In this document: positions 1-64,000 of the stretch, in pieces
How the letters are laid out: every line of letters starts with the position of its first letter
Numbering within the stretch: the stretch's first letter is position 1
From: Acanthaster planci
Taxonomy: Eukaryota
NCBI RefSeq assembly: GCF_001949145.1
Contig: NW_019091366.1
Span: 2,899,627 to 2,963,626 of the forward strand
Length of the DNA stretch: 64,000 bases
Reading direction: 5' to 3'
Notes under the pieces: generated by a model
The model's input: only the letters and a program-made list of their open reading frames with translations
The model's database searches: none
What the model was told of the DNA's origin: nothing
Translations under genes and position numbers: made by a program

Positions 1-3000
1 AATATCCATACATGTACATGCAGCAACAGTTGGGTTTCTTGTATGAATTGTGAAAGTATTGATATAATAGAAGTCAATAAACCAAAGAAGTAAAAAAAAA
101 AAAACCACCCTCTCCACATAGAATAACCCTTAGCATGAAATACCGGTACATGTAGCACAGCGTCCCTTAATGTCCTTTTTGCAGAGTTGGTCACATATTG
201 ACATTATTATACGTAATGTCTTTGGCTTCCATGTGTCAAATATAGTTTGGGGTAGGACCTAGGCGAAAGTGTGTTTGATCCTTAGGATTTATTTTCCAAA
301 GTAAAATAAAATTGTTCAGGGGACTCTGTCTGCAATAACTTAATATTATACAATTATTGGGAAATTAATGTTGTATTGTGGCAACAGTGTACTTCCTGAG
401 TTTCAGTGAACTCTATACTATAGATAGTATTAAGCTTTTTTTCAGAGGGGTTTATAGAGGGTTCATGTATGTTAAATTTAGCCCCAGTTCCATGTATACT
501 TGGCTATTCGTGCACTATATTAGTAATATGATTGACTTTGACACCCACAGCTTCTCCATTTGGAGATCATGAGACAGTTCCTTGGAAACATGGAATTACC
601 TTGATTACCTGGGATATCATTCGACAGAAACTTGGAACTATCATCATATAAATGCATGCAGTAGCTACAATGATTATATTTGAAACTATCAAATAATGTT
701 TAAATGTAAATCAAGACAGTCAGTCCTTTATTTTACGTGAGACTTGCTTGACCAATCATGCTTGAGGGATTCCTGCAAGTTATGATTTCCACTAATTTGT
801 TAAAGCCCTTGGGATGGGCTGAAGGATAGAATTCACAATTCTCTGATGAGTCAAGTTGATTTACTGGTTAGAAGGAATATAGTCTTAGCACACGTACAAC
901 TGTACTTGTGACAGCTTTTTAGCTTCTAATCTACATGTAAATGAAGAAAGTGAAGGTGATTTGACACAGTGTAACACAATCTTGTGATAATTAGTTTTCT
1001 TAAGTTGCATCTGCATCCACCCCCCTTCCAAAACCCTACCTTAGTCATTGTTGAGTTCCTGTCCTACAATGATATAAGCATAAATATCACAGTCAGAAAT
1101 GTCCATTTTTATTTCTTGCCGTTAGTCTGTAACAGAAGACACTTTGTTGTATGACAGTGCCAGTATGCTTGTTGAGCAAACACACACTGGTTAAGGAATA
1201 TGTATTTCCACCAAACAGAAATATAAAGACTATAGTCAGGACACTGTTGGGTAGGGGGCCTTGCTCTATGCTCTGTGCCAAATATGTGTGAGCCCCACAT
1301 ATTGTGACTCCTTGCAGTTTGCCAGATATCTATATACATGTGTAAATGTTCGTAACAGTTCATTTGAAATGATCTCAGTTGGTTAATTTTTCAACTCTGT
1401 ATTCCTGAGCTTTGTTGAAAAGGACGAAGAAATCAGAGTTTTGGTATATGGTAAAATGGTATGCATTTGAACCATATATTGGTTATACTGCCCTCAGTTG
1501 GCTCAGATCACCTAGTCAATATCCCTGCCACATGTTGCAGGAGTTGAGGAGTTGAATGAAACAGCTGTGCACACAGTATGTGTTGGCTAATTGTCTTGGC
1601 TAGCAATTTGGTTAATACAAATTGTAAAAACAAACAGGGAATTGCAGCTTTTGGGACCCTTGTATCTTATAAATTGCTCTGAACCATTTTCACAAAAGTA
1701 CAATTGTAATTTATTTTGCATTGAGGGCTTGGTGAAGCATCATTAATTTTCCCAGAAAAATCGTCTGGTTGTTGAAAGGATACTGCCTATATTCTCAGTG
1801 GAGTTGAACATCACATAGATGATATTTTTAATGGAAAATATATTTAGACTTTGGGGTAAAATCAGCATGTACTTGTAGTTCTGTCAGGAATATTGTTTTA
1901 GTGGCAAGTTGTTTTGTTCTACACATTTCTAACAGTCATCTTTTAATTAATTGAAATGCACCATTTCAAGGCAACGATCATGGTGTTTTAGTTTACAGGA
2001 AGCGGTGTTTGTTACAGGAAGCATATTTTTTACAACAGCAGTCTTGTGTTTGTGAAGTTTTCAGTCTCAGTTTTATGATACATGTACATGTACCTACATG
2101 CTAAGGAATCATCCAGGTTATGTTATCTTCAATGATATCCATATTATACTGCTTTTATGTACAATGTTCTAGGGGGTTTTAGCAGGGTAGGCTGTCCAAC
2201 CAAAATTTTTACGCTGCCCCACTGAAGTTGAGCTGTGCAGCTTAATTTTTCATTGCTCTGCTACATAAGCAATACCAATACATAAGCAATAAGCAAGTAC
2301 ATGTAGTAGTATTTTCAATTTTCTTTTTGTGCCTTTTCTTTTGATTTTTACAATGAGCCTTTTTAACCAGTTTTAAAAGCTAATGGATTTGACAGAATCT
2401 ACCCTTTAAGGAAGGAGGAAAGAAAATGCAATAAAATCCTGGCTTTCTGGTTTGCTGCTTGCTTTACCAGTGTGGATTAAAGCCTGTCGCTGAGCGAGGA
2501 CAACAACTAATGATAGTTGATGGATAGCCACTCATTGGCTTTCGCCAGAGCCAGCCTTTCACTAGACTGGCAATGAGAGCCCTACTGTCTGCGTACATCT
2601 ATGTGTATCTATAGCTTATGCTGTCACCTCATCCAGCAGGGAGCTGTTAGTGTGTATACAGAGAGGTTAGGGGCTAGGATAGGTGAAAGGATGCGAGTAC
2701 CAACCCAACTCGTTGTGTTCAGTGTGATTGTACATGTACCTCAGAAAGTAGCCGTATTTGGTGTGATATTGCTTGGGCTATAAGTGCACAAAAAGAATGA
2801 TGAGTTTGGGGAATTGGGGATGGTTTAACCCCTGTCAGGCTTTTTGTCAGGCATAGTGATCAAATTGCACAGTGCAAGTGCATTCATAATTGTAGTAGTT
2901 CATATACATGCACATGCAGCTCACGCAATCACTTGTTTAGCAGGTGCAAAGGCTAAAGTAGCAATCAGTGGATGAGGCAGAAAAGATAAGGGGAGGAGCT

Positions 3001-6000
3001 CAGATTTGGCAGAGAGGTGATGGTGTCAGCTATCCGAATCATTGAACTTGGATTAAACCCTACACCTGCTGTAGTGCATGGCAGGTGGACAAGTCTTTTC
3101 CTATAATCCATGCATTTGTGGATGGGTAATGGAGACTGGGAGGAGCTTTGAGATAAACATGTGGGCATCCCTAAACTTGCCTTATATTATTCCCTCAAAA
3201 TATCTACATTTTAGGGCTGATTAATTGCAGGTGGCACAGCTTTAACCAATTTATCCTTCAAAGTTGGAAGAGAGTGCTTCAGTTACTACTGTGTGTCAGT
3301 TTCATTGAAATTGAATAAGCAGATGGTAAAGAGGGTTGATGGGGTCTTCAGGGAAGGAAGGGGAGTCTTGTTATTTTTTTTATTAATCTTGGGTTGCTGC
3401 AGATTCCTTTTAATCTCATGTTTGCTTTTAATGCTTCATGTACATGTAGTTCAAAGTACACGTATGTATCTTTGGTTGTGACCACCAGACCATGGACTGC
3501 TGTAAGTGAAATTGAGAGGAAGACATTGCTCATATTTCTGGAGCCAGCTTTGATTGGAAGATCGTAGAAGAGACACAGTTACACTCACTATGTAATGTCT
3601 ACATGCAAGTGTGACAAATTGCACAGATGACAGGTGCCTGGCATGTTCTGAGCAGGGTTTCTTGTTTACTTGTGCTGGCAGAGATTTTTTTTCAGATTCA
3701 CATTTTGGACATTAGTTACATGTAGCTTTCTTGACAAGCACATCCACCCATTGTAAAACCTAGCCTGAAGATACATCATATGATGTGTGTATGTAGCCAC
3801 CTACGTTGTGAAATCTTTCTTGAGAGGAATTCTCTCCCTGTCTTACAGAAGCAGGTCAGTGGCATTGCATGGCTTTACCATACCTTGACCGTCGATTGTC
3901 CCAATCCCAGCTGTTAAGATTCGCACCATTATGGGAAGCCACTCATCAGTTCTGTCTTCCAATTAGCATTGACAGATTCCATTCTGTTTTTCACTGAAGT
4001 CGGGTAGTCAGCTGTGTCAGAGTGTCACCTGTGGTTTCTGATGTTTCCTGACCCTTTATATGGTCAAGCACTCCACTGATGACTGAATGGGCTTCCCTGT
4101 AAATTGAGGCATTCAGCATTTCAGGGTGCCTTTTGTGACAAGGCTCAAATGATAGGGGTACTGAATATTTTTTTAATAAACTGAGAAATTTTTATGTCAA
4201 ATGTAGTAGAAATGTATTAAAATTCATGTTGGCATTATTATTATGAAGGCCCTGTTTTTTCTGTATTTCCCTTCGATTTCTTAATGGGTTCATAAACCTT
4301 AAAAATTAAGGTAGTTGAGATCATTTAACTCAAAATGGGTTAGAAAAAGATGTAGGTTGAGAAGTTTCTGGGATGTGACTTTCCAAATGGAAAAATATTT
4401 CCTTAAAATTGCTTTAAATGAGGAATCCTTCGAAAAAAAGTTTGTGAAATTTGTAAGCAAAACAGGATTAGAAATTCTGAAAATCCCATTGTATGTATGT
4501 CCGATTCCCCAAGTGTCTGAGTACCCTAACGGCTAAGGCCAAGCTGGCAAACATCCAGACTCATACATGTTCCAACATGAATGCATTTGATCCAATTTAA
4601 TGAGCACCAGCTCAGTCATCATACATGCCATATTCATCGTGCACCTACTCTGGCACACCCTGATTTTGACAGTGTATAGTGTATTCACAGTTTGACTAAT
4701 TCAAATCCTTGCTACAATGCTAATAACTTTGTGCATTCTGTAATTAAGAAGTCAAGGTTAAGTGGATGGATTGGATGTGTAGAGGATTCCTAATGAGTCT
4801 TTTATTAAACCTATGGTTGGCATAGGCAGCATCCCCCAAATAACCTTGTAGTGTACTGTGTGACTAATGTTATTTTTTTTGTCTTCAGTTGAATGTTGAA
4901 GACATTATTATACTGGTATGTTCTGTATTGTTTTGTCAAGTAAATATATGTATGTGTATACCTCTGTGTAGATAGAGAGCTGTAGCAGTTCATGTACAGT
5001 ATGAACTTACAGTTAGCTGTTTAAATGTTTGTGTTTATTATTGAATTGTAAAAGTCCTGAGAAAAACTTCAACAATTAGAAATTTCAAGCTATGTACATG
5101 TACTTACCAGTAGCTGGTAGGTTGTCTCCAAGGGTTTTGTGGTTGATTGAACTGCACATATAAAAATTAGAAAGAGGAAAAATTTAGATTTGAAGTAACC
5201 CCATAGATTAGAAAATAACCTGACTTGATTTATTTTATTAAGATGAAAAGAAAGGGTTGTAACATTCCTCCATAAGGCTTGTTTTCACACAAAGAGGGCA
5301 TTTTCCTATTGTGTGAACAGAATATTCCTGAGTATCCATACAGTTCTCTGCTCTAGAGCACCTGGTTTGTACAGGCAATTTTCAGCTTGGGACTGTTCCT
5401 GTACTCCCTTGATGAAATGACAGTGTTTCCACTGAATTCTTGAAATGTTCTGAATTGTTACAGGCTACAGAACCTTCATGCTGGTCATGCAGTTTACTCC
5501 ATATTTTCCCTAGGATCCAAGTCCGACTGGTTCCTTAGCAAAAAACACAGCCTAGCAGTTTCGGTGTTTCAAAACTAACAAGGAACATAGCCACGAGCAA
5601 TCAAAATGATAACACAATTTTCGTATCCCTTTTGATGACCAAAAATTATATCTGCTTGGCATATATGATAAGATTCTAAGTAGCTCCTTATTTAATTTGT
5701 ACCTTATCCAAGCAGTTATTCTCTTGTCTTCTATGTTCACACAAGTGTGCCTTTCTTTGATAGGGTGCTGCACTATACGGTGACTGTGTTTCTAAGGATT
5801 TAGCACCAGTCACCTATCCGTCTTACAAGAATTCTTATTAATTAGTCTGTCATTGAAATTTTTTTTATGTTAGCTAAAGTACCCAAGGAGTGTGAATTGC
5901 AAACTTCTGTTAGACACCACAAGTCACTGAACCCCCCCCTAACATTCTCCTTTCCCATCACCTCTTCGGACTGTTCCTGGATCGTAAGTAATTTGCCCCT

Positions 6001-8789
6001 CAAATTAATATCCAGTTTGGCCGTCATGGGCTGATACTGGGAGCCAGGCAAGATCTCCCACTGGTATCCCGAGGGGGGAAAGCTACTCGATTTGCCTGGC
6101 TTGGATTGATCTGAAGTGACACTACATTCATTTCACTTTGTGGAGCTGTGGCTGGGCTAATTTCAAGGGTTGTTCTATGCCAGTTTTGATATCATGCTGG
6201 TCACAAAGTAGCAGGTGTTAATAATGGTTGCTGGAGTTAACCTCTCTGTAGCATGCCATTTGAGATGGTAATTCAGATCAGTTTTTTTGTTTAATTTTTG
6301 TTTCTTGAAATAGTTTCTCTTAAATTTTTTTTTGTTTGCATGGAAAAGGCCTTTATTGGTACTGGAAGAGATCAAAGACAAGTGGAGATGTTTCTGCTTT
6401 TCCTAAAGAAACAACCAACAGGTTAACGTACCGGTACTGCAGCACCAGTTAGTAGTTACTTTCCAACATGAGTGCTTTAAGTGTGGAATATCTTGAAGCA
6501 TAATTTTATTTTCTGTATTGACCTGTCATTCAACAGTAGTTTTAGTTCTCTTCCGACATTAAAACATGCACAAGCTATGTACTCATGTGGAATGACATGG
6601 GCCCTACCTGACTGCGCTTCCCTGGCATACACAATGGTCTTTTTCATGTCTTTGTGAGTCTCCGTTTAACCCACCCTGAAAAAAGTGAGGCCTTGGAAGG
6701 TGGTGCGGTACACAACTGAAAATAATAAACAGTTGTGAAGTGTATAATCCAATTTTCCTTGGATATTTCTGCACCTCCATGCAAACACTTACATGGGGAA
6801 ACGAGGGCGTTTTGATGATGAATAATTGAATGTGTGAGGTAGGTAGGATGGTGAAGGGTAGAAGACAGATCAGGCTTTGAAATATTGATCAAGATGACGA
6901 GCTAGCACAGTTCTGTGGGGATGGAGTAGGCTTGCAAGCTTGCATCCCATTTATTTAGGTTGGACTGCGGCTCAACAGACCCTAAACTTTTGACCTGAAA
7001 AAAAAAATTGAGGGTTAAAAGATAAAGTTAAAAGCCAGTAGAAAATTGCAACTGACCCACACTTCAGATTGAAATATCTAAGACCTGTGCCAGTTGAACA
7101 TGTTTGGCATTTGTGCATTACTCAATGCCAGTACATGTAGATGGCAATAATTGTTCAGATTGGAAATGCGCAATTCATATTTTATCAGTGTTGTTACATG
7201 CTTTAATCTTTGCAGCTTTCCATATTTTGTCGTTTGTCTTAATCACGTAAAGGGATTACGGCAGGTTAGTGGTTAGTGAATGCAAGTAGCATAATATCTA
7301 CATGTACATGTACTTCTCTGTCTTGTTTGTATTTATACATGTTCATTTATACATTAAGGTATTTTATTCCCTGCTTGTGAGCACTTCATGGGGATCTATT
7401 AATTTAGCTCTGCTTACAAAGCATTAGCATTTATGCAGTTTTTATGTTATATATAATTTAATATCTCATGCTTTCTGTGAAATTCAGTTAGTTTCTGTTC
7501 CTGTCTCAAGTACTGCCAATATACCAGCCTCTCTTCCAGTTAAGCGCAGCAGCTCGGACTGTCCCTGTGAATCACCCTGTTGTGAACCATCACACATGCT
7601 GCCAACTCACACAAGTTACACAGCTAAATTCCACAACAGCTGTTGCCAAAACTATCATTGCTGTATTTACAAAAAGACAACTGAAATATTACCCTGAGGC
7701 AAATTTGTTTGCATCTTGGTTCTGGCATATTATATGTAAATATGTTGATTTGCTTGGACCGTTATATCGGTGCAGTCATATGTATATTTCAACTTAGCTG
7801 TGCTGTGTCTATTTCATATTATAGAGATTATACCAGGACGTTATGATTTGTGTTGTCACGCATATTTTGACTGTCTGTGAGTCTGGCTCTCAGTTTCATT
7901 TAATTGTTATAGACACACATCTGTGAAGTTAGCTAGTTCAAGAGCGGTTGATGCCCCTTGTAACTTACCATGAACAATCTGGACTTTTTACCTCCAGGCT
8001 TGTAATTTATTTTTGTGTGCTATTATTGTGTTTGAAAATTATCGGCAAGGCATTTAGCAAAATTGCACTTCATCAATTTGTAAATTTAACGTACCCTTTT
8101 AATTTTCATTTTTGTATGGAGTATCCTGATGTGAGGCATCAGGATGGTGGACCACAGTTTTTTTTTTTTTGCTTTTGTTGCTTCTTGCCCTATTTATGTG
8201 TTTTTTAAAATCTTGTCAAATAAATAATAATAGTAGTTGAACAGAAAAGAAGAAAACCATAAGGAGAAAAGTGTAAGTGTACATGTCTTTCCTCAAATAC
8301 AAATAATTTTCTTGACTAAATGTGGAATTTGACAAGGATTTGATAAATTAAGTAGAAGTTGTCATTGCAGTTCTTTTCATATTAGACATTTAAAAAATTT
8401 GAATTTAAATACTGACATTGACATTATTTTGGTTATTTCATGTGGTCATGACTGTATTTGAGAAAAACTACACAAACCATGTTCATCACTACCAGTATGT
8501 TTATCGCAGCCTTTTGCACCATAGGAAATAAGTAACTTATGTTTGGTATTACATGTATATGCATGTATAGCAACAGGTAGTTTCTGCATTGATAAGATAC
8601 ATATACATGTACAGTAGCATAATACAGACAGTAATGATTGTCTCTGTACATGGAGCTCAGATCTTTTCTTGGTACAAAGTGTTGCAGACAGTTGAACCAA
8701 TCAAATTGAGCTGGCTAAACAGGGGTTCCATTACCACTTTTGTCTCTAACCAGTCATCCGTGCAGTGCTTTTCATATGCAAATTGATAT

Positions 8790-8825
8790 GGGCGGTCGCA
8801 CATGGCACCCCAGTCAGCCAATCAG
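8790..8825 (+). promoter_or_regulatory. Candidate TATA-less promoter core. It has an Sp1-type GC box GGGCGG at 8,790-8,795 and an NF-Y-type CCAAT box GCCAATCAG at 8,817-8,825.
   Basis: Both motifs are exact matches and lie 22 bp apart. They sit about 240 bp upstream of the candidate ATG at 9,064. The orientation and target gene are uncertain. Confidence 0.2.
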
Positions 8826-9063
8826 AAGTCTGGAGCCTATCAAAAGATAGCTGTATTGTGCATGTACGGCCAACCATGTGGTTAATATGGGTGAGCTGGC
8901 AGTAGCATGGTTGTGTGTATGCGTGTGTAGCCTGCAAGCATAGGGTCTGTGTGAACTGTACAATGTGCATGGTGCCCAGAGTATACATGTACACATGGTG
9001 AGAAGAGACTGTATGGAATCCAGTGACAGCTGCTTTTGATCCTGCCGCTTAGTAAGACCCGTG

Positions 9064-9216
9064 ATGCTAACACACTCTTACGTGCAGCAAATCCCTATGC
9101 TTGGTCCCCCACTTCTGAATACCCAACGTGTACCAATGGAGCCTACTGGTGTGGTTATGATTCCGTACCCCTGCCCACAAGCTGTACCCGTCATAATGCA
9201 ACCCCCTTTACAACCG
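9064..9216 (+). CDS. Candidate first coding exon of an unidentified gene, ATG-initiated and P/Q/M/V-rich (MLTHSYVQQIPMLGPPLLNTQRVPMEPTGVVMIPYPCPQAVPVIMQPPLQP), ending at a GTAAG donor.
   Basis: The ATG at 9,064 has a purine at -3 (cccgtgATGc). An in-frame TGA lies upstream at 9,037. The open frame runs to a GTAAGA donor at 9,217 in phase 0. The composition is proline-rich and low-complexity. A GC box and CCAAT box lie about 250 bp upstream. I recognise no homologue. This is a different frame from the one in the supplied ORF track. Confidence 0.2.
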
Positions 9217-10232
9217 GTAAGATATTGCCAAGCAAACTAAATTATTTTCAGTGTTGTTTTTTTTTAGGGTTTTTGATGCTAGGAAAAGAGGTTGAGGTGA
9301 TATGTCTGATATTGATAACACCGATGTTTGTGTGTGTTTGAAAGTGTGTTTTATGTGGCAAGGCGAAAGTAAAACAGACATTTTCATAGAATTGTTTTGA
9401 TAATGATCAGTGCCTTCCCACCTCAAATATTGGAAAGTGAGGTATGCATACTTGGAGGTTAACCTTTCATGCACATACATGCTTACATGTATGTTGGACA
9501 TACCACAGTATTTCAATATTTTCTAAACAACTCTCATGTTGAATGTTTGAAAGCCTTTTGGCTCGGTAAAATTTTATTCAGTAGGCTAATTTTTTGTGTT
9601 GTTTTTAGTTGAGTATTGTTGACAAGTTGAGATTGTCAGATCTATCTATTTTGATGGATATTTGAAATATTTGTTTTTACCTTCTACTCCATCGTTAGAA
9701 GTGTGAAGCATGAAAGTCAAATTGAATTGTGTTCTTATTGCATGATCTAGATTACATGCTTTGTAGACATACCCAAATATTGCTGTAAGACTGTATGTAC
9801 AGAGAAATGTAGGTACTTTACCTGTGGACATTTATATTTGCTTTACAAAGTCCATTGGAAGTCAAACTTTTAAAATAGCTATTCCGTTGGTGGATGTTAT
9901 ATGTACATGTAAATGTTACATTTCAAAGCGAAGAACAACTTGTAGATTTTCCCCTAATGCTTGTGGTCCTCGGAACTTAAAAATATAAGACAGTCCCAAA
10001 TCCTCCAATTTTAATATGATTTTACACCCTAGGGGTTAGGGTTAATTTGTTGTATTGGTACATGTATGTGTGTAGGTGAGCTACTTCACGTAATGTAGGC
10101 CTCAAATACTGTAAAATCAATTCCATGAAGAAATTACCATTTGAACTCATTTTGTGGAATGTGATGTTTATAATGTTTGGTTGGTTATTTGAGTTTATGA
10201 TGTAAAATATTTAGAAACATACTGTAAAAAGG

Positions 10233-10303
10233 ACACAAAACTATTTTTATATCACATGAAACAAAAGACACAAAACTATTTTTATATCACATGAAACAAA
10301 AGA
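10233..10303. repeat. Direct tandem duplication of a 35-bp unit, ACACAAAACTATTTTTATATCACATGAAACAAAAG x2.
   Basis: The two copies are exact and adjacent. Confidence 0.85.
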
Positions 10304-13300
10304 CAAAATTTGTATTTTTTCTAGTGATTGCTGTAATTGGACATCAAGATCTGGTGTTAGCATAGCAATATGTTAGCTCACAGAGTACGTAAGCATTTGG
10401 CAGAATGAAGACTAGAGGTTTTCTAATCAAACTATTGAAATGGGATTAAGCTACAGCACAACCTACTGTAACAAACACAGTGGGTTCACAGAAAATGTTT
10501 GTTATATGGTCATTGGGCAAAGAGATTTTCAGTTGCTGATGCAACCATTCTCAGCTCTGGCCCGTTCAAATGTGTAGCAGCCTGCCGTACGAATGTTTCT
10601 GCACGAGGATTTTAGATCAACACTTCCAATGCAAAAAGCTATAACACAGTAATTGTGCATTTTCTTCAATATATTTTAAGTTCCCTCCCATATTTCACCT
10701 CTCGGTTCTCAATGAAAGTCAAATCTTGAAACATATGAACCCATGAGTCTCCCATGAGTTATCAACATACAACACAGTTACACCAGTTCCTTCTGTTAAA
10801 ATAGAATTATAATAAATGCAGATGTGCCGGGAACCATTCTATAGCACTGAATTTGCAGTGGCATAGGACTGAAGTAGCCAATATCAGTCGGCTTACATGA
10901 AACTTGAACTAAATTTGTAAATTATTTAACAAAGATTTCCGCAAGTTAAGTCGCAAAAGTTCATCTGTTTATCGCTGTGTGTATTTTTGGTATTGATAAT
11001 TTTTTTCAAGGTAGAAATCCTTGCCTTGTTTCAGTAACAAGTATAAGATTTGCCTCATTTAAAGAGTGGCCCATTTTGCATGCACATACATGTACATACA
11101 TATATGTACAAGTGCTGGGGTGGGTGGTCTACATGGATACCAATTTATGCACACGAATAAAATGGACTCTGCCACTTGCTGACCATTGTTACTTTGCAAG
11201 CAAGATTTTCCTTTAGTTTCAAGTCATTATCATTGCTAAGAAAATTTCTTTCATTTAGAGCAAATTTTAAGTGTTTGGTAAAAAGTGCACGGAAAATTCA
11301 GGAATCGAGGGACCTAACTGGTATAGCTGATTGCTCGGTTTAGTGGTGTTCAGTATAGTGAATGTTGTACTGTATATGAAATGAACTCGCCACTAAAAGT
11401 TGCCAAGTCATATGAATTGCTTTCTCTCCATATAGAGAGTTTGCATGGCTGCCATCTTTGCACGCCAGTACTTTTGTTCTGTAGGGTATGTGCAAAGGAC
11501 GTTTCCGTATGGAACAACACAACTTCCCTGCGAGATGGCTACTGTGCAAAGCTTCTATACAATTTCCCAAAGGAGCTTTTGTGTTCAGCCAAATTGTTCA
11601 GCCAATTTCAGTTGATCCTAACAGAAACACATTCAAATTTCTGGATACATAAATTTGTATGTGTAGGTATAACGTTATGATTCGAAATTTTGAATAAAAA
11701 CTAATGACTCAATCAGTGTACGTATCCAACTGTCCACGAGTTGTCAATGGTGCGTATGTACTCATAAATGACAGCGGCAGCAACCTGTCATCCTGGATTT
11801 AGATTAAAACTAAACCATCTAAATTCCTGTTATAAAAATTAGTCAATTTTGTGCTCTGATCCCACACAGTTCATTTGATTTGTACCTGTAATTACAAGAT
11901 CACCTGTCCACAAGGTCATCAATTCATCTGCAAGTTACCTATTGAAAAGAAATACATAGGATGTAGGTAGTATATGGCATGAATGGAGTTTTTCTTCGAA
12001 TTGATCCGAGAGTCAGTCTTAGGGTATCTCCCATCGAGATAGTTATTCTTGTATGATGTCACCAATTCAATCAGTGTTTTAATGAGGAATTTGGATTAAT
12101 GATGTACATCATGGCAGTCATTATCAGGTCACTCAGATCTGATAGCAGGTGGTTTTAACAGGTGGGACCCTAACACACTGTTAATGCCACAGCTTGAAGT
12201 GTGAGAACTGAGCAAAATTCAGGTATTCAGAAAATATGCTTAAGAAATAATACTGTAGCTCATCAATCCAACAAAAGCTATTCCGAGAATACAGTGGCAA
12301 AAATTCAAAGAGGTGCAAGACATACTTGTTACTTTCCTAAGACATGACCAAAGGATTTGAAAACGGAAAATTCAATGTGTCAGGAGGATTCTCGTGACTG
12401 TTCTCACAGTTGTGGAAATTCATGTGCATTCGTAGAACATCATGAAGGTGTTCGTACAGACAGTTCAGGGTGTAAATTGATAACTAATGGGAAACACTGG
12501 CAAGAATGTGTTGTATAGTGTAATCATCTTGACCTTTGATCCTGCAGTGCTCGACTTGTGAGCATCATTTTGTCTACCTTTTGTCCAGTAGAAAGGGTTG
12601 TTTCCGAACTTCAGATCTCATGAAATGCAGCTCTGCCTATCATAGAGTTGACCTTAACAGAGGCAAAAGTGGCTGAATTATCCAGTGGGGATGTCCAGAG
12701 AGGGTGTGTAGTTGGCAAGCCTAGTGTAATATTGTGATGTTACCGTATGCGTAATGATGGATGCGCATCACCTGCCCCACATCAATAAAACAAGATGAGT
12801 GGAGCGATCGCTGCATGCGTGTAATGCCTGTACTACTTGGCCTGTCTTACCTCTCAGAAGCAACCAGCTTGTAATTATCCTTGAGATAAAGTGTAATGAA
12901 ACCGGTGATGCAGGGCACCGATATTAAAATTTAATGATACCGAATCCCCCTCCATATGGCATAGAAAGGCTGTACCTTTGGCTGTACACTAAATGCCCAT
13001 TACTAGAAGGCCATTTGGACTGAAGATTATTCCCAACCATTTACCATTTATGCAGAGAAAAAGTGCATTGCAATTTATCAGCATAAATACTTCTGGATAA
13101 TTTTTTTACCAGAAGTCATTTATGTAGCAACTCTAGCATATATCTAAACTTTATCAAAATTTATTGGGCTAATCCATCAGCAATCTTTGATTAATTTGTC
13201 TGGAAAAAATTGGAAAAGGACCATTTAAAACAGCCAAATACTCTTAATTTTAATGTGACCTGCATGTGGAATATTTTGCTTGGTCAAAAGCTTCATGTAA

Positions 13301-14596
13301 ATGGCGTTATAAGACAAATCATGAGATTAACACTTTTTTCATCGCAAATGTAGGTAGCATGAGTTTTTCCATCATTTTTTATCACAGAGGATGCCAAAAG
13401 GTAATTGATTGAAAAACTTAAGAAAGAGAAAGGAATATGTGAAAATTTTCTCAGCTGAGTCAAAGTGATGAATTTATTGATTTATTTAAGTTGTGATACT
13501 TAGTGAGTGATAAATTGCCGGCTGATTGTGATCCAAACCAAAACCCATTTTTCATCTTGTAAAGAAGAAGTTGCGGCTAGTCTGGAAAAAAGCAAATATA
13601 AACAGCGTTAATAGCTGGCTGTGCTGAAATTGAAAGCAAACAAATGTTATAGGAGTTGCTGCTTTTTATCCCTTGCTATTATCAAACACATCAATTAAGG
13701 TATTATATACAGCTTCTTGCTTTGACCTGTTGCAGGCTTTGGTTAATGTGTAATTGTGTTATCTTTGGGTGAAGGTGGTCCACGTGGCAGTGTACAAATC
13801 AAGTTTGATATCTCTTGGCAGTTCGTGGGAATATGTTTTTGTGAATCACATTTTAAAGTCAAAATGGAATTTTAAACTAACTTGTACATGTATGTGTGAT
13901 TGATGTGACTATATGTGGAAATAGGAGTAATGTTTATAGGAATTAGAAGTTTTTCATGTGTTTTTGGTTCAGGCTTTTTTTCTTCTGAAACCATTTCTTG
14001 CATTTGCTATTATGTGCATCTTTCAAAACTGAAGGGGATACTGTTTCTGTCTTTTTTAAGCTGGTAACCTTTTCTAGTCTGGGTTTTCTAAAGTAACCCT
14101 CCAGAAATCAAGCATACCTTTAAGTTTGAGAAAATATAATTTTCATGGATTGTCTTAAGATCGAAATGTATGAATTCTTTTGATACTTGAAAACTTTCTG
14201 CATAATTTTGTACTGTAGCATTAAGATAAATTAAGTTTCAGTTGGCAAAGAATTGACTTTCTACAGCAAGTCATAGTGCTCCTCTACTTTTCCTAATAAA
14301 TTGGATACGTTCTCAACTACCTCCTGATGCCAAAATAATTCTCCAGATGCACAATGTCATGTTGGCTCTGTGCGATCCTTGTCAGAAGTGAGCATTACTG
14401 TCTTTGACAGTGAATTGCAAGCATTTGAACATAAACAAAGAAAAAATTAGACAGATTTTGACAAGGTCAAAACCTTTGTTAATATTGAGCTTATAGGCAT
14501 GATGAACTTGTACAAAGTGAAGAACATTGTCTTAATTTTTTCGTATTTTGTAATTCTTTGTATTACTGTGCATACGAAAGTAGTACAAATGAATTA

Positions 14597-14690
14597 CATA
14601 CATGTACATGTCTGTAGGTGTTACATACATGTCTGTAGGTGTTACATACATGTGCCTTCAGTGTTACATACATGTGCCTTCAGTAGTGAG
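14597..14690. repeat. Short tandem duplications, GTGTTACATACATGTCTGTAG x2 followed by TGTTACATACATGTGCCTTCAG x2.
   Basis: Direct adjacent repeats are visible in the sequence. Confidence 0.8.
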
Positions 14691-17600
14691 TTACCCTACT
14701 GGTAAATATACTAACTGTACATAGGCCTACAATACATGTATGTACATGTACAGTACATGCTTACAGAATGCTGTAGCTAAAGAGACTTGATATGTCGACA
14801 TCTAGGGCTTGGTACATATTGTGTTATGTTTACCGTAAGATGACCCATGTTATGTCTGTGTACTTGTTGACTTTTCCTGTCCTAGGAAAGAGATTACAAT
14901 TCACTGAATGGTAAACCAGTCATCTAGGGTCATAACCTGAGTTCCCTGGTTACCAATTGTAAGCACAGCCTGGGGAAACCATTCATACATGCATGTATGC
15001 TATACTTTACAGTCCATAGTTTTTGCATGTGTTGAACATTTTGGTGATTTGGTTTTTTTAATGAAGAAGCAGGTTCACCAATCTTGGGGTTATGTTTGAT
15101 AATCACATGCATGTACATCGCAGTATTATATTATTGATGACTTTTGTTTGAAATGGAAGAACAGTTACATTGTACTCCTGCATTATCTTAGGATATAACA
15201 TGTAACCCCCAGGTTTTTTGCTAGGCACCATCCTCAGTCCTTCAAAATCCTCTTATTATCCATGTAAGAAAATCGTATTCGGCCTCAATCCTCCGAAATC
15301 CTCAAATATTTCTTTAATATCCTCCTTTGAGGGGTGCCCACTGCCTCAATCCTTAAAAATCCCCCAACTGTTCTTGTCATGTTAAGGTGGTGCGAATGAT
15401 ATCCTCTAGCAATATGGGGGATATCACATACATGTATTATGTAGGCATGAATTTATGCATGGCTGTGCACAAACAACACAAGGTCTGCTCCACAACCTTG
15501 ACACAATGCATCCTTCATAAATCCACCAAGAGGATTTTGTAAGATTGAGGAGGGTTAGGGTTCAAAAGCTTACCTTGTATAATTTAGGAACCCTGGAATA
15601 AAATGGGGTAAACATACAGAAAACATACTGGTACATGTAGATGGAGGAATACGGTGTGTACATTGGTTGTCTATTTGCTGGGATTACATGTGCAAGTGGA
15701 TGGTTACCAAGACTCTAGGTCACATACAACCACAAATGAGATTGCACCTTTCTCCCTAGGCATACCCTACTGATAATTTCATTCACTTGCTACCAAGAAG
15801 CTCTCAAATTAATAACTCCCCAAAGGATCTTTCCCTTTTTTTGATATTCATGGATTTTTTGTAAGATGGAGGTGATGATATGTTTTCCAAAAGGACGCTG
15901 GAATGAGTTTTGCTGGGTAATGCAATAACCTCTGATGTGGAAGGAACCAGTGTACTTTGTATTCAGTGAAGTCGGCTTACAAAAATCGACTTTCAAATTA
16001 TTAGTGATAAAAATGAAGAGTGCAATGCGCAGTGTTACTTGAAAGAGTGGTGCCATTGAGATACAATTGATTTGCAAATTTAGTTAATTTGATTCAGTAC
16101 AGTCCCCATTAGCATATGTGTTGTCACTTTGTGTTGAATTGTAAAGTAAACGATACATTGCAGGTTGTACATACCGGTATGTAAAGGTGGGGCTAAATAA
16201 GCCGTAGAGATGCAATGACCTACATGTAGGCTACCTTATTACACATATTGCAAGAGCGTTGAAGAAATAAATGTACCAAAACACCTTTAAATGAACAGTT
16301 CAGTAAATTGTCTTGAGAAATGACATTATGTTTCATGCCTTGGTGTAGCCTTTGCAAAAATTTTGTACATAATGTACATGTAGTTCGGATGTTCATTGTG
16401 TTAATACCTCTTTCTTTGAAATGCCCCTCTTTTTGCAAATCAAGGTTTCGGACAATGTATATAATCCTTTGGCCATTTGATGGTTTCTATGGCAAAGTAA
16501 ACAAAAATAATTGTGACCGGACATTTCAAAACCATGCAGAAGACTTGTAAGCTGGAAGGCAATACCAGTATACACATGAACAATAAAAACTGTGCAATTT
16601 TCATCATTGCCCGTAACTACATGTACATGTACCAAAGCCTTTAGCTGTATAAAATGCTTTTACAATGGATCACTTTGAAGTACAAATTTTAACAATTGAG
16701 AGGAATTGTTGAACTTTTAAGTTACTTACATCAGATTGATGTTGGCATGCTGGTCCATCATTTTGGAGTTTGTCTTATGAGTAACAAAAGATCAATATCA
16801 AAATACTTGTATATAAAGAAGGAACACAAAGCAATGGAAGGTGGCATCTTCCTTTCCCTTCATGACCAGAATGCATCTTTATGATGTTACCTAGTCTTCA
16901 CTGCACGACATGGTGATGGTTCCAACTCAAGTAAAGGTGGCATTGAATTATCCAAATCCATCCGGTGGATGAAACACGAGCCTGCATTTCTGCTGAGTGG
17001 TGCTTCGTCTTGTACTTCACTCACACGGCTTGCTGTTTTGGAATCATTGACCCTGTCCTGACTGGTGCTTTTCCTTGGATTTTTGTTGTCAAGCGTTTCC
17101 TGTCTTCACCATTTTATTTTTCCCTTGCGCACCATTATTAATTATTTTAGAAATGGAGTGTCTCAATTAAAAAATCATACTGTTTTGTGAAATTAACTTT
17201 GAAAAGATGCCAATGCTTAAATTCATTTACAGGATGTCTGTGTATTGAGGCACTGTGAAATGTAAGATTTCCATTTCATTTTTTGGGTTACTTCCTTTAT
17301 TCAGTTGAATCGCCATACACTCAATCAGCATTGTCTGTAAGTATGCATAGAGAATATGGAATTGCCTACCAGCATACTTCACATTGTGTTTTCTATTTTT
17401 ACTTTGTAATTAATATTACTAGCTGAACCCAAAGGCACAATGTAATTATCACAAAACCCAAGTGTAGTATATTATTGGCTTTAAACTTGGAGAATTTATG
17501 AATTCACTGGTTGCTCTTGACTGCTCATGAAAACCACCATATTTTTTTCTGATGCATTATATACGGAAACTGGAATAGGAGATTTTTGTTTTTGTAGTGT

Positions 17601-20600
17601 TTCCCGAATATTTAGGAGAATCAAGTTTTAATTATTGGCGCAGACTACCAGAACATGAACTTGTATTTTTTCTGTTCTCTATGTATGCATGTGAAGAAAT
17701 GCAGTGGATATATTTGAAGGAGCAGCATGTTATTAAAAAAATATGGGAGGAAATGATCCGTAGCTCAGTAAATAATGTAATCTTAGTGGATCAAAATCTC
17801 CTTAACATACTTAGCCCATACCGCTGGCAAATCCATCTGAGGAGCGCTTCATGTCTTGCAGTCAATGTGTTCTGACTGTAGCTGACGTCATGTTCCATTC
17901 AGATGCATTCAGTGATCTATTTTCAACACACTCTAGTTTTTAATATAAAGGGAATTTTCTGAGACGATAACATCTTCAGAAAACAAACCTGCAATGCAAA
18001 TAACATACTTTCAACTGTAATGTGTTCATGTTAAGCCCCCTTTTCTTGTCTACCAGAGCTTTTCTGTGATTAGTGACTGTCTTCTACATTTACTAATGGG
18101 TAATTCCAGAAATTAGGGGTCCATTTTTTTGTGTCCCTGGCACATCCGACATATGATTTTGTAAGTTCAGAATACATTTTCTAATTTCCAAGAGTGGTGA
18201 ATTAATGCAAATTACCTGCCAAATAAACACTGATAGTTTTAAATTAATTCCAGTGATACTTCCATGTCAAATAACAAAAGTCAGATGTAACAGGGACACA
18301 AAAATGTCACACTTTTGGACCCCTGATCACTGGAATTACATTGTACCCTAATGCATTTAAATTTTTCACATGGTAAATGTTACCCTGACCCTATCTGTTT
18401 TTGTCCAAATTTTGTACCTGTAACTGCTCATGTCAGACATTGCGTGTCAAGTGGTGACAAAAGTGCTGCCATATAATTTCCAGCGAATATGAAAATTTAA
18501 TGAGTTGATGGGATGCAGGTAAGTCTTTGGATTAAGAGATCAGCTGGAATGATGCAGTTTGCTGTCTTCTCTCTTGAACTGAATTCTGTTTCACTGTTTT
18601 CTAATTCTAAGAACCTTTTGTATGCATATCATGATGTGATATGAAGAGGAGAAATGACCACATGACTTGAAATTAGGAAGTGTAAGCGTTATAAGTAAAT
18701 GTTGGGAATTTAACAGGTAAAAAACAGAAATTGAAAGATGGGAATGGAATTCAACAATTTCTTCCATTTTCATGTGTACAGATAGTATTTTGAAATCATA
18801 GAATAGGCTCATAAGACAGATTCTCAGTGAAGTGTAGTCATTCATTTTTCTAGAACTTTGCGTTGTACTTTCAACAACAATTTATCTATTACTAACATTA
18901 GACTCAATAGACACTTTGTGGTAACAAGCATGATACCTCATTGCTTCTGTGGTTTACCAAGCAATAAAATATCATACAAACATAGGCAACGGTTACAATT
19001 TAAAGCAGTTTGTAGTTTCTGAAATCCTGGTAAAATTATCTTTTTTTGATCATATTTGTTTAATCATGAAAGCATTTGATTTATGCGTCTTTCATCTTAG
19101 TTAATGAGCATCTGTAGCATAAATTGTTCCAGTCTTACATTTACAGAAACTATTTAAATTCACATGGTGTACATGTGTATGGTAAGTGCATGTATCATGT
19201 CTTAGGTTTTAGTGCATGGAATTGAAGACAATTAAGTTGTACAGCATCTGTATCTTAACAGAAATTGCTCAGAGATCAGTGACTTACAATTACCTCCATT
19301 AACCTTAGAACTTTCTTAGAGCCTCATTAATATCACAGCTTCACACCTTTGTCAGTATCCTGATCCTCCCAGAGATAATGACAAACAGTCTCCTTATTAC
19401 ACTCTCATATTGGGAATAAATCAAGGATGTGTTACCTTCGCTCAGGTTTGCTGAATGGTAGCAATGCCTGATCACAGTAGTTTCTTCATCTTAAGATTAT
19501 CTTTACTCATAATTGCTCTCGTAATTTTTGGGAAAATGGTGCTGATTGCTGTGTAATGACCTATAACATTATACTGGAATACAATATGACCCATAATGCA
19601 TTTTACCTCTTCCTGCACTTCTGTGCATCAGACCAGTTGGTAATTATCCTTTGCATTCAGACAGCAATTTCTATTGCTATTTCTAATGCAATACCACTTG
19701 TAATTTGGATGGAGGGACCTGAGTGCATGGGGCATGTGTATTAGGGGTCATCCAGTTTTGTTATCATTTTTACAAGTGTTCAAAGTGTACTCTTTTCCTG
19801 GCCCCCCTCCTCTCTAAAAGAGGACAAAATAAAATGATGATTTCTCTGTGGTGCCTGAGGACCATTCGAACTCACAATGTACAGCTGTTTATGTGCAGTA
19901 GACGACCAGAAGATAGTGGCAGGAGGAAACACAGTGTCCATGACAGACCTCGACATTCATCGTTTTCCGATTGCCCAAGAAAATTTCTTCTTTCAGTTTG
20001 GGCTAGTAAAAACTAAGGACAAATTGCCCGATGGACAGGTACTTTTTCTTAATTTTTTCTTAAAATAAAAGTGTCCATTTTTTGTGGCCAAGAATAGCAG
20101 TCAGCAAAATGTACCTTTGATTTGATTTTTTTTCTCTTCACAAAAGCTTATAAAAAGTGGTAAAAAGTGTGTACATATACAAACTTGTGTGCATTAAGCA
20201 AGCTGTACATTTAGCAGGGCATCTTTCCACACAAGGGAAAATGCGTGCATACATGTACATACACTGTAAAATACTCCTCTGTCTGGGTATCATACCTCAT
20301 TGAACGCAAGGTGCAGCGGAGCTTTGGGGGAACCATGAAGACTGTTTCATACGTGACTGTGATTTCAACGTTAGTGAATTTTGCCTGCTACTTGTGTGTG
20401 TACTTTTTTCATATATGATACCAGTCAAAATCGTCAAGTGGTTAAGAAATAGCCGTTACTGGAGCTTGTATGAATGATGTATCAGAGTCATGCACACTCT
20501 CTGCACACACAATAGTTTGGGGTGATAGTTGGCCGGTCTATGATAATCGTCATTTGTAACATGTTTCTAAAGTGTTCGCAACCAATTCACCCCTTCCCCC

Positions 20601-22151
20601 AAGCATACGGTTTGTACACTTGTGAAAATGGATGACCCCTTATGTCCAGGTATGATCCAAATTTTGTCATTTTAATATCAGTTGATAAAAGAATTTGTTG
20701 GACTAGATGGCACCATGCCTAGAGTGTTGCGATGATTGCTTGCTTGATATATAGCATCAGTGACCTGATAACCAAGCTCAATTTGGGACATCATAAATTT
20801 TCTCAAACTGTGGTTCCTTGCAGCATGTCCATACATAATTCAAATCAAATTTTCTCTTCCTCTGAATTTATTCCAGGTGGTTTTCAAGCAGTCAGTTATG
20901 ACCCACAACAAATCAAATAAATGAACTCTGACTGAATGTTGCTGGTTACTGACTTAACTTTCCCTAAATATTTCTGTTCTCACTAAAGGTTTTAAAATTT
21001 GACATGAAGTATCTATTCAGACTGCATAATTAAGTACATGTATTTTCACAGTCGGTGGCTAGGTAACATACAAGTACATGTAGCAAGACTACCAGACTGG
21101 CTTATGTGAGGTTTTTATGTTACATTGATTGCAAACAATATTTGCCATGTACTTAGCAAATGCAATTTCTAATACCTTTTCAGTCTTTGAACATGAAGTG
21201 GAAAAATTTTCCTACTTGACTTTGCTTTTATTTTTATCTTTTGTATAACTTTCTAAAAGATTCTGGAAAGATTAAACAAAAATGTGATCCTGCATACTAC
21301 ATGGGCTTAAAATGATGCATAGTCTACAAGAATTGAAGACCTGTGCAGGTCTCATGCAGTGCTATATATATAGACCCAATGCAAGGTGATCAATTTTATT
21401 GATGAAAACATATCACTGGCTGTTTAGAGGTGATGATTCCACACTGCTTTAGGGTCAGTGAAGGCTGTTTTACTAAACTACTTCCTATTTTCAACGCTCA
21501 CGGGCAAATTTTCTGTTCACACCATTTTCCTCTGGAACGTGACCTGGCGCTAGATGTTGGGCTGGAATTGTGAATAATTTTAGGCCACATGAACGTATTT
21601 TTAAAACTAGAACTTGCTGAAGAATATCGAAGTAGTAGTTCTCAGTTGGAAGGAAGTATACTCAGTGCCTCAGTTAGGTCCTCTTGCAATCATGGAACCT
21701 CATTTCTCCCCTCACACTTTCACCCAGAGCTGCTTGTTTTTAACCTTCTTGAAGAGTTAAACAAATTTTGAGACATGTTTGTGCCACACTTATTACATTT
21801 GTGGATGTTCAGTGTTGCAGTTATTGAATGCATGCAGAAGTTTAATTTGGATCGTACTCTTGATAAAATGGCTTCGATGTGCTCATCTTTGCCAGATGAA
21901 TAGTTTCAAGGCTTGTGTGTACATCAAAGTACATTCTTCTTGATTCGTTGTTATATTCATTAGTTTTTCAGGTGTTTGTCTTAAAGCCCATGATGTACAC
22001 TGGACATGTGTGTCTTGATTAAACTTATTTCAGTACAAATTGAAGTTTCCAGCTGGAATTAGCTGAATTTGTATTTTTGTTGCCAAGCTTTTGGGCATTG
22101 TTGGTTCATTGTTTTTCTTGCTACTTGCATAGGATTATGATCAGATTTCAG

Positions 22152-22650
22152 AGTTGTAACGAGTCACTAATTATTGTGACTTGAGTCAGTCCAGACTCCA
22201 GTTGAGTCATTGTAACATGACTCGAGTCGAGTTGAATCAGGCAAAAAAGTTGAGTCAAGTATTTAGCTCAAGTCAATTTGAATCACAAACATTTGAACAC
22301 AATTTGATAAACAAAAGCAAGAGAGAAAGCTATTTTTTGTCTCTTTAAAATTTTGTTCATAAAATGTGGTCACACCATCCTTTACTCTTGATAAAACACA
22401 TGACACCAACATTATATACTGGCACTGTAAGTCATTACAAATATTACAATGAAGTTTGCTTTTACTTTGAAATTCGAGTCTAATTAACTTTCACTTGAGT
22501 CCGGTCTTCTTATGAGGGACTCAAGTCAAGTTGAGTTATTTGCTCGCAGTGACTCGAGTCACGTACCCTTCGGGATTTTGATTCAAGTCACCAAAATTGT
22601 AACTCAAGTTGGACTTGTGTCGAGTCATTGACTTGAGTCATTGCAACAGT
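22152..22650. mobile_element. MITE-like non-autonomous DNA transposon, about 0.5 kb, with imperfect terminal inverted repeats and palindromic TGACTCGAGTCA subterminal motifs.
   Basis: The 5' end gagttgtaacgagtcactaattattgtgacttgagtca roughly matches the reverse complement of the 3' end (ctgttgcaatgactcaagtcaatgactcgac). GAGTCA/TGACTC motifs are repeated more than 15 times near both ends. The core is AT-rich and non-coding. Confidence 0.4.
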
Positions 22651-25600
22651 GGTGACCAACGCTTGGAACCTTGGTTATACAGTACATGTATAAATACATG
22701 CAAGTGTGGTTTTTATATTTTTGTGCATTATTCAGTTTTGCAGTATTGCATTTGGATGCCATCACAGCTTACTGCAATGTAGGTTGATTTAATCGCATTG
22801 CACTTCCACATTCAGAGAGGCCAAGCCTACATTACTTCAGAAAACTTTCCAATTGTCTTATGACTACTGTAATTTAGTGTAAATTCCCTTTGACCAGTAT
22901 TTCCATGTAGTTTCTGCATATTAACCATTGATGATATCAAGCATCACTGGAGAATGTACATGCACATGTGGATTTGCTGTGCACTGTTACACACGTGAGG
23001 GCTCAAGTTCTTTCTCTTCAAAGGTTACCCAGACAAAAGAATGGCACACCCCAACAATTGGCCAGCCATCAGCTGGTACCTAACAATAGACTATTACAAA
23101 GGACACTTGTCTCCAGATGTTGAATCAATGGAACTGTGGAACCCAAAGAATGTCCTTGAAGCCCACAGTCTGCTGGCTGTACAGGTGGTAGATGCACTGC
23201 CTGGTGAGAGGTGAAGTGTCTTGGGAGTGCAACAGCTGGCAATAGGAAGGATATGTCCACTGATAATCAAAATGTTGTGATATAAAAGAGAAAAAGCCAC
23301 ATTGTCTTTAATTTGTTACACTTGTTAAGTAAAAACTCAATTATTTGTGCCTTTGAAGTAGATGCACTGGACTTGGTAATCTGATTGGTCTCAGGATGTT
23401 TAGATTAAACACAGAGGTACAGAAATACCTAAATCTGCTGTATGTCTGCAAATTGGAACCCCGTGGGACAGATTCCAACAGTGATAATTTCTCTTTAGTG
23501 TCTAAGATCTTTTGCGTTTAATCAAATTTGAAGATTGCTTAGAGTTTTGAATGCTTCGCAAAGGGATAGATGGTTTTACACTTCAAGCCCTAGACAACAT
23601 GTATTTATGGCAGTCACAACATTGATTGTTCACTCTGGAAGATCAAGCCTGAGATTGTTATGAACACTGAATAACAAATCTCCTACAAGCTTAAGTAATG
23701 CATATGATCCAAAAAGGATTTGGCATTTTAAAATTGTCAGTAGTTTAATTTCATCTCAACTCTTGCCCTGACCTTTTAAAAAGCTTGAATCTTTTACACA
23801 TATTATTGAGAACATTGTTCTTATTTGCTGTGAAACAATGTGAGAAATACTGCTGTGCAATGGACAAAGTACTGGAGTTGGTGTGATAGCCTTAAATGTG
23901 TGATAGATGAGAGTTTTTGCACTTTGCCACTTGGGGTTAATTTAAGATCAGTTACAACTTCTGCTTGGGGCCAGATCAGAAATATGGATTAGAGAGGTTT
24001 CTTGAAGTAGTTTCTTTGGAAACCTTAATCCATTTAATCTAATGTCAATCAGGATTTAATTATTAATTGTTGATATAGAATTCTTGAGCATGAGGCTAAT
24101 GGTGACATTAAATAAAATATGTACTGTTCATGATAAATACTTACATGTAGATAACGCTGATTCGAGAAGGTGAGCGTTGTCTGATCTGGTTAAGAGTGAT
24201 TGCAGTGGACATCGGCCAAAAACCTAGCCTTACATGTTCACCATCCGTCCATTCTCAATTATCCAACTGGCCACGCAGATGCTTGATGAAGCAATCCTAG
24301 CCTAAGGATCCGGGGTCTTGGCCAGAGTGTTTACTCAGTGCTTGCCTGTTAATGGGGGAACAAGTGTCAGCACTGACATCTGGTATGGCTAGGCCACTGG
24401 TTGCAAGGGGGAAACTCCAACCATCCTCACTCTGGATGTGACTTGATCGATTTGTATCGAGAAAGAAGCACCAGGATCAATGGCCAACTCTTGAGGGGAT
24501 GGCGCTCCATGATAGAGTTGAGAGTTATTACACATAGATAGCACTAATCTAAAAATGGGGAAAAAGAAACTGCCTAATCTGTTAGCTGAGATTGAAGTTT
24601 CTGGATTTTGATTTTTTTTATGTTCTGGAAAAAGCTCTTATACCATATGTTGCTTGCATAATTCCCCATTTGATTACTTTTGGAAACAGTCCTCTGAATC
24701 CTGAATTTAACTTTAGCAAAATATAATAAACTATTGAATCTACCTGTAGTAAAACTGTTTAATTTAGCAACACTTTAAAAGGTCTTATTATTACTGTTCT
24801 GGTTGCTGAACAAGAATGCAACTCAGAGGAAAAAGTTTAAATGTGTCTCTAGAACTACATTCTGTTTATATTTGAATTGCTCAAGAGTGTCCGTTCCCAT
24901 GATGGCTTTATGGATAGAGTAGTTGGAGGTTTTTGTATTACAAGATCAAACACATCAGTATGTCAGTCAGCAAATACTGACTGAGACTTGCCCTTTAACT
25001 TCTGTGACACTGCTTGAAAAGTGGGATTGAGTGCACAAATGGTGATGACATGATATAGATTATAAAAAGAGCCTGAGCCAACTCTGTGAGTTGCTCTCAA
25101 GACGTTTGCTAGCAAGGTTCCAAATTGTGTAAACCTTTGGCAACATCTTAGATATTTCCCTCGAGACTGTCAAGATAAACATGCAGGAGAATTGGATGAT
25201 GAGGGGGGTGCTAAGTCCATGGCTCCCTGATCCAAGCTCCCATCACCTCTCCAGCTCTCTTCACAATGATAACAATGATGGGGAATGATGCCAGCTTGGG
25301 TCCATGTATATATTCATTAAAGGAGAAGTCATGCATACAGGCAATGGGGTAATCTTACCCATTGGGAGGAATGATTGAAAATGGCAGAGAGTGGAACATC
25401 GTTTGCGTTTTTGGTGAAGCTGAGGGGAATAATCCAGGGAGGAAGGGGCAGACTATTGACCTCTACATATTCTGTTGTTGATATGCATCCTAGAACCAGT
25501 GATACTTATTGCATTCTTCTGATTATGATGTTAACTAATCCTGCATGAACAAGGGATGTGATGTTGTACATGTACATGCAGCATAATCACAGTGGTTAAG

Positions 25601-28600
25601 TTCCTGAAGCCCCAAGGGAGATGTTGCATCAATCACCCTAAGATTCTTGTACTTCTGACTATTTGCATAAGAATTGCAAATATCTACCACTTTTCATACA
25701 GCTGACCTTAATGGATTCCACATACTTTCTTGTACAGTTAGTGTGTTGGAAACCTTGAATGACAGGTAGTGTCATCGCAGGTTCTTGCAAGTATTCAAGT
25801 TACTGTGTGCATTGATGCCTAGCATATGCCAGGTGGTCTTTAAAGAGAAGATGGTCTGAGCAGGTTGCCCCTGACTACTAGTCTTGTCTTGTACAGATTC
25901 TCAGTAGCCACTGTTGCAAGAATGATTCATGTTCCATTGCGGCAATCTTGTTCTCAGGGGAGAAGATTGGGCCAAGGTAAGGAATTATTGGTAAACACAC
26001 TAAGCCAGCGATGCAAGGGTGGTCATGGTCAACTGACGAGGCATGTCTATATGATTAGAAAAATCCTTCCTCTCAGAGGAAGATTACATCCAAGAACTTT
26101 CATTATTGTCTTTGCGGATGTTTCCTGTCCATTCTGTTGATATGCCACAAATAATTACTTATGTTATGGTTGGTAAGATTGTTCATGCTTGGCCTTACGG
26201 TGTGAAGGATGAAACTCCATATGTACACTGAGGGTATGATAGTTCAAAGGAAAGTGTAGAAATCAAACTAATAATTGATCTTCTCAGAGAGTGCTTGATG
26301 TAGGGTAAAAAAAATCGTGATTGGATGAGGGAATAAAGCACTGAGCCACAAAGAACAAGGACTTAATGTAGGTCTCCAATTTTTCTTTCGCACGTGACTC
26401 ACATCTGTCTGAAGTTCATACACGCACATGTTGAACAACCATTTTTAGAAGTAAACCTTATCCGGGAACAAAAACCTAGGAACACTCAAAACTTGTTTTT
26501 CTTAAGTATGTACCAGTCTGAAGAAACCAAGAAGGAATCTAATTGACAAATGTCCCTAGCTTTTGCTTTAGGTATCAGTGTTCATTCACAAGTTGTCGCA
26601 AGTTCACCGGATACCCAATCAATCCTTAATATTTTTTTAACTTGATGTGGTTTGGGTAAATTCACCTGCACAATCAAAAGCCAGGAGAGGTACTGTAGAG
26701 ACTGTTCGATTCAGCATGACTTATTTATTGGTCAGAGACCTCCTTTTTGTTTTTAGAGTGTACTGCATGGCCTTCGGATTCTGTGTATGGCTCCTGTCAG
26801 CATTAATTCCCCTCAGCAAATGGTAGTCAACGTTTACCCGCTTTCAGTGTGCTATCTCTGCTCCTTCCACTCGACTGCCATTTAATGTCTAGATTCAATT
26901 GTCCACTTTTTGAGCCTAGCGGGCAGTGCATGCATAAGCCACTTTAGTCTGCTGTTTGCTCACCTTCTAACCGCCTCTCAAAGGCACGGTACAATTTCCT
27001 GTTAAAATTTCTACAGACAGAAATGATGAGACTGGTCGGTTTATGCAGGCATCAAAGCCACGGAAAATCCCCCTACACTTTGATAAATTTGCCTTGCCAG
27101 CAGTGACTTTTATTGACAAGGTTTTTGTTAAAAATAATGTTATTGAAATTGGTCTAATGGAGGGTTAAACAAAATGAACACATATTTTCACATTAATCAC
27201 AATGCTGTTTACTGTGCTTTTTACTTTTAATAAAATTATATTCATTTATGGTTTAAAGAAATAAACGAGGTACAAAATGACTCAGAGCAGTTCAAGGACC
27301 ATTATTTTGAAGAGGGAGTGCAGTAGAAATTCTGAGAGAACTTCTTAGGTGAAAATGATATGAGCTACATGTATTTATTTTTGTTGAAAATATTGAATGT
27401 AGCTGGCTATATCTGATGATTGCTAGCTCTGCTGCAACTGTTGTTTTTTCAAGCTGTCTCGTCACCTTGTGGACAGAGAAATTTGAATGTCTGAAGAAAA
27501 GGCATGCAATTTACATATATACTTCAAGGATATACTGTACACGTAGTAAACACTTGCTGCCTGCGCTGCCAGTAGCATAGGCAATATTGAGGTGAAGTCT
27601 CCACACCACCATCAATCAAGTATTGCCGTAATATCCCAGTTCCTTATTGCCTTGGAGCCTGACCGACGATCAAGTCAAACCAACCGCCCTAGCCATTCTG
27701 ACAGGGAACTGGCTAATGAAACTGGATGTCTTATTATGCTCGATTGTACCCTTGTAATACATGCTATGCTGATCTGCCTTATAGCTAGTAGCCTGTATTG
27801 TAGTCGGTACCCTGTCATACCCTGGTACTGATAGAGATTGATACCATGTTTCCTGAAACTGAAAATTCTATTAATTCTCAAATCTCTGTGATTAAGAGTG
27901 ATTTAAGAGTGTAAATTGACATCGGATGTGCACTAACAAAAAGCACCGTGCATACTGTTGTTTAGGATGGTAAAACTGGTGAATTATGACTTGGTGTCAT
28001 TGTATGAAACATACATAGTCCTGCAGCTGGGACTTTTTATGGCTTGCACGGCTGGAAGGGAAGTCTAAAAGGCAGGACTCAGATTCAATGAAGCACAGGG
28101 AAATGAGACCCAGAAAACTTGAAAAGGCTGTTTTTTTTTATAGGTTACTTTAATACTTGGCTCTCTACTTGGCATTTCATAGGGCAGATATTCATCAAGA
28201 CTGTTCAGTCTGATTTGCTTTTTTTCTCCCGTGCATTTAGACATTCATACATTCTCAGTATCCCATCTTTATCGCACCCTTGTCCTAATTCCAATCCTTC
28301 CTATCCTTAACCAGCACACATAAAAAAGAGAGTCGGTGAATTTCCTCTCAAAGAATGTTGTATTTACAACCTACATGTATAAAAATGGAAAGAACTGTTG
28401 AGTATTGAGTAGATAAAAGAGTATCCACCATGCAGTCAGTGATTGGCTTAATTTGTCTCCCTGAACTCTGTCTTATATCAGCATGTAAGAAAGGAGGCAA
28501 AACAAGTGTGCAAAAAATCATGAAAGTTCTGTTACATGAAGAGAAAGAGGAAAAAGAGATGGTATCAGCTTGGTAAATGGACAGTATGGCATCTTGGGAT

Positions 28601-31600
28601 TGATGTTGAAATGTTGAGAGGAAACTTGGTGCAAAGCAAGCCATGCAAATGGCTAGTTACATGATGAATGACTGCACAGCCGTCCTCCTGATGATGTGGC
28701 CTACAATCGTCCTATCAAAGTACAATCACCCAGTATAGCAGCACTAATATGAACTCAGCGGTATGGCTCTTACATTACACACAGACTGGGTCTGTATGGC
28801 TGTGCATTCAGTGTACTAATCCAAGCACTAATTACTTCAAGAAGCAGTGGAAAAATGGTCCAAGTACACAGGTGTGCCGACTAAGACAAAATTTTGGTTA
28901 AGTGAAGCGACTAAACCTTATCATTTTTGAAACTAATATGCCATTACCATCCTCATAAAAAAACTCAAAGGGGAAATTTATTCTGCTTGATTTGGTGAAG
29001 ACGGTGAATAAATTTGTCTGCTAATGGAAAAGCCTCTCAACGTTTTATATTCTTTTTGTATTGAAAGTAATTACATTCGTCTGTCGTGGTGGCAGTTCAA
29101 TATTATCTGTTGTAATTTGGAGCCCATTGTAATTAGCATAATTACATTGAGGGATGGCTGGCTGGGTGTTTAGACATTCTGTTGCCTGTATGATAACAAT
29201 TTTACTGTACTACAGGTGGAAGTCATTAATATTCGATTGATTACCAAACTATCCAATGAAAAAGAAGTTCCTTTGAATATTTGGTGCCCAAGGGAAAGTG
29301 TCGCTGTACTTTGTTACTGTAAGTTGTTAAATTTGGTTATTCATTTAGCTACACATGTACTACCAGTCATATGAACCAACAGAAAATGTAAAATGTACAT
29401 GTACATGTTGTGCATATACATGTAGTTATATCTTTACAGTCCTGAAGTTGAAGGATTCAGAACTGTTTAAGGGCAAATCATGTGATAGGATTCAAACATT
29501 TCTATGCTCTGAGCATGCAGGGTAATTGTTTGCAATCTTTTTTCTTAAAAAAGAATTAAAGTTAGTCTATGCCTTATTTTTTATTACAGTAAATGTCACC
29601 CAACTGGAACTCAACAGTGTTAATTTATTCTTAACCTGTGTGCCTGTTTCCCCACCAGCAATTCTTCTGCTAATTTCAAAGGAATAATGAAACTTACAAC
29701 TAACAGGAATTGGATTAAAAGGTGCTGGTATTCATTAAATTCTATTTCTGGGGCAGGAAAAGTCTGTTGGTGAAATTGTATTTCTTTAGCAAAATAAAGG
29801 AAAGTCAGCTCCTAAATAAAACCAAGTTGTTAACAGACGAAAAGTGAAAATTGACATTGTGTAAAAAAAGAAAATAAAATTTGATCTGTGGTGCTTTACT
29901 TAAATCCAAAGTGATATTTGAGAAGATATCACTTAAAACGACACTAGAAGTTAAATCGAATCCCCAAAAGATTGTGACATTAGATTTTCTAATGGGTAAC
30001 TTTTCAAAAGTGATTTTGTATTCCTTCAGATGGTTAGCTTTGATGATCATGATGGCAGTGCTACTAGTATTGGAAGAAAACCTGAATCAGCACAAACACA
30101 AAGATGACTACGTGTACCTCTTAACGTTTTACTGGAGGATCTGTAGTGCAGAGTGCTGATACTTGGCTTTCAAATTTGTGCATTTATTCCCATCCAGATT
30201 ATGGTGGTTATTATGAGGGCTTTAGTCTTTGAGAAAAGACATTCAGAATCGAAGTTATACTGTATCTTCCTAGGAAGAATAATAGCCAAGGTTTGAGAGG
30301 ATTTACGTGTACATGTAGTTGTCTCCTGCCATGTTGAATGGCTGATTTCCTGAAACCATGTCAACATAAAAGCCATTTAAAGTAATTTTTCTTGTGCAAT
30401 TCAACAATGTCAACAAATAATTTTTATGAGAAGCAAACATGTGAAGGTATTGCTAATTTATCACTGTTAATCACAATTTTATTAGTAATCAAATCACACA
30501 ACTACTGTTAATCCTTCGACAACGAAGATGTTCAAAATTAAAATCTTTAGAAAAAGCCTTTGTTTATTGAAACATGTGAAATATAATAGAACGCAAATAA
30601 CAGAGACATAGAACTTTACACAACAAACAGTTCCATGTTGATTGAAGGTGTGCCAAGGTCTTCCCCATGTCATCTGTCAGGGAATTTGAGGGTTTGTGTT
30701 CTGATCGCCAACAAGAGATTGGCTGCAGAGTAGCGTCTGACAGAATGCAGTGCAAAACAAGTTACGATAATGGCACGTTCAGACAAGGTCGTCAGGTCGG
30801 TAGTGTAGTTGATGCCATCTGATGTACAGGAAACATAAAGCCTAATGGAACTAAACAATATCCTTAAGAATAATAGATGAACGTGATGATTAGATGATGG
30901 ATACTATGCGTGGTGGGTATCGCTTGGTAATTTGACTTTAAGTCTGTTTGGATTATTACAGAAACATAATAATGTGTTATTTGAAAATTCTTTACAGGTT
31001 TACACCTGAGTGTTATTGCGCTACTCAGAATCTTGGCAGTAATATCAACTAAAATAGCTCTTGCCACCAGATTTCTTTCTAATACAAGACATCCCGTACA
31101 CTAATAGCTTGCTGTTCTGTGTTGTGGAAAGATGTTGGTGGCCAGGTAGATCCAGTCCTTTCATCACTGCTTTTTCCTATCCTAAACAAAAGATGATACG
31201 AGCGGCAATATTTAGGAGCTCTTTGGATCTCCAGCGAGCACTTGACTGATTCCCCAGTGCCGCCCAGGGTTTCCACATCAGACACCATGCCGCTTCCTCA
31301 TGGTGAACCATCAATGAACGCTTTGAAATTTGATGAGGATTTAAGACAGACCCTTCAAGCGCTGTTGTGTTGCTGAACCATACGGCCCATGATTTGTAGG
31401 CCTGCTCCCTGATCCTCAAGGGATGTTAACAAAAATCATTAGCTTATGTTGGATATCCCCCGGTAAAATAAATGGAGGGGACTCTGGTTCATACATGGTT
31501 TACACGAAAAAGCTCTTTGTGGTTCCATTTGTGTAAAAAACCCCTCAAGCTTGGATCTTTGAAGCCCCTTGGCCAAGCCTTACCCTGCACAGTTGGAGTA

Positions 31601-31880
31601 TGGTCATGTTTGTACATGTAGATCTAACAATATGCCCAGTAGATTTTGATTAAAGTATTTAAAAAAAGAGCGAGCTGTGCTGGGAACAGTTATGGTTAAA
31701 ACAGCTGTTGCTGCAGAAATTTGGAGCTGAGCTCAGTTTCAGTTTATCACAAAACAACCTGTTGTCTTAAATTGTGTAGTGCCACGTTGCACTCAAGTGC
31801 ACCTGTTAATTTGCCTGGACTAATTTATGATAAGCATATGATGATCTACGAATTTTCATCTACAAATTTTATTTCCCTTC

Positions 31881-31902
31881 TGTGTGTGTGTGTTTGTGTG
31901 TG
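31881..31902. repeat. (TG)n dinucleotide microsatellite.
   Basis: The sequence reads tgtgtgtgtgtgtttgtgtgtg. Confidence 0.9.
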
Positions 31903-32724
31903 CTGGTATGGAAGTACATGTACTTACATAGTATTGGAAAGTTCAGTGGTCTGCTTGCTCAAATTTGGCAAGCTCACCAACATTTAACTGCAGAGTATAT
32001 GTATGTGCAAAGGTACCAGCAACTTTGAATAATTTAAACAGAAGTGTCCGGAATGAGCCATTTCTATAAATCATTCATAGATTTGAATACATGGTATTAC
32101 CCTGGCATAAAACATTCATTATAATAAACTTACAGTAAGATCTATTTAAGCAATAATGAACATACATGTACATGCACAGTAAATTTATATACTGCATGCA
32201 TGTGTGTTCATTGTATATATTTCTTGCTGTTCGGTTGAAAAATAATGTTGTAAAAATGCAAATTGTTCTGGACTTGTATAAATGTTGTTAAATATAACCT
32301 TAAATGATTAACTCCAGTTGTCTTTCACAAGCAGCCGACTTACATAATTTTTAAACAATGCAGCACAGAATAGATTCTTTGTTTTTTTGTTGAGGGGGTC
32401 TTAGAATCCTGTAAAGATTGCCACTGTTGAGTCTATGTACATGTACATCACCTGTTGGAGATGTACTGAACAGCAATTTAAAACTTAAACAACGTGGGCG
32501 TATTCTAGAAATTCAGTCTCAGTTTGTTGGGAATGGTTCACGTGTTTTTCTCAGCCCCAGGAACCCTCTTAAGTTGATTGCTGAAGATATCAGAATATGT
32601 TAAAGTACTGTACATACATGTACGTGTATTAAAAAGCTGAACCTTAATATAGATTTCAGTTGTTTGCATTCTTCATGCATTTTGATTTTAATGTGTCCTT
32701 TTATTTGTGTGGTTTTTTTTCCAG

Positions 32725-32776
32725 GATATCAAAGTAAACTGGGCTACTACACCAAGTGCAAAAAAAGATACCAGTG
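32725..32776 (+). CDS. TIA1: TIA1/TIAR-like exon (equivalent to human TIA1 exon 4). It encodes DIKVNWATTPSAKKDTS, the C-terminal end of RRM1, and ends in phase 1.
   Basis: A polypyrimidine tract and CAG acceptor end at 32,724. A GTAAGT donor sits at 32,777. The translation DIKVNWATTPSAKKDTS aligns to human TIA-1 EVKVNWATTPSSQKKDTS. The junction codon g|gt (Gly) joins the next exon in frame. Confidence 0.85.
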
Positions 32777-35700
32777 GTAAGTATGTGGTGCCTTGACTGG
32801 GGATTTGTCAAATAAGAGGCAATGTTTGGGCTAAATTCATATTTTTGCAAACACCTTAATGTGCTGGTTGCTCAGAATCAAAGTAAAAGAAAATAGTGAA
32901 ATAATCGTCACTTTGTAACAATTGGGGCTTACGGCTTAAACCTATATGTTACATGTTACGCAGAGTTGCACGATTAATGGTATATTTCTTGCTGCATTTC
33001 TTCTGGTTGTCAATTTTATTTGTTTTGGTCATGAGGCAGGATGTTTCTTTCATTTCTTTCCTTTAGTTTTTACTTGCTTCTGACTACACTTTTCTTCTTG
33101 CACATTACTGTACATGTACTTGAAGTTACATGTATTTGAAGTTATCTCCATATAAACTTACCCAACGAACCCACTTTCATACAAGCCTGCCTGTTGTACA
33201 GATGCATGTGTTTTAAATACCATAACAAGTTGCTGGTAGTTTGGTGTAGTGGAAACCATTATTTGTTTCAGAATGTAAACTCATACTGCAACTGGAGAGG
33301 GATGGGTACGATATTATTAGACTTAGTGTTACAGTGACATCTGTCGCTAAATTCAGCTTTGCGTCAGCATTCAGGAACTACATGTATATGCCTGCCAGTA
33401 TTTTTGATGAATATGAAAACTCAGCTGCTTGATTTCTTACTGCTGGTTGAGTCTTGTCTTAACATTGTTGTCACTGTTAGAAGAAGTAGTGAGTAATACA
33501 ATGAGACATGCTACCATGGACCACAATTCTGGGTCAAGTACTAAGACATTGTAAATGGTGTAGGTAGGTCCAACATGTACATGTAGGATGTGATGAAGTA
33601 CGTATTTTCCACACATTACTACTCAGTATCACACATGCTCACATTGCAAAGAACCACAAAGTACAAATCTCATTATTGCTTGACTGCATGAGTACATGTT
33701 CATCAGAATCAAAGTGACTGAAGCCTTTTTGAGCTGGACAGATGAAGTTACCCCCAAAGCCGCAAACAAACTGGAAAGTAGTCATTTTTAATATGTGCAT
33801 GTATATCTCTCTAGTCAGGCGAGTAAGATCATTCTCAGGATCCTTTTGGATCTTTTTCTCCGTCTTTCTATAACAATGCGTACTACTGTATGTATATCAA
33901 TGAGCTCCCAGAATCCATGGAGCACGACTTCCCTGATTCTAGGTCAGCTGAAGCTTATGTTTGCCATGCATGAAAGTTAGCCCCAGAATCTAGACATCTG
34001 TATCCACTGAATATGTGTGATCTGCTGGGTTTCTCTAGCAACATTGTCTTTTCGGCAGCAAACATTTCCTGTTCATAGGGTAGGCTGTATGTGTAATGTA
34101 GAAGATTCAAGGCTGTATTTTTTCAGGTGCTACATTTGCATGCAGACATGTTTTTGGTTTCTACAGTTAGATTTTATTTTGTAAGATGTCATAATTTCTG
34201 GGTACAAAACAAATTGTCTGTTATGGATTCTGAAAGTTAAAGGAAATGAGCACTCCCATCTCTCTTGTTGGTCTGCTACATGTACCTTCTGTAGTATAGA
34301 AAGCAGGTTGAATCTCCTGTAAAAGTGTACCTTCTATATAATACCACTATTTGAAATACAGAATTGTTGAAAACTGTCAAATTACCAATCAATTTGTTGC
34401 TTAGAAAGTAGCTATTCTTGTGCATATCTAAATTCACCTGAGCTGTAGAAAGTTCTTATTTGATTGCTTGAGTTTCATTTTAATTTTGAGGTAAGTTTTA
34501 AAATGTTTGAAGCAGCCCCTTGAGATTATTTCAAATGCTTGTTAAGGAGATTTAGGAAGTATTTTTTACCTTTGATGAGTGAGTCTAGTAGGAATTTTTA
34601 ATTCATGTAGTTTTTTCAGCGGCATGCTTTACACAAAGCCACATTTGTCCATCAGAGAATTATAAGAGGGAAAATGAAGTTGGAGATAAATTAAGTGTGA
34701 TGTACGCCTAAATGGCAATTTTTGTGGCAACTGTACAATTTGTCATTCAGCTGCAGTACATGTATGCAGGTCATTTTGCTTGATCCCCCGTTGGCAATAA
34801 AAACCTACGGAATTGGTTACCCATTCCTCCTCTGATTACTCTGGTACTGTAGAATTGTTGAGGCAGAGCCTTTGGAAGGCACTATCAGCGCTATATCTAC
34901 ATGTACATGTACGTGCATGTACCAGCACCTACCAGTGTGTGTGTAGATCTGATACTGTATGTTCATTGTACTGTCTGATCATTGGGTGAACTGTACCAGT
35001 ACACATGTACCAAGAATTCTTGGTGCTTGATGCACTGTACATGTATATTGCAATTACCAATTGCTTTAATGGTGACATATATCATTTCGTGTGCTCTATG
35101 CCAAACTTCAAGTCTTAGGGACATAAAATACTTCCATCCTTTCCATATCTTGAAGGATTTATAGCAGACATATAACCAGTAGACTAATGATAATCTGTAG
35201 TGTGTATAAGGACAAATAAAAGCATCATTAGAGCAATGATTGACAATCCAGACGTGGATGTGACCATGGTAGATGTTATTACGGATGGTCTTAATCGCTT
35301 CTTCACGGCTGACCCTTGGACTTGAGGCTTTGGTCTACCTGGAGACGAGGAAGGGTTAATTTCTGAGTGATATATAGGTAGTTTGGATTGTCTCCTTGAC
35401 TGTGATCATATGCTTCAGAATGACAGTATTATGATTCAGGAACGAGATTGCTTTGACATGAAGGAGTGAAGTGTTAACAAGCCGTCTGTCACTCCTCTTC
35501 CTCTGCTCCTTCTCAAGGTGACCCTTCTTCCACCCTTGCTCTTTGACAGGCTGTTGACTAATGTGCAAACGTTGAAATGCTTTGGACAAAGTAGGAAAAT
35601 CGGAGAGGAAGGGTTAAAACTATCCTTATAGTTCTTAAACAACATGCGTGTAGTGTTGCTACATGTAAATGGACCATGTTGAGAAAGAATAAACTTATTT

Positions 35701-38700
35701 CTCTAAGCAAAGTGACACTGACAGGCACTTGGAAGTATTTATCCTGGCTGTTCTGAGAACTCAACACAAGCTCAATGTCTAGACACACCACATTACACGT
35801 GTTGTCACTACAGACCAACGTCAATACCCACAAGCCAATGTGAATTTGACTCATGTTTTCAGAAGCACCCTTGCTCTATAACTGTCTTATCTTAGATTGA
35901 AGCATCTTCCACATGTGAATGTTATTATCAGCTCAACCACTCCTCAATCACGAAGGTTTTGATTTCTCCTGTATGATCAGATTTTGACGTTGCAATCTTG
36001 CATTTGCAGTAATTTTTGACCCAAAGGGTTTCATTTTGACCTTCTTCTCTTTTTTTCCCACCCCTCCTGGGTTTGATCATAAGCAGTTATTTGTCCATCT
36101 GAAATTATTCCAGAGGACTTCTAGTTTGGCACCTGGTGTATTAATCATGTCACAACATCAGTGTGAAGAGCTTGTCAACATCCGAGGGGCGTTGAGTTGA
36201 CCGACAGAGAGGACGGTTGGGGGTTGCATAGGGGAAGTAAAGTTCCTCTTATGAATTATGCCTAGACCAAAATGGTAAATGGTACTAGACCATGTAAACA
36301 TGATATGCCACTTGTACGTGGAAGGTATACCTCTTGAGATGTCAAGGAGCATGTATTTCTCCTGCAGATGATGATGAGCTTGGTGGACTGGGGGGATGGA
36401 GTTAGGTTAGGAGTTGAGAATTGGAATACATGTGGCTCTAGGATTCAGATGCATAGCTGTACATCACATGTACACTTCTATTCATTGAAACACCCATTTA
36501 TTTATTATAAATGGATTTACTTAATCATCAAAATGCTTCAGGTTTAGGAAATGTTATTATTTGTGTTGTTTCTGATGTCTCTAAGATTCTTCTTGAAAAT
36601 GTTTCGAAATTTAACTTCCTATTCATGTTTTAAAAATTCCTTTTATTTTTCTTATATTTTGCCAACAGTTCATCGTCAGATCATTTCAGGTAAAATTTCT
36701 TCACTTATTCATTAACCATTTAATAAAACAGATTGAGTCTAAAGCTTTACCCCAGGAAACTGATATACTGTATCTGAAATGTGCTGTTTGTCTGAATACA
36801 GTTTGGTGTGGCAATTCATGATTTTTCCCTGACCTGCCATGATTAGCTCCAGACACACTGCAAGATTAATCATCTAAAAAGGATTTGAGGGTCTCTAAAT
36901 GGAAAGACCCTCATGAAATGGTACCTGGAGAAAGGGTAACATTGGTCAGAAACCTTTGAAACACTATAATATCTCTTTGACAAGTACTGTGCCCACTAAA
37001 TCATATGGATGTGACTTGTGCCTCAATAGCAGGTTCAATAATTAGTGCTAACTCAGAAGTTATTTATTTATTATATAAATGAGCTTATAATCAGAAGCCT
37101 TCTGTTTAAACTGGAGGAGCCATTTTCCTTTTGAAAAATTTATTGGTGGACACTTCTGTGTTTTCTTTACATATACATGTACGTCATCATTAATTCCTGT
37201 TAATTGACTGGGGGAATCTAGCAGAAAACAGGTCGTTTCTGAAGAATTGCTTACTATTCTAAAAAGTATTTTGATGGAATCCTTGCATTTTGGAAAAAAC
37301 ATTGGCCTCTTCTCAAGGTGTTTTGAAAATGACTTGAGGCCAAGTAGACATTAAAGTACATATATTCCAGCTCAGTTGGCTTAGATAATACCTCACACAT
37401 TGACTGTACAGAGAGACTGCTGTCAAATTTCACAGTTCAACGTGGTAAAATATTGAGCATGGGGTCTGTCACAATGCAGACATTAGGAATAGGGGTTCAG
37501 GCAATTATAGAGATGCTAAAAATAGAACAAGGGCTCGCATGAGTTCCATTTCTGATGTCTAAGGGAGTTGTTGGGCAATGATATTAAAAAATGGCACATT
37601 TCTATTTTTTGTGAGTTAACTTTGAATAGGCTCATATATACAGGCAGGTATTTTATTTTTTTTCTAAAGTGGTGAATGATTTACATGAAGAAGTATATGT
37701 TTTTTTTATTGAAATTCGGTTTAGAGATATAATTGCATCACATAGTAAATGTTCAAATGATAAAGAGTATCCTGGGATGAGTGACATGCGATGAATGCTT
37801 GTAATGAGAAACCAATGTGCAATTAATGGCATTGATTGATTAATATTCCAGCAATTTCTAGTCAGAGAATTTCAAAGGATTATCTCTGTCAATGGTAAAT
37901 TGATGGAAGTAATGATTATAGTGTAACAGTTAATAGTAGCTCCTTCAAGGCTTATTCAAGCTTGTTATTTATAAGTTATCAACACTGCATGGTTTATTGA
38001 ATTGGGAAGTCACTGCTTTAGCATGAAGAGCTGACTCCCTGGTGAGTTTGTTGCATTATTGAACAATTCCAACCATCAGGTGGTGCTCCCTTGCCTCAAG
38101 ACACAACTGAGCAGGTGTTCACTTCGTGCTACTGAGAATGGTTACAAAGTCTGAATTTGACTCTCTGTGACAGGTCCTACTGACCTGCTCAACTACAACA
38201 ATTCCAGCATAGGATTGACAATGATATCACCAGAAAAGTGTCAGAGGTGTTAATTGATTGATGAAGCAGTTAACATTGATCTAAGCAGCAAGTGACTTCA
38301 TTGTTATACATGTACCTAGTAACCCCCTCATAACCTCAGATCAATTACTCTACCTGTGATATTAGATGAACAAACAATCACTTGTGGAAATTGGATTTGC
38401 ACTTTTCCTCTGAGCATAGAATAGTACTGTTTATGCATTCATGGAGAACAATCATGCTTATCATCTCCATTACTGCTTTTCTCTTTCCTGCTCTTTGAAG
38501 CATAGTATCTTCTTCACATATACACGACCAGGGTTACCTGTACCTGTAAAAATTATAAGACTTATCTTACCCCAAAAATTGCAGATATGTTCATCAGTTT
38601 TATAAAATTGTGAGATTTAAAAAAGAAGTTCATTTTAAATTGAGAAAGTCTCTTAATTAAATTTGACAGCCATCATTTCAAATGGTTTCATTTGTGACTC

Positions 38701-39479
38701 GTTTGTGGTCTTTCTAGATTGCAAAAAAATGTAAAAGAAATATTAAAAATGTTTACATGTAAAATGCAAAAGTTGTTTAATTTTTTATAACGTTAGAGCA
38801 GTTGTTAGTCATATTGGAATTCCACGTTATCATTACCAGAATAATGAGAATCATTTACATGTACATCCATCAAGACTGAACTTCATCTGGAGAGAGAGAG
38901 GAGGGGGGGAGGAAAGAAGCCATGAATTGTTATGCCAGGGATGAAACTACAGTTAGCTCCTTGATGTTGAGTATTGCATGCAATACTGGTTGGTTTTCAC
39001 ACCAAGGGGGCTAAAGCTGCAAAGGACTTGTGGGAATTGCTGGGGTATGCCAGTGGTGCTATTAAGATGCCATGCCACCTCCTTTAGACCTGCCTAGTCG
39101 ATGAGTTTTGCGGGTCATATCTTCTTGGAGTAACACCTTCGTCTTCCTGGCAAACCTCATCAAACCAGAAGGAGAGACTGACCCTACTGACTCTTTGTCT
39201 TAAAATATTCATGATTGGCACATTACCGCTTGATAATTGCATTGAATCCTGTCTCTAATAGTCACTGAGGCCATATTTGCATCCAAGGGGACTTTCAATC
39301 TTGTTCATTCTTTTATGGTGCTAAGGTAAATCTTTATGCCTTGATAGACAAACTGGAGTTAAGGCTGATGTTGTCATACAATTTCAACAATTGGCAGAGA
39401 TTTTCTGCAAAAATTATTATTGTTCTGGTAGGCTCATTGGCCAGGAATTTTATTTTTCAATGATACTAATTTATTTGTT

Positions 39480-39700
39480 TGCGGTACCTGCTGCTACATC
39501 TGATTCGAAACCAGCCAGCCGACACCAGCAAGCTTGGTGGTCGAGTGGTTCAGACTTCTGCACTAGTAAGCAGGAGGTTGTGGGTTTGAGTCCCACCCGA
39601 GTACACTTTTTCACAGGCCTGGGGGGGGCATACACTGAGCATACAGTGTTAAAACTACACGTTGGGATGTTAACCAGAGTGAGCTTATGCTGAGATTACA
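39480..39700 (+). mobile_element. tRNA-derived SINE insertion in a TIA1 intron.
   Basis: The tRNA-like head gcttGGTGGTCGAGTGGTTcagact...GGTTTGAGTCCCACCcgag carries Pol III A-box (TGGTCGAGTGG) and B-box (GGTTTGAGTCCC) motifs. A non-tRNA body follows. A second B-box-like GATTCGAAACC sits just upstream at about 39,500. Confidence 0.55.
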
Positions 39701-40252
39701 GCATGAATATATGTGTGTTGGTGTAAGGGAAAACATGTTATACAGCTTATGTGTTTGCTTTACTTGTTTTGAGGGTAAGACATTTCAATTTACATGTTTT
39801 GAATTTGGGGTAAGAGCGGTGCTTTCAAGGAAAAGAGCAAATGAAAATTACATGTATGTCTGAAGCTTATGAGCTGACTTTCCATTGACAATTGGAGCCA
39901 TGACCGGGAGAGATGTATTGATGGTTTCATGCTGTGAAGCTGACGTTTTAATCAGGTTGCTGATCCAATGGATGACATGTATTAACACACCAGGTCAGCA
40001 GGTTGTAAGAACTGTTCATTAATCCTCTGTCTTGTGTGTTAACACCTCTCCAGTCTTGACAGAACACCTCCAAATAATCATCAATTTATAGAATGGAGGA
40101 GTTACAGGGGTTAAGTTCAGCTTTCTAGGTGTCAGCTTATTAAAATTTGTTCTTGGTAATTACAAGATGTCATCTGTAACCTCATAGGAAATGTCATGGT
40201 TGTTAATTAAGAAACCCAACAAGGTACAAAAAAAGTTTCATAAAACACCATT

Positions 40253-40264
40253 CTCTCTCTCTCT
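40253..40264. repeat. (CT)6 microsatellite.
   Basis: The sequence reads ctctctctctct. Confidence 0.8.
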
Positions 40265-42723
40265 GTGCTACTGTACCTCACACCTATCCATCACTCCCAC
40301 ACCTACCCACTTAGCCCCGCCCCTGCCCCACCCTCTGCTTTCACTTCTAAGTATAATGTGGTGAACTCAGTATTTCTGCAAGAGGATTGGTCCTCTCTTG
40401 CTGGAATATTTAACATACGTCAGTTCCCTGCTATAATTCTCTCATTATATACGAGGCTTCCGGACTGACTTTGTACAGGGTTTCTTGATTAATTTGCAAT
40501 ATATTAGATCATTCTTGCTAGCAGCAAGTACATGTACATGTATGTCTTGCTCTGATAAACATACAGCTAGACAAAATGACATCCAAGAAGACAAATTTGG
40601 CACAATGTATGATGGAGAGAGAATTGCGTCCATTATTCAAGGAAGGAAAACACCTTGAAGTGTTGTATGAAATGTGAATAAACTGAATGCTTGTCTATTA
40701 ATATATCTGTTGAGGATGTACATGTGTATATTTCCTCTTGCATTATTGGTTCAACAAACATGTGATCTCCAAAAAAATAGATATGCCAATTTGCATTAAA
40801 ATGGTGTATGGCTGTAAATAGAACGGATACAACACACTTGTACGTGTACATACATTTTACATGCATGTACCTTAAACTCAGCATGCTACACATGGTCAAT
40901 AAGTGTAAAAGAAAAAATAGTTTCACAGTGGTCATTTTATGGTGCAGAATTAATTAACATTCGTTCTCTACAGAAATATTGAACTGGTGAACCAAACACA
41001 GTTTTTCGTTTTTTTTCAGTTGAATGTTGCAGAGATGCTTTTACTTGACTAAAGGGATAATTCCATAGAGACCGGTACCCTGGACATGGACATGTGTTGT
41101 ACAGACTAAAAAAGTACAATGACCACTTTCTTTTGGTCGTCCCTGTCCATCCTAAATTGCTTAATACAGTTTTCAAATCAGACAGGATGGTAGCCTGGAA
41201 TGACCTATGTGAAGATCTACTCATGCATAGATTTTGTGAAATTAAGATTTGCAATCCTGTTCAAAGCAAGAACTGTCAGACAATATTTGTTATATATTCT
41301 TGGTGCTATGCTCCAATTGAATGAATTGATGGCTTCCAGAACTCTGTCTCATCACATCAAGGTTCACAGCTGTAGCTGCTGAAACAATTCGCCATAGATA
41401 CGCATCGTCAAATGTTGGAAGGACGTCAGATTTGTAGGAGATTAGAGAGTCATGGTATATCCTGCATTAATCCAGTCAGAGAGATTCAGTACTTGCCACT
41501 GTGAATCAGAACCTCATCGATGTTTTCAGTTTGTTCAGAAATGGGGGGAAAAATCCAATTTGTGATGAGTGTTAGCTTTTTTATATTTCACTGGACTTGA
41601 ATTGTACAGTGTACTGTACATGCACAAATCCTAATCATACGTAGCGTTTGTTGCTTTGGTTATTTTTGGTGGATTAAACACAGACTTACAGGCATGATAC
41701 TGTTGGAAAGAAATATATAATGTAGTTCCAGTTTTGGCATCACCATAGATTTTATTTCTTGATCAGAATCAGATGAAAATGGAGTGATAAATATCAGGTT
41801 GTCTGGCTTAGTAAGGGAAACAGTTCAGCTGAGTCTAAGACTTTGCCCAGGGCTTGAGAAGGGTTCATCGATGGGTTGGTTGTCGGTAATATCAAGCATG
41901 CTTTGCCCCTGGGCAACTCATGCTCAGTCAAGCACTGGTCATATTATGAGACTAGCCAGCCAGGTATGACGTGGCAGTGAATGCTATATTGCCATGATAT
42001 CACATTGCATGAGATATTACCATTAGGAGATGTACATCATCATTATCATCATGTATCACCATGGTGATGTAGGGTGGAGATTGCATATCTTTGCTCCACC
42101 TTCTCGATTCTGTTCCATTTTCCTTCCGTTTCCTTCACTTCTCATGTACATCTGCTATTCCCAGTTGCTGTTCCCATTGACCTTTTAGGCGGCAGTTTTC
42201 CAGACTGCATTTTGCAGTTCTTTGCATTATGTATAAAAGTAGATTGGTAGCATTGAAAGGTCTCCCTTTTGCGAAGTGTTGAATCTTTTATCTGCAGGTC
42301 ACTGATTTTTTAAAAACAAGTTGTGGTAAATTGAAGTGTTGGGAAGAAATCAAGTGAAAAATTATTTGCTCAGTTCTGTCATATTTAAATGTTTTATCAG
42401 CTGAATAAACATGAAACAGTATTGGTTGTCTTACCTGTAGGTGTATTGATGTCCTAGATATCATGCATTCATTTCAAGAGAAATATTTATTGTTGTTTGG
42501 TGCCTAATTAATTAGTTACTAATTAATCACCTGAACTAAATGCCAGCTGAGAAAGTTCCAATGAAGCATACTTTCCAGACAGCAGCGGTACATGTAAACC
42601 AAACTTTGGGGTGTGGTTTGTCTGCCATTTTAAACTTTTTCCAGCTCCACTTAACTTTTTTCCAGTGTCCACTGTCACTTTCGCTTCACCTTTGACCTTT
42701 GTACTTTTTTGTCTTTACTACAG

Positions 42724-42811
42724 GTCATCATCATATATTTGTTGGTGATTTAGACCCTTCTGTAGAGACAGCTGATCTCTATAATGCCTTTTCCGTTTAT
42801 GGAACTATTTC
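42724..42811 (+). CDS. TIA1: TIA1/TIAR-like exon (human exon 6 equivalent). It encodes (G)HHHIFVGDLDPSVETADLYNAFSVYGTI(S), which is RRM2 beta1 with the RNP2 motif IFVGDL.
   Basis: The acceptor ...ctttactacag| ends at 42,723. A GTAAGT donor sits at 42,812. The product aligns to human [30 protein letters not shown]. The phase (1 in, 2 out) is consistent with the flanking exons. Confidence 0.9.
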
Positions 42812-44879
42812 GTAAGTATCACAATAAGTTGTTGGCATTCATCAATTTTGTTTATCTTTTACTTTTGGTTGCAATTTCATATCATTAATTTTTTTGTTGA
42901 AGTGGAGTTATAGAACTCCATGTATTCATCTCCATCCTATTCCAATACACATCAGAAACAAAGTTAACAAACATGTACAGTGTGAGCTGTACTTAAAAAA
43001 CGAGTGTCATTGAGAAGACAGAAAGATAATTATATTATTAAAATATATGCACACCAAGAATAATTTGTCCTTTAAACCAGGATCTATCGCAGTATATATT
43101 AATTAACAATTAAACTAGTATTCTTTTTTATTCTGAATCCAATCCATATAAATTAATTTATGTATGCAAGTAATTAGTAAATCTCATACAGCTGTTATAT
43201 TCAGTTAATCTAATGAAGCACAATCAGCCTGTAGCCTCTTTGTGGAATTTAGAACAATCTTCATATGCACGATATATTTCCTAAGGGATGGAACTCTCTT
43301 TTTGTTGGAGTCAAATGTTACAAAGTTGACTCCTTGAGTGCATAAGGGTAGTTTTAAGTTGTACATATATCTTGGACTTTGTCATACAGGATTTGGGACT
43401 TTTTTTTAAAATATGGATACTTTGAATTTTTTTTTGGTAAAGTTTTAAAAAGTCCAATTGTAACAGAGAGAATGTCATATTTTCATTTTTCTGTTTGATA
43501 CACTTTTGGAGAAGGGGATCATTGGCACTGAAAATACGAGGAAATGCTTTTGTCCTGTTCCCATGCCAGGTAGTTAATTTATACATGCACAAATACAACT
43601 GAAATTAATCATCATAGCACTTGTCTACCACATGGCTGATATAATTTTTGAAATTTATATCCATATCTGTATAAATACCGTTATTTCGTTGAGATATTTT
43701 TGAAGGTACATGTCACATATTCTGAAATTTTGCATAATTGCAAAATTGCAATTACATATGTAATTATTGGTTGCATCCATTCAAACTTTCTGAATTGAAT
43801 CTGTGTATTTCTTAGTCAAGTGGACCTCATAAATACATGTAACTCTAATTTGTTAAGTGTCAAGTTTGTTAGTGTCCAGAAATTATCCAGACTTATATAT
43901 ACATGCACATAATAGAGTGCATTACATTGGAATTCTTTCCATTGTGTATGATACAGCGGATGTGTTGATTCATGAAGGTAAACCTGGCCTGATAAATGGG
44001 GAAATGTCACTCAGTTGTGTTTCTCCCCATAATGTGAATAGTTGACTTTATTTTTGTCTCTGATTTTAGAAGCAGTGATGCCTTTTTATCGCCATTTAAA
44101 GGGGGGGCCACTGGAAAAAAATCTAACCATTGGTTATTTTTTGCTGTTATATGTCCTGCTTTAACAGTTTCTGTAACTTTTTAAGCTTTCTTAATCTTCT
44201 ACTTGACTTAAAATTTCATGAGGCGATGTTTAATATATGCATAAATAAAAAGGATGTGGTTAAAAATATTGACATGTTGATAAGAATTTCCTATAAATAC
44301 AATCTAATAGTATGCATGAGGCTGTGTTCAACTTTTCCAAGCCTTTGATCTTCATGCATTTAGGGAGACATTTTGAATATTTTAAAGGCTGTTGTGGTTG
44401 GGTTCAGTAATTTATCTATTGTTCTCAGATAAGATAGTATAAACTCGATCTAAAAACATCATGCTTATCAGACTCTGGCCATAACATCTGTTACAAACCT
44501 TGCCATTCCCACTGCATTGATATCTTGTTCATCCATTTGTCTGTTTTGTATTGTCTCAAGACTTGCATTTGTTCATTTAGTTAACCCCTGTGAGTCTTGT
44601 GACATTTTATTCTTTATTATTGCTTTATTTATTATCAGAAATCATTTGGATTTATTTCTGATCATATTTATGCTATCCCATTTTAGGCTGAAAAATTATT
44701 CCCATCATTCCAATTATCTTTCCACTGCAAAGTACATGTATTACCGGTAGTTTCCTACCCACCTCGCTAGATACTCCTAATTAATTTTTTTGATTGTAAC
44801 TTACTGTTAAGGTTGTCTTGATTTTCTAGCATACCTTCCAGTTTAGTGTTTTTGTTGTCTGTACTGTCTGTGTAAGGTT

Positions 44880-45240
44880 TTGCTTCAGACACTTACTACA
44901 ATTGTTCTCATTTTGTCTTTATTGACCGTCCTCTTTCCCTAGCTTTTTAGACTGTTTTCCCCTCATCTCTTAGGTCTCTTAATCAGACTTTTTCTTCTTA
45001 CCCTGTCATCTCAGCAGTTTGTTTGACAGTCTGTGTTACTTTCTTTCACATCTTTTATCTGCACATTTCTTGCGGTCATCATCAGTCTCAGTTTGATTCC
45101 TCTCTGTCTTCCTTCTTTGCGTTGTATTCTCACCCTCTCTCTCTTGCCTCAAATCATCCACGTAGTATCACTTTCCTGTCCCTGTTATTCTAACCCACTC
45201 ACTTTACAAGCACCGCTCGTAGATGTCCTCATCAAAACCT
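44880..45240 (+). repeat. Pyrimidine-rich (CT-rich) low-complexity tract of about 360 bp.
   Basis: The + strand is nearly purine-free over long runs (tctctt, ctttcc, ctctgtcttccttctttgc, ccctctctctcttgcc). The ORF-track entry 45033..45242 is a by-product of this bias. Confidence 0.5.
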
Positions 45241-47465
45241 AACAATTCCAAAATGATTAGCGGTAGAGGCAAAAGCGAAGAAAGAAAATACTACCACCTC
45301 CAGGCCTGCATGTGCTTGCAAATTGTGCAACCCTAGCAGCTGTTGTTTGTTTTGAGACTTTTTTGATATGCACGTTAACAAAGCATGAACACGTCTGTGC
45401 CAAGACAAGAATATCAAAAGGCTCATTTTACGGTAGAGAAGTATTGGAGCCCTGGATGGAAACGTGTCAAATGATCTGTTTACAATGCTGGTTCAGTTTA
45501 TTATGTGGTGCATTGTGAATACCTACCCAGGGAAATGATTGAAGAGGAAGGGCATGGTGTATAGGAGGGAATAGAGGTTTCTTAATTGATTTTGGATTGT
45601 GAAAGATTACCTGGAGATTGGATGTTTACCTCAGATGTTTGAGGTTGGTGGGTGGTAAAAGATAAATTGGAAAGTTACTCAAGATCATTGAGGATGGAAA
45701 TGATTCCTGAAGTGGTAATGGAGAGTGATTGTCATTGTCATGATGATGAAGACAGTGACGAAACTGAAAGTACTGGTAGCACTAATGATGACGGTGACAG
45801 TGGAGTCATTGGTGATGATGAGGATGGTGTGATGATTCTAACATGACAAAAAGGGGGGCAGTGATAACATTTGAGGATGGCAGTGGTGATGAAGATGTAA
45901 CGATACCTTTAGACATCTACACAATATGAGCCATCTGAAAGTCACTCGGCACATAAATCTATAAATCTGCATTATTCCCTTCCTGCAGATTTCTTGTATC
46001 CTTTGGTCAGAAGACACAGGAACCAACAGTTGCATGTACAGTGTAGAATGCACCTCCCTGATCCTTTAGCATCCCCTCATTGAGGTCAGTGCCTCCAGTC
46101 TGAGGCTTAATCAAAGATTCAGACCTGATTCCCTTTAAACTCAGCACATCTGAAATGTTGAACAGATAGATACAATCATCGAGTTGGCATCTGTTGCCAA
46201 GAGGAGTGACTTTTCCCTCTTAGCCCCTAGTGAAGTGACAACACACTTTAGCACTGCACGCTTCCTGATGAGTGGTTTTGATGGTGTACGTGACTTCCAC
46301 GACAAGTTCCAAGTAAATGCTTGTAGAAGGATTGTGGGTTTGTGATCAGGGTGAATCCTACTGACTGGTTACGTTGAACCATGGTAAGACATTCTGTCTG
46401 GTTGATCATGGTATGCGAACATCATCACAACTCTAAACCTTATTGTCACAAAAGGTCTTACCATATCATAACTTAGTTGATATTATTGATTAGTATTGGT
46501 GGGAAAGAACAGTTTGGAATAACAGTGTTCTATATTTAATGCTTCTCAGAAGAAATGGATATCATCTCATGGGGGCCCTGAAGCATTGTTTCTAAATATA
46601 GCTACATGCACTCATATAGCTAGAGTGTGCTGCACCAATACAGGCAATACTGCGTCAAGTGTAAATTGTGTGAATTTGTCTCAGTATCTCCCAAAACCGA
46701 ATGCACATTTTTTTGCCCTCTGCTTGAATTTCTCTTCCTTTTTTTTCTCTGGCATGTTTGAAAGATACACGGGGGTATTTTAATCAGCCAGGCTTGATGA
46801 TACCACATCGATTGCACTTAATGAAGCTGGTGTTGGATATTATCATTATGTTAAAAATTCCAGTACCTTGGTTATGCTCAATTTATCATGCAATGATAAC
46901 ATGTTGAAAGAGCAATTATTGGTATTTTATTTTCCAATGTTTAATGTGTACACATAGGCTACTTATTCAGGTCTTTCAGGTGTAAGTGCTTGACAAATGT
47001 TAATTTTAATAGATCCCTTTGGCACGCGTGATAAACCAGTGTTGAGCTAAGAACTGGTCAGAATTTCTTTCTACATGATTGTAAATTGTGGACCATTCTA
47101 ATCAGCAGGTATTTATTTTGGAAGAGGAGATGAAAAGCGGAGAAGGGTAAGGGGAGATCAAGTGTGGATGGAATGGGTCATTACTGCTGTGGAGTTTGTA
47201 CCCATGGTCATACATCTACATTTTCATGCATGCCTCATTGAGCACTGGTCTAGTCTTTTTAACTGGTAGCAATGCTTCTGTATTGTTCGGAAAAAGGTCG
47301 CAAAGATTCGTTGTCAAGAAAGACATACTGGGACCTGATTATTTAGCCTGTTTATGCACCCGTGTTCATGTTTGGTAATGCTCATTTTACTAAGCTGTGG
47401 ATTAATTTTGCATTTGTTTGATTTCACTGGAATATAAATTTCACTGTGCACTGAAATACATGTGT

Positions 47466-47722
47466 ATGTACATGTACACGTAGAAGGTTTACATGTACAC
47501 GTAGAAGGTTTACATGTACATGTAGAAGGTTTACATGTAGAAGGTTTACATGTACATGTAGAAGGTTTACATGTACACGTAGAAGGTTTACATGTACACG
47601 TAGAGGGTTTACATGTACATGTAGAGGGTTTACATGTACATGTAGAAGGTTTACATGTAGAAGGTTTACATGTACACGTAGAAGGTTTACATGTACATGT
47701 AGAAGGTTTACATGTACATGTT
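47466..47722. repeat. Minisatellite of about 13 copies of the 21-bp unit TACATGTACA(C/T)GTAGAAGGTT, with two truncated 15-bp copies.
   Basis: The tandem periodicity is visible directly. The ORF-track entry 47462..47767 (EGLHVHV repeats) is simply its translation. Confidence 0.95.
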
Positions 47723-50700
47723 TGTGTAAAACTAGTTCATCTTTTGATAGTGCAGTTTAGGCTGTAATTGAAAATACAGTGGAACACTGTTTATCAAGGT
47801 CCTTGGGACTTGACAAATTACCTTGTTATAAAAGTTACCTTACATTATCAGTCATGGAAAACAAAGAAAAACAAAGAATTGGGACATAAAATTGTCCTTA
47901 TTGTTAATACGACCTTGTATTAACAGTGCTCTTATCTGTGTTCGACTGTATAGTATTTTTTGCATTTAGTCGGCAAAACTGATTTCAGTCTTGCAGTTTT
48001 GTGGTTCAAAATTCTGTTTTCCTCCAAATCAACTGAGCTTCTTTTGGTTTGTCTAAACTGATTGAGTTTCTTATTGTAATATGCAAAGATCTGATTTGCA
48101 TTGTTGGTGCAAAAAAGAGTCAGTTGCAAGCGCATTTATGTTTACCTCCAAATTGTTGTCAGTTTTATTCAGAGTTCAGTGAAAAAATTCTGTAAAAAAT
48201 CAGATTAATCATGGCAAAAAACACCTGTGTTCAAATCTGTAAAGAAGTTTTCTAGGCTTGGGTATAAAGACACCCCCTTGAAAATCTATAAATGAATGTT
48301 TACCACCCATTCATCGCAACACGTTGAGCGTTTTCAGGATTTCTGCATGTGTGTGTGTTATTTATACATGTGGCCTTGCTTTCCTTTGTATGGGTAATCG
48401 ATATTATGTGTACGGTATATCCCAGCCAAGTGAATGCTCATGCCGTTCCATATAAATTTCATACTTTGCTGGTTTTCTACGGCTGTGAAAAATTGCTGCG
48501 TACCCGTGTGATAAATTTTAAATGGAGGTAGGATTGGTATTGGTTGTGTCTCCACGCTCAACCCTGGCGCCGGGTTTATTAATGATGCAAATTTAATGTG
48601 TGTTGAGACGGTATCTTGATACCAAAGAGGGAGTGTGTTGGGAGTTTGTACGGCTTCCGTTCGATTGTCAAGCATCACTAGCACGAGCATGGTGAAAGGC
48701 CTCAGGAGTAATTATCTGTAAATCTAAACAACTGCTGGGAAAAATATTTAAAGTAGTGTGTCAGGAGATAAATTTGTAGTGTTTTGAAAAAAAACAACAA
48801 AAACTGTTTCTTTTTCCAACCATAATTACCACGTTTAACATCTAAGTGTCTGTCCTCCCTTCATTCCAAACACAACAAAATCTAGCAGTGGGAATATGTT
48901 GTGAATTTTTTCCCTTTACGGAACTGTTTTAACTCTCCATCCTGTTTTCTGAATATAGTGTTGAAGATGCTACAGGTTATTGTCACATTCATCCATTCAG
49001 ACTAGATACAGTAATCCTTTGTTTAACATCTCTTTTCCTTCAGCAAATAAGCCTCTTGGAGTCATAATAGTGGCTTGGCAGTAGCTGTTTACATTGTAAA
49101 TGCAGTTTGATGGACTAATGGCAATTTCATTGTAGCAGGCATAATAGCTTGAGTCATCAGGTCTAATATTTTATGTCAATTATTCTGTGGTGATAGAGTT
49201 TTTACTGATGTGCTCAAATGAAAAGAAGGAGAGCTATAGAATGGAGTTAATGTGTATGCTTGCATCTCTGCAGACAAAGCACTCTCCTCCCTTTGTCTTG
49301 TTCCAGTTCATCTTTCATTAATAATTCATCTTTTTTTCAACAGTCTTTTTTTTTTTAGATTCCTGCAGAATTGACATCAGGTTTTATATTTGTCTGGCTC
49401 TGTTTTAGTCTAACTGTTTCGTTAATATTTCCCCACAATTCTTCAGGCAATGTCATGTTTTCTTATTTTTTAACGTATTGCTTCATATTTTTTCATTTAC
49501 ATTTCTGTTGTTAAGTTGTTGCTATCCCTAGTGTGTCTTTTCAGGATAAATTATAGGAGTTCATGTCTGTATACTGTGTTACAGGCAACAGACAAGTATA
49601 TGTGTGTTCAATGTTCCGAAGCTGTCCATCTTTATGGAATGTTGAGTATCTTATTCTGTCATTATATGCTTGATTGCACCTATTCATGCACTTAACTGAC
49701 CTGCAATTCACATGCCACATCCACAAGTCAGTGCACCAAACTCAAGGTTGGACATCCTAACTGCGTATTCCCTGGTGAATTTATACACCATGTGTAATGT
49801 GTAGATATCACAAGGTATCAAGCAGCAAATCTAGCTAATAGAGTAATCAGACTGTGGCCTGTACAAGTCCAAAATCTAAACTTTATTCACAACGATGACA
49901 CTCCAAATAGACAACGGAATGCAGTCATGTGATCTATACGTGATATGTTCATCATTTCGTTGTTCATGTATATAATAATGTTTCACCTTTTTCATCCCTC
50001 AGTCGATATGTCACTGCCTTTTTAAAACAAATAACATCCAAAATCACCGGACAAGCCAATGGAACAAACCTTGAAAATTCGTTTTTACAGTTAAATGTCT
50101 GTAAAAAAATATCTTTTCATACATTTTTCTATCTTAACAGTTTTCATTTCATTATCTTGAAACTATTAAATGTGCTTCAGTGTTTTTGAAAAATCATAAA
50201 AGTTTCTTTATGGCTACAATTTCTTATTTACTGTATTATTTATGTTTTTACAGTTAAACATTCTTATTATTTGATTTACTGTTCCAAATGGTTTCTTTTT
50301 GACAACTGATTAAACCCTTAAAGCGATATATGTTTGTCATGTTTTCCCCAAATTTTCAGAGCCATGCTTCTCAGCGTGCAGGGACAGTCGGAACCATAGT
50401 TCCTAGATCATCCTTACTTTGTATGACTTTTCTTTGTACCATACTTTTAAAATTGTATTTGATATTCCCTTTCATTTTCAAAAATAATATTCCTTTGAAA
50501 TACTTCATGATGCTTTTACGTGTCTTTTTTTATCTTTCCTTGCTTCTTTGATTCTTACATTTCTTTGATTTGATTCTTCAAGCACAAGTCTTAATTATTT
50601 CTAATAATAAATTAGACCACCCTTTGTATTTAATTCTGAAATTTCATGTGATTTTCACATTAATGCTTTGCCATATTTTTACTTTTAGAAAAATGTTTAC

Positions 50701-53585
50701 AGCCCCTTTCTACACTTGGAATAATTTCCATACTTTGTGCCATCGAATCATTCAAGGTGGCCTTCAAGTAGCTAACACACTAATGATTGCTAGTGATTAT
50801 TAATCAAAACGGGAGAGACAAGTCACTGGTTATCTTCACACATTTGTAAATTAGAAGGAAATCCTAGTAATATTTACAGAGTGGATAATTATAATATTCC
50901 AGCCATTGTCTTTACCTTGAGATTTGTAATTATGGCATTGTAGATTTCTCCTGTTATCCTACAATACTTGGCCGTAAAAAAGTTCAAATGATAAAAAAAT
51001 TCTTTCATTAATTAGAAATTTATATATAGAAACATTACTTTGAAGATTTAGTCCAACCTTACATGGCAACCTGAGATTGCATCCCAGATTACTCAGCTTG
51101 AGTTACTGAGCGCCAAGGAGTGATAGTTCATGGATATTCAGACTTGCTTCTGGGATGTGGAGATGGAGGCTGGTCTGTCTCAAGTGTCTGTTACGTTTCC
51201 TTTTGGAATCCTGCTGAACTGACAATGACACACTTAAAAAAGGACACTTACCAAGGCCATTAATAACTGCCCATTATTTCATGGATAATGTAAGAGGTTG
51301 CTCTGTCCGCTGCGATACTACCTGGGGAAGAGGAGGAATCTGGAATTTGGAAAGGAATGATAAACCTGTGCTCCAATGAAAATCACAGGGTTGTAATGAA
51401 TGAAAATCACAAGGTTGTGACAATGCCATGTCCTGGAATTTGAAAAGGATTCAGTCTTAAAATTTCAAAGTTATATTATTAGTAAAATGCTGTTACATAA
51501 AAGAAGTCTTTGGAGGTGGGTGAAGCTCTGGTATTAGGGGGAAGGAATTTTAAGGCCAGAGATACCAAGATCTATGCATTTTATGCAATATGGATAGCAT
51601 TACGTGCTATTGAATACATGGTGTTCAATAAATCATGTGTTGTTTCCTGGCATAAAGAATGATCATGCACGTTGCAGTCCCTCTTAAATTGACCACTTTT
51701 GATTCAGGTTTCTCTCGTTATCTTGTATAAGATGCATAGATAACCATCAGAATCAGACTGGCGAATGGAGCATACAGGGCACTAGGTGAAACTGGATATC
51801 TCTGAAGTGTACCATCTTTATGATTCCAACCCCTGGCTATGCTGATGGAAACCAGGGAATTATTATCACAATGTCATCTGATGGGATTAGATTTGTCATT
51901 AGGTCAGTGTGTCCCTGAGGGAGTCCAAGCTGACTAGGGAAAATTCCAAGTGATCTTAAGGCTGGTATCTTGGGGCAGGATGAGGCGATAGAAGGGAAGG
52001 GTAAAGGAGTTGGTTCTCCTACCTTACCTGCAGGGTAAATTGGAGCCTGATTTTCAAGTGCCCCAGCCTCGTCTGCATTTAACACCAATTTCCTTATCCT
52101 TTGATGAGCCTGACTGATTAGGTCTATGGATGAGATGGTGTGATGCCATGAAATCAAAGGAGGAAAAAGCCAAACCAACCTTCAGGGCCTATGTACATGT
52201 ACATACAAAGATATATTGCTTCAGTAGAAATGAGAGTTGCAGACCTCAGGATTTGTAAGCACAGAATATCATGTCTTAATTACCTTTTCTGATAAAATTT
52301 GTAGGTTACTTTTGTGTTTTTAAAGCATTTTCAAGGGGCAAAACCTGCGTCTAGTCATAGACGCATGTAGAGTTATTAGCCTAGATCTTGATCAGTTATT
52401 GTTGGGAGGGGAAGACTTCAACTAAAAGTCCCAGGGTTTTTGTCTGAGAATTGAGTATCTTTGCAGCAAACATGATTAGCCAAGATAATAATTTAGTTTG
52501 TACTGTAGACTTCTGCAGCCAAACTTCTTTTTATAGGTACACTGTACGTACATAAATACAGTGTGGAATACTGTAAGTCTAAACATGCAGTGTTTGCATC
52601 ATTTAAAGCCATTCATAAAGCAGTACTCTGTAGTTATTGCCCTAACAAGGTTTGTTTTAGTGTTTCCAATTCAAAATCTTTTACTGAAGCTTACAACCAG
52701 CCAACAGACAAACAAGCAGTCAGCAATTTTCAGTTTTCAAGAATGATCATCATACACAATCTCTATAATAAAATGCAATAGCATGGCATCAGTATTCTTG
52801 GCCTCTTCTGAAAAAGAAATGTAAAGAATCCAGATCTTTCTGCAGTAAAAGACGTTGACATTCATTGGAATTAAGTGTATCAGTTCGAAATCTTGTTTGC
52901 AAAGTAGAAACGGTGTGGACACTTTCCTTGCTGCTTCATACTCCAAGTAGGTTTTATCAAGGTACTTGTCAAGATGATGGATGTGGTCCGTATTTACACA
53001 GAATGATAAACCGGCTGGTTTGGCAGGCTGAGAAAATGTCAGTAGAATGCATACAGTGCTTCCTATAGGGACACATCTCTAATAAGAGTGAACGATTTCC
53101 CATACGGCATATCACTGGGAATAATTTCCTCCTATGCTGTGGATCAAGTGAGCTGCTATTAGTTGAATTGGTGGAGATATCAAACGGAAGAATGTATTGA
53201 TGTTTGCAAGATGGGATTTAAAATGATACTGGTAATTCAAATGAACTGAATAAAAAACACTCCAAGGTATACATAGGTGTTTGCTACCCAGGAATAGCAA
53301 AAATCAAAGTAGATGAAAAGTTGAAAATTACAAACAACTTCAGTAATTAAAATCAAGTACATTTCCTCCATTGCTCTCTTCTTTCAAGTTTCACTATTTT
53401 CCTGCTTTTGATTTAGATTTCAATTTAGATTTTGTTAATTCATTTTTTTCCTGTTATGCTTTTGTTCCTTGGGGTTCATTTTGAAAATTCTAATGTGGTA
53501 ATTATTTTCACATAATTCATGAAGGGATGCAAAGTTGTTTAGATTTTAGAGGGGATTTAAGATGAAATGTGAGTTAAACAATGAG

Positions 53586-54115
53586 GGGTGGGGCCTGGGT
53601 GGTGCCGATTAGGGTTTGATAGCTCTACATGTTGGTGGGACCTGAGCTCATTGGTGTTGAGTGTAAGTATGGTAGAATGAGCCCTTAGTAGATTAGGGTG
53701 GGGCCTGGGTGGTGTCGATAAGGGTTTGATAGTTCTACACGTTGGTGGGACCTGAGTTAATTGGTGTTGAGCTCAAGTGTTGTAGAATGAGCCCAAAGTG
53801 GTTTAGGGTGGGGCTGGAGTGGTTTAGGGTGGATCCAGAATGATTTAGGGCAGAGCTGAAGTGGAAAGAGTGGAGCTGGAATGGATTGGCATTGGGGCCA
53901 AAGGGCACAAAGGTGGGGCCTAGGGACATAAGGGGGCCCTGAAGGCTTAAATTCAAGTGCATTATGGGGAGGTCTTGGATCTGAGAAGAGTAGGGTGAGG
54001 CATTCGTGGAGTAGGCTGGGTTCTTGGTGTGATGGGATGGAGTTTAAGTGCAGAAGGGTGGGGCTTACTGTGCAGTGGTCAAGCTTGAGTGAGGTTAGGT
54101 CTGAGTGGGGAGAAG
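53586..54115. repeat. G-rich tandem repeat. It has two copies of a 110-bp unit (GGGTGGGGCCTGGGTGGTG...GAATGAGCCC...) followed by a degenerate array of about 20-25 bp built on GGGTGGGGC and GTGG.
   Basis: The two units span 53,586-53,695 and 53,696-53,805 and are about 90% identical. Shorter degenerate repeats (gtttagggtggggctggagtgg and similar) follow to about 54,115. The run is GT-rich on the + strand. Confidence 0.8.
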
Positions 54116-54703
54116 ATTTTTATTTTTATTTGTTTCTTCAACTGCATTATTGTGCACAACTTCACAAATTTTCAAATGTTCTCATATTCAGTTTTACTAG
54201 AATTCAATCTCTGATTTGCACAACTTAAATAAATATAGTCTGGTTTTAGTTCTTTTTAAATTTAAGACCTTTGTGGAATTCCCACACTACACTTTTACAG
54301 CCCAAACAATCCTCAATCCATCACCTGTTGGAGAATTTAGGATTGTTGGTGATTTTAGGAATTACATCTGAAACAAAACATGTCAACCGTGTGACTTCAA
54401 TTTTGCATCACCCTTTTCTTCGGAAGAGATTTATCTGTTTCAGCAAAAATGTGCTCATGTGCTCCAAGAGAAGATCATTAATTTTTGCTCTTATGTGTGC
54501 GACATGTGTCCCCTGATTGATTGCTGTAGGATACAATAGGATTATTATTTTGTTACAAATTACTTAGTTTTACAGGAAAGACAGATTTCCTTTAGCCGTG
54601 TTCCACTGTTTTTTTCAGAAATGGGAGGAATATTTTTATATCGAATTTTCTTGTTTCCATCACTCTGATGATTAGTTTTTGCTTGTTATTAATTTCTTTA
54701 CAG

Positions 54704-54782
54704 AGACACACGCGTTGTGAGAGATCCCACAAAAGAAAACCGATCAAAGGGATATGGGTTTGTCTCCTTTGAAAAGGAAGAA
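54704..54782 (+). CDS. TIA1: TIA1/TIAR-like exon (human exon 7 equivalent). It encodes (S)[26 protein letters not shown], which is RRM2 with the RNP1 motif KGYGFVSF.
   Basis: The acceptor tttctttacag| ends at 54,703. A GTAAGT donor sits at 54,783. The product aligns to human [26 protein letters not shown]. The exon ends in phase 0. Confidence 0.9.
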
Positions 54783-55751
54783 GTAAGTTTATAATGATTG
54801 GGATTATATGTGAAAATGAGAAGAACTGATACATTGCCTTTGCTTATTCAACGGAACTCAGATTAGTTCCATTGTGCATGTATGGTTATTTCTGATCAGC
54901 TCAGTTAGAATCTTTCCTTTAGCGTCTTTTGTCAACTTGTATGTGATTTTTGAATATTGATTCCTCCTCTTTGTTGTGCAATTTCCTAACATGGTCTGTT
55001 TTAGTATTCCATATGACTGATTGTTTCATTGATTTATACATGTACATAGGTGAATCTGAGTTAAGATTTAGAATTTCACTCCTGCATACATATATTTCAT
55101 TCCATTTTACATTGAAACGTGTTGCTACTTAATACATGTACTTTATTTAAAGCCTACTTATTTGTAACAGTGTTTTCCATTGATCTTGCATGCATTATGA
55201 GATGGCAATTTTGTTCTTTTTTCTAGAAAACTTTGCAGCAGGTGCTTCCTTTTTTCACTCATACTCTTATAATCCAGAGTCTTGAGCTATGTATCAATAA
55301 GTATTTTCAGAGATTTGACAGTACTATACTCCACCTGTTTCTGTATTCCTTACCTAACAGGCGACTTGTATCAATATTTTATGAGCAGTTAATATTAAAG
55401 CCTTCCTCTGCTAGATGTCTTTTTCCCCTCCTGTTTTAATTGACTGGGTATGAAGACATGACAAGCAGGTCCTAGTTAATATTCAGGTGTAACTTACCAG
55501 ACCATGAATTAAAAATGCATGTTAGGAATATTAGCACATCCGTATGGACTTGACGAAAAAGACCGACATTCAGAAGGGCCAATATTTGAATGCTGTAGGT
55601 GTTGCGGTTCGTGACACATACAGTAGATTTGGTGGAATAGAAATGCTTTCTAGTTTGAAATTTTGTTGACAATTTTAACTTCTTGTGCAAACCTTGATGT
55701 TAATTTGTGAATTAATCAGATGTTGGATACCTTTGCCTTTTCTTTCACCAG

Positions 55752-55854
55752 GAAGCCAAAAATGCCATCAAAGCAATGAATGGTAAATTTCTTGGTGGCA
55801 AAATCATCCGTACAAACTGGGCAGTACGTAAACCTTCAGAGCAGAAAATAGAGA
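55752..55854 (+). CDS. TIA1: TIA1/TIAR-like exon (human exon 8 equivalent). It encodes EAKNAIKAMNGKFLGGKIIRTNWAVRKPSEQKIE.
   Basis: The acceptor tctttcaccag| ends at 55,751. A GTAAGT donor sits at 55,855. The product aligns to human [35 protein letters not shown]. Confidence 0.9.
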
Positions 55855-56210
55855 GTAAGTTTCATAGTTTGTTTAAATTTTTAGACAAATGATTCTGTTG
55901 TTATTGTGCTGATAGCAAAGTTTGGAAGAGTTAAACATTAGATTCAGCCTTGTGCAAGTGAATAGATTAAAAATACTGTGACATAATTCAAGTATAGGAT
56001 GATTGCTGAAATAATACCAAGCTTCTTTTTATGTAAAAAAGAAAAATTTTGAGATTGGAGATTATTTCACTTCCAAATATTCCATCCAATATGTACATGT
56101 ATGTTACATTGGCCAGATAAATGCATGCATTCAGACTTACAGTTAAAATGATTTGAATAAGGAGTTAGTTAGGCAGTTGAAAATTAATCAGTCAGTTTCT
56201 GTTTTCACAG

Positions 56211-56294
56211 CAAAGTCACATGAGGAGGTGTATAATCAGGCAAGTGTCAACAATTGTACAGTATACTGCGGTGGTATTCAAAATGGGATGTCAG
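56211..56294 (+). CDS. TIA1: TIA1/TIAR-like exon (human exon 9 equivalent). It encodes (T)[27 protein letters not shown], the inter-RRM linker plus RRM3 RNP2 (VYCGGI).
   Basis: The acceptor ctgttttcacag| ends at 56,210. A GTATGT donor sits at 56,295. The product aligns to human [32 protein letters not shown]. Confidence 0.9.
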
Positions 56295-57826
56295 GTATGT
56301 TGTTATAACATTATTTTTATAGGAATTACATGTATATGTAAGTAATGTACTAAAATGTACAAACAGGAAAAATTGTGCACCTGTAGAAACATTACATTAC
56401 ATGTGTGTACCTACCATGTGAGTTCAACCCTTCCACTTAGTTTGTGTGCATGTGCTAAAATTCGGTAAAGTCGTGGTCACTTTCTGTTGCTTTTGAAAAT
56501 GGTGACGCCAGCCAGCAAATGACTATACCAAAATCCATCTGCAGAGATCTTCCGCATTGTGTAATGTTTGCCGAATTTATTCCAGAGAAATATAATCAGG
56601 CTTCAGATTTCATTTTGTGACGTGTTTCTTGTTAATCATAAGTGACATTTCGGAGAAAATAGGGTTAAAGATGTCTGCTCATGTATTTCTGAACATAAAA
56701 AAGGGTATTATTAAATTGAAATTTTGTTGTCCGGTTTTTCCGCACATGCTGCAAATCTTGGTAATTGAAAGAGTGTTTTAAAAAGGATCCCATGTTATGT
56801 TTAAGCTATTGCGAATTGTCCTTAGTTTTATCAGTTTCAACTCTGGCTCTGTGTTTAATGATGGTCGACCATGATTTATGTGTACACACGTACATGTACT
56901 CCATCAACGCACGTATTCATGCACTACTTTGGACAAATGATTCTCGTGCAAAATATTAAATTTGCAATAACGTGAAAACACTATCGATTTTTTATCGGGC
57001 CTTACTACACACCACACTTTTTTTGTTTGTTTGGATAAACTGGAGAAGTGGTTATAAAATGGGACAGACCATGGATGTATTTTCTTTCAAATCTGATCAT
57101 TTTTAATCACTTTTTCAGTATTTGTTTCACATTTTTTGCAACTGGGTTCATAGAATACGGTGACATAAGTTGTCTAATAAATTTTTAGTTAAAATCAGGT
57201 TATCTCTATGAACATTAGTTGTTTGTCAGTATTTTGTTAAAAATAAATTATGGTCTCTATCTGCGGAAAGAAGTTTCGGAACGGTGTCCCATGTCGCCTG
57301 CTCAAAATCCACAGTAAAGTGATCGAGTGTGCATGTGCTAACTCCCAGTTAAGTGGTGCACAAAGGTGTGGGAGTGAATTTACGTGCCACATAAACATCG
57401 TTGTTTACTTGATGTGCAGTTGATTTCATTTGATCTGGTGACATAAATTACAATGTGTTTAGTATGCTCTTAAATATTCACTGCTTTTAGTCATGGAAAT
57501 GTAGAAGTATTGCACCTAAGACCAGCCAGGAATTTTTTAGGACAGTAATTTTAAGATTGTTTACTAGAAGACACTGACTCTTTGTATGATCAGACCTGCT
57601 GGCTTTTAGAGGTGGAAATCTTTTCTAGTTTCCATCTGCAATTTCATTTCTGAGACCCTGATCAAAGTAATCCAATAAAACTGCACTCGGAAACCAAGAA
57701 TAGCTTGCGGACTTGATCTGCATTGTTAATTCAAAACCCATTAATTTCACTGGATTTTCCCCCGTTTTCTGAGCTGACACAGTGAACTTATGAACTCTTA
57801 CCTTGTCTGGTTTGCATTTTAAACAG

Positions 57827-57911
57827 AAGAATTACTACGCCAAAGGTTTCAGGAGTTTGGTACCATACAGGAGATTAGGCAATTTCCAGAAAAAGGTTAT
57901 GCATTCATTCG
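57827..57911 (+). CDS. TIA1: TIA1/TIAR-like exon (human exon 10 equivalent). It encodes (E)[27 protein letters not shown](R), which is RRM3 with the RNP1 motif KGYAFIRF.
   Basis: The acceptor gcattttaaacag| ends at 57,826. A GTAAGC donor sits at 57,912. The product aligns to human [29 protein letters not shown]. Confidence 0.9.
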
Positions 57912-58390
57912 GTAAGCAGACCTACTATAAGAATGTTATAGAAGTAAGCCTTGACTGGATATAGTAAGCTAATAATATTGACTAGCTGTAATCTTCATGG
58001 TGAAGGGTGCTGTAAGAAGTTGGCATTCACTCTCATTTACTGGGATTGATTATCAGCCTGAAGTATTAAGTGCATGGCAGCAGTTGATAGATTTTAATGA
58101 TCAGACTGTGAAATGAACCACAAGCTTAATAACTGCAAAGTTCATGTGCTAGTGCAGGTCACCTGAAATCAAGTCGTAGTTGTGAATTTATAAAGAAACA
58201 TGAAACGTTGTCACTTCAAGCATTTTTGGTAATGAAAGTTATTGCATTGAAAAACATTTTAGTGCTTCTTTTTCTTCGGTTTTTTTTATAATGTTTTGGC
58301 AAATGCTGTGAAGTTTATTCCTCAATGTTACATTTTTATTTAGAGTTCCTGATTACAACTTGAGATAAATTTCCTAATTTTTTGTTTCAG

Positions 58391-58514
58391 ATTTGCATCT
58401 CATGATGAAGCCACTGCAGCCATTGTTGGTGTGCATAGTCAGCTTGTTGGCAACTACAAAGTCAAATGTTCGTGGGGGAAAGAAACGCCATCAGAGCCAT
58501 CAGCTCATGTTCAG
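58391..58514 (+). CDS. TIA1: TIA1/TIAR-like exon (human exon 11 equivalent). It encodes (R)FASHDEATAAIVGVHSQLVGNYKVKCSWGKETPSEPSAHVQ, the end of RRM3.
   Basis: The acceptor ttttgtttcag| ends at 58,390. A GTATGA donor sits at 58,515. The product aligns to human [41 protein letters not shown]. Confidence 0.9.
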
Positions 58515-61500
58515 GTATGACATGGGCAAGGGGACAAAACTTGTACTATGAAAAGAATGGTTTGTGCATGTGAGTTAAGACTGATAATAAGTACATGTTT
58601 ATAATATGTGAGCACGGTGTGTTTGAATGTGGATCAAAACTGTGTTCTATCTGGCGGTACATGTATGTATATATCAACTTGTAGACTTGTGACTTTTCTT
58701 CTGTGTATAAGGTTTCTTTTTTAAAATTTCTGGTTAAATGCAATTGAAACTTCAGATACAAAATACAAGCCTTTAGAAGTTGATTTTTCCAGCCTTTGGC
58801 TGGCTAGTCAGTAGCATACATGTATTTGGTACTGTTACATTTACGTCTGTTTTGAAATCCCAGCATAACATCTGATGGTTTTAAGAACAAATAGTTATCA
58901 TTGCTTTCCACTTGGAGGTTTGCTTGAGTGACATCTGAAGAATTGAGAATTGAGTTGTTTATGTCCAGTATGGTCTTACATCCACTTGAATTCATTGCCC
59001 ATCAACTCTTGGTGGTTGATCGTCGTAAGCCATCCCCTAGTCTGCTCCCTTCAACAACCCCCCACCCCCGTCAACGGTGCTACACACGTGAAGCGTCAGG
59101 TTATTCCGTTGGCACATTGTAGGCTTGGCAAGGCAATTTGATTGGAAGGTGTGAAAGACTGTTGCGAGCTGTACAGTTCCCCCTAGGGTCAGTGCTTCAG
59201 TGAAGCATCTATACCTCGGCAATTTCTAGAGCCATGGATATGGTCTACAATATAGTACAAGCAGCAGAGTAATGTTAGTTTGGCAGACTGGCCATTAGCT
59301 AATACGTGAGCCACAGATTCCATTTTTACATTCTTGTTATCTTCATGTCTTAAGCAGTTTTATGAGACCTATTAGTTTTCTGAGCGTTCACTTTCAATGC
59401 CAACTGAAATATTTTGGTCATCCAGTTCACTATTTCCTTAGAGCAATTGCAGAGCAACTTCTTTCCTGCAGTGTACATCTGGATCCTTTGTGCTCATCAG
59501 TTTTTAGAACACCCTCATCGATGAATACTACACAGAAAATAGAAAATCATCCTGGAATCAGTTTCAAATACCCTTATGGCCCTTGGCCTTTTTTCTCTTG
59601 CCAAATATAAAGGTCTTTAACCACTTTGTGTGGGGGTTCCTGGTACCGGGTATCTTGGGTTTGTACGCATAGCCGGGTGCGCGAAGTTGGACAAAAGAGC
59701 TGGGCCTTGTAACAAAAACCATACTCGGAACAAAAGGCTGAACTGCTGGGAATTGCCATCATTTTGCAGCTGGCATTAGCGGAGGTAATCTGTCATTGTT
59801 TTAAATCAGTATACCACTGTTTGCGGTGATGTAATACCGCTGCACGCTAAGCTGGCTGCATTTAAAAGACACCACTGGCATTCAGCAAGGCGCTGGGCAA
59901 TTTCGGGAACAAAGGAAATTATGCAACACTACACTATCTGGGCCCTCTTTAATGGGCGGCATGCCCAGTTACAATACTCAGGCATCAATGGAAGTTGCCT
60001 GTCAGATTAGAGTAGCCACCAGACAGTCATTTTTGTGGGTGTGAGCGTCCAGTAAATGAAGTTCTGGATATTTGAAGAATTTTGAAAATGGAAAATCTTG
60101 AAAATTGCCCGGGAACTCATCCCGCATATGCAAATTCCACCCAGCAGCAAGTGGTTAAAGCTCTCTTTCAGCACAACACCTATTTGTCCATTCATTTGTT
60201 GACAATATGCATGCTCAGCCAGGCTGACCCAGCCAGCCATTGGTTGATAACGAAGGCTACTTGCCGTGGTATCTGAGCCAGGAATATCACGCCTGGACAG
60301 ATCACTTTTTCTCTCACCCGTGTGGAGTCAACCAAGAAATTTGTGATTGACATGAGTAAACGGAGGAAAGAGAGGAAGTAATCATGAAAAGTGCAGTGTT
60401 CTGACGTGAAGTACCAGAAGAAATGACAAGATTCAAAGGATGTGCTTGGACACACATAATTTAGTTTGTTTGTCACAATGTTTTTTCCTGCTTGAGTCCT
60501 CTGCATTCATTAATAAACAATTTAACTTCTCATACTGTTATATTTGCATGACTTTCTCAATAAGATTCTCTTGTTGGTGCACTTAAACCGCTTTTAATTT
60601 GAAACCTTAAACTTTAAATTCTTACTATTTATAATCCCAGTGTCATTGTGTTCAATTTGCATTTCAAACCTAATTTTGATATTTGTACTTTTCTTTTTGG
60701 ACTTCACATTTATTTTGTCAAGCTACTTGTCATTTATTTGACATTCATATATTTTATTCCATTAATTTCAGTTTGTATTTCTTGACTTTACATTTTGAAT
60801 TTAGCATTGGTTCAATTAATTTTATCACCACTATATAGTGGAACCAAAATTAAGCTCATTTTTGTAAAAACTCATTTAAATTCAAGACCTGTTTACTTCA
60901 CATAATTAAAACAAAGGATTTTAAACACTTCAATTTTAATTGCCACGGTAGTATGATTTTTTTCAAATTGTTTTCACGTTTGCTCTGTATAGAATGAATT
61001 TTATTCATGCTCACACCTGCTTAATAGTGTAATCTGAACAACCTTTCCCCTTCTTTTAAATCACATATGAAATTTTTTTACCATTTATTTGAAGGAATTG
61101 GGTCAAATGACTTTTATCTTCTATATCCTATTTTACTCTTTGATTCCATATCTTTTTGACTACTTACATCGCCCATTCCTGAATGAGATATCCTTTTACC
61201 TGTTTTCATAAGCCCCTCTTGATGGTGTTAGGGCCCCCTTCAAGCTCTGTCATTGGCCATTACGTGTTCTGACAGCTGACGACCCTAGTAGGGTGTTAGA
61301 GCAAATACAAGAGACGTGTTTCTGTGCCCCACCAAGCAACGCGTGCACCTGCGTCACATAACACATGTGTGGAGACTTGGTGTCTTCAGCATATGATGAA
61401 GAGGATTGTCTTGGGATTTTCCCACAGATAATACTGTTAATCTATCCAGAGTTGTTGTCTTCAACTCCTCCTTTTATGTCCTGGCTAATTTGTTGAATAT

Positions 61501-62286
61501 CATTCTTTAGGTAGATTTTATTTGAAGAGTGGCTTTGAATTATTTATTTGTTTCATTTAAAGTGTTTGTTTTATTCAGCGTGGACAAACAATCCCGACCA
61601 CTTACCCTTTATGGTGAAGACGTCTTGTATTCTGCAGATTTGATTTTTTAACATTTTATATTTATTTTCTACAATAGAAATTATACTAGAAATAGATATA
61701 ATTTAAACTCTGTTTCCTTGGAATATGAATTGCCGGAGTGTTTTCCATAACATTTCTGAATGAAAGATATTTATTAACTTGTTTTGATGAAATTTCTGAT
61801 ATCAAGGAAATAGCTTGTCTTTTTTTGTTCAAAACAAGATTAATCACCGAAATTAGAAGGAAGCTAATCTATAAAGGATGTGAAAGCTGTCAAGTGTAGT
61901 GACATGGCAGTGGTACATGATTGGTTGCAGTTTCATTGTATTTCCCATCAGAACTTTCATTGTGAATTTCCTGTGGATAAATTTTAATCTGCCCTGAAGT
62001 CACATTCAGTGAATGCAGCTTTAACCAGTCATCTGGCCTGTTTACCAGCATTATAAGCATCTCTTTTTGCCAGTTGTAGGATGTTTAAATTACATTTATT
62101 TGCAGAAAGTCCAACTGTAGGAATTGCGATAGTTACAGTTGGTGATGTTAAAATCTGTTGGATTTCTCCCAGCAGTAGTTATTTCTTAAGTAAAATCATA
62201 CTTCCATGTCATTTCCATTCATTGTTTTCTCAAAGTGAACTAACTGTCATTAAATTGTTGGTTCTCATTGATTTCATTTGACACAG

Positions 62287-62468
62287 CAGCAACAGCAGTA
62301 TGCATATCAAGGCTTTGCTACCTACCCGCAGCAAGCTGTACAGCAAACACAGCAACCTAGCCAACCATACGTTCACTATTTCAACCAGCAGTTTCCTGCT
62401 GGACAACAACAGCAATATCTGCAGATGACGCCCTCAACACAGGCCACATACTACTATAACTATCCACA
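62287..62468 (+). CDS. TIA1: TIA1/TIAR-like exon (human exon 12 equivalent). It encodes QQQQYAYQGFATYPQQAVQQTQQPSQPYVHYFNQQFPAGQQQQYLQMTPSTQATYYYNYP(Q), a Q/Y-rich prion-related domain.
   Basis: This is a tandem NAGNAG acceptor (acaCAGCAGcaa). The first AG ends at 62,286 and the alternative AG at 62,289 would give a start at 62,290. A GTAAGT donor sits at 62,469. The composition matches the TIA-1 prion-related domain, which is Q/Y/G-rich. Phase is 0 in and 2 out, consistent with the next exon. Confidence 0.85.
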
Positions 62469-62930
62469 GTAAGTGCCAAAACTGTTGGAATTTCTGAGAA
62501 TTGTTGGGAAACTCAGAACTGAAAACTTTGTTATTTACAAATCTTAAGCTCCTTAGAATTCACAGTGTCATGTGCCATTAAATTTTTCCAAACCTTTTTG
62601 AGACTTTGAGAATTTTTATCATGCACTATGGGCACTTGAGGATACTTGACAAGATCACACACACCTGGGCATGAAAATAACAAATGATTTGTTAATCTGT
62701 GTTAGAGTGGTTGATTTGACATCATGGAATTTGGGAAATGATCTTTGCTTAGTAAGATTCGTTGTAAAAGTTTTCTTCTTGGACAAATCTTACACATACT
62801 CTAAAATTAAGTAAAAAGAATTGACAAGCTGCAGTGAGGGTTTGTGTTTTTGATAGTATAACCCTGCGTGTGGCTGTAGGGCTTGTCTTTGGCTGTGACT
62901 GACTTGACTCATTTCTTGTTCTTGCTACAG

Positions 62931-63126
62931 AGCGTCAGGTATGGTTATGCAAGGGCAGTATGTACAGAGCCAGTACCCCCAAGGACAAACTGTTCAACAG
63001 ACTCAGTATGCTCAACAGACCCAACCCATTTCAGCTCTTGGACAAGGCATGGCTCCAAGCAGAGGGCTCATGACGCCTAACTCATCCCAAGGAAATTATA
63101 TGCATACTGGCTTCCCAACTCAATAA
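62931..63126 (+). CDS. TIA1: TIA1/TIAR-like terminal coding exon (human exon 13 equivalent). It encodes (Q)ASGMVMQGQYVQSQYPQGQTVQQTQYAQQTQPISALGQGMAPSRGLMTPNSSQGNYMHTGFPTQ followed by a stop.
   Basis: The acceptor ttcttgctacag| ends at 62,930. The frame is maintained from the previous exon (ca|a gives Gln). A TAA stop sits at 63,124-63,126. The Q-rich content matches the TIA-1 C-terminus. Confidence 0.85.
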
Positions 63127-63844
63127 ACAGATATCTCCCTCCCTGAACACCCCTAGGGTGGAGGGCAGGATTCCCCCACCCCATCACCTATTGCACTCAA
63201 GGATTAGACTCAGAACTTTGATATTGAGGAACTGGTTGGTGTCATTGTTTGTGTCAGAATTGGAAGATATGCATCATAATATTTTCATTGATATGGAATG
63301 CCTTATGTTGGGTTGAATGATCTGCTGTGTTTTAAAAATAGACACTTTTCATTTACCTCAATCTTACATTGAGTGCATTTGATCATGTGATTTACATTAC
63401 ATAATGTGCTTGTCAGATGGTAAAATAAAAAGCTCCATTAGTGAGACTGTAACATCAGAGGACAAGTCATCTTATATCCTGACATGTCTAATGTATAATC
63501 ACATGATTTGTCAGGTGGTTAGATGAGAATGCAGACAGCTGTGCTTGAATTTGGCCAGTTATGATTGGTCAAGTTGATCTAAATATGTCAAATGATTGGA
63601 TTGTAAAATTCAGCTAATACTGAAACAAAGAAAAATTGGCTGAAAATTGCCAAATTGTGTAGAAATAAAGTAAAGAGAGAGAGAGAGAGTGTGGTGAATA
63701 TTGTATAAAAGAAATAACGTAAAGGATTAAACAAATAGTAGAGTAAATAAATCAATGTGGGTGGTGGGTAAAATGAACCTGTAGTGTGGGGGTCATCCTC
63801 ACATTCTCATATATACAGTATGTGTAAAAACTGTTTGAAATAAA
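63127..63844 (+). other. TIA1: 3'UTR of the TIA1-like gene, with candidate poly(A) signals AATAAA at 63,424-63,429, 63,664-63,669, 63,746-63,751 and 63,839-63,844. The UTR may run past the window end.
   Basis: The sequence immediately follows the TAA stop. Several AATAAA hexamers are present. No downstream coding signal is seen. I cannot tell which site is used. Confidence 0.5.
63674..63689. repeat. (AG)8 microsatellite in the 3'UTR.
   Basis: The sequence reads agagagagagagagag. Confidence 0.8.
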
Positions 63845-64000
63845 AAGGGTTATTTGTCAATTTTTGGATATCGACTGATGTTACTAGCTTGCCTGGGTTG
63901 AAGACATCTCTTAACAGCAAGCAACATAGGGAGAGACATGCAGACGCTCTGTGTACTGTACTTTAGTTATGTTTCTGGACATTCCACACACTTGTACTTT

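Follow-up and report, generated by a model that had tools for sequence, protein, structure and literature searches.

The 64-kb stretch of DNA analyzed here (the window) is predicted from sequence similarity to hold most of a TIA1/TIAR-like gene of an animal, read from the plus strand, and has a GC content of 37%, a CpG observed/expected ratio of 0.30 and an excess of CA/TG. Nine exons were mapped by tblastn, the query being a TIA1 sequence (Table 1), and 229 TIA1/TIAR homologues were matched at E ≤ 1e-10 (best 2.8e-70), with identities of at most 61%. No exon was found within 1–32.7 kb, where strand skew is the one indication that the DNA is transcribed. Other features of the locus are a minisatellite, a short tandem repeat and a single miniature element of the MITE type; microsatellites are otherwise almost absent.

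Throughout this region, the palindromic octamer TACATGTA is heavily over-represented. Specifically, the window contains 92 exact copies, as compared with 1.74 ± 1.5 expected from dinucleotide-preserving shuffles (largest shuffle value, 8). The minisatellite accounts for 18 of these, and masking it leaves 74 copies at 68 independent loci versus 1.94 expected under a first-order Markov model, a 38-fold enrichment that makes TACATGTA the top-ranked 8-mer. CATGTACATG is present in 18 copies versus 0.13 expected, and the commonest 6-mer in the window is CATGTA/TACATG (280 copies), followed by A6 (238 copies). Over-representation of the octamer had been claimed in the original prediction, and the k-mer counts uphold it at the level of the window, lying far above the expectation from both shuffled and Markov backgrounds; the example coordinates given at that stage all fall within ~10 nt of true sites (Table 1).

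The dispersed copies are spaced in a roughly Poisson manner (exponential fit to the gaps between loci, KS p = 0.64), with densities of 1.28/kb at 1–47 kb and 0.49/kb at 47.7–64 kb. None was found in the nine mapped exons, and the copies around these exons are therefore intronic; an intronic location, as originally proposed, thus holds around the exons mapped at 32.7–63.1 kb. The sequences flanking the dispersed copies bear no relation to one another, and self-BLAST of the window revealed no interspersed family of two or more copies. The earlier description of a dispersed micro-repeat is borne out by these observations, whereas an origin as copies of one repeat family (a SINE, a MITE or pieces of a satellite) was rejected, as similarity stops at the core. 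A promoter element of the Phytophthora type was also rejected, since the copies are spread over 60 kb at exponentially distributed intervals and surround, or fall between, the exons mapped for a single gene.

Table 1. Coordinates of the features discussed in the text (positions within the window)
Feature	Position	Strand	Remarks
TIA1/TIAR-like exons (approximate)	32725-32790, 42726-42812, 54705-54770, 55752-55854, 56216-56300, 57823-57912, 58389-58514, 62270-62469, 62931-63126	+	tblastn; stop 63124-63126
Dispersed exact TACATGTA, start positions, first part	9, 147, 932, 2079, 2085, 2298, 2731, 3441, 3717, 5095, 7132, 7299, 7305, 8550, 8604, 8984, 9484, 9904, 10059, 11087, 13885, 14599, 14733, 14743, 15429, 15632, 16221, 16375, 16618, 16624, 20250, 21035, 21075, 22683, 24142, 25567, 27366, 28372, 29396, 29417, 30310, 31613, 31915		exact match outside minisatellite
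Dispersed exact TACATGTA, start positions, second part	32163, 32438, 32615, 33111, 33127, 33379, 33578, 34277, 34757, 34898, 34904, 35038, 35660, 37174, 38307, 38754, 38856, 39849, 40529, 40535, 42589, 43834, 44733, 52194, 55037, 55133, 56094, 56327, 56891, 58658, 58817		exact match outside minisatellite
True sites for the originally listed examples	9, 2079/2085, 3441, 7299/7305, 14599, 14733/14743, 16618/16624, 25567, 29396, 32163, 32438, 33111, 33578, 34898/34904, 38856, 40529/40535, 52194, 55037, 56891
Dispersed doublets TA(CATGTA)2	2079-2092, 7299-7312, 16618-16631, 34898-34911, 40529-40542
Composite TA-CCGG-TA-CATG-TA	141-154		two different scar-like hexamers with one common TA
Composite TA-CTGG-TA-CATG-TA	15626-15639		similar to the composite at 141-154
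Composite TA-CGTG-TA-CATG-TA	30304-30317		CpG-containing variant beside perfect copy
Mirror of TA-CGTG-TA-CATG-TA	32615-32628
Minisatellite	47469-47721		21-mer unit TACATGTACATGTAGAAGGTT, 12.6 copies
Short 21-22-bp tandem repeat	14594-14684		one unit with extra CATGTA: TACATGTACATGT versus TACATGT in sister units
MITE, TA/CAGTGGAACACT...TGTGTTCGACTG/TA	47775-47950		176 bp; TA target-site duplication and CAGT...ACTG termini (Tc1/mariner type)

With respect to the motif itself, the dispersed copies share the extended consensus A-N-N-TACATGTA-N-N-T(G). T is found at +3 (equivalently, A at −3) with a frequency of 0.69 versus a background of 0.31 (p = 1e-20), G is favored at +4 (0.34 versus 0.19, p = 1e-5) and A is scarce at +1 (0.10, p = 1e-9). 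The preference for T(+3) is independent of +1/+2 (0.68–0.71 whether or not +1 is C), the left and right flanks are statistically independent of each other, and the flank preferences are independent of hexamer continuation. Moreover, the signature is limited to the complete octamer, the frequency of T(+3) being 0.34 after any TA and 0.40–0.43 after partial words. The initial view of the motif as an 8-mer core with variants was therefore correct as to enrichment, but missed a wider site with position-specific A(−3), T(+3) and G(+4). A fold-back or hairpin-generated palindrome was rejected in turn, as the count of complementary flank pairs at each of positions 1–8 is what the marginal frequencies predict.

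Internally, TACATGTA is exactly TA+CA+TG+TA and is unique among all TA-NNNN-TA words. The junction is exact: TACA-N0-TGTA is 38-fold enriched, as compared with only 1- to 6-fold for spacings N1–N4 and 0.5-fold for the reversed order TGTA-TACA. Together with its flanks, the site reads ANN-TA-CATG-TA-NNT, and would thus correspond to the published Tc1/mariner target consensus split by TA+CA+TG+TA. For Sleeping Beauty this consensus is ANNTANNT, with A(−3) and T(+3) as the best-conserved flank positions at ~0.6 bits (PMC8934666; PMC2756404), and for Tc1 it is CAYATATRTG (PMC9635669). The match is partial, as +1 favors C and not the T of the published consensus sequences. Copies per available TA range 21-fold, from 0.062 at ANNTANNT sites to 0.017 where just one side conforms and 0.003 where neither flank does. 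The copies are accordingly tied to TA target sites in ANNTANNT context, contrary to the initial impression that they were not tied to any one feature. Perfect copies are also accompanied by a halo of decayed ones in which transitions dominate, with one-mismatch transitions being 2.8- to 11-fold and transversions 0.7- to 3.1-fold enriched. The excess is ~64 variant copies versus 72 perfect copies, and corresponds by our estimate to roughly 10% neutral decay.

The MITE lies 54 bp from the minisatellite, has a terminal inverted repeat matching at 10/12 positions and is 75% identical to a metagenome locus (L045:393-496); TA-flanked CAGTGG... elements were found in contigs L045 and L087 of the metagenome. 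The CA/TG bases of TACATGTA match the terminal bases of this resident element, of which one copy was seen. The minisatellite itself had been described as 47.4 kb in size, when in fact the array is 253 bp long and located at 47.47 kb. Its units differ by exactly one 6-bp CATGTA and include 15-bp units without one CATGTA, as well as units with TACACGTA. Among the period-21 rows of the short tandem repeat, one has 30% indels.

In terms of origin, we assign a probability of roughly 0.5 to the proposal that the majority of TACATGTA copies were left behind as excision footprints by cut-and-paste elements of the Tc1/mariner superfamily that insert at TA and have 5′-CA...TG-3′ ends. Such an element would insert at TA, preferably in A-N-N-TA-N-N-T context, and duplicate it. 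Excision by staggered cuts, presumably offset by 2 nt, would then leave the last two bases of each transposon end attached to the adjoining flank (TA-CA and TG-TA), and end joining that retains both overhangs would convert the original TA into TA-CA-TG-TA, a net gain of 6 bp. Tc1/mariner excision is known to generate 2- or 3-nt 3′ overhangs, the footprint being the overhang sequence between TA duplications (PMC3878927; PMC7827188), and natural Stowaway footprints consist of TA, 1–4 terminal bases and TA, with re-insertion at an old footprint documented in Triticeae (PMC1925063). Both TAs of a scar would automatically sit in good ANN-TA or TA-NNT context, which would make the scar a preferred target for the next insertion; a second cycle could give TA(CATGTA)2 or, where a family ending in CC...GG is involved, a mixed array of the type TA-CCGG-TA-CATG-TA. 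Since cut-and-paste movement does not raise the copy number of an element, scars could far outnumber resident elements. A weak point of the proposal is that the window holds only one clear TA/CA...TG element versus 68 scar loci, and this ratio of roughly 70:1 would call for long-lasting hit-and-run activity. The original suggestions of a remnant of a highly amplified element or of a repair hotspot would point in the right direction if the copies are transposon excision scars from end-joining repair.

Doublets and composite arrays of the kind described are present in the window (Table 1). The five dispersed doublets compare with about 3–7 expected, as calculated from the per-TA rates, if scar TAs are re-used at the ANNTANNT-type rate. 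A second scar-like word, TACCGGTA, has the same TA-xy-y′x′-TA architecture as TACATGTA and is 29-fold enriched (4 copies), with its CpG-decay forms TACCAGTA/TACTGGTA being 4.7-fold enriched (9 copies). A TACATGTA copy is found no more than 11 nt away from 4 of these 13 sites (binomial p = 2e-4). For TACCGGTA, A(−3) and T(+3) each have a frequency of 0.75, but with n = 4, and no CC...GG-ended element to match it was found.

Some observations fit excision footprints less readily. In C. elegans Tc1, the best-studied 2-nt system, +4 products (TACATA/TATGTA) rather than +6 make up 73–78% of somatic footprints (PMC12632400), whereas +4 words are only 1.5-fold enriched in the window versus 38-fold for the +6 word. 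The canonical Sleeping Beauty type, TAC(A/T)GTA, is 3.5-fold enriched, with the flank signature on one side only. Also counting against footprints, (TACATG)n in contigs of other organisms behaves like an ordinary microsatellite. We tentatively entertain a more far-reaching form of the proposal, in which a long-lived Tc1/mariner-type transposase cycled so often that the +6 scar, TA to TACATGTA, came to dominate genome k-mers (~1/kb, ~70:1 over elements), with re-use of ideal scar targets seeding (TACATG)n arrays.

Slippage provides an alternative source of the octamer that we regard as unlikely, namely a hexanucleotide proto-microsatellite (cryptic simplicity) in which slippage-prone (ACATGT)n arrays, favored in this lineage, arise, contract and decay, leaving relics of 1.3 to 2.3 units everywhere. 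Enrichment is indeed seen for each of the six 8-nt windows of (ACATGT)n (for example ACATGTAC 27-fold, CATGTACA 14-fold and ATGTACAT 13-fold), half-sites continue with CA in 28% and with full CAT in 21%, and alternating pyrimidine–purine 8-mers are 2.9-fold enriched as a class. The 6-bp unit differences in the minisatellite and the short tandem repeat also favor slippage, as do at least 120 metagenome contigs with (TACATG) arrays of at least 3.3 units, among which homologous contigs differ by one 6-bp unit. However, 63 of the 68 loci consist of one octamer each (1.33 units), no dispersed run is longer than 15 nt, and the only true array is the 21-bp minisatellite, in a window with hardly any other microsatellites. 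TACATGTA is also 2.3-fold commoner than the GTAC-centered ATGTACAT, and the 'arrays' thus begin and end at TA. Moreover, T(+3) is still 0.67 where +1/+2 differ from CA, with +1 and +2 then near background, a pattern that decay of CATGTA units cannot give, and slippage leaves both TACCGGTA and its adjacency to TACATGTA unexplained.

Selection on a functional palindrome is, in our judgment, more doubtful still. Here a dimeric protein (such as a BEN-domain or domesticated-transposase protein) would recognize the 14-bp ANNTACATGTANNT, or the palindrome would pair in long-intron RNA. A symmetric, PWM-like profile with independent half-sites is consistent with this type of role, and precedents exist: the human NACC1 BEN domain binds CATG motifs and was crystallized on TTACATGTAA (PMC11472053), in Phytophthora, TACATGTA is an established promoter element bound by Myb (PMC11134190; PMC3597505), and HIP1 of cyanobacteria (GCGATCGC) offers a case of an 8-bp palindrome that is highly iterated (PMC4390886). 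Against this, the motif, at 1.2 copies per kb, Poisson-scattered in introns and lacking promoter association, is much denser than binding sites usually are, the predominance of transitions in the halo points to neutral decay, and no reason is given for the architecture common to TACATGTA and TACCGGTA. Finally, it is very improbable that TACATGTA is a by-product of heavy CpG methylation, through deamination of CpG-containing precursors (TACGCGTA, TACACGTA/TACGTGTA), as the null models already preserve dinucleotide content and the proposal merely shifts the question to precursor abundance (no copies of TACGCGTA and just 6 dispersed ones of the single-CpG forms) and leaves TA ends and flank signature unexplained, despite the low CpG ratio, the excess of CA/TG and the 11-fold enrichment of TACACGTA/TACGTGTA over their own low expectation, with copies in arrays and minisatellite units.

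If the scars are real, the region records dozens of past transposition events that are invisible to ordinary repeat annotation. Cut-and-paste elements could then rewrite a genome's k-mer spectrum and introduce many 6-bp insertions, and their scars could influence where later insertions fall and give rise to a specific microsatellite. The motif would also serve as a practical gauge of past transposase activity and of how end joining turned out in a non-model animal. Sustained transposase cycling, if true, would amount to a mutational signature driven by transposase and to a mechanism by which a microsatellite of many marine eukaryote contigs is born. Should the 14-bp palindrome instead prove to have a function, it would parallel, in a eukaryote, the cyanobacterial highly iterated palindromes.

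Compared with known systems, the sites resemble footprints of Tc1/mariner elements, including Stowaway-type MITEs, in having a duplicated TA around a few terminal bases and flanks with the target consensus, and in the presence of a TA-flanked CAGT...ACTG MITE in the window. Known Tc1/mariner footprints, however, are heterogeneous, and usually keep one overhang (Tc1) or are a 3-nt microhomology product (Sleeping Beauty), whereas here a single +6 product dominates. A footprint-like word that is the top k-mer of a region, at ~70:1 over resident elements, was not found in any report in the searchable literature. The (ACATGT)n microsatellite has the same unit and the same 6-bp length steps, both in the window minisatellite and in metagenome contigs, but most loci here are single TA-bounded octamers with position-specific, non-repeat flanks. 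Like HIP1, TACATGTA is a dispersed 8-bp palindrome present about once per kb, far above expectation; HIP1, in contrast, is prokaryotic, occurs both inside and outside coding regions and has a link to cognate methyltransferases. The Phytophthora promoter element bound by PsMyb37 and the CATG site of the NACC1/NACC2 BEN domains have a core identical to TACATGTA, yet are sparse, regulatory and near promoters in other lineages, whereas the copies described here are dense, intronic where exons are mapped and free of positional association.

With respect to abundance, the 8-base palindrome TACATGTA (TA-CATG-TA) occurs 92 times in the 64-kb window, as against 1.74 ± 1.5 copies in dinucleotide-preserving shuffles (shuffle maximum, 8), and CATGTACATG occurs 18 times where 0.13 copies are expected. 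When the minisatellite is masked, 74 copies are observed against 1.94 expected from a first-order Markov model, a 38-fold excess that ranks first among all 8-mers. These 74 copies represent 68 independent loci with mutually unrelated flanks. The commonest hexamer of the window is CATGTA/TACATG, with poly-A behind it. The massive over-representation claimed in the original prediction is thus borne out, the counts in the window lying far above both shuffled and Markov backgrounds, and the example coordinates offered with it are right to within about 10 nt. The excess is confirmed to be neither a chance nor a composition effect.

Several simpler identities for TACATGTA were rejected. It is not a piece of a longer repeat, as its flanks are unrelated and self-BLAST of the window returned no interspersed family with two or more copies. 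Nor does it reflect a general excess of palindromes, since TACATGTA and ATGTACAT supply nearly all of the excess over expectation, and once these two are taken out, the remaining palindromic 8-mers show hardly any enrichment as a class. Derivation from (CA)n or (TA)n microsatellites was likewise rejected, as the window has almost none of either. Binding sites for p53, E-box or bZIP factors presumably do not apply either, given a misfit of core or flanks.

In terms of location, the gaps between TACATGTA loci fit an exponential, and density is 1.28/kb over 1–47 kb versus 0.49/kb over 47.7–64 kb. The window itself has 37% GC and is strongly depleted in CpG (observed/expected, 0.30), and its + strand is skewed: of 32 two-kb segments, 31 have more T than A and 30 have more G than C. 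Together, skew and depletion fit a single long transcription unit that is methylated, as in a transcribed animal gene. Exons were mapped by screening for splice sites and ORFs and then by tblastn with a TIA1 query, which located a TIA1/TIAR-like gene (see table). The joined exon translation matches 229 TIA1/TIAR proteins (best E-value 2.8e-70), from arthropods, vertebrates, molluscs and amphioxus among others, and the conserved RRM exons show 45–61% identity to TIA1/TIAR across many phyla of animals; with top identities of no more than 58–61% and matches spread over several phyla, there is no close relative among them. No database homologue was found for the Q-rich C-terminal exons, no RRM1 exons were found upstream of 32.7 kb, and a Pfam search of ORFs of at least 60 aa over about 37–64 kb found nothing. 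Since no TACATGTA lies in any recognised exon, the copies within 32.7–63.1 kb are intronic, and to that extent the predicted occurrence in introns holds. No exons were found in 1–32.7 kb; the strand skew suggests that this part, which may be intron or upstream sequence, is also transcribed.

Coordinates of features located in the window
Feature	Position	Strand	Remarks
TIA1/TIAR-like RNA-binding protein gene	32725-63126	+	nine exons mapped, introns about 10-12 kb
Q/Y-rich C-terminal exons of this gene (two)	62270-62469, 62931-63126	+	
TACCGGTA sites	141, 6429, 16172, 44742		
TACCAGTA/TACTGGTA sites	4911, 5105, 8490, 14697, 15626, 16563, 34994, 45771, 53227		
Minisatellite	47469-47721		253 bp, unit TACATGTACATGTAGAAGGTT, 18 TACATGTA copies
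MITE	47775-47950		176 bp, TA duplication, CAGTGGAAC.../...GTTCGACTG ends (CAGT...ACTG)
Weak TA-flanked candidate	49580-49863		CAGG...CCTG ends, 10/12 terminal match; simulated sequence gives the like
Inverted repeat	18126-18304		35-nt arms (80% complementary, start TTTTTGTGTCCCTGG), 109 nt apart
tRNA-like sequence	39531-39604	+	Rfam tRNA 33.5 bits; continues to about 39690 as non-tRNA sequence
G-rich 110-bp tandem repeat, then 21-bp repeat	53586-53850		2.2 copies, 86% identical; without TACATGTA
A-rich 35-bp tandem repeat	10228-10305		2.2 copies, 97% identical

The conserved site extends beyond the octamer. Pooling both sides of the palindrome (n = 148 half-sites) and counting bases outward, we observed T at +3 in 69% of half-sites versus 31% background (p = 1e-20) and G at +4 in 34% versus 19% (p = 1e-5), while +1 is seldom A (10%, p = 1e-9) and prefers C. 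From these preferences, the full site reads A-N-N-TA-CATG-TA-N-N-T(G). Only the complete octamer carries the T(+3) signal: after TA in general the corresponding frequency is 0.34, after TGTA it is 0.38, and after CATGTA or ACATGTA without the outer T-A it is 0.40–0.43. The junction is exact, with TACA-N0-TGTA enriched 38-fold versus 1- to 6-fold for N1–N4 spacings, and TGTA-TACA standing at 0.5-fold. Left and right flanks are statistically independent, which rules out fold-back palindrome growth. Enrichment of one-mismatch variants is found mainly among transitions, and these variants resemble neutrally decaying copies, with decay estimated at roughly 10%.

The best-supported mechanism, to which we assign a probability of about one-half, is that the TACATGTA copies are accumulated Tc1/mariner-type excision scars with re-use of the scar TAs. 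The extended site is the published TA-specific Tc1/mariner insertion consensus, split mid-way: the Sleeping Beauty logo has the consensus ANNTANNT, with A(−3) and T(+3) as its best-conserved flanks at about 0.6 bits (PMC8934666; PMC2756404), and the Tc1 insertion consensus is CAYATATRTG (PMC9635669). Excision of Tc1/mariner elements produces 2- or 3-nt 3′ overhangs, the footprint being the overhang sequence between duplicated TAs (PMC3878927; PMC7827188). An element with 5′-CA...TG-3′ ends, excised with a 2-nt stagger and with both overhangs kept, would leave TA-CA-TG-TA. Each TA within ANN-TACATGTA-NNT would then offer a favourable target context for a second insertion at the scar, and many hit-and-run events could pile up scars while element copy number stays low. 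The observed frequency of TACATGTA per available TA is highest at ANNTANNT sites (0.062), drops to 0.017 where only one side matches and reaches 0.003 where neither does, a 21-fold fall, and five TA(CATGTA)2 doublets were counted versus about 3–7 second insertions expected from per-site rates.

A second palindromic octamer, TACCGGTA (TA-CCGG-TA), shares the TA-xy-y′x′-TA architecture of TACATGTA and is enriched 29-fold despite its CpG; its CpG-decay products, TACCAGTA/TACTGGTA, are enriched 4.7-fold. Among the 13 sites of these two kinds, four abut a TACATGTA (p = 2e-4), and two shared-TA composites are present, TA-CCGG-TA-CATG-TA and TA-CTGG-TA-CATG-TA. These findings agree with the excision-scar reading, as do the exact junction, the transition-biased variants and the resident MITE.

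With respect to source elements, the window holds one clear matching element versus 68 scar loci, so the scars would have to accumulate from many hit-and-run events; such accumulation at low copy number plausibly suits cut-and-paste elements. When the window was searched for TA-CA...TG-TA elements bounded by long terminal inverted repeats, only motif-to-motif matches came up, and relaxed criteria yielded the MITE and the weak candidate listed in the table. Metagenome contig Ga0209456_10009281 (L045) carries a TA-flanked CAGTGG... element with 75% identity to the MITE, and another contig, L087, holds a similar one, so the family seems to be shared between different organisms among those sampled. 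The inverted repeat at 18 kb may be a further MITE, from a different family. The tRNA-like sequence, for which ARAGORN gave an undetermined anticodon, resembles a tRNA-derived SINE head more than a functional tRNA gene; Rfam otherwise gave only sub-threshold miRNA noise over motif-rich spots.

An origin of TACATGTA as a hexanucleotide proto-microsatellite, (ACATGT)n, seems unlikely, even though all (ACATGT)n windows are enriched, the minisatellite units differ by 6-bp steps, and a (TACATG)3.3 query found (TACATG)n arrays in at least 120 metagenome contigs, homologous contigs being one unit apart. Such an origin leaves unexplained the predominance of single octamers, the TA boundaries, TACCGGTA, and the independent T(+3)/G(+4). 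Specifically, T(+3) is independent of hexamer-repeat continuation: its frequency is 0.68–0.71 whether or not +1 is C, and 0.67 in the 106 half-sites without a CA start, where +1/+2 are near background. The metagenome arrays of at least 20 nt (L001–L120) come from marine, polar-lake and host-associated contigs of 29–67% GC. Extra TACATGTA copies are enriched 8- to 15-fold in their flanks, embedded, unlike the window pattern, in (TA)n/(TATG)n simple sequence; with flanks this ordinary, these contigs do not replicate the window signature. Only one of the at least 120 contigs resembles the window, through the MITE, and the minisatellite junction had no match in the metagenomes. TA-flanked CA...TG MITEs also occur in several array contigs (e.g. 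L023, L045, L065 and L087).

A protein-binding palindrome, with ANNTACATGTANNT as the putative site, is possible, as the BEN domain of NACC1 binds TTACATGTAA, TACATGTA is a promoter element in Phytophthora, and cyanobacterial HIP1 provides a precedent; a neutral origin is nonetheless favoured by how densely the copies occur, by their Poisson scatter away from promoters and by the transition halo. Decay of CpG as the source of TACATGTA is highly improbable, explaining neither the excess over dinucleotide-preserving nulls nor the flanks.

Compared with known systems, the excision-scar reading shows likenesses but also differences that weaken it, as does the scarcity of matching elements. At +1, published Tc1/mariner consensus sequences have T, whereas C is preferred here. 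In C. elegans, 73–78% of somatic Tc1 footprints retain one overhang, as the +4 words TACATA or TATGTA (PMC12632400), whereas these words are only 1.5-fold enriched in the window; the Sleeping Beauty product type, TAC(A/T)GTA, is enriched 3.5-fold, with a flank signature that is one-sided only. Given the weakness of both word types, host end joining would need a bias toward keeping both overhangs. The searchable literature describes no region whose k-mer spectrum is dominated by a single kind of footprint, and a genome-wide TACATGTA excess in animals is not reported in searchable full text. Excision footprints themselves are already known: natural Stowaway footprints consist of 1–4 terminal bases between two TAs, and an old footprint is documented to have received a new insertion (PMC1925063).

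Follow-up and report, generated by a model that had tools for sequence, protein, structure and literature searches.

The 64,000-nucleotide stretch of DNA from the crown-of-thorns starfish, Acanthaster planci, analysed here (the window) raises the question of why a TIA1-like gene should appear to lack its first RRM. The initial annotation had placed nine TIA1-like exons on the plus strand at 32725-63126 and could find no RRM1 exons upstream of them. We are highly confident that the locus is the A. planci TIA1/TIAR-type gene, with the standard TIA architecture, and that the window cuts into a long intron on its 5′ side. The gene is already known and is annotated in RefSeq as "nucleolysin TIA-1/TIAR-like" of A. 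planci, with six isoforms (XP_022080638-43). RRM1 would then seem to be missing because the window begins within a very long intron.

The nine exons join as one open frame of 330 aa, with an AG acceptor at 9 of 9 exons and a GT donor at 8 of 9, the last exon being without one. The frame contains VNWATTP, FVGDL, KGYGFVSF, IRTNWA, NCTVYCGG, KGYAFIRF and CSWGKET, followed by a Q-rich tail. A nine-exon open frame with TIA motifs is far beyond chance, which is excluded by a wide margin. The best database match of the window translation was an A. planci nucleolysin TIA-1-like protein (98% identity, 100% of the query, E=2.9e-214), where the identity is 98% rather than 100% because of isoform differences. 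Residues 103-439 of XP_022080638 gave an exact spliced alignment onto the window, with zero mismatch and AG/GT borders, which bore out all nine exon borders proposed initially. Transcript evidence for the borders is cross-species and agrees with them: a metatranscriptome contig from another asteroid (L003, encoding a protein 91% identical) aligned in nine blocks, each ending at most 3 nt from an exon border. The same transcript also aligned at 63127-63181 and 63280-63313, indicating that the 3′ UTR extends past the stop codon.

The named top matches were all nucleolysin TIA-1, TIAR or Rox8 proteins, from echinoderms, arthropods, molluscs and vertebrates. The best solved structure was human TIA-1 RRM2-RRM3 (2mjn, E=2.4e-58); the top solved structures also included human TIA-1 RRM1 (5o2v, 6eld) as well as TIAR domains, and Nam8 and Pub1 were among the matches. 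By database matches and solved structures alike, the protein is closest to TIA1/TIAR and not to other RRM families. Pfam RRM_1 was found in three stretches of the full annotated protein (P0121), in the order RRM1-RRM2-RRM3, and in two stretches of the window-encoded part, which holds only RRM2, RRM3 and the last strand of RRM1. The last 126 residues, encoded by 62287-63123, are 29% Q and 11% Y. These sequence comparisons, including the Pfam assignments, support the TIA1/TIAR orthology that had been suggested for the locus. The encoded protein would thus consist of RRM1, RRM2 and RRM3, then a Q-rich low-complexity tail. In vertebrate TIA proteins, RRM2 binds U-rich RNA and RRM3 raises the affinity, RRM1 and the Q-rich tail contact U1 snRNP (U1-C) and promote weak 5′ splice sites, and the tail drives stress-granule assembly (PMC2964331, PMC8836218). 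By analogy with this vertebrate literature, the starfish protein may bind U-rich RNA, recruit U1-C and assemble stress granules.

Human TIA1 has 13 exons, of which 1-4 encode RRM1, 5-8 RRM2, 9-11 RRM3 and 12-13 the Q-rich domain (PMC8836218). In the starfish gene, the exon 4 equivalent (32725-32776, 52 nt, DIKVNWATTPSAKKDTS) encodes the last RRM1 strand (DIKVNWA) and a linker, entered in phase 0 and left in phase 1. RRM2 is encoded by the equivalents of exon 6 (42724-42811, 88 nt), which starts the domain and carries RNP2 (IFVGDL), exon 7 (54704-54782, 79 nt), which carries RNP1 (KGYGFVSF), and exon 8 (55752-55854, 103 nt), which ends the domain (IRTNWA) and continues into a linker. RRM3 starts in the exon 9 equivalent (56211-56294, 84 nt; NCTVYCGG), continues through RNP1 (KGYAFIRF) in that of exon 10 (57827-57911, 85 nt) and ends in that of exon 11 (58391-58514, 124 nt; CSWGKET). 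The exon 12 equivalent (62287-62468, 182 nt) encodes the Q-rich domain and has a tandem acceptor, and the coding part of the exon 13 equivalent (62931-63126) closes with the stop codon TAA at 63124-63126.

Each splice junction and intron phase had initially been said to match the human gene. As stand-ins for human, along with the 13-exon layout given in a review (PMC8836218), we used two teleost gene structures, one for TIA1 (L001) and one for TIAR (L002). All nine phases (0,1,2,0,1,1,2,0,2) are identical in starfish, teleost TIA1 and teleost TIAR. Among the RRM-region junctions, namely the one before exon 4 (phase 0) and the six through exon 11 (phases 1,2,0,1,1,2), 6 of 7 share an alignment column with the teleost genes; the remaining one is shifted by 2 columns within a gapped linker. 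In the Q-rich tail, both junctions have the teleost phases (0 and 2), and low complexity prevents their placement. Exons 6 and 10 are equal in length to their teleost counterparts, whereas exon 4 has 52 nt in starfish against 55 nt in teleosts, with the same phases and column. The intron positions and phases are therefore of vertebrate type; against the teleost genes, the earlier claim holds for the phases and for all but one of the junctions that can be placed. That echinoderms and vertebrates share intron positions is what one expects of deuterostome housekeeping genes.

RRM1, which comprises residues 1-102 of the annotated protein, was not found anywhere in the window, on either strand, by exact words, tblastn, profile or cross-species blastn, in line with what the initial annotation had reported for the upstream sequence. 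Exact 6-residue words from residues 1-103 were absent from all six frames, and 5-residue words occurred only twice (NLSRI on the minus strand and GGNDP at 17746), by our own estimate about the number expected by chance. GGNDP is directly followed by a stop codon and lacks splice sites, and was set aside as a chance match. A tblastn search of RRM1 against the window at E<=100 gave no match. An RRM1 profile built from 103 sequences matched best to the RRM2 and RRM3 exons and to exon 4, where RRM1 ends; a further match at 20304-20474, with a score of 6.4 and E~3, was discarded as noise. Nucleotides 1-255 of L003, which code for RRM1, had no match in the window by blastn at word size 7. The annotated N-terminal segments that would lie beyond the window are MESYPEY..QRT, LYVGNL..MMNE, the insert LRRNEGEGE and QGGNDPYCFVEF..LFDK.

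Because RRM1 coding sequence is absent throughout the window, we infer from the RefSeq protein models that exons 1-3 lie upstream of position 1, beyond the 5′ edge, and that more than 32.7 kb of intron precede exon 4. The window would start within this intron, which divides exons 1-3 (RRM1) from exon 4, with 1-32724 as its 3′ part, and would then pass the stop codon and enter the 3′ UTR. An intron exceeding 32 kb and a gene continuing past the 5′ edge had been offered as separate explanations; both hold, and they describe the same situation. A long gene is normal here, since the orthologues of the sea urchin Diadema setosum and the acorn worm Ptychodera flava span ~104.9 kb and ~103 kb, respectively. 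The CpG observed/expected ratio is uniformly low across 1-64000, with a mean of 0.31 in 1-32724 that matches the rest of the gene body, as would be expected if the entire window were gene body. Positions 1-32724 contain no ORF longer than 113 aa, and self-BLAST of the window revealed no interspersed repeat common to the introns.

The upstream 32 kb, from which the initial annotation had reported no exon, contain an annotated alternative coding exon at 9064-9216 on the plus strand. This exon starts with ATG, has 51 codons (MLTHSYVQQ...MQPPLQP) and joins exon 4 in phase 0 from the donor CCG/gtaaga, taking the place of RRM1 in RefSeq isoforms X5 and X6. It matches the N-termini of isoforms P0122 and P0125 at 100% by tblastn, and the whole of X5 and X6 gave exact spliced alignments with AG/GT borders. 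That both isoforms lie fully inside the window, that an in-frame stop (9037-9039) precedes the ATG and that a CCAAT-like motif (agccaatcag) lies ~240 nt upstream would fit a gene producing mainly an RRM1-less protein from an internal promoter with its start at 9064, the RefSeq join being an artefact that merges two genes. We consider this very improbable, since the L003 transcript from the other starfish has RRM1 continuous with exon 4, and RRM1 precedes the exon 4 motif in all retrieved orthologues (Patiria, Asterias, Diadema, Strongylocentrotus and Ptychodera). Exon 4, moreover, opens with the last RRM1 strand, and this strand makes no sense without the remainder of the domain. The CpG observed/expected profile at 8-10 kb contains no CpG-rich island that would mark an internal promoter near 9 kb. 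Nor did searches recover a homologue of the 51-aa peptide elsewhere: no word-sharing candidate was found among 5.8 billion proteins, and a full HMMER scan of 1.84 billion representatives, whose clusters may hide isoforms of other species, returned one match (P0126). This match is a translated tandem repeat, hit via a short repeated P/C-rich motif, and was rejected as a homologue.

An assembly error or gap, with the RRM1 exons on another scaffold or inverted, is less probable still. A draft assembly could contain a fault of this kind 5′ of the window, but all six RefSeq isoforms map to one 3.11-Mb contig on which the full protein is modelled, no minus-strand RRM1 fragment occurs in the window, and genes of ~100 kb are normal for the orthologue in other ambulacrarians. 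The least probable account, to which we give next to no weight, is the initial suggestion that RRM1 exons are present in 1-32724 and too short or diverged for recognition: vertebrate RRM1 exons are short (26-29, 97 and 99 nt in teleosts) and an eye scan could miss them, but every other exon matches the known protein at 100%, so those of RRM1 would match exactly too, and the word, tblastn, profile and blastn searches were negative.

The exon inventory of the initial annotation also needs an addition between exons 4 and 6. Both tblastn and exact spliced alignment place there, at 36669-36689 on the plus strand, a 21-nt alternative micro-exon (VHRQIIS, phase 1/1) with the donor CAG/gtaaaa, followed by tttcttcacttatt. 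It occupies the junction of the alternative exon 5 of human TIA1, which encodes 11 aa (PMC8836218), and is included in isoforms X1, X2, X4 and X5 and left out of X3 and X6. Its counterpart in Patiria miniata reads VQRQIIS. U-richness 3′ of the donor was rejected as a distinctive feature, the T fraction of 0.50 at +7 to +36 being the same at constitutive exon 8. The tandem acceptor of exon 12 (cag/CAG, NAGNAG) allows a start at 62287 or 62290 and therefore accounts for isoforms X1 and X2 (QQQQQ versus QQQQ). Inclusion or skipping of the micro-exon, the exon 12 NAGNAG and the alternative 5′ coding exon would give three in-window sources of isoforms, which are presumably expressed. The RRM1-loop insert LRRNEGEGE (9 aa), encoded beyond the window, also varies among the annotated starfish isoforms. 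One starfish gene thus combines a TIA1-type micro-exon at the exon 4/6 junction with a TIAR-type RRM1-loop insert.

Molluscs have inserts of similar size (7-8 aa) at the same two sites. Together with the presence of both types in one starfish gene, this suggests that the alternative exons are older than the TIA1/TIAL1 duplication. We regard as doubtful the combined proposal that exon 9064-9216 is a regulated switch, not annotation noise, and that the two alternative exons are older than the duplication that gave vertebrates TIA1 and TIAL1. Exon 9064-9216 could be a first exon from an internal promoter, or it could be a 164-nt cassette with a candidate acceptor at 9052/9053, which would meet a TAA at once in the exon 3 frame. 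If the switch were real, it would yield an RRM1-less TIA protein or a premature-stop transcript, and the gene could in this way adjust how strongly its own product recruits U1-C.

As the gene is already in RefSeq, these results have little significance beyond quality control. The apparent loss of RRM1 stems from the placement of the window edge, and a domain absent from a window is not thereby absent from the gene; a 64-kb window can begin within one intron of an ambulacrarian gene. Two annotated exons that are small and hard to spot by eye are now located, and ancient alternative micro-exons in TIA genes offer a modest evolutionary lead.

Compared with known systems, the window-encoded part is 86-87% identical to TIAR-like X2 of Patiria miniata (P0004) and TIAR-like X3 of Asterias amurensis (P0003), and Patiria has both small inserts too (VQRQIIS and LKRVQGGGEQS). 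The starfish gene resembles human TIA1 in its domain order, its Q-rich C-terminus, the small alternative exon at the exon 4/6 junction and, judging from the teleost structures, probably the allocation of domains to exons. It differs in a longer and Q-richer tail (29%), an intron before exon 4 that would exceed 32.7 kb, and an alternative 5′ exon that yields an RRM1-less isoform; the micro-exon has 21 nt against 33 nt in human, with no obvious sequence similarity. Vertebrate TIAL1/TIAR, represented by the teleost gene, has intron phases identical to those of the starfish gene, and vertebrate TIAR isoforms (shark, axolotl) carry an insert at the intron 2 position, where LRRNEGEGE sits. Database matches point to a single gene in starfish, in contrast to the TIA1 and TIAL1 paralogues of vertebrates. 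Drosophila Rox8 and yeast Pub1 and Nam8, which have been named as TIA orthologues or analogues (PMC8836218), share the three-RRM architecture with the starfish protein and are much more distant.

At about 37% G+C and with no ORF exceeding 113 aa, the window has the look of intron-rich eukaryotic DNA. A first tblastn probe with human TIA-1 gave colinear forward-strand matches where the initial annotation had placed exons 4 and 6-13 of a TIA1/TIAR gene. The starfish equivalents of these exons lie on the forward strand at 32725-32776 (exon 4), 42724-42811 (exon 6), 54704-54782 (exon 7), 55752-55854 (exon 8), 56211-56294 (exon 9), 57827-57911 (exon 10), 58391-58514 (exon 11), 62287-62468 (exon 12) and 62931-63126 (exon 13). 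All nine have an AG acceptor preceded by a pyrimidine tract, and all have a GT donor except the last, which ends in TAA. Joined, they form one 993-nt frame closed by this TAA, and the 330-aa translation contains every motif originally quoted. It matched 'nucleolysin TIA-1-like isoform X2 [Acanthaster planci]' at full coverage (E=2.9e-214), followed by proteins from other starfish (86-91%) and by TIA1/TIAR/Rox8 proteins of arthropods, molluscs, hemichordates and vertebrates (45-59%). Pfam assigned two RRM_1 domains to the partial protein. The splice borders, the single open frame and the RefSeq match confirm the nine TIA1/TIAR-like exons. The 90% cluster of the matched protein holds six RefSeq isoforms (X1-X6, XP_022080638 to XP_022080643), from a single 3.11-Mb contig. 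A purpose-written exact spliced aligner, which tolerates no codon mismatch and no intron other than GT/GC-AG, placed X1 residues 103-439 on ten window exons and the entire X5 and X6 proteins inside the window. Thus, this is the annotated Acanthaster planci TIA-1-like gene, already known; the initial observation is real and its interpretation essentially right.

The window lacks coding sequence for the stretch from MESYPEY to NGRKLFDK, residues 1-102 of the annotated protein. With these RRM1 residues, tblastn found no match in the window at E<=100, and none of the six frames contains an exact 6-residue word from them. Exact 5-residue words number two, about the chance expectation by our own estimate; the match GGNDP at 17746 was rejected as RRM1 coding, since a stop codon directly follows. 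A profile of 103 RRM1 segments from homologues, run against all six frames with filters off, recovered nothing beyond the RRM2 and RRM3 exons and the RRM1 end carried by exon 4. Independent evidence comes from L003, a contig of another starfish in JGI metatranscriptome data (protein 91% identical), whose nine aligned blocks in the window end within 3 nt of the exon borders. Its nucleotides 1-255 encode YVGNLSRRVTEELLYGIFSELG...NDPYCFVEF...NGRKVFEK immediately before EIKVNW, and match nothing in the window. This transcript check, of the kind originally called for although cross-species, shows the splicing to be as proposed and places RRM1 ahead of exon 4 in the mature mRNA. With RRM1 absent from the window, exons 1-3 must be located beyond its 5' end, before position 1, and exon 4 must be preceded by an intron of more than 32,724 nt. 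The initial suggestion of a long intron or a gene running past the 5' edge is thus borne out; RRM1 seemed to be missing because of where the window begins. Nucleotides 1-40 of L003 carry stop codons in the coding frame just upstream of YVGNL, so in place of the normal exon 1 the contig probably begins with retained intron 1 sequence or an alternative 5' exon.

Exon structure was compared with teleost TIA1 (Paramormyrops, L001/P0043, 12 coding exons) and teleost TIAR (Betta, L002/P0065, 13 coding exons), both mapped with the exact spliced aligner, by projecting the introns onto a MAFFT alignment that included the starfish protein. The junction leading into exon 4 (between K and D/EVKVNW, phase 0) coincides. 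Five more junctions agree in column and phase: two of phase 1, after DTS and after GMS/GLT; two of phase 2, inside the Ser codon that follows GTI/GRT and inside the Arg codon of FIR/FVR; and one of phase 0, before EAKNAI/DAENAI. Exon 6 (88 nt) and exon 10 (85 nt) are identical in length. In the linker between RRM2 and RRM3, the phase-1 junction falls two columns off, in a gapped stretch, and two junctions in the Q-rich tail share their phases (0, 2), with columns that cannot be placed because the sequence is of low complexity. The claimed conservation with vertebrates therefore holds against both teleost maps; for human TIA1, the published 13-exon layout (PMC8836218) suggests the same.

The nine exons stood, but two annotated exons had been overlooked. 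One is a 21-nt forward-strand micro-exon between exons 4 and 6 (36669-36689; ccaacag/TTCATCGTCAGATCATTTCAG/gtaaaa), phase 1 on both sides and encoding VHRQIIS. X1, X2, X4 and X5 include it, X3 and X6 skip it, and it occupies the junction that holds the alternative exon 5 (11 aa) in human TIA1 (PMC8836218). Its donor has no G at +5 and is followed by a U-rich stretch. The other is an alternative 5' coding exon (9064-9216, forward strand), an ATG plus 51 codons (MLTHSYVQQIPMLGPPLLNTQRVPMEPTGVVMIPYPCPQAVPVIMQPPLQP) for a Pro-rich peptide, with donor CCG/gtaaga, which joins exon 4 in phase 0 and stands in for RRM1 in X5 and X6. An in-frame stop lies upstream at 9037-9039. A plausible candidate acceptor at 9052/9053 (tcctgccgcttag/TAAGACC) would give a 164-nt cassette opening with TAA in the exon-3 frame, making a poison exon possible. 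Alternatively, transcription could start near 9064: about 240 nt upstream is a CCAAT-like motif, though the region has no CpG island. Neither large protein search returned a homologue of the 51-aa peptide, and its conservation is therefore unproven; the one match, P0126, was rejected as a translated satellite repeat. A tandem NAGNAG-type acceptor (cag/CAG, 62284-62292, forward strand) at exon 12 accounts for the single glutamine by which X1 and X2 differ.

The introns carry further features. A tRNA-like sequence (39531-39604, forward strand; Rfam tRNA, 33.5 bits; anticodon undetermined by ARAGORN) between the micro-exon and exon 6 probably represents either a tRNA pseudogene or a SINE head of tRNA origin. 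Between exons 6 and 7, the 11.9-kb intron contains about 12.6 tandem copies of a partly self-complementary 21-nt unit (47469-47721; TACATGTACATGTAGAAGGTT), of which the 'HVHVEGL' ORF is a spurious product, and, some 0.9 kb ahead of exon 7, 2.2 copies of a 110-nt unit (53586-53823; 86% match).

Inserts recur at the alternative-exon sites. At the DTS junction, Patiria has VQRQIIS, and Octopus and Gigantopelta isoforms have 7-8 aa inserts. X4 lacks a 9-aa RRM1-loop insert, LRRNEGEGE (residues 62-70 of the full protein, P0121; encoded outside the window), at the position of intron 2, a site at which vertebrate TIAR isoforms have an insert; RRM1-loop inserts occur there in starfish, bivalves, hagfish, shark and axolotl. 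Judged from these occurrences, both sites may be older than the vertebrate TIA1/TIAL1 split.

Among solved structures, the full protein comes closest to human TIA-1 RRM2-RRM3 (2mjn, E=2.4e-58), TIA-1 RRM1 (5o2v) and a TIA-1 RRM1/U1-C fusion (6eld). In TIA-1, RRM2 is the main binder of U-rich RNA, RRM3 binds RNA without specificity, and RRM1, with undetectable RNA affinity in vitro, acts with the C-terminus to bring U1 snRNP, via U1-C, to weak 5' splice sites (PMC2964331). By analogy, we speculate that the RRM1-less isoforms X5/X6 would bind U-rich RNA and recruit U1 snRNP more weakly. The starfish tail (29% Q, 11% Y) has a composition as expected of a prion-like domain.

CpG observed/expected is uniformly low over the whole window (mean 0.31), with no CpG islands in the profile, from which we infer one continuous methylated gene body. 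Such a long TIA gene is not odd for the starfish's group, since the orthologues of Diadema setosum and Ptychodera flava span about 104.9 and 103 kb, whereas the two teleost genes span only 6.3 and 7.8 kb.
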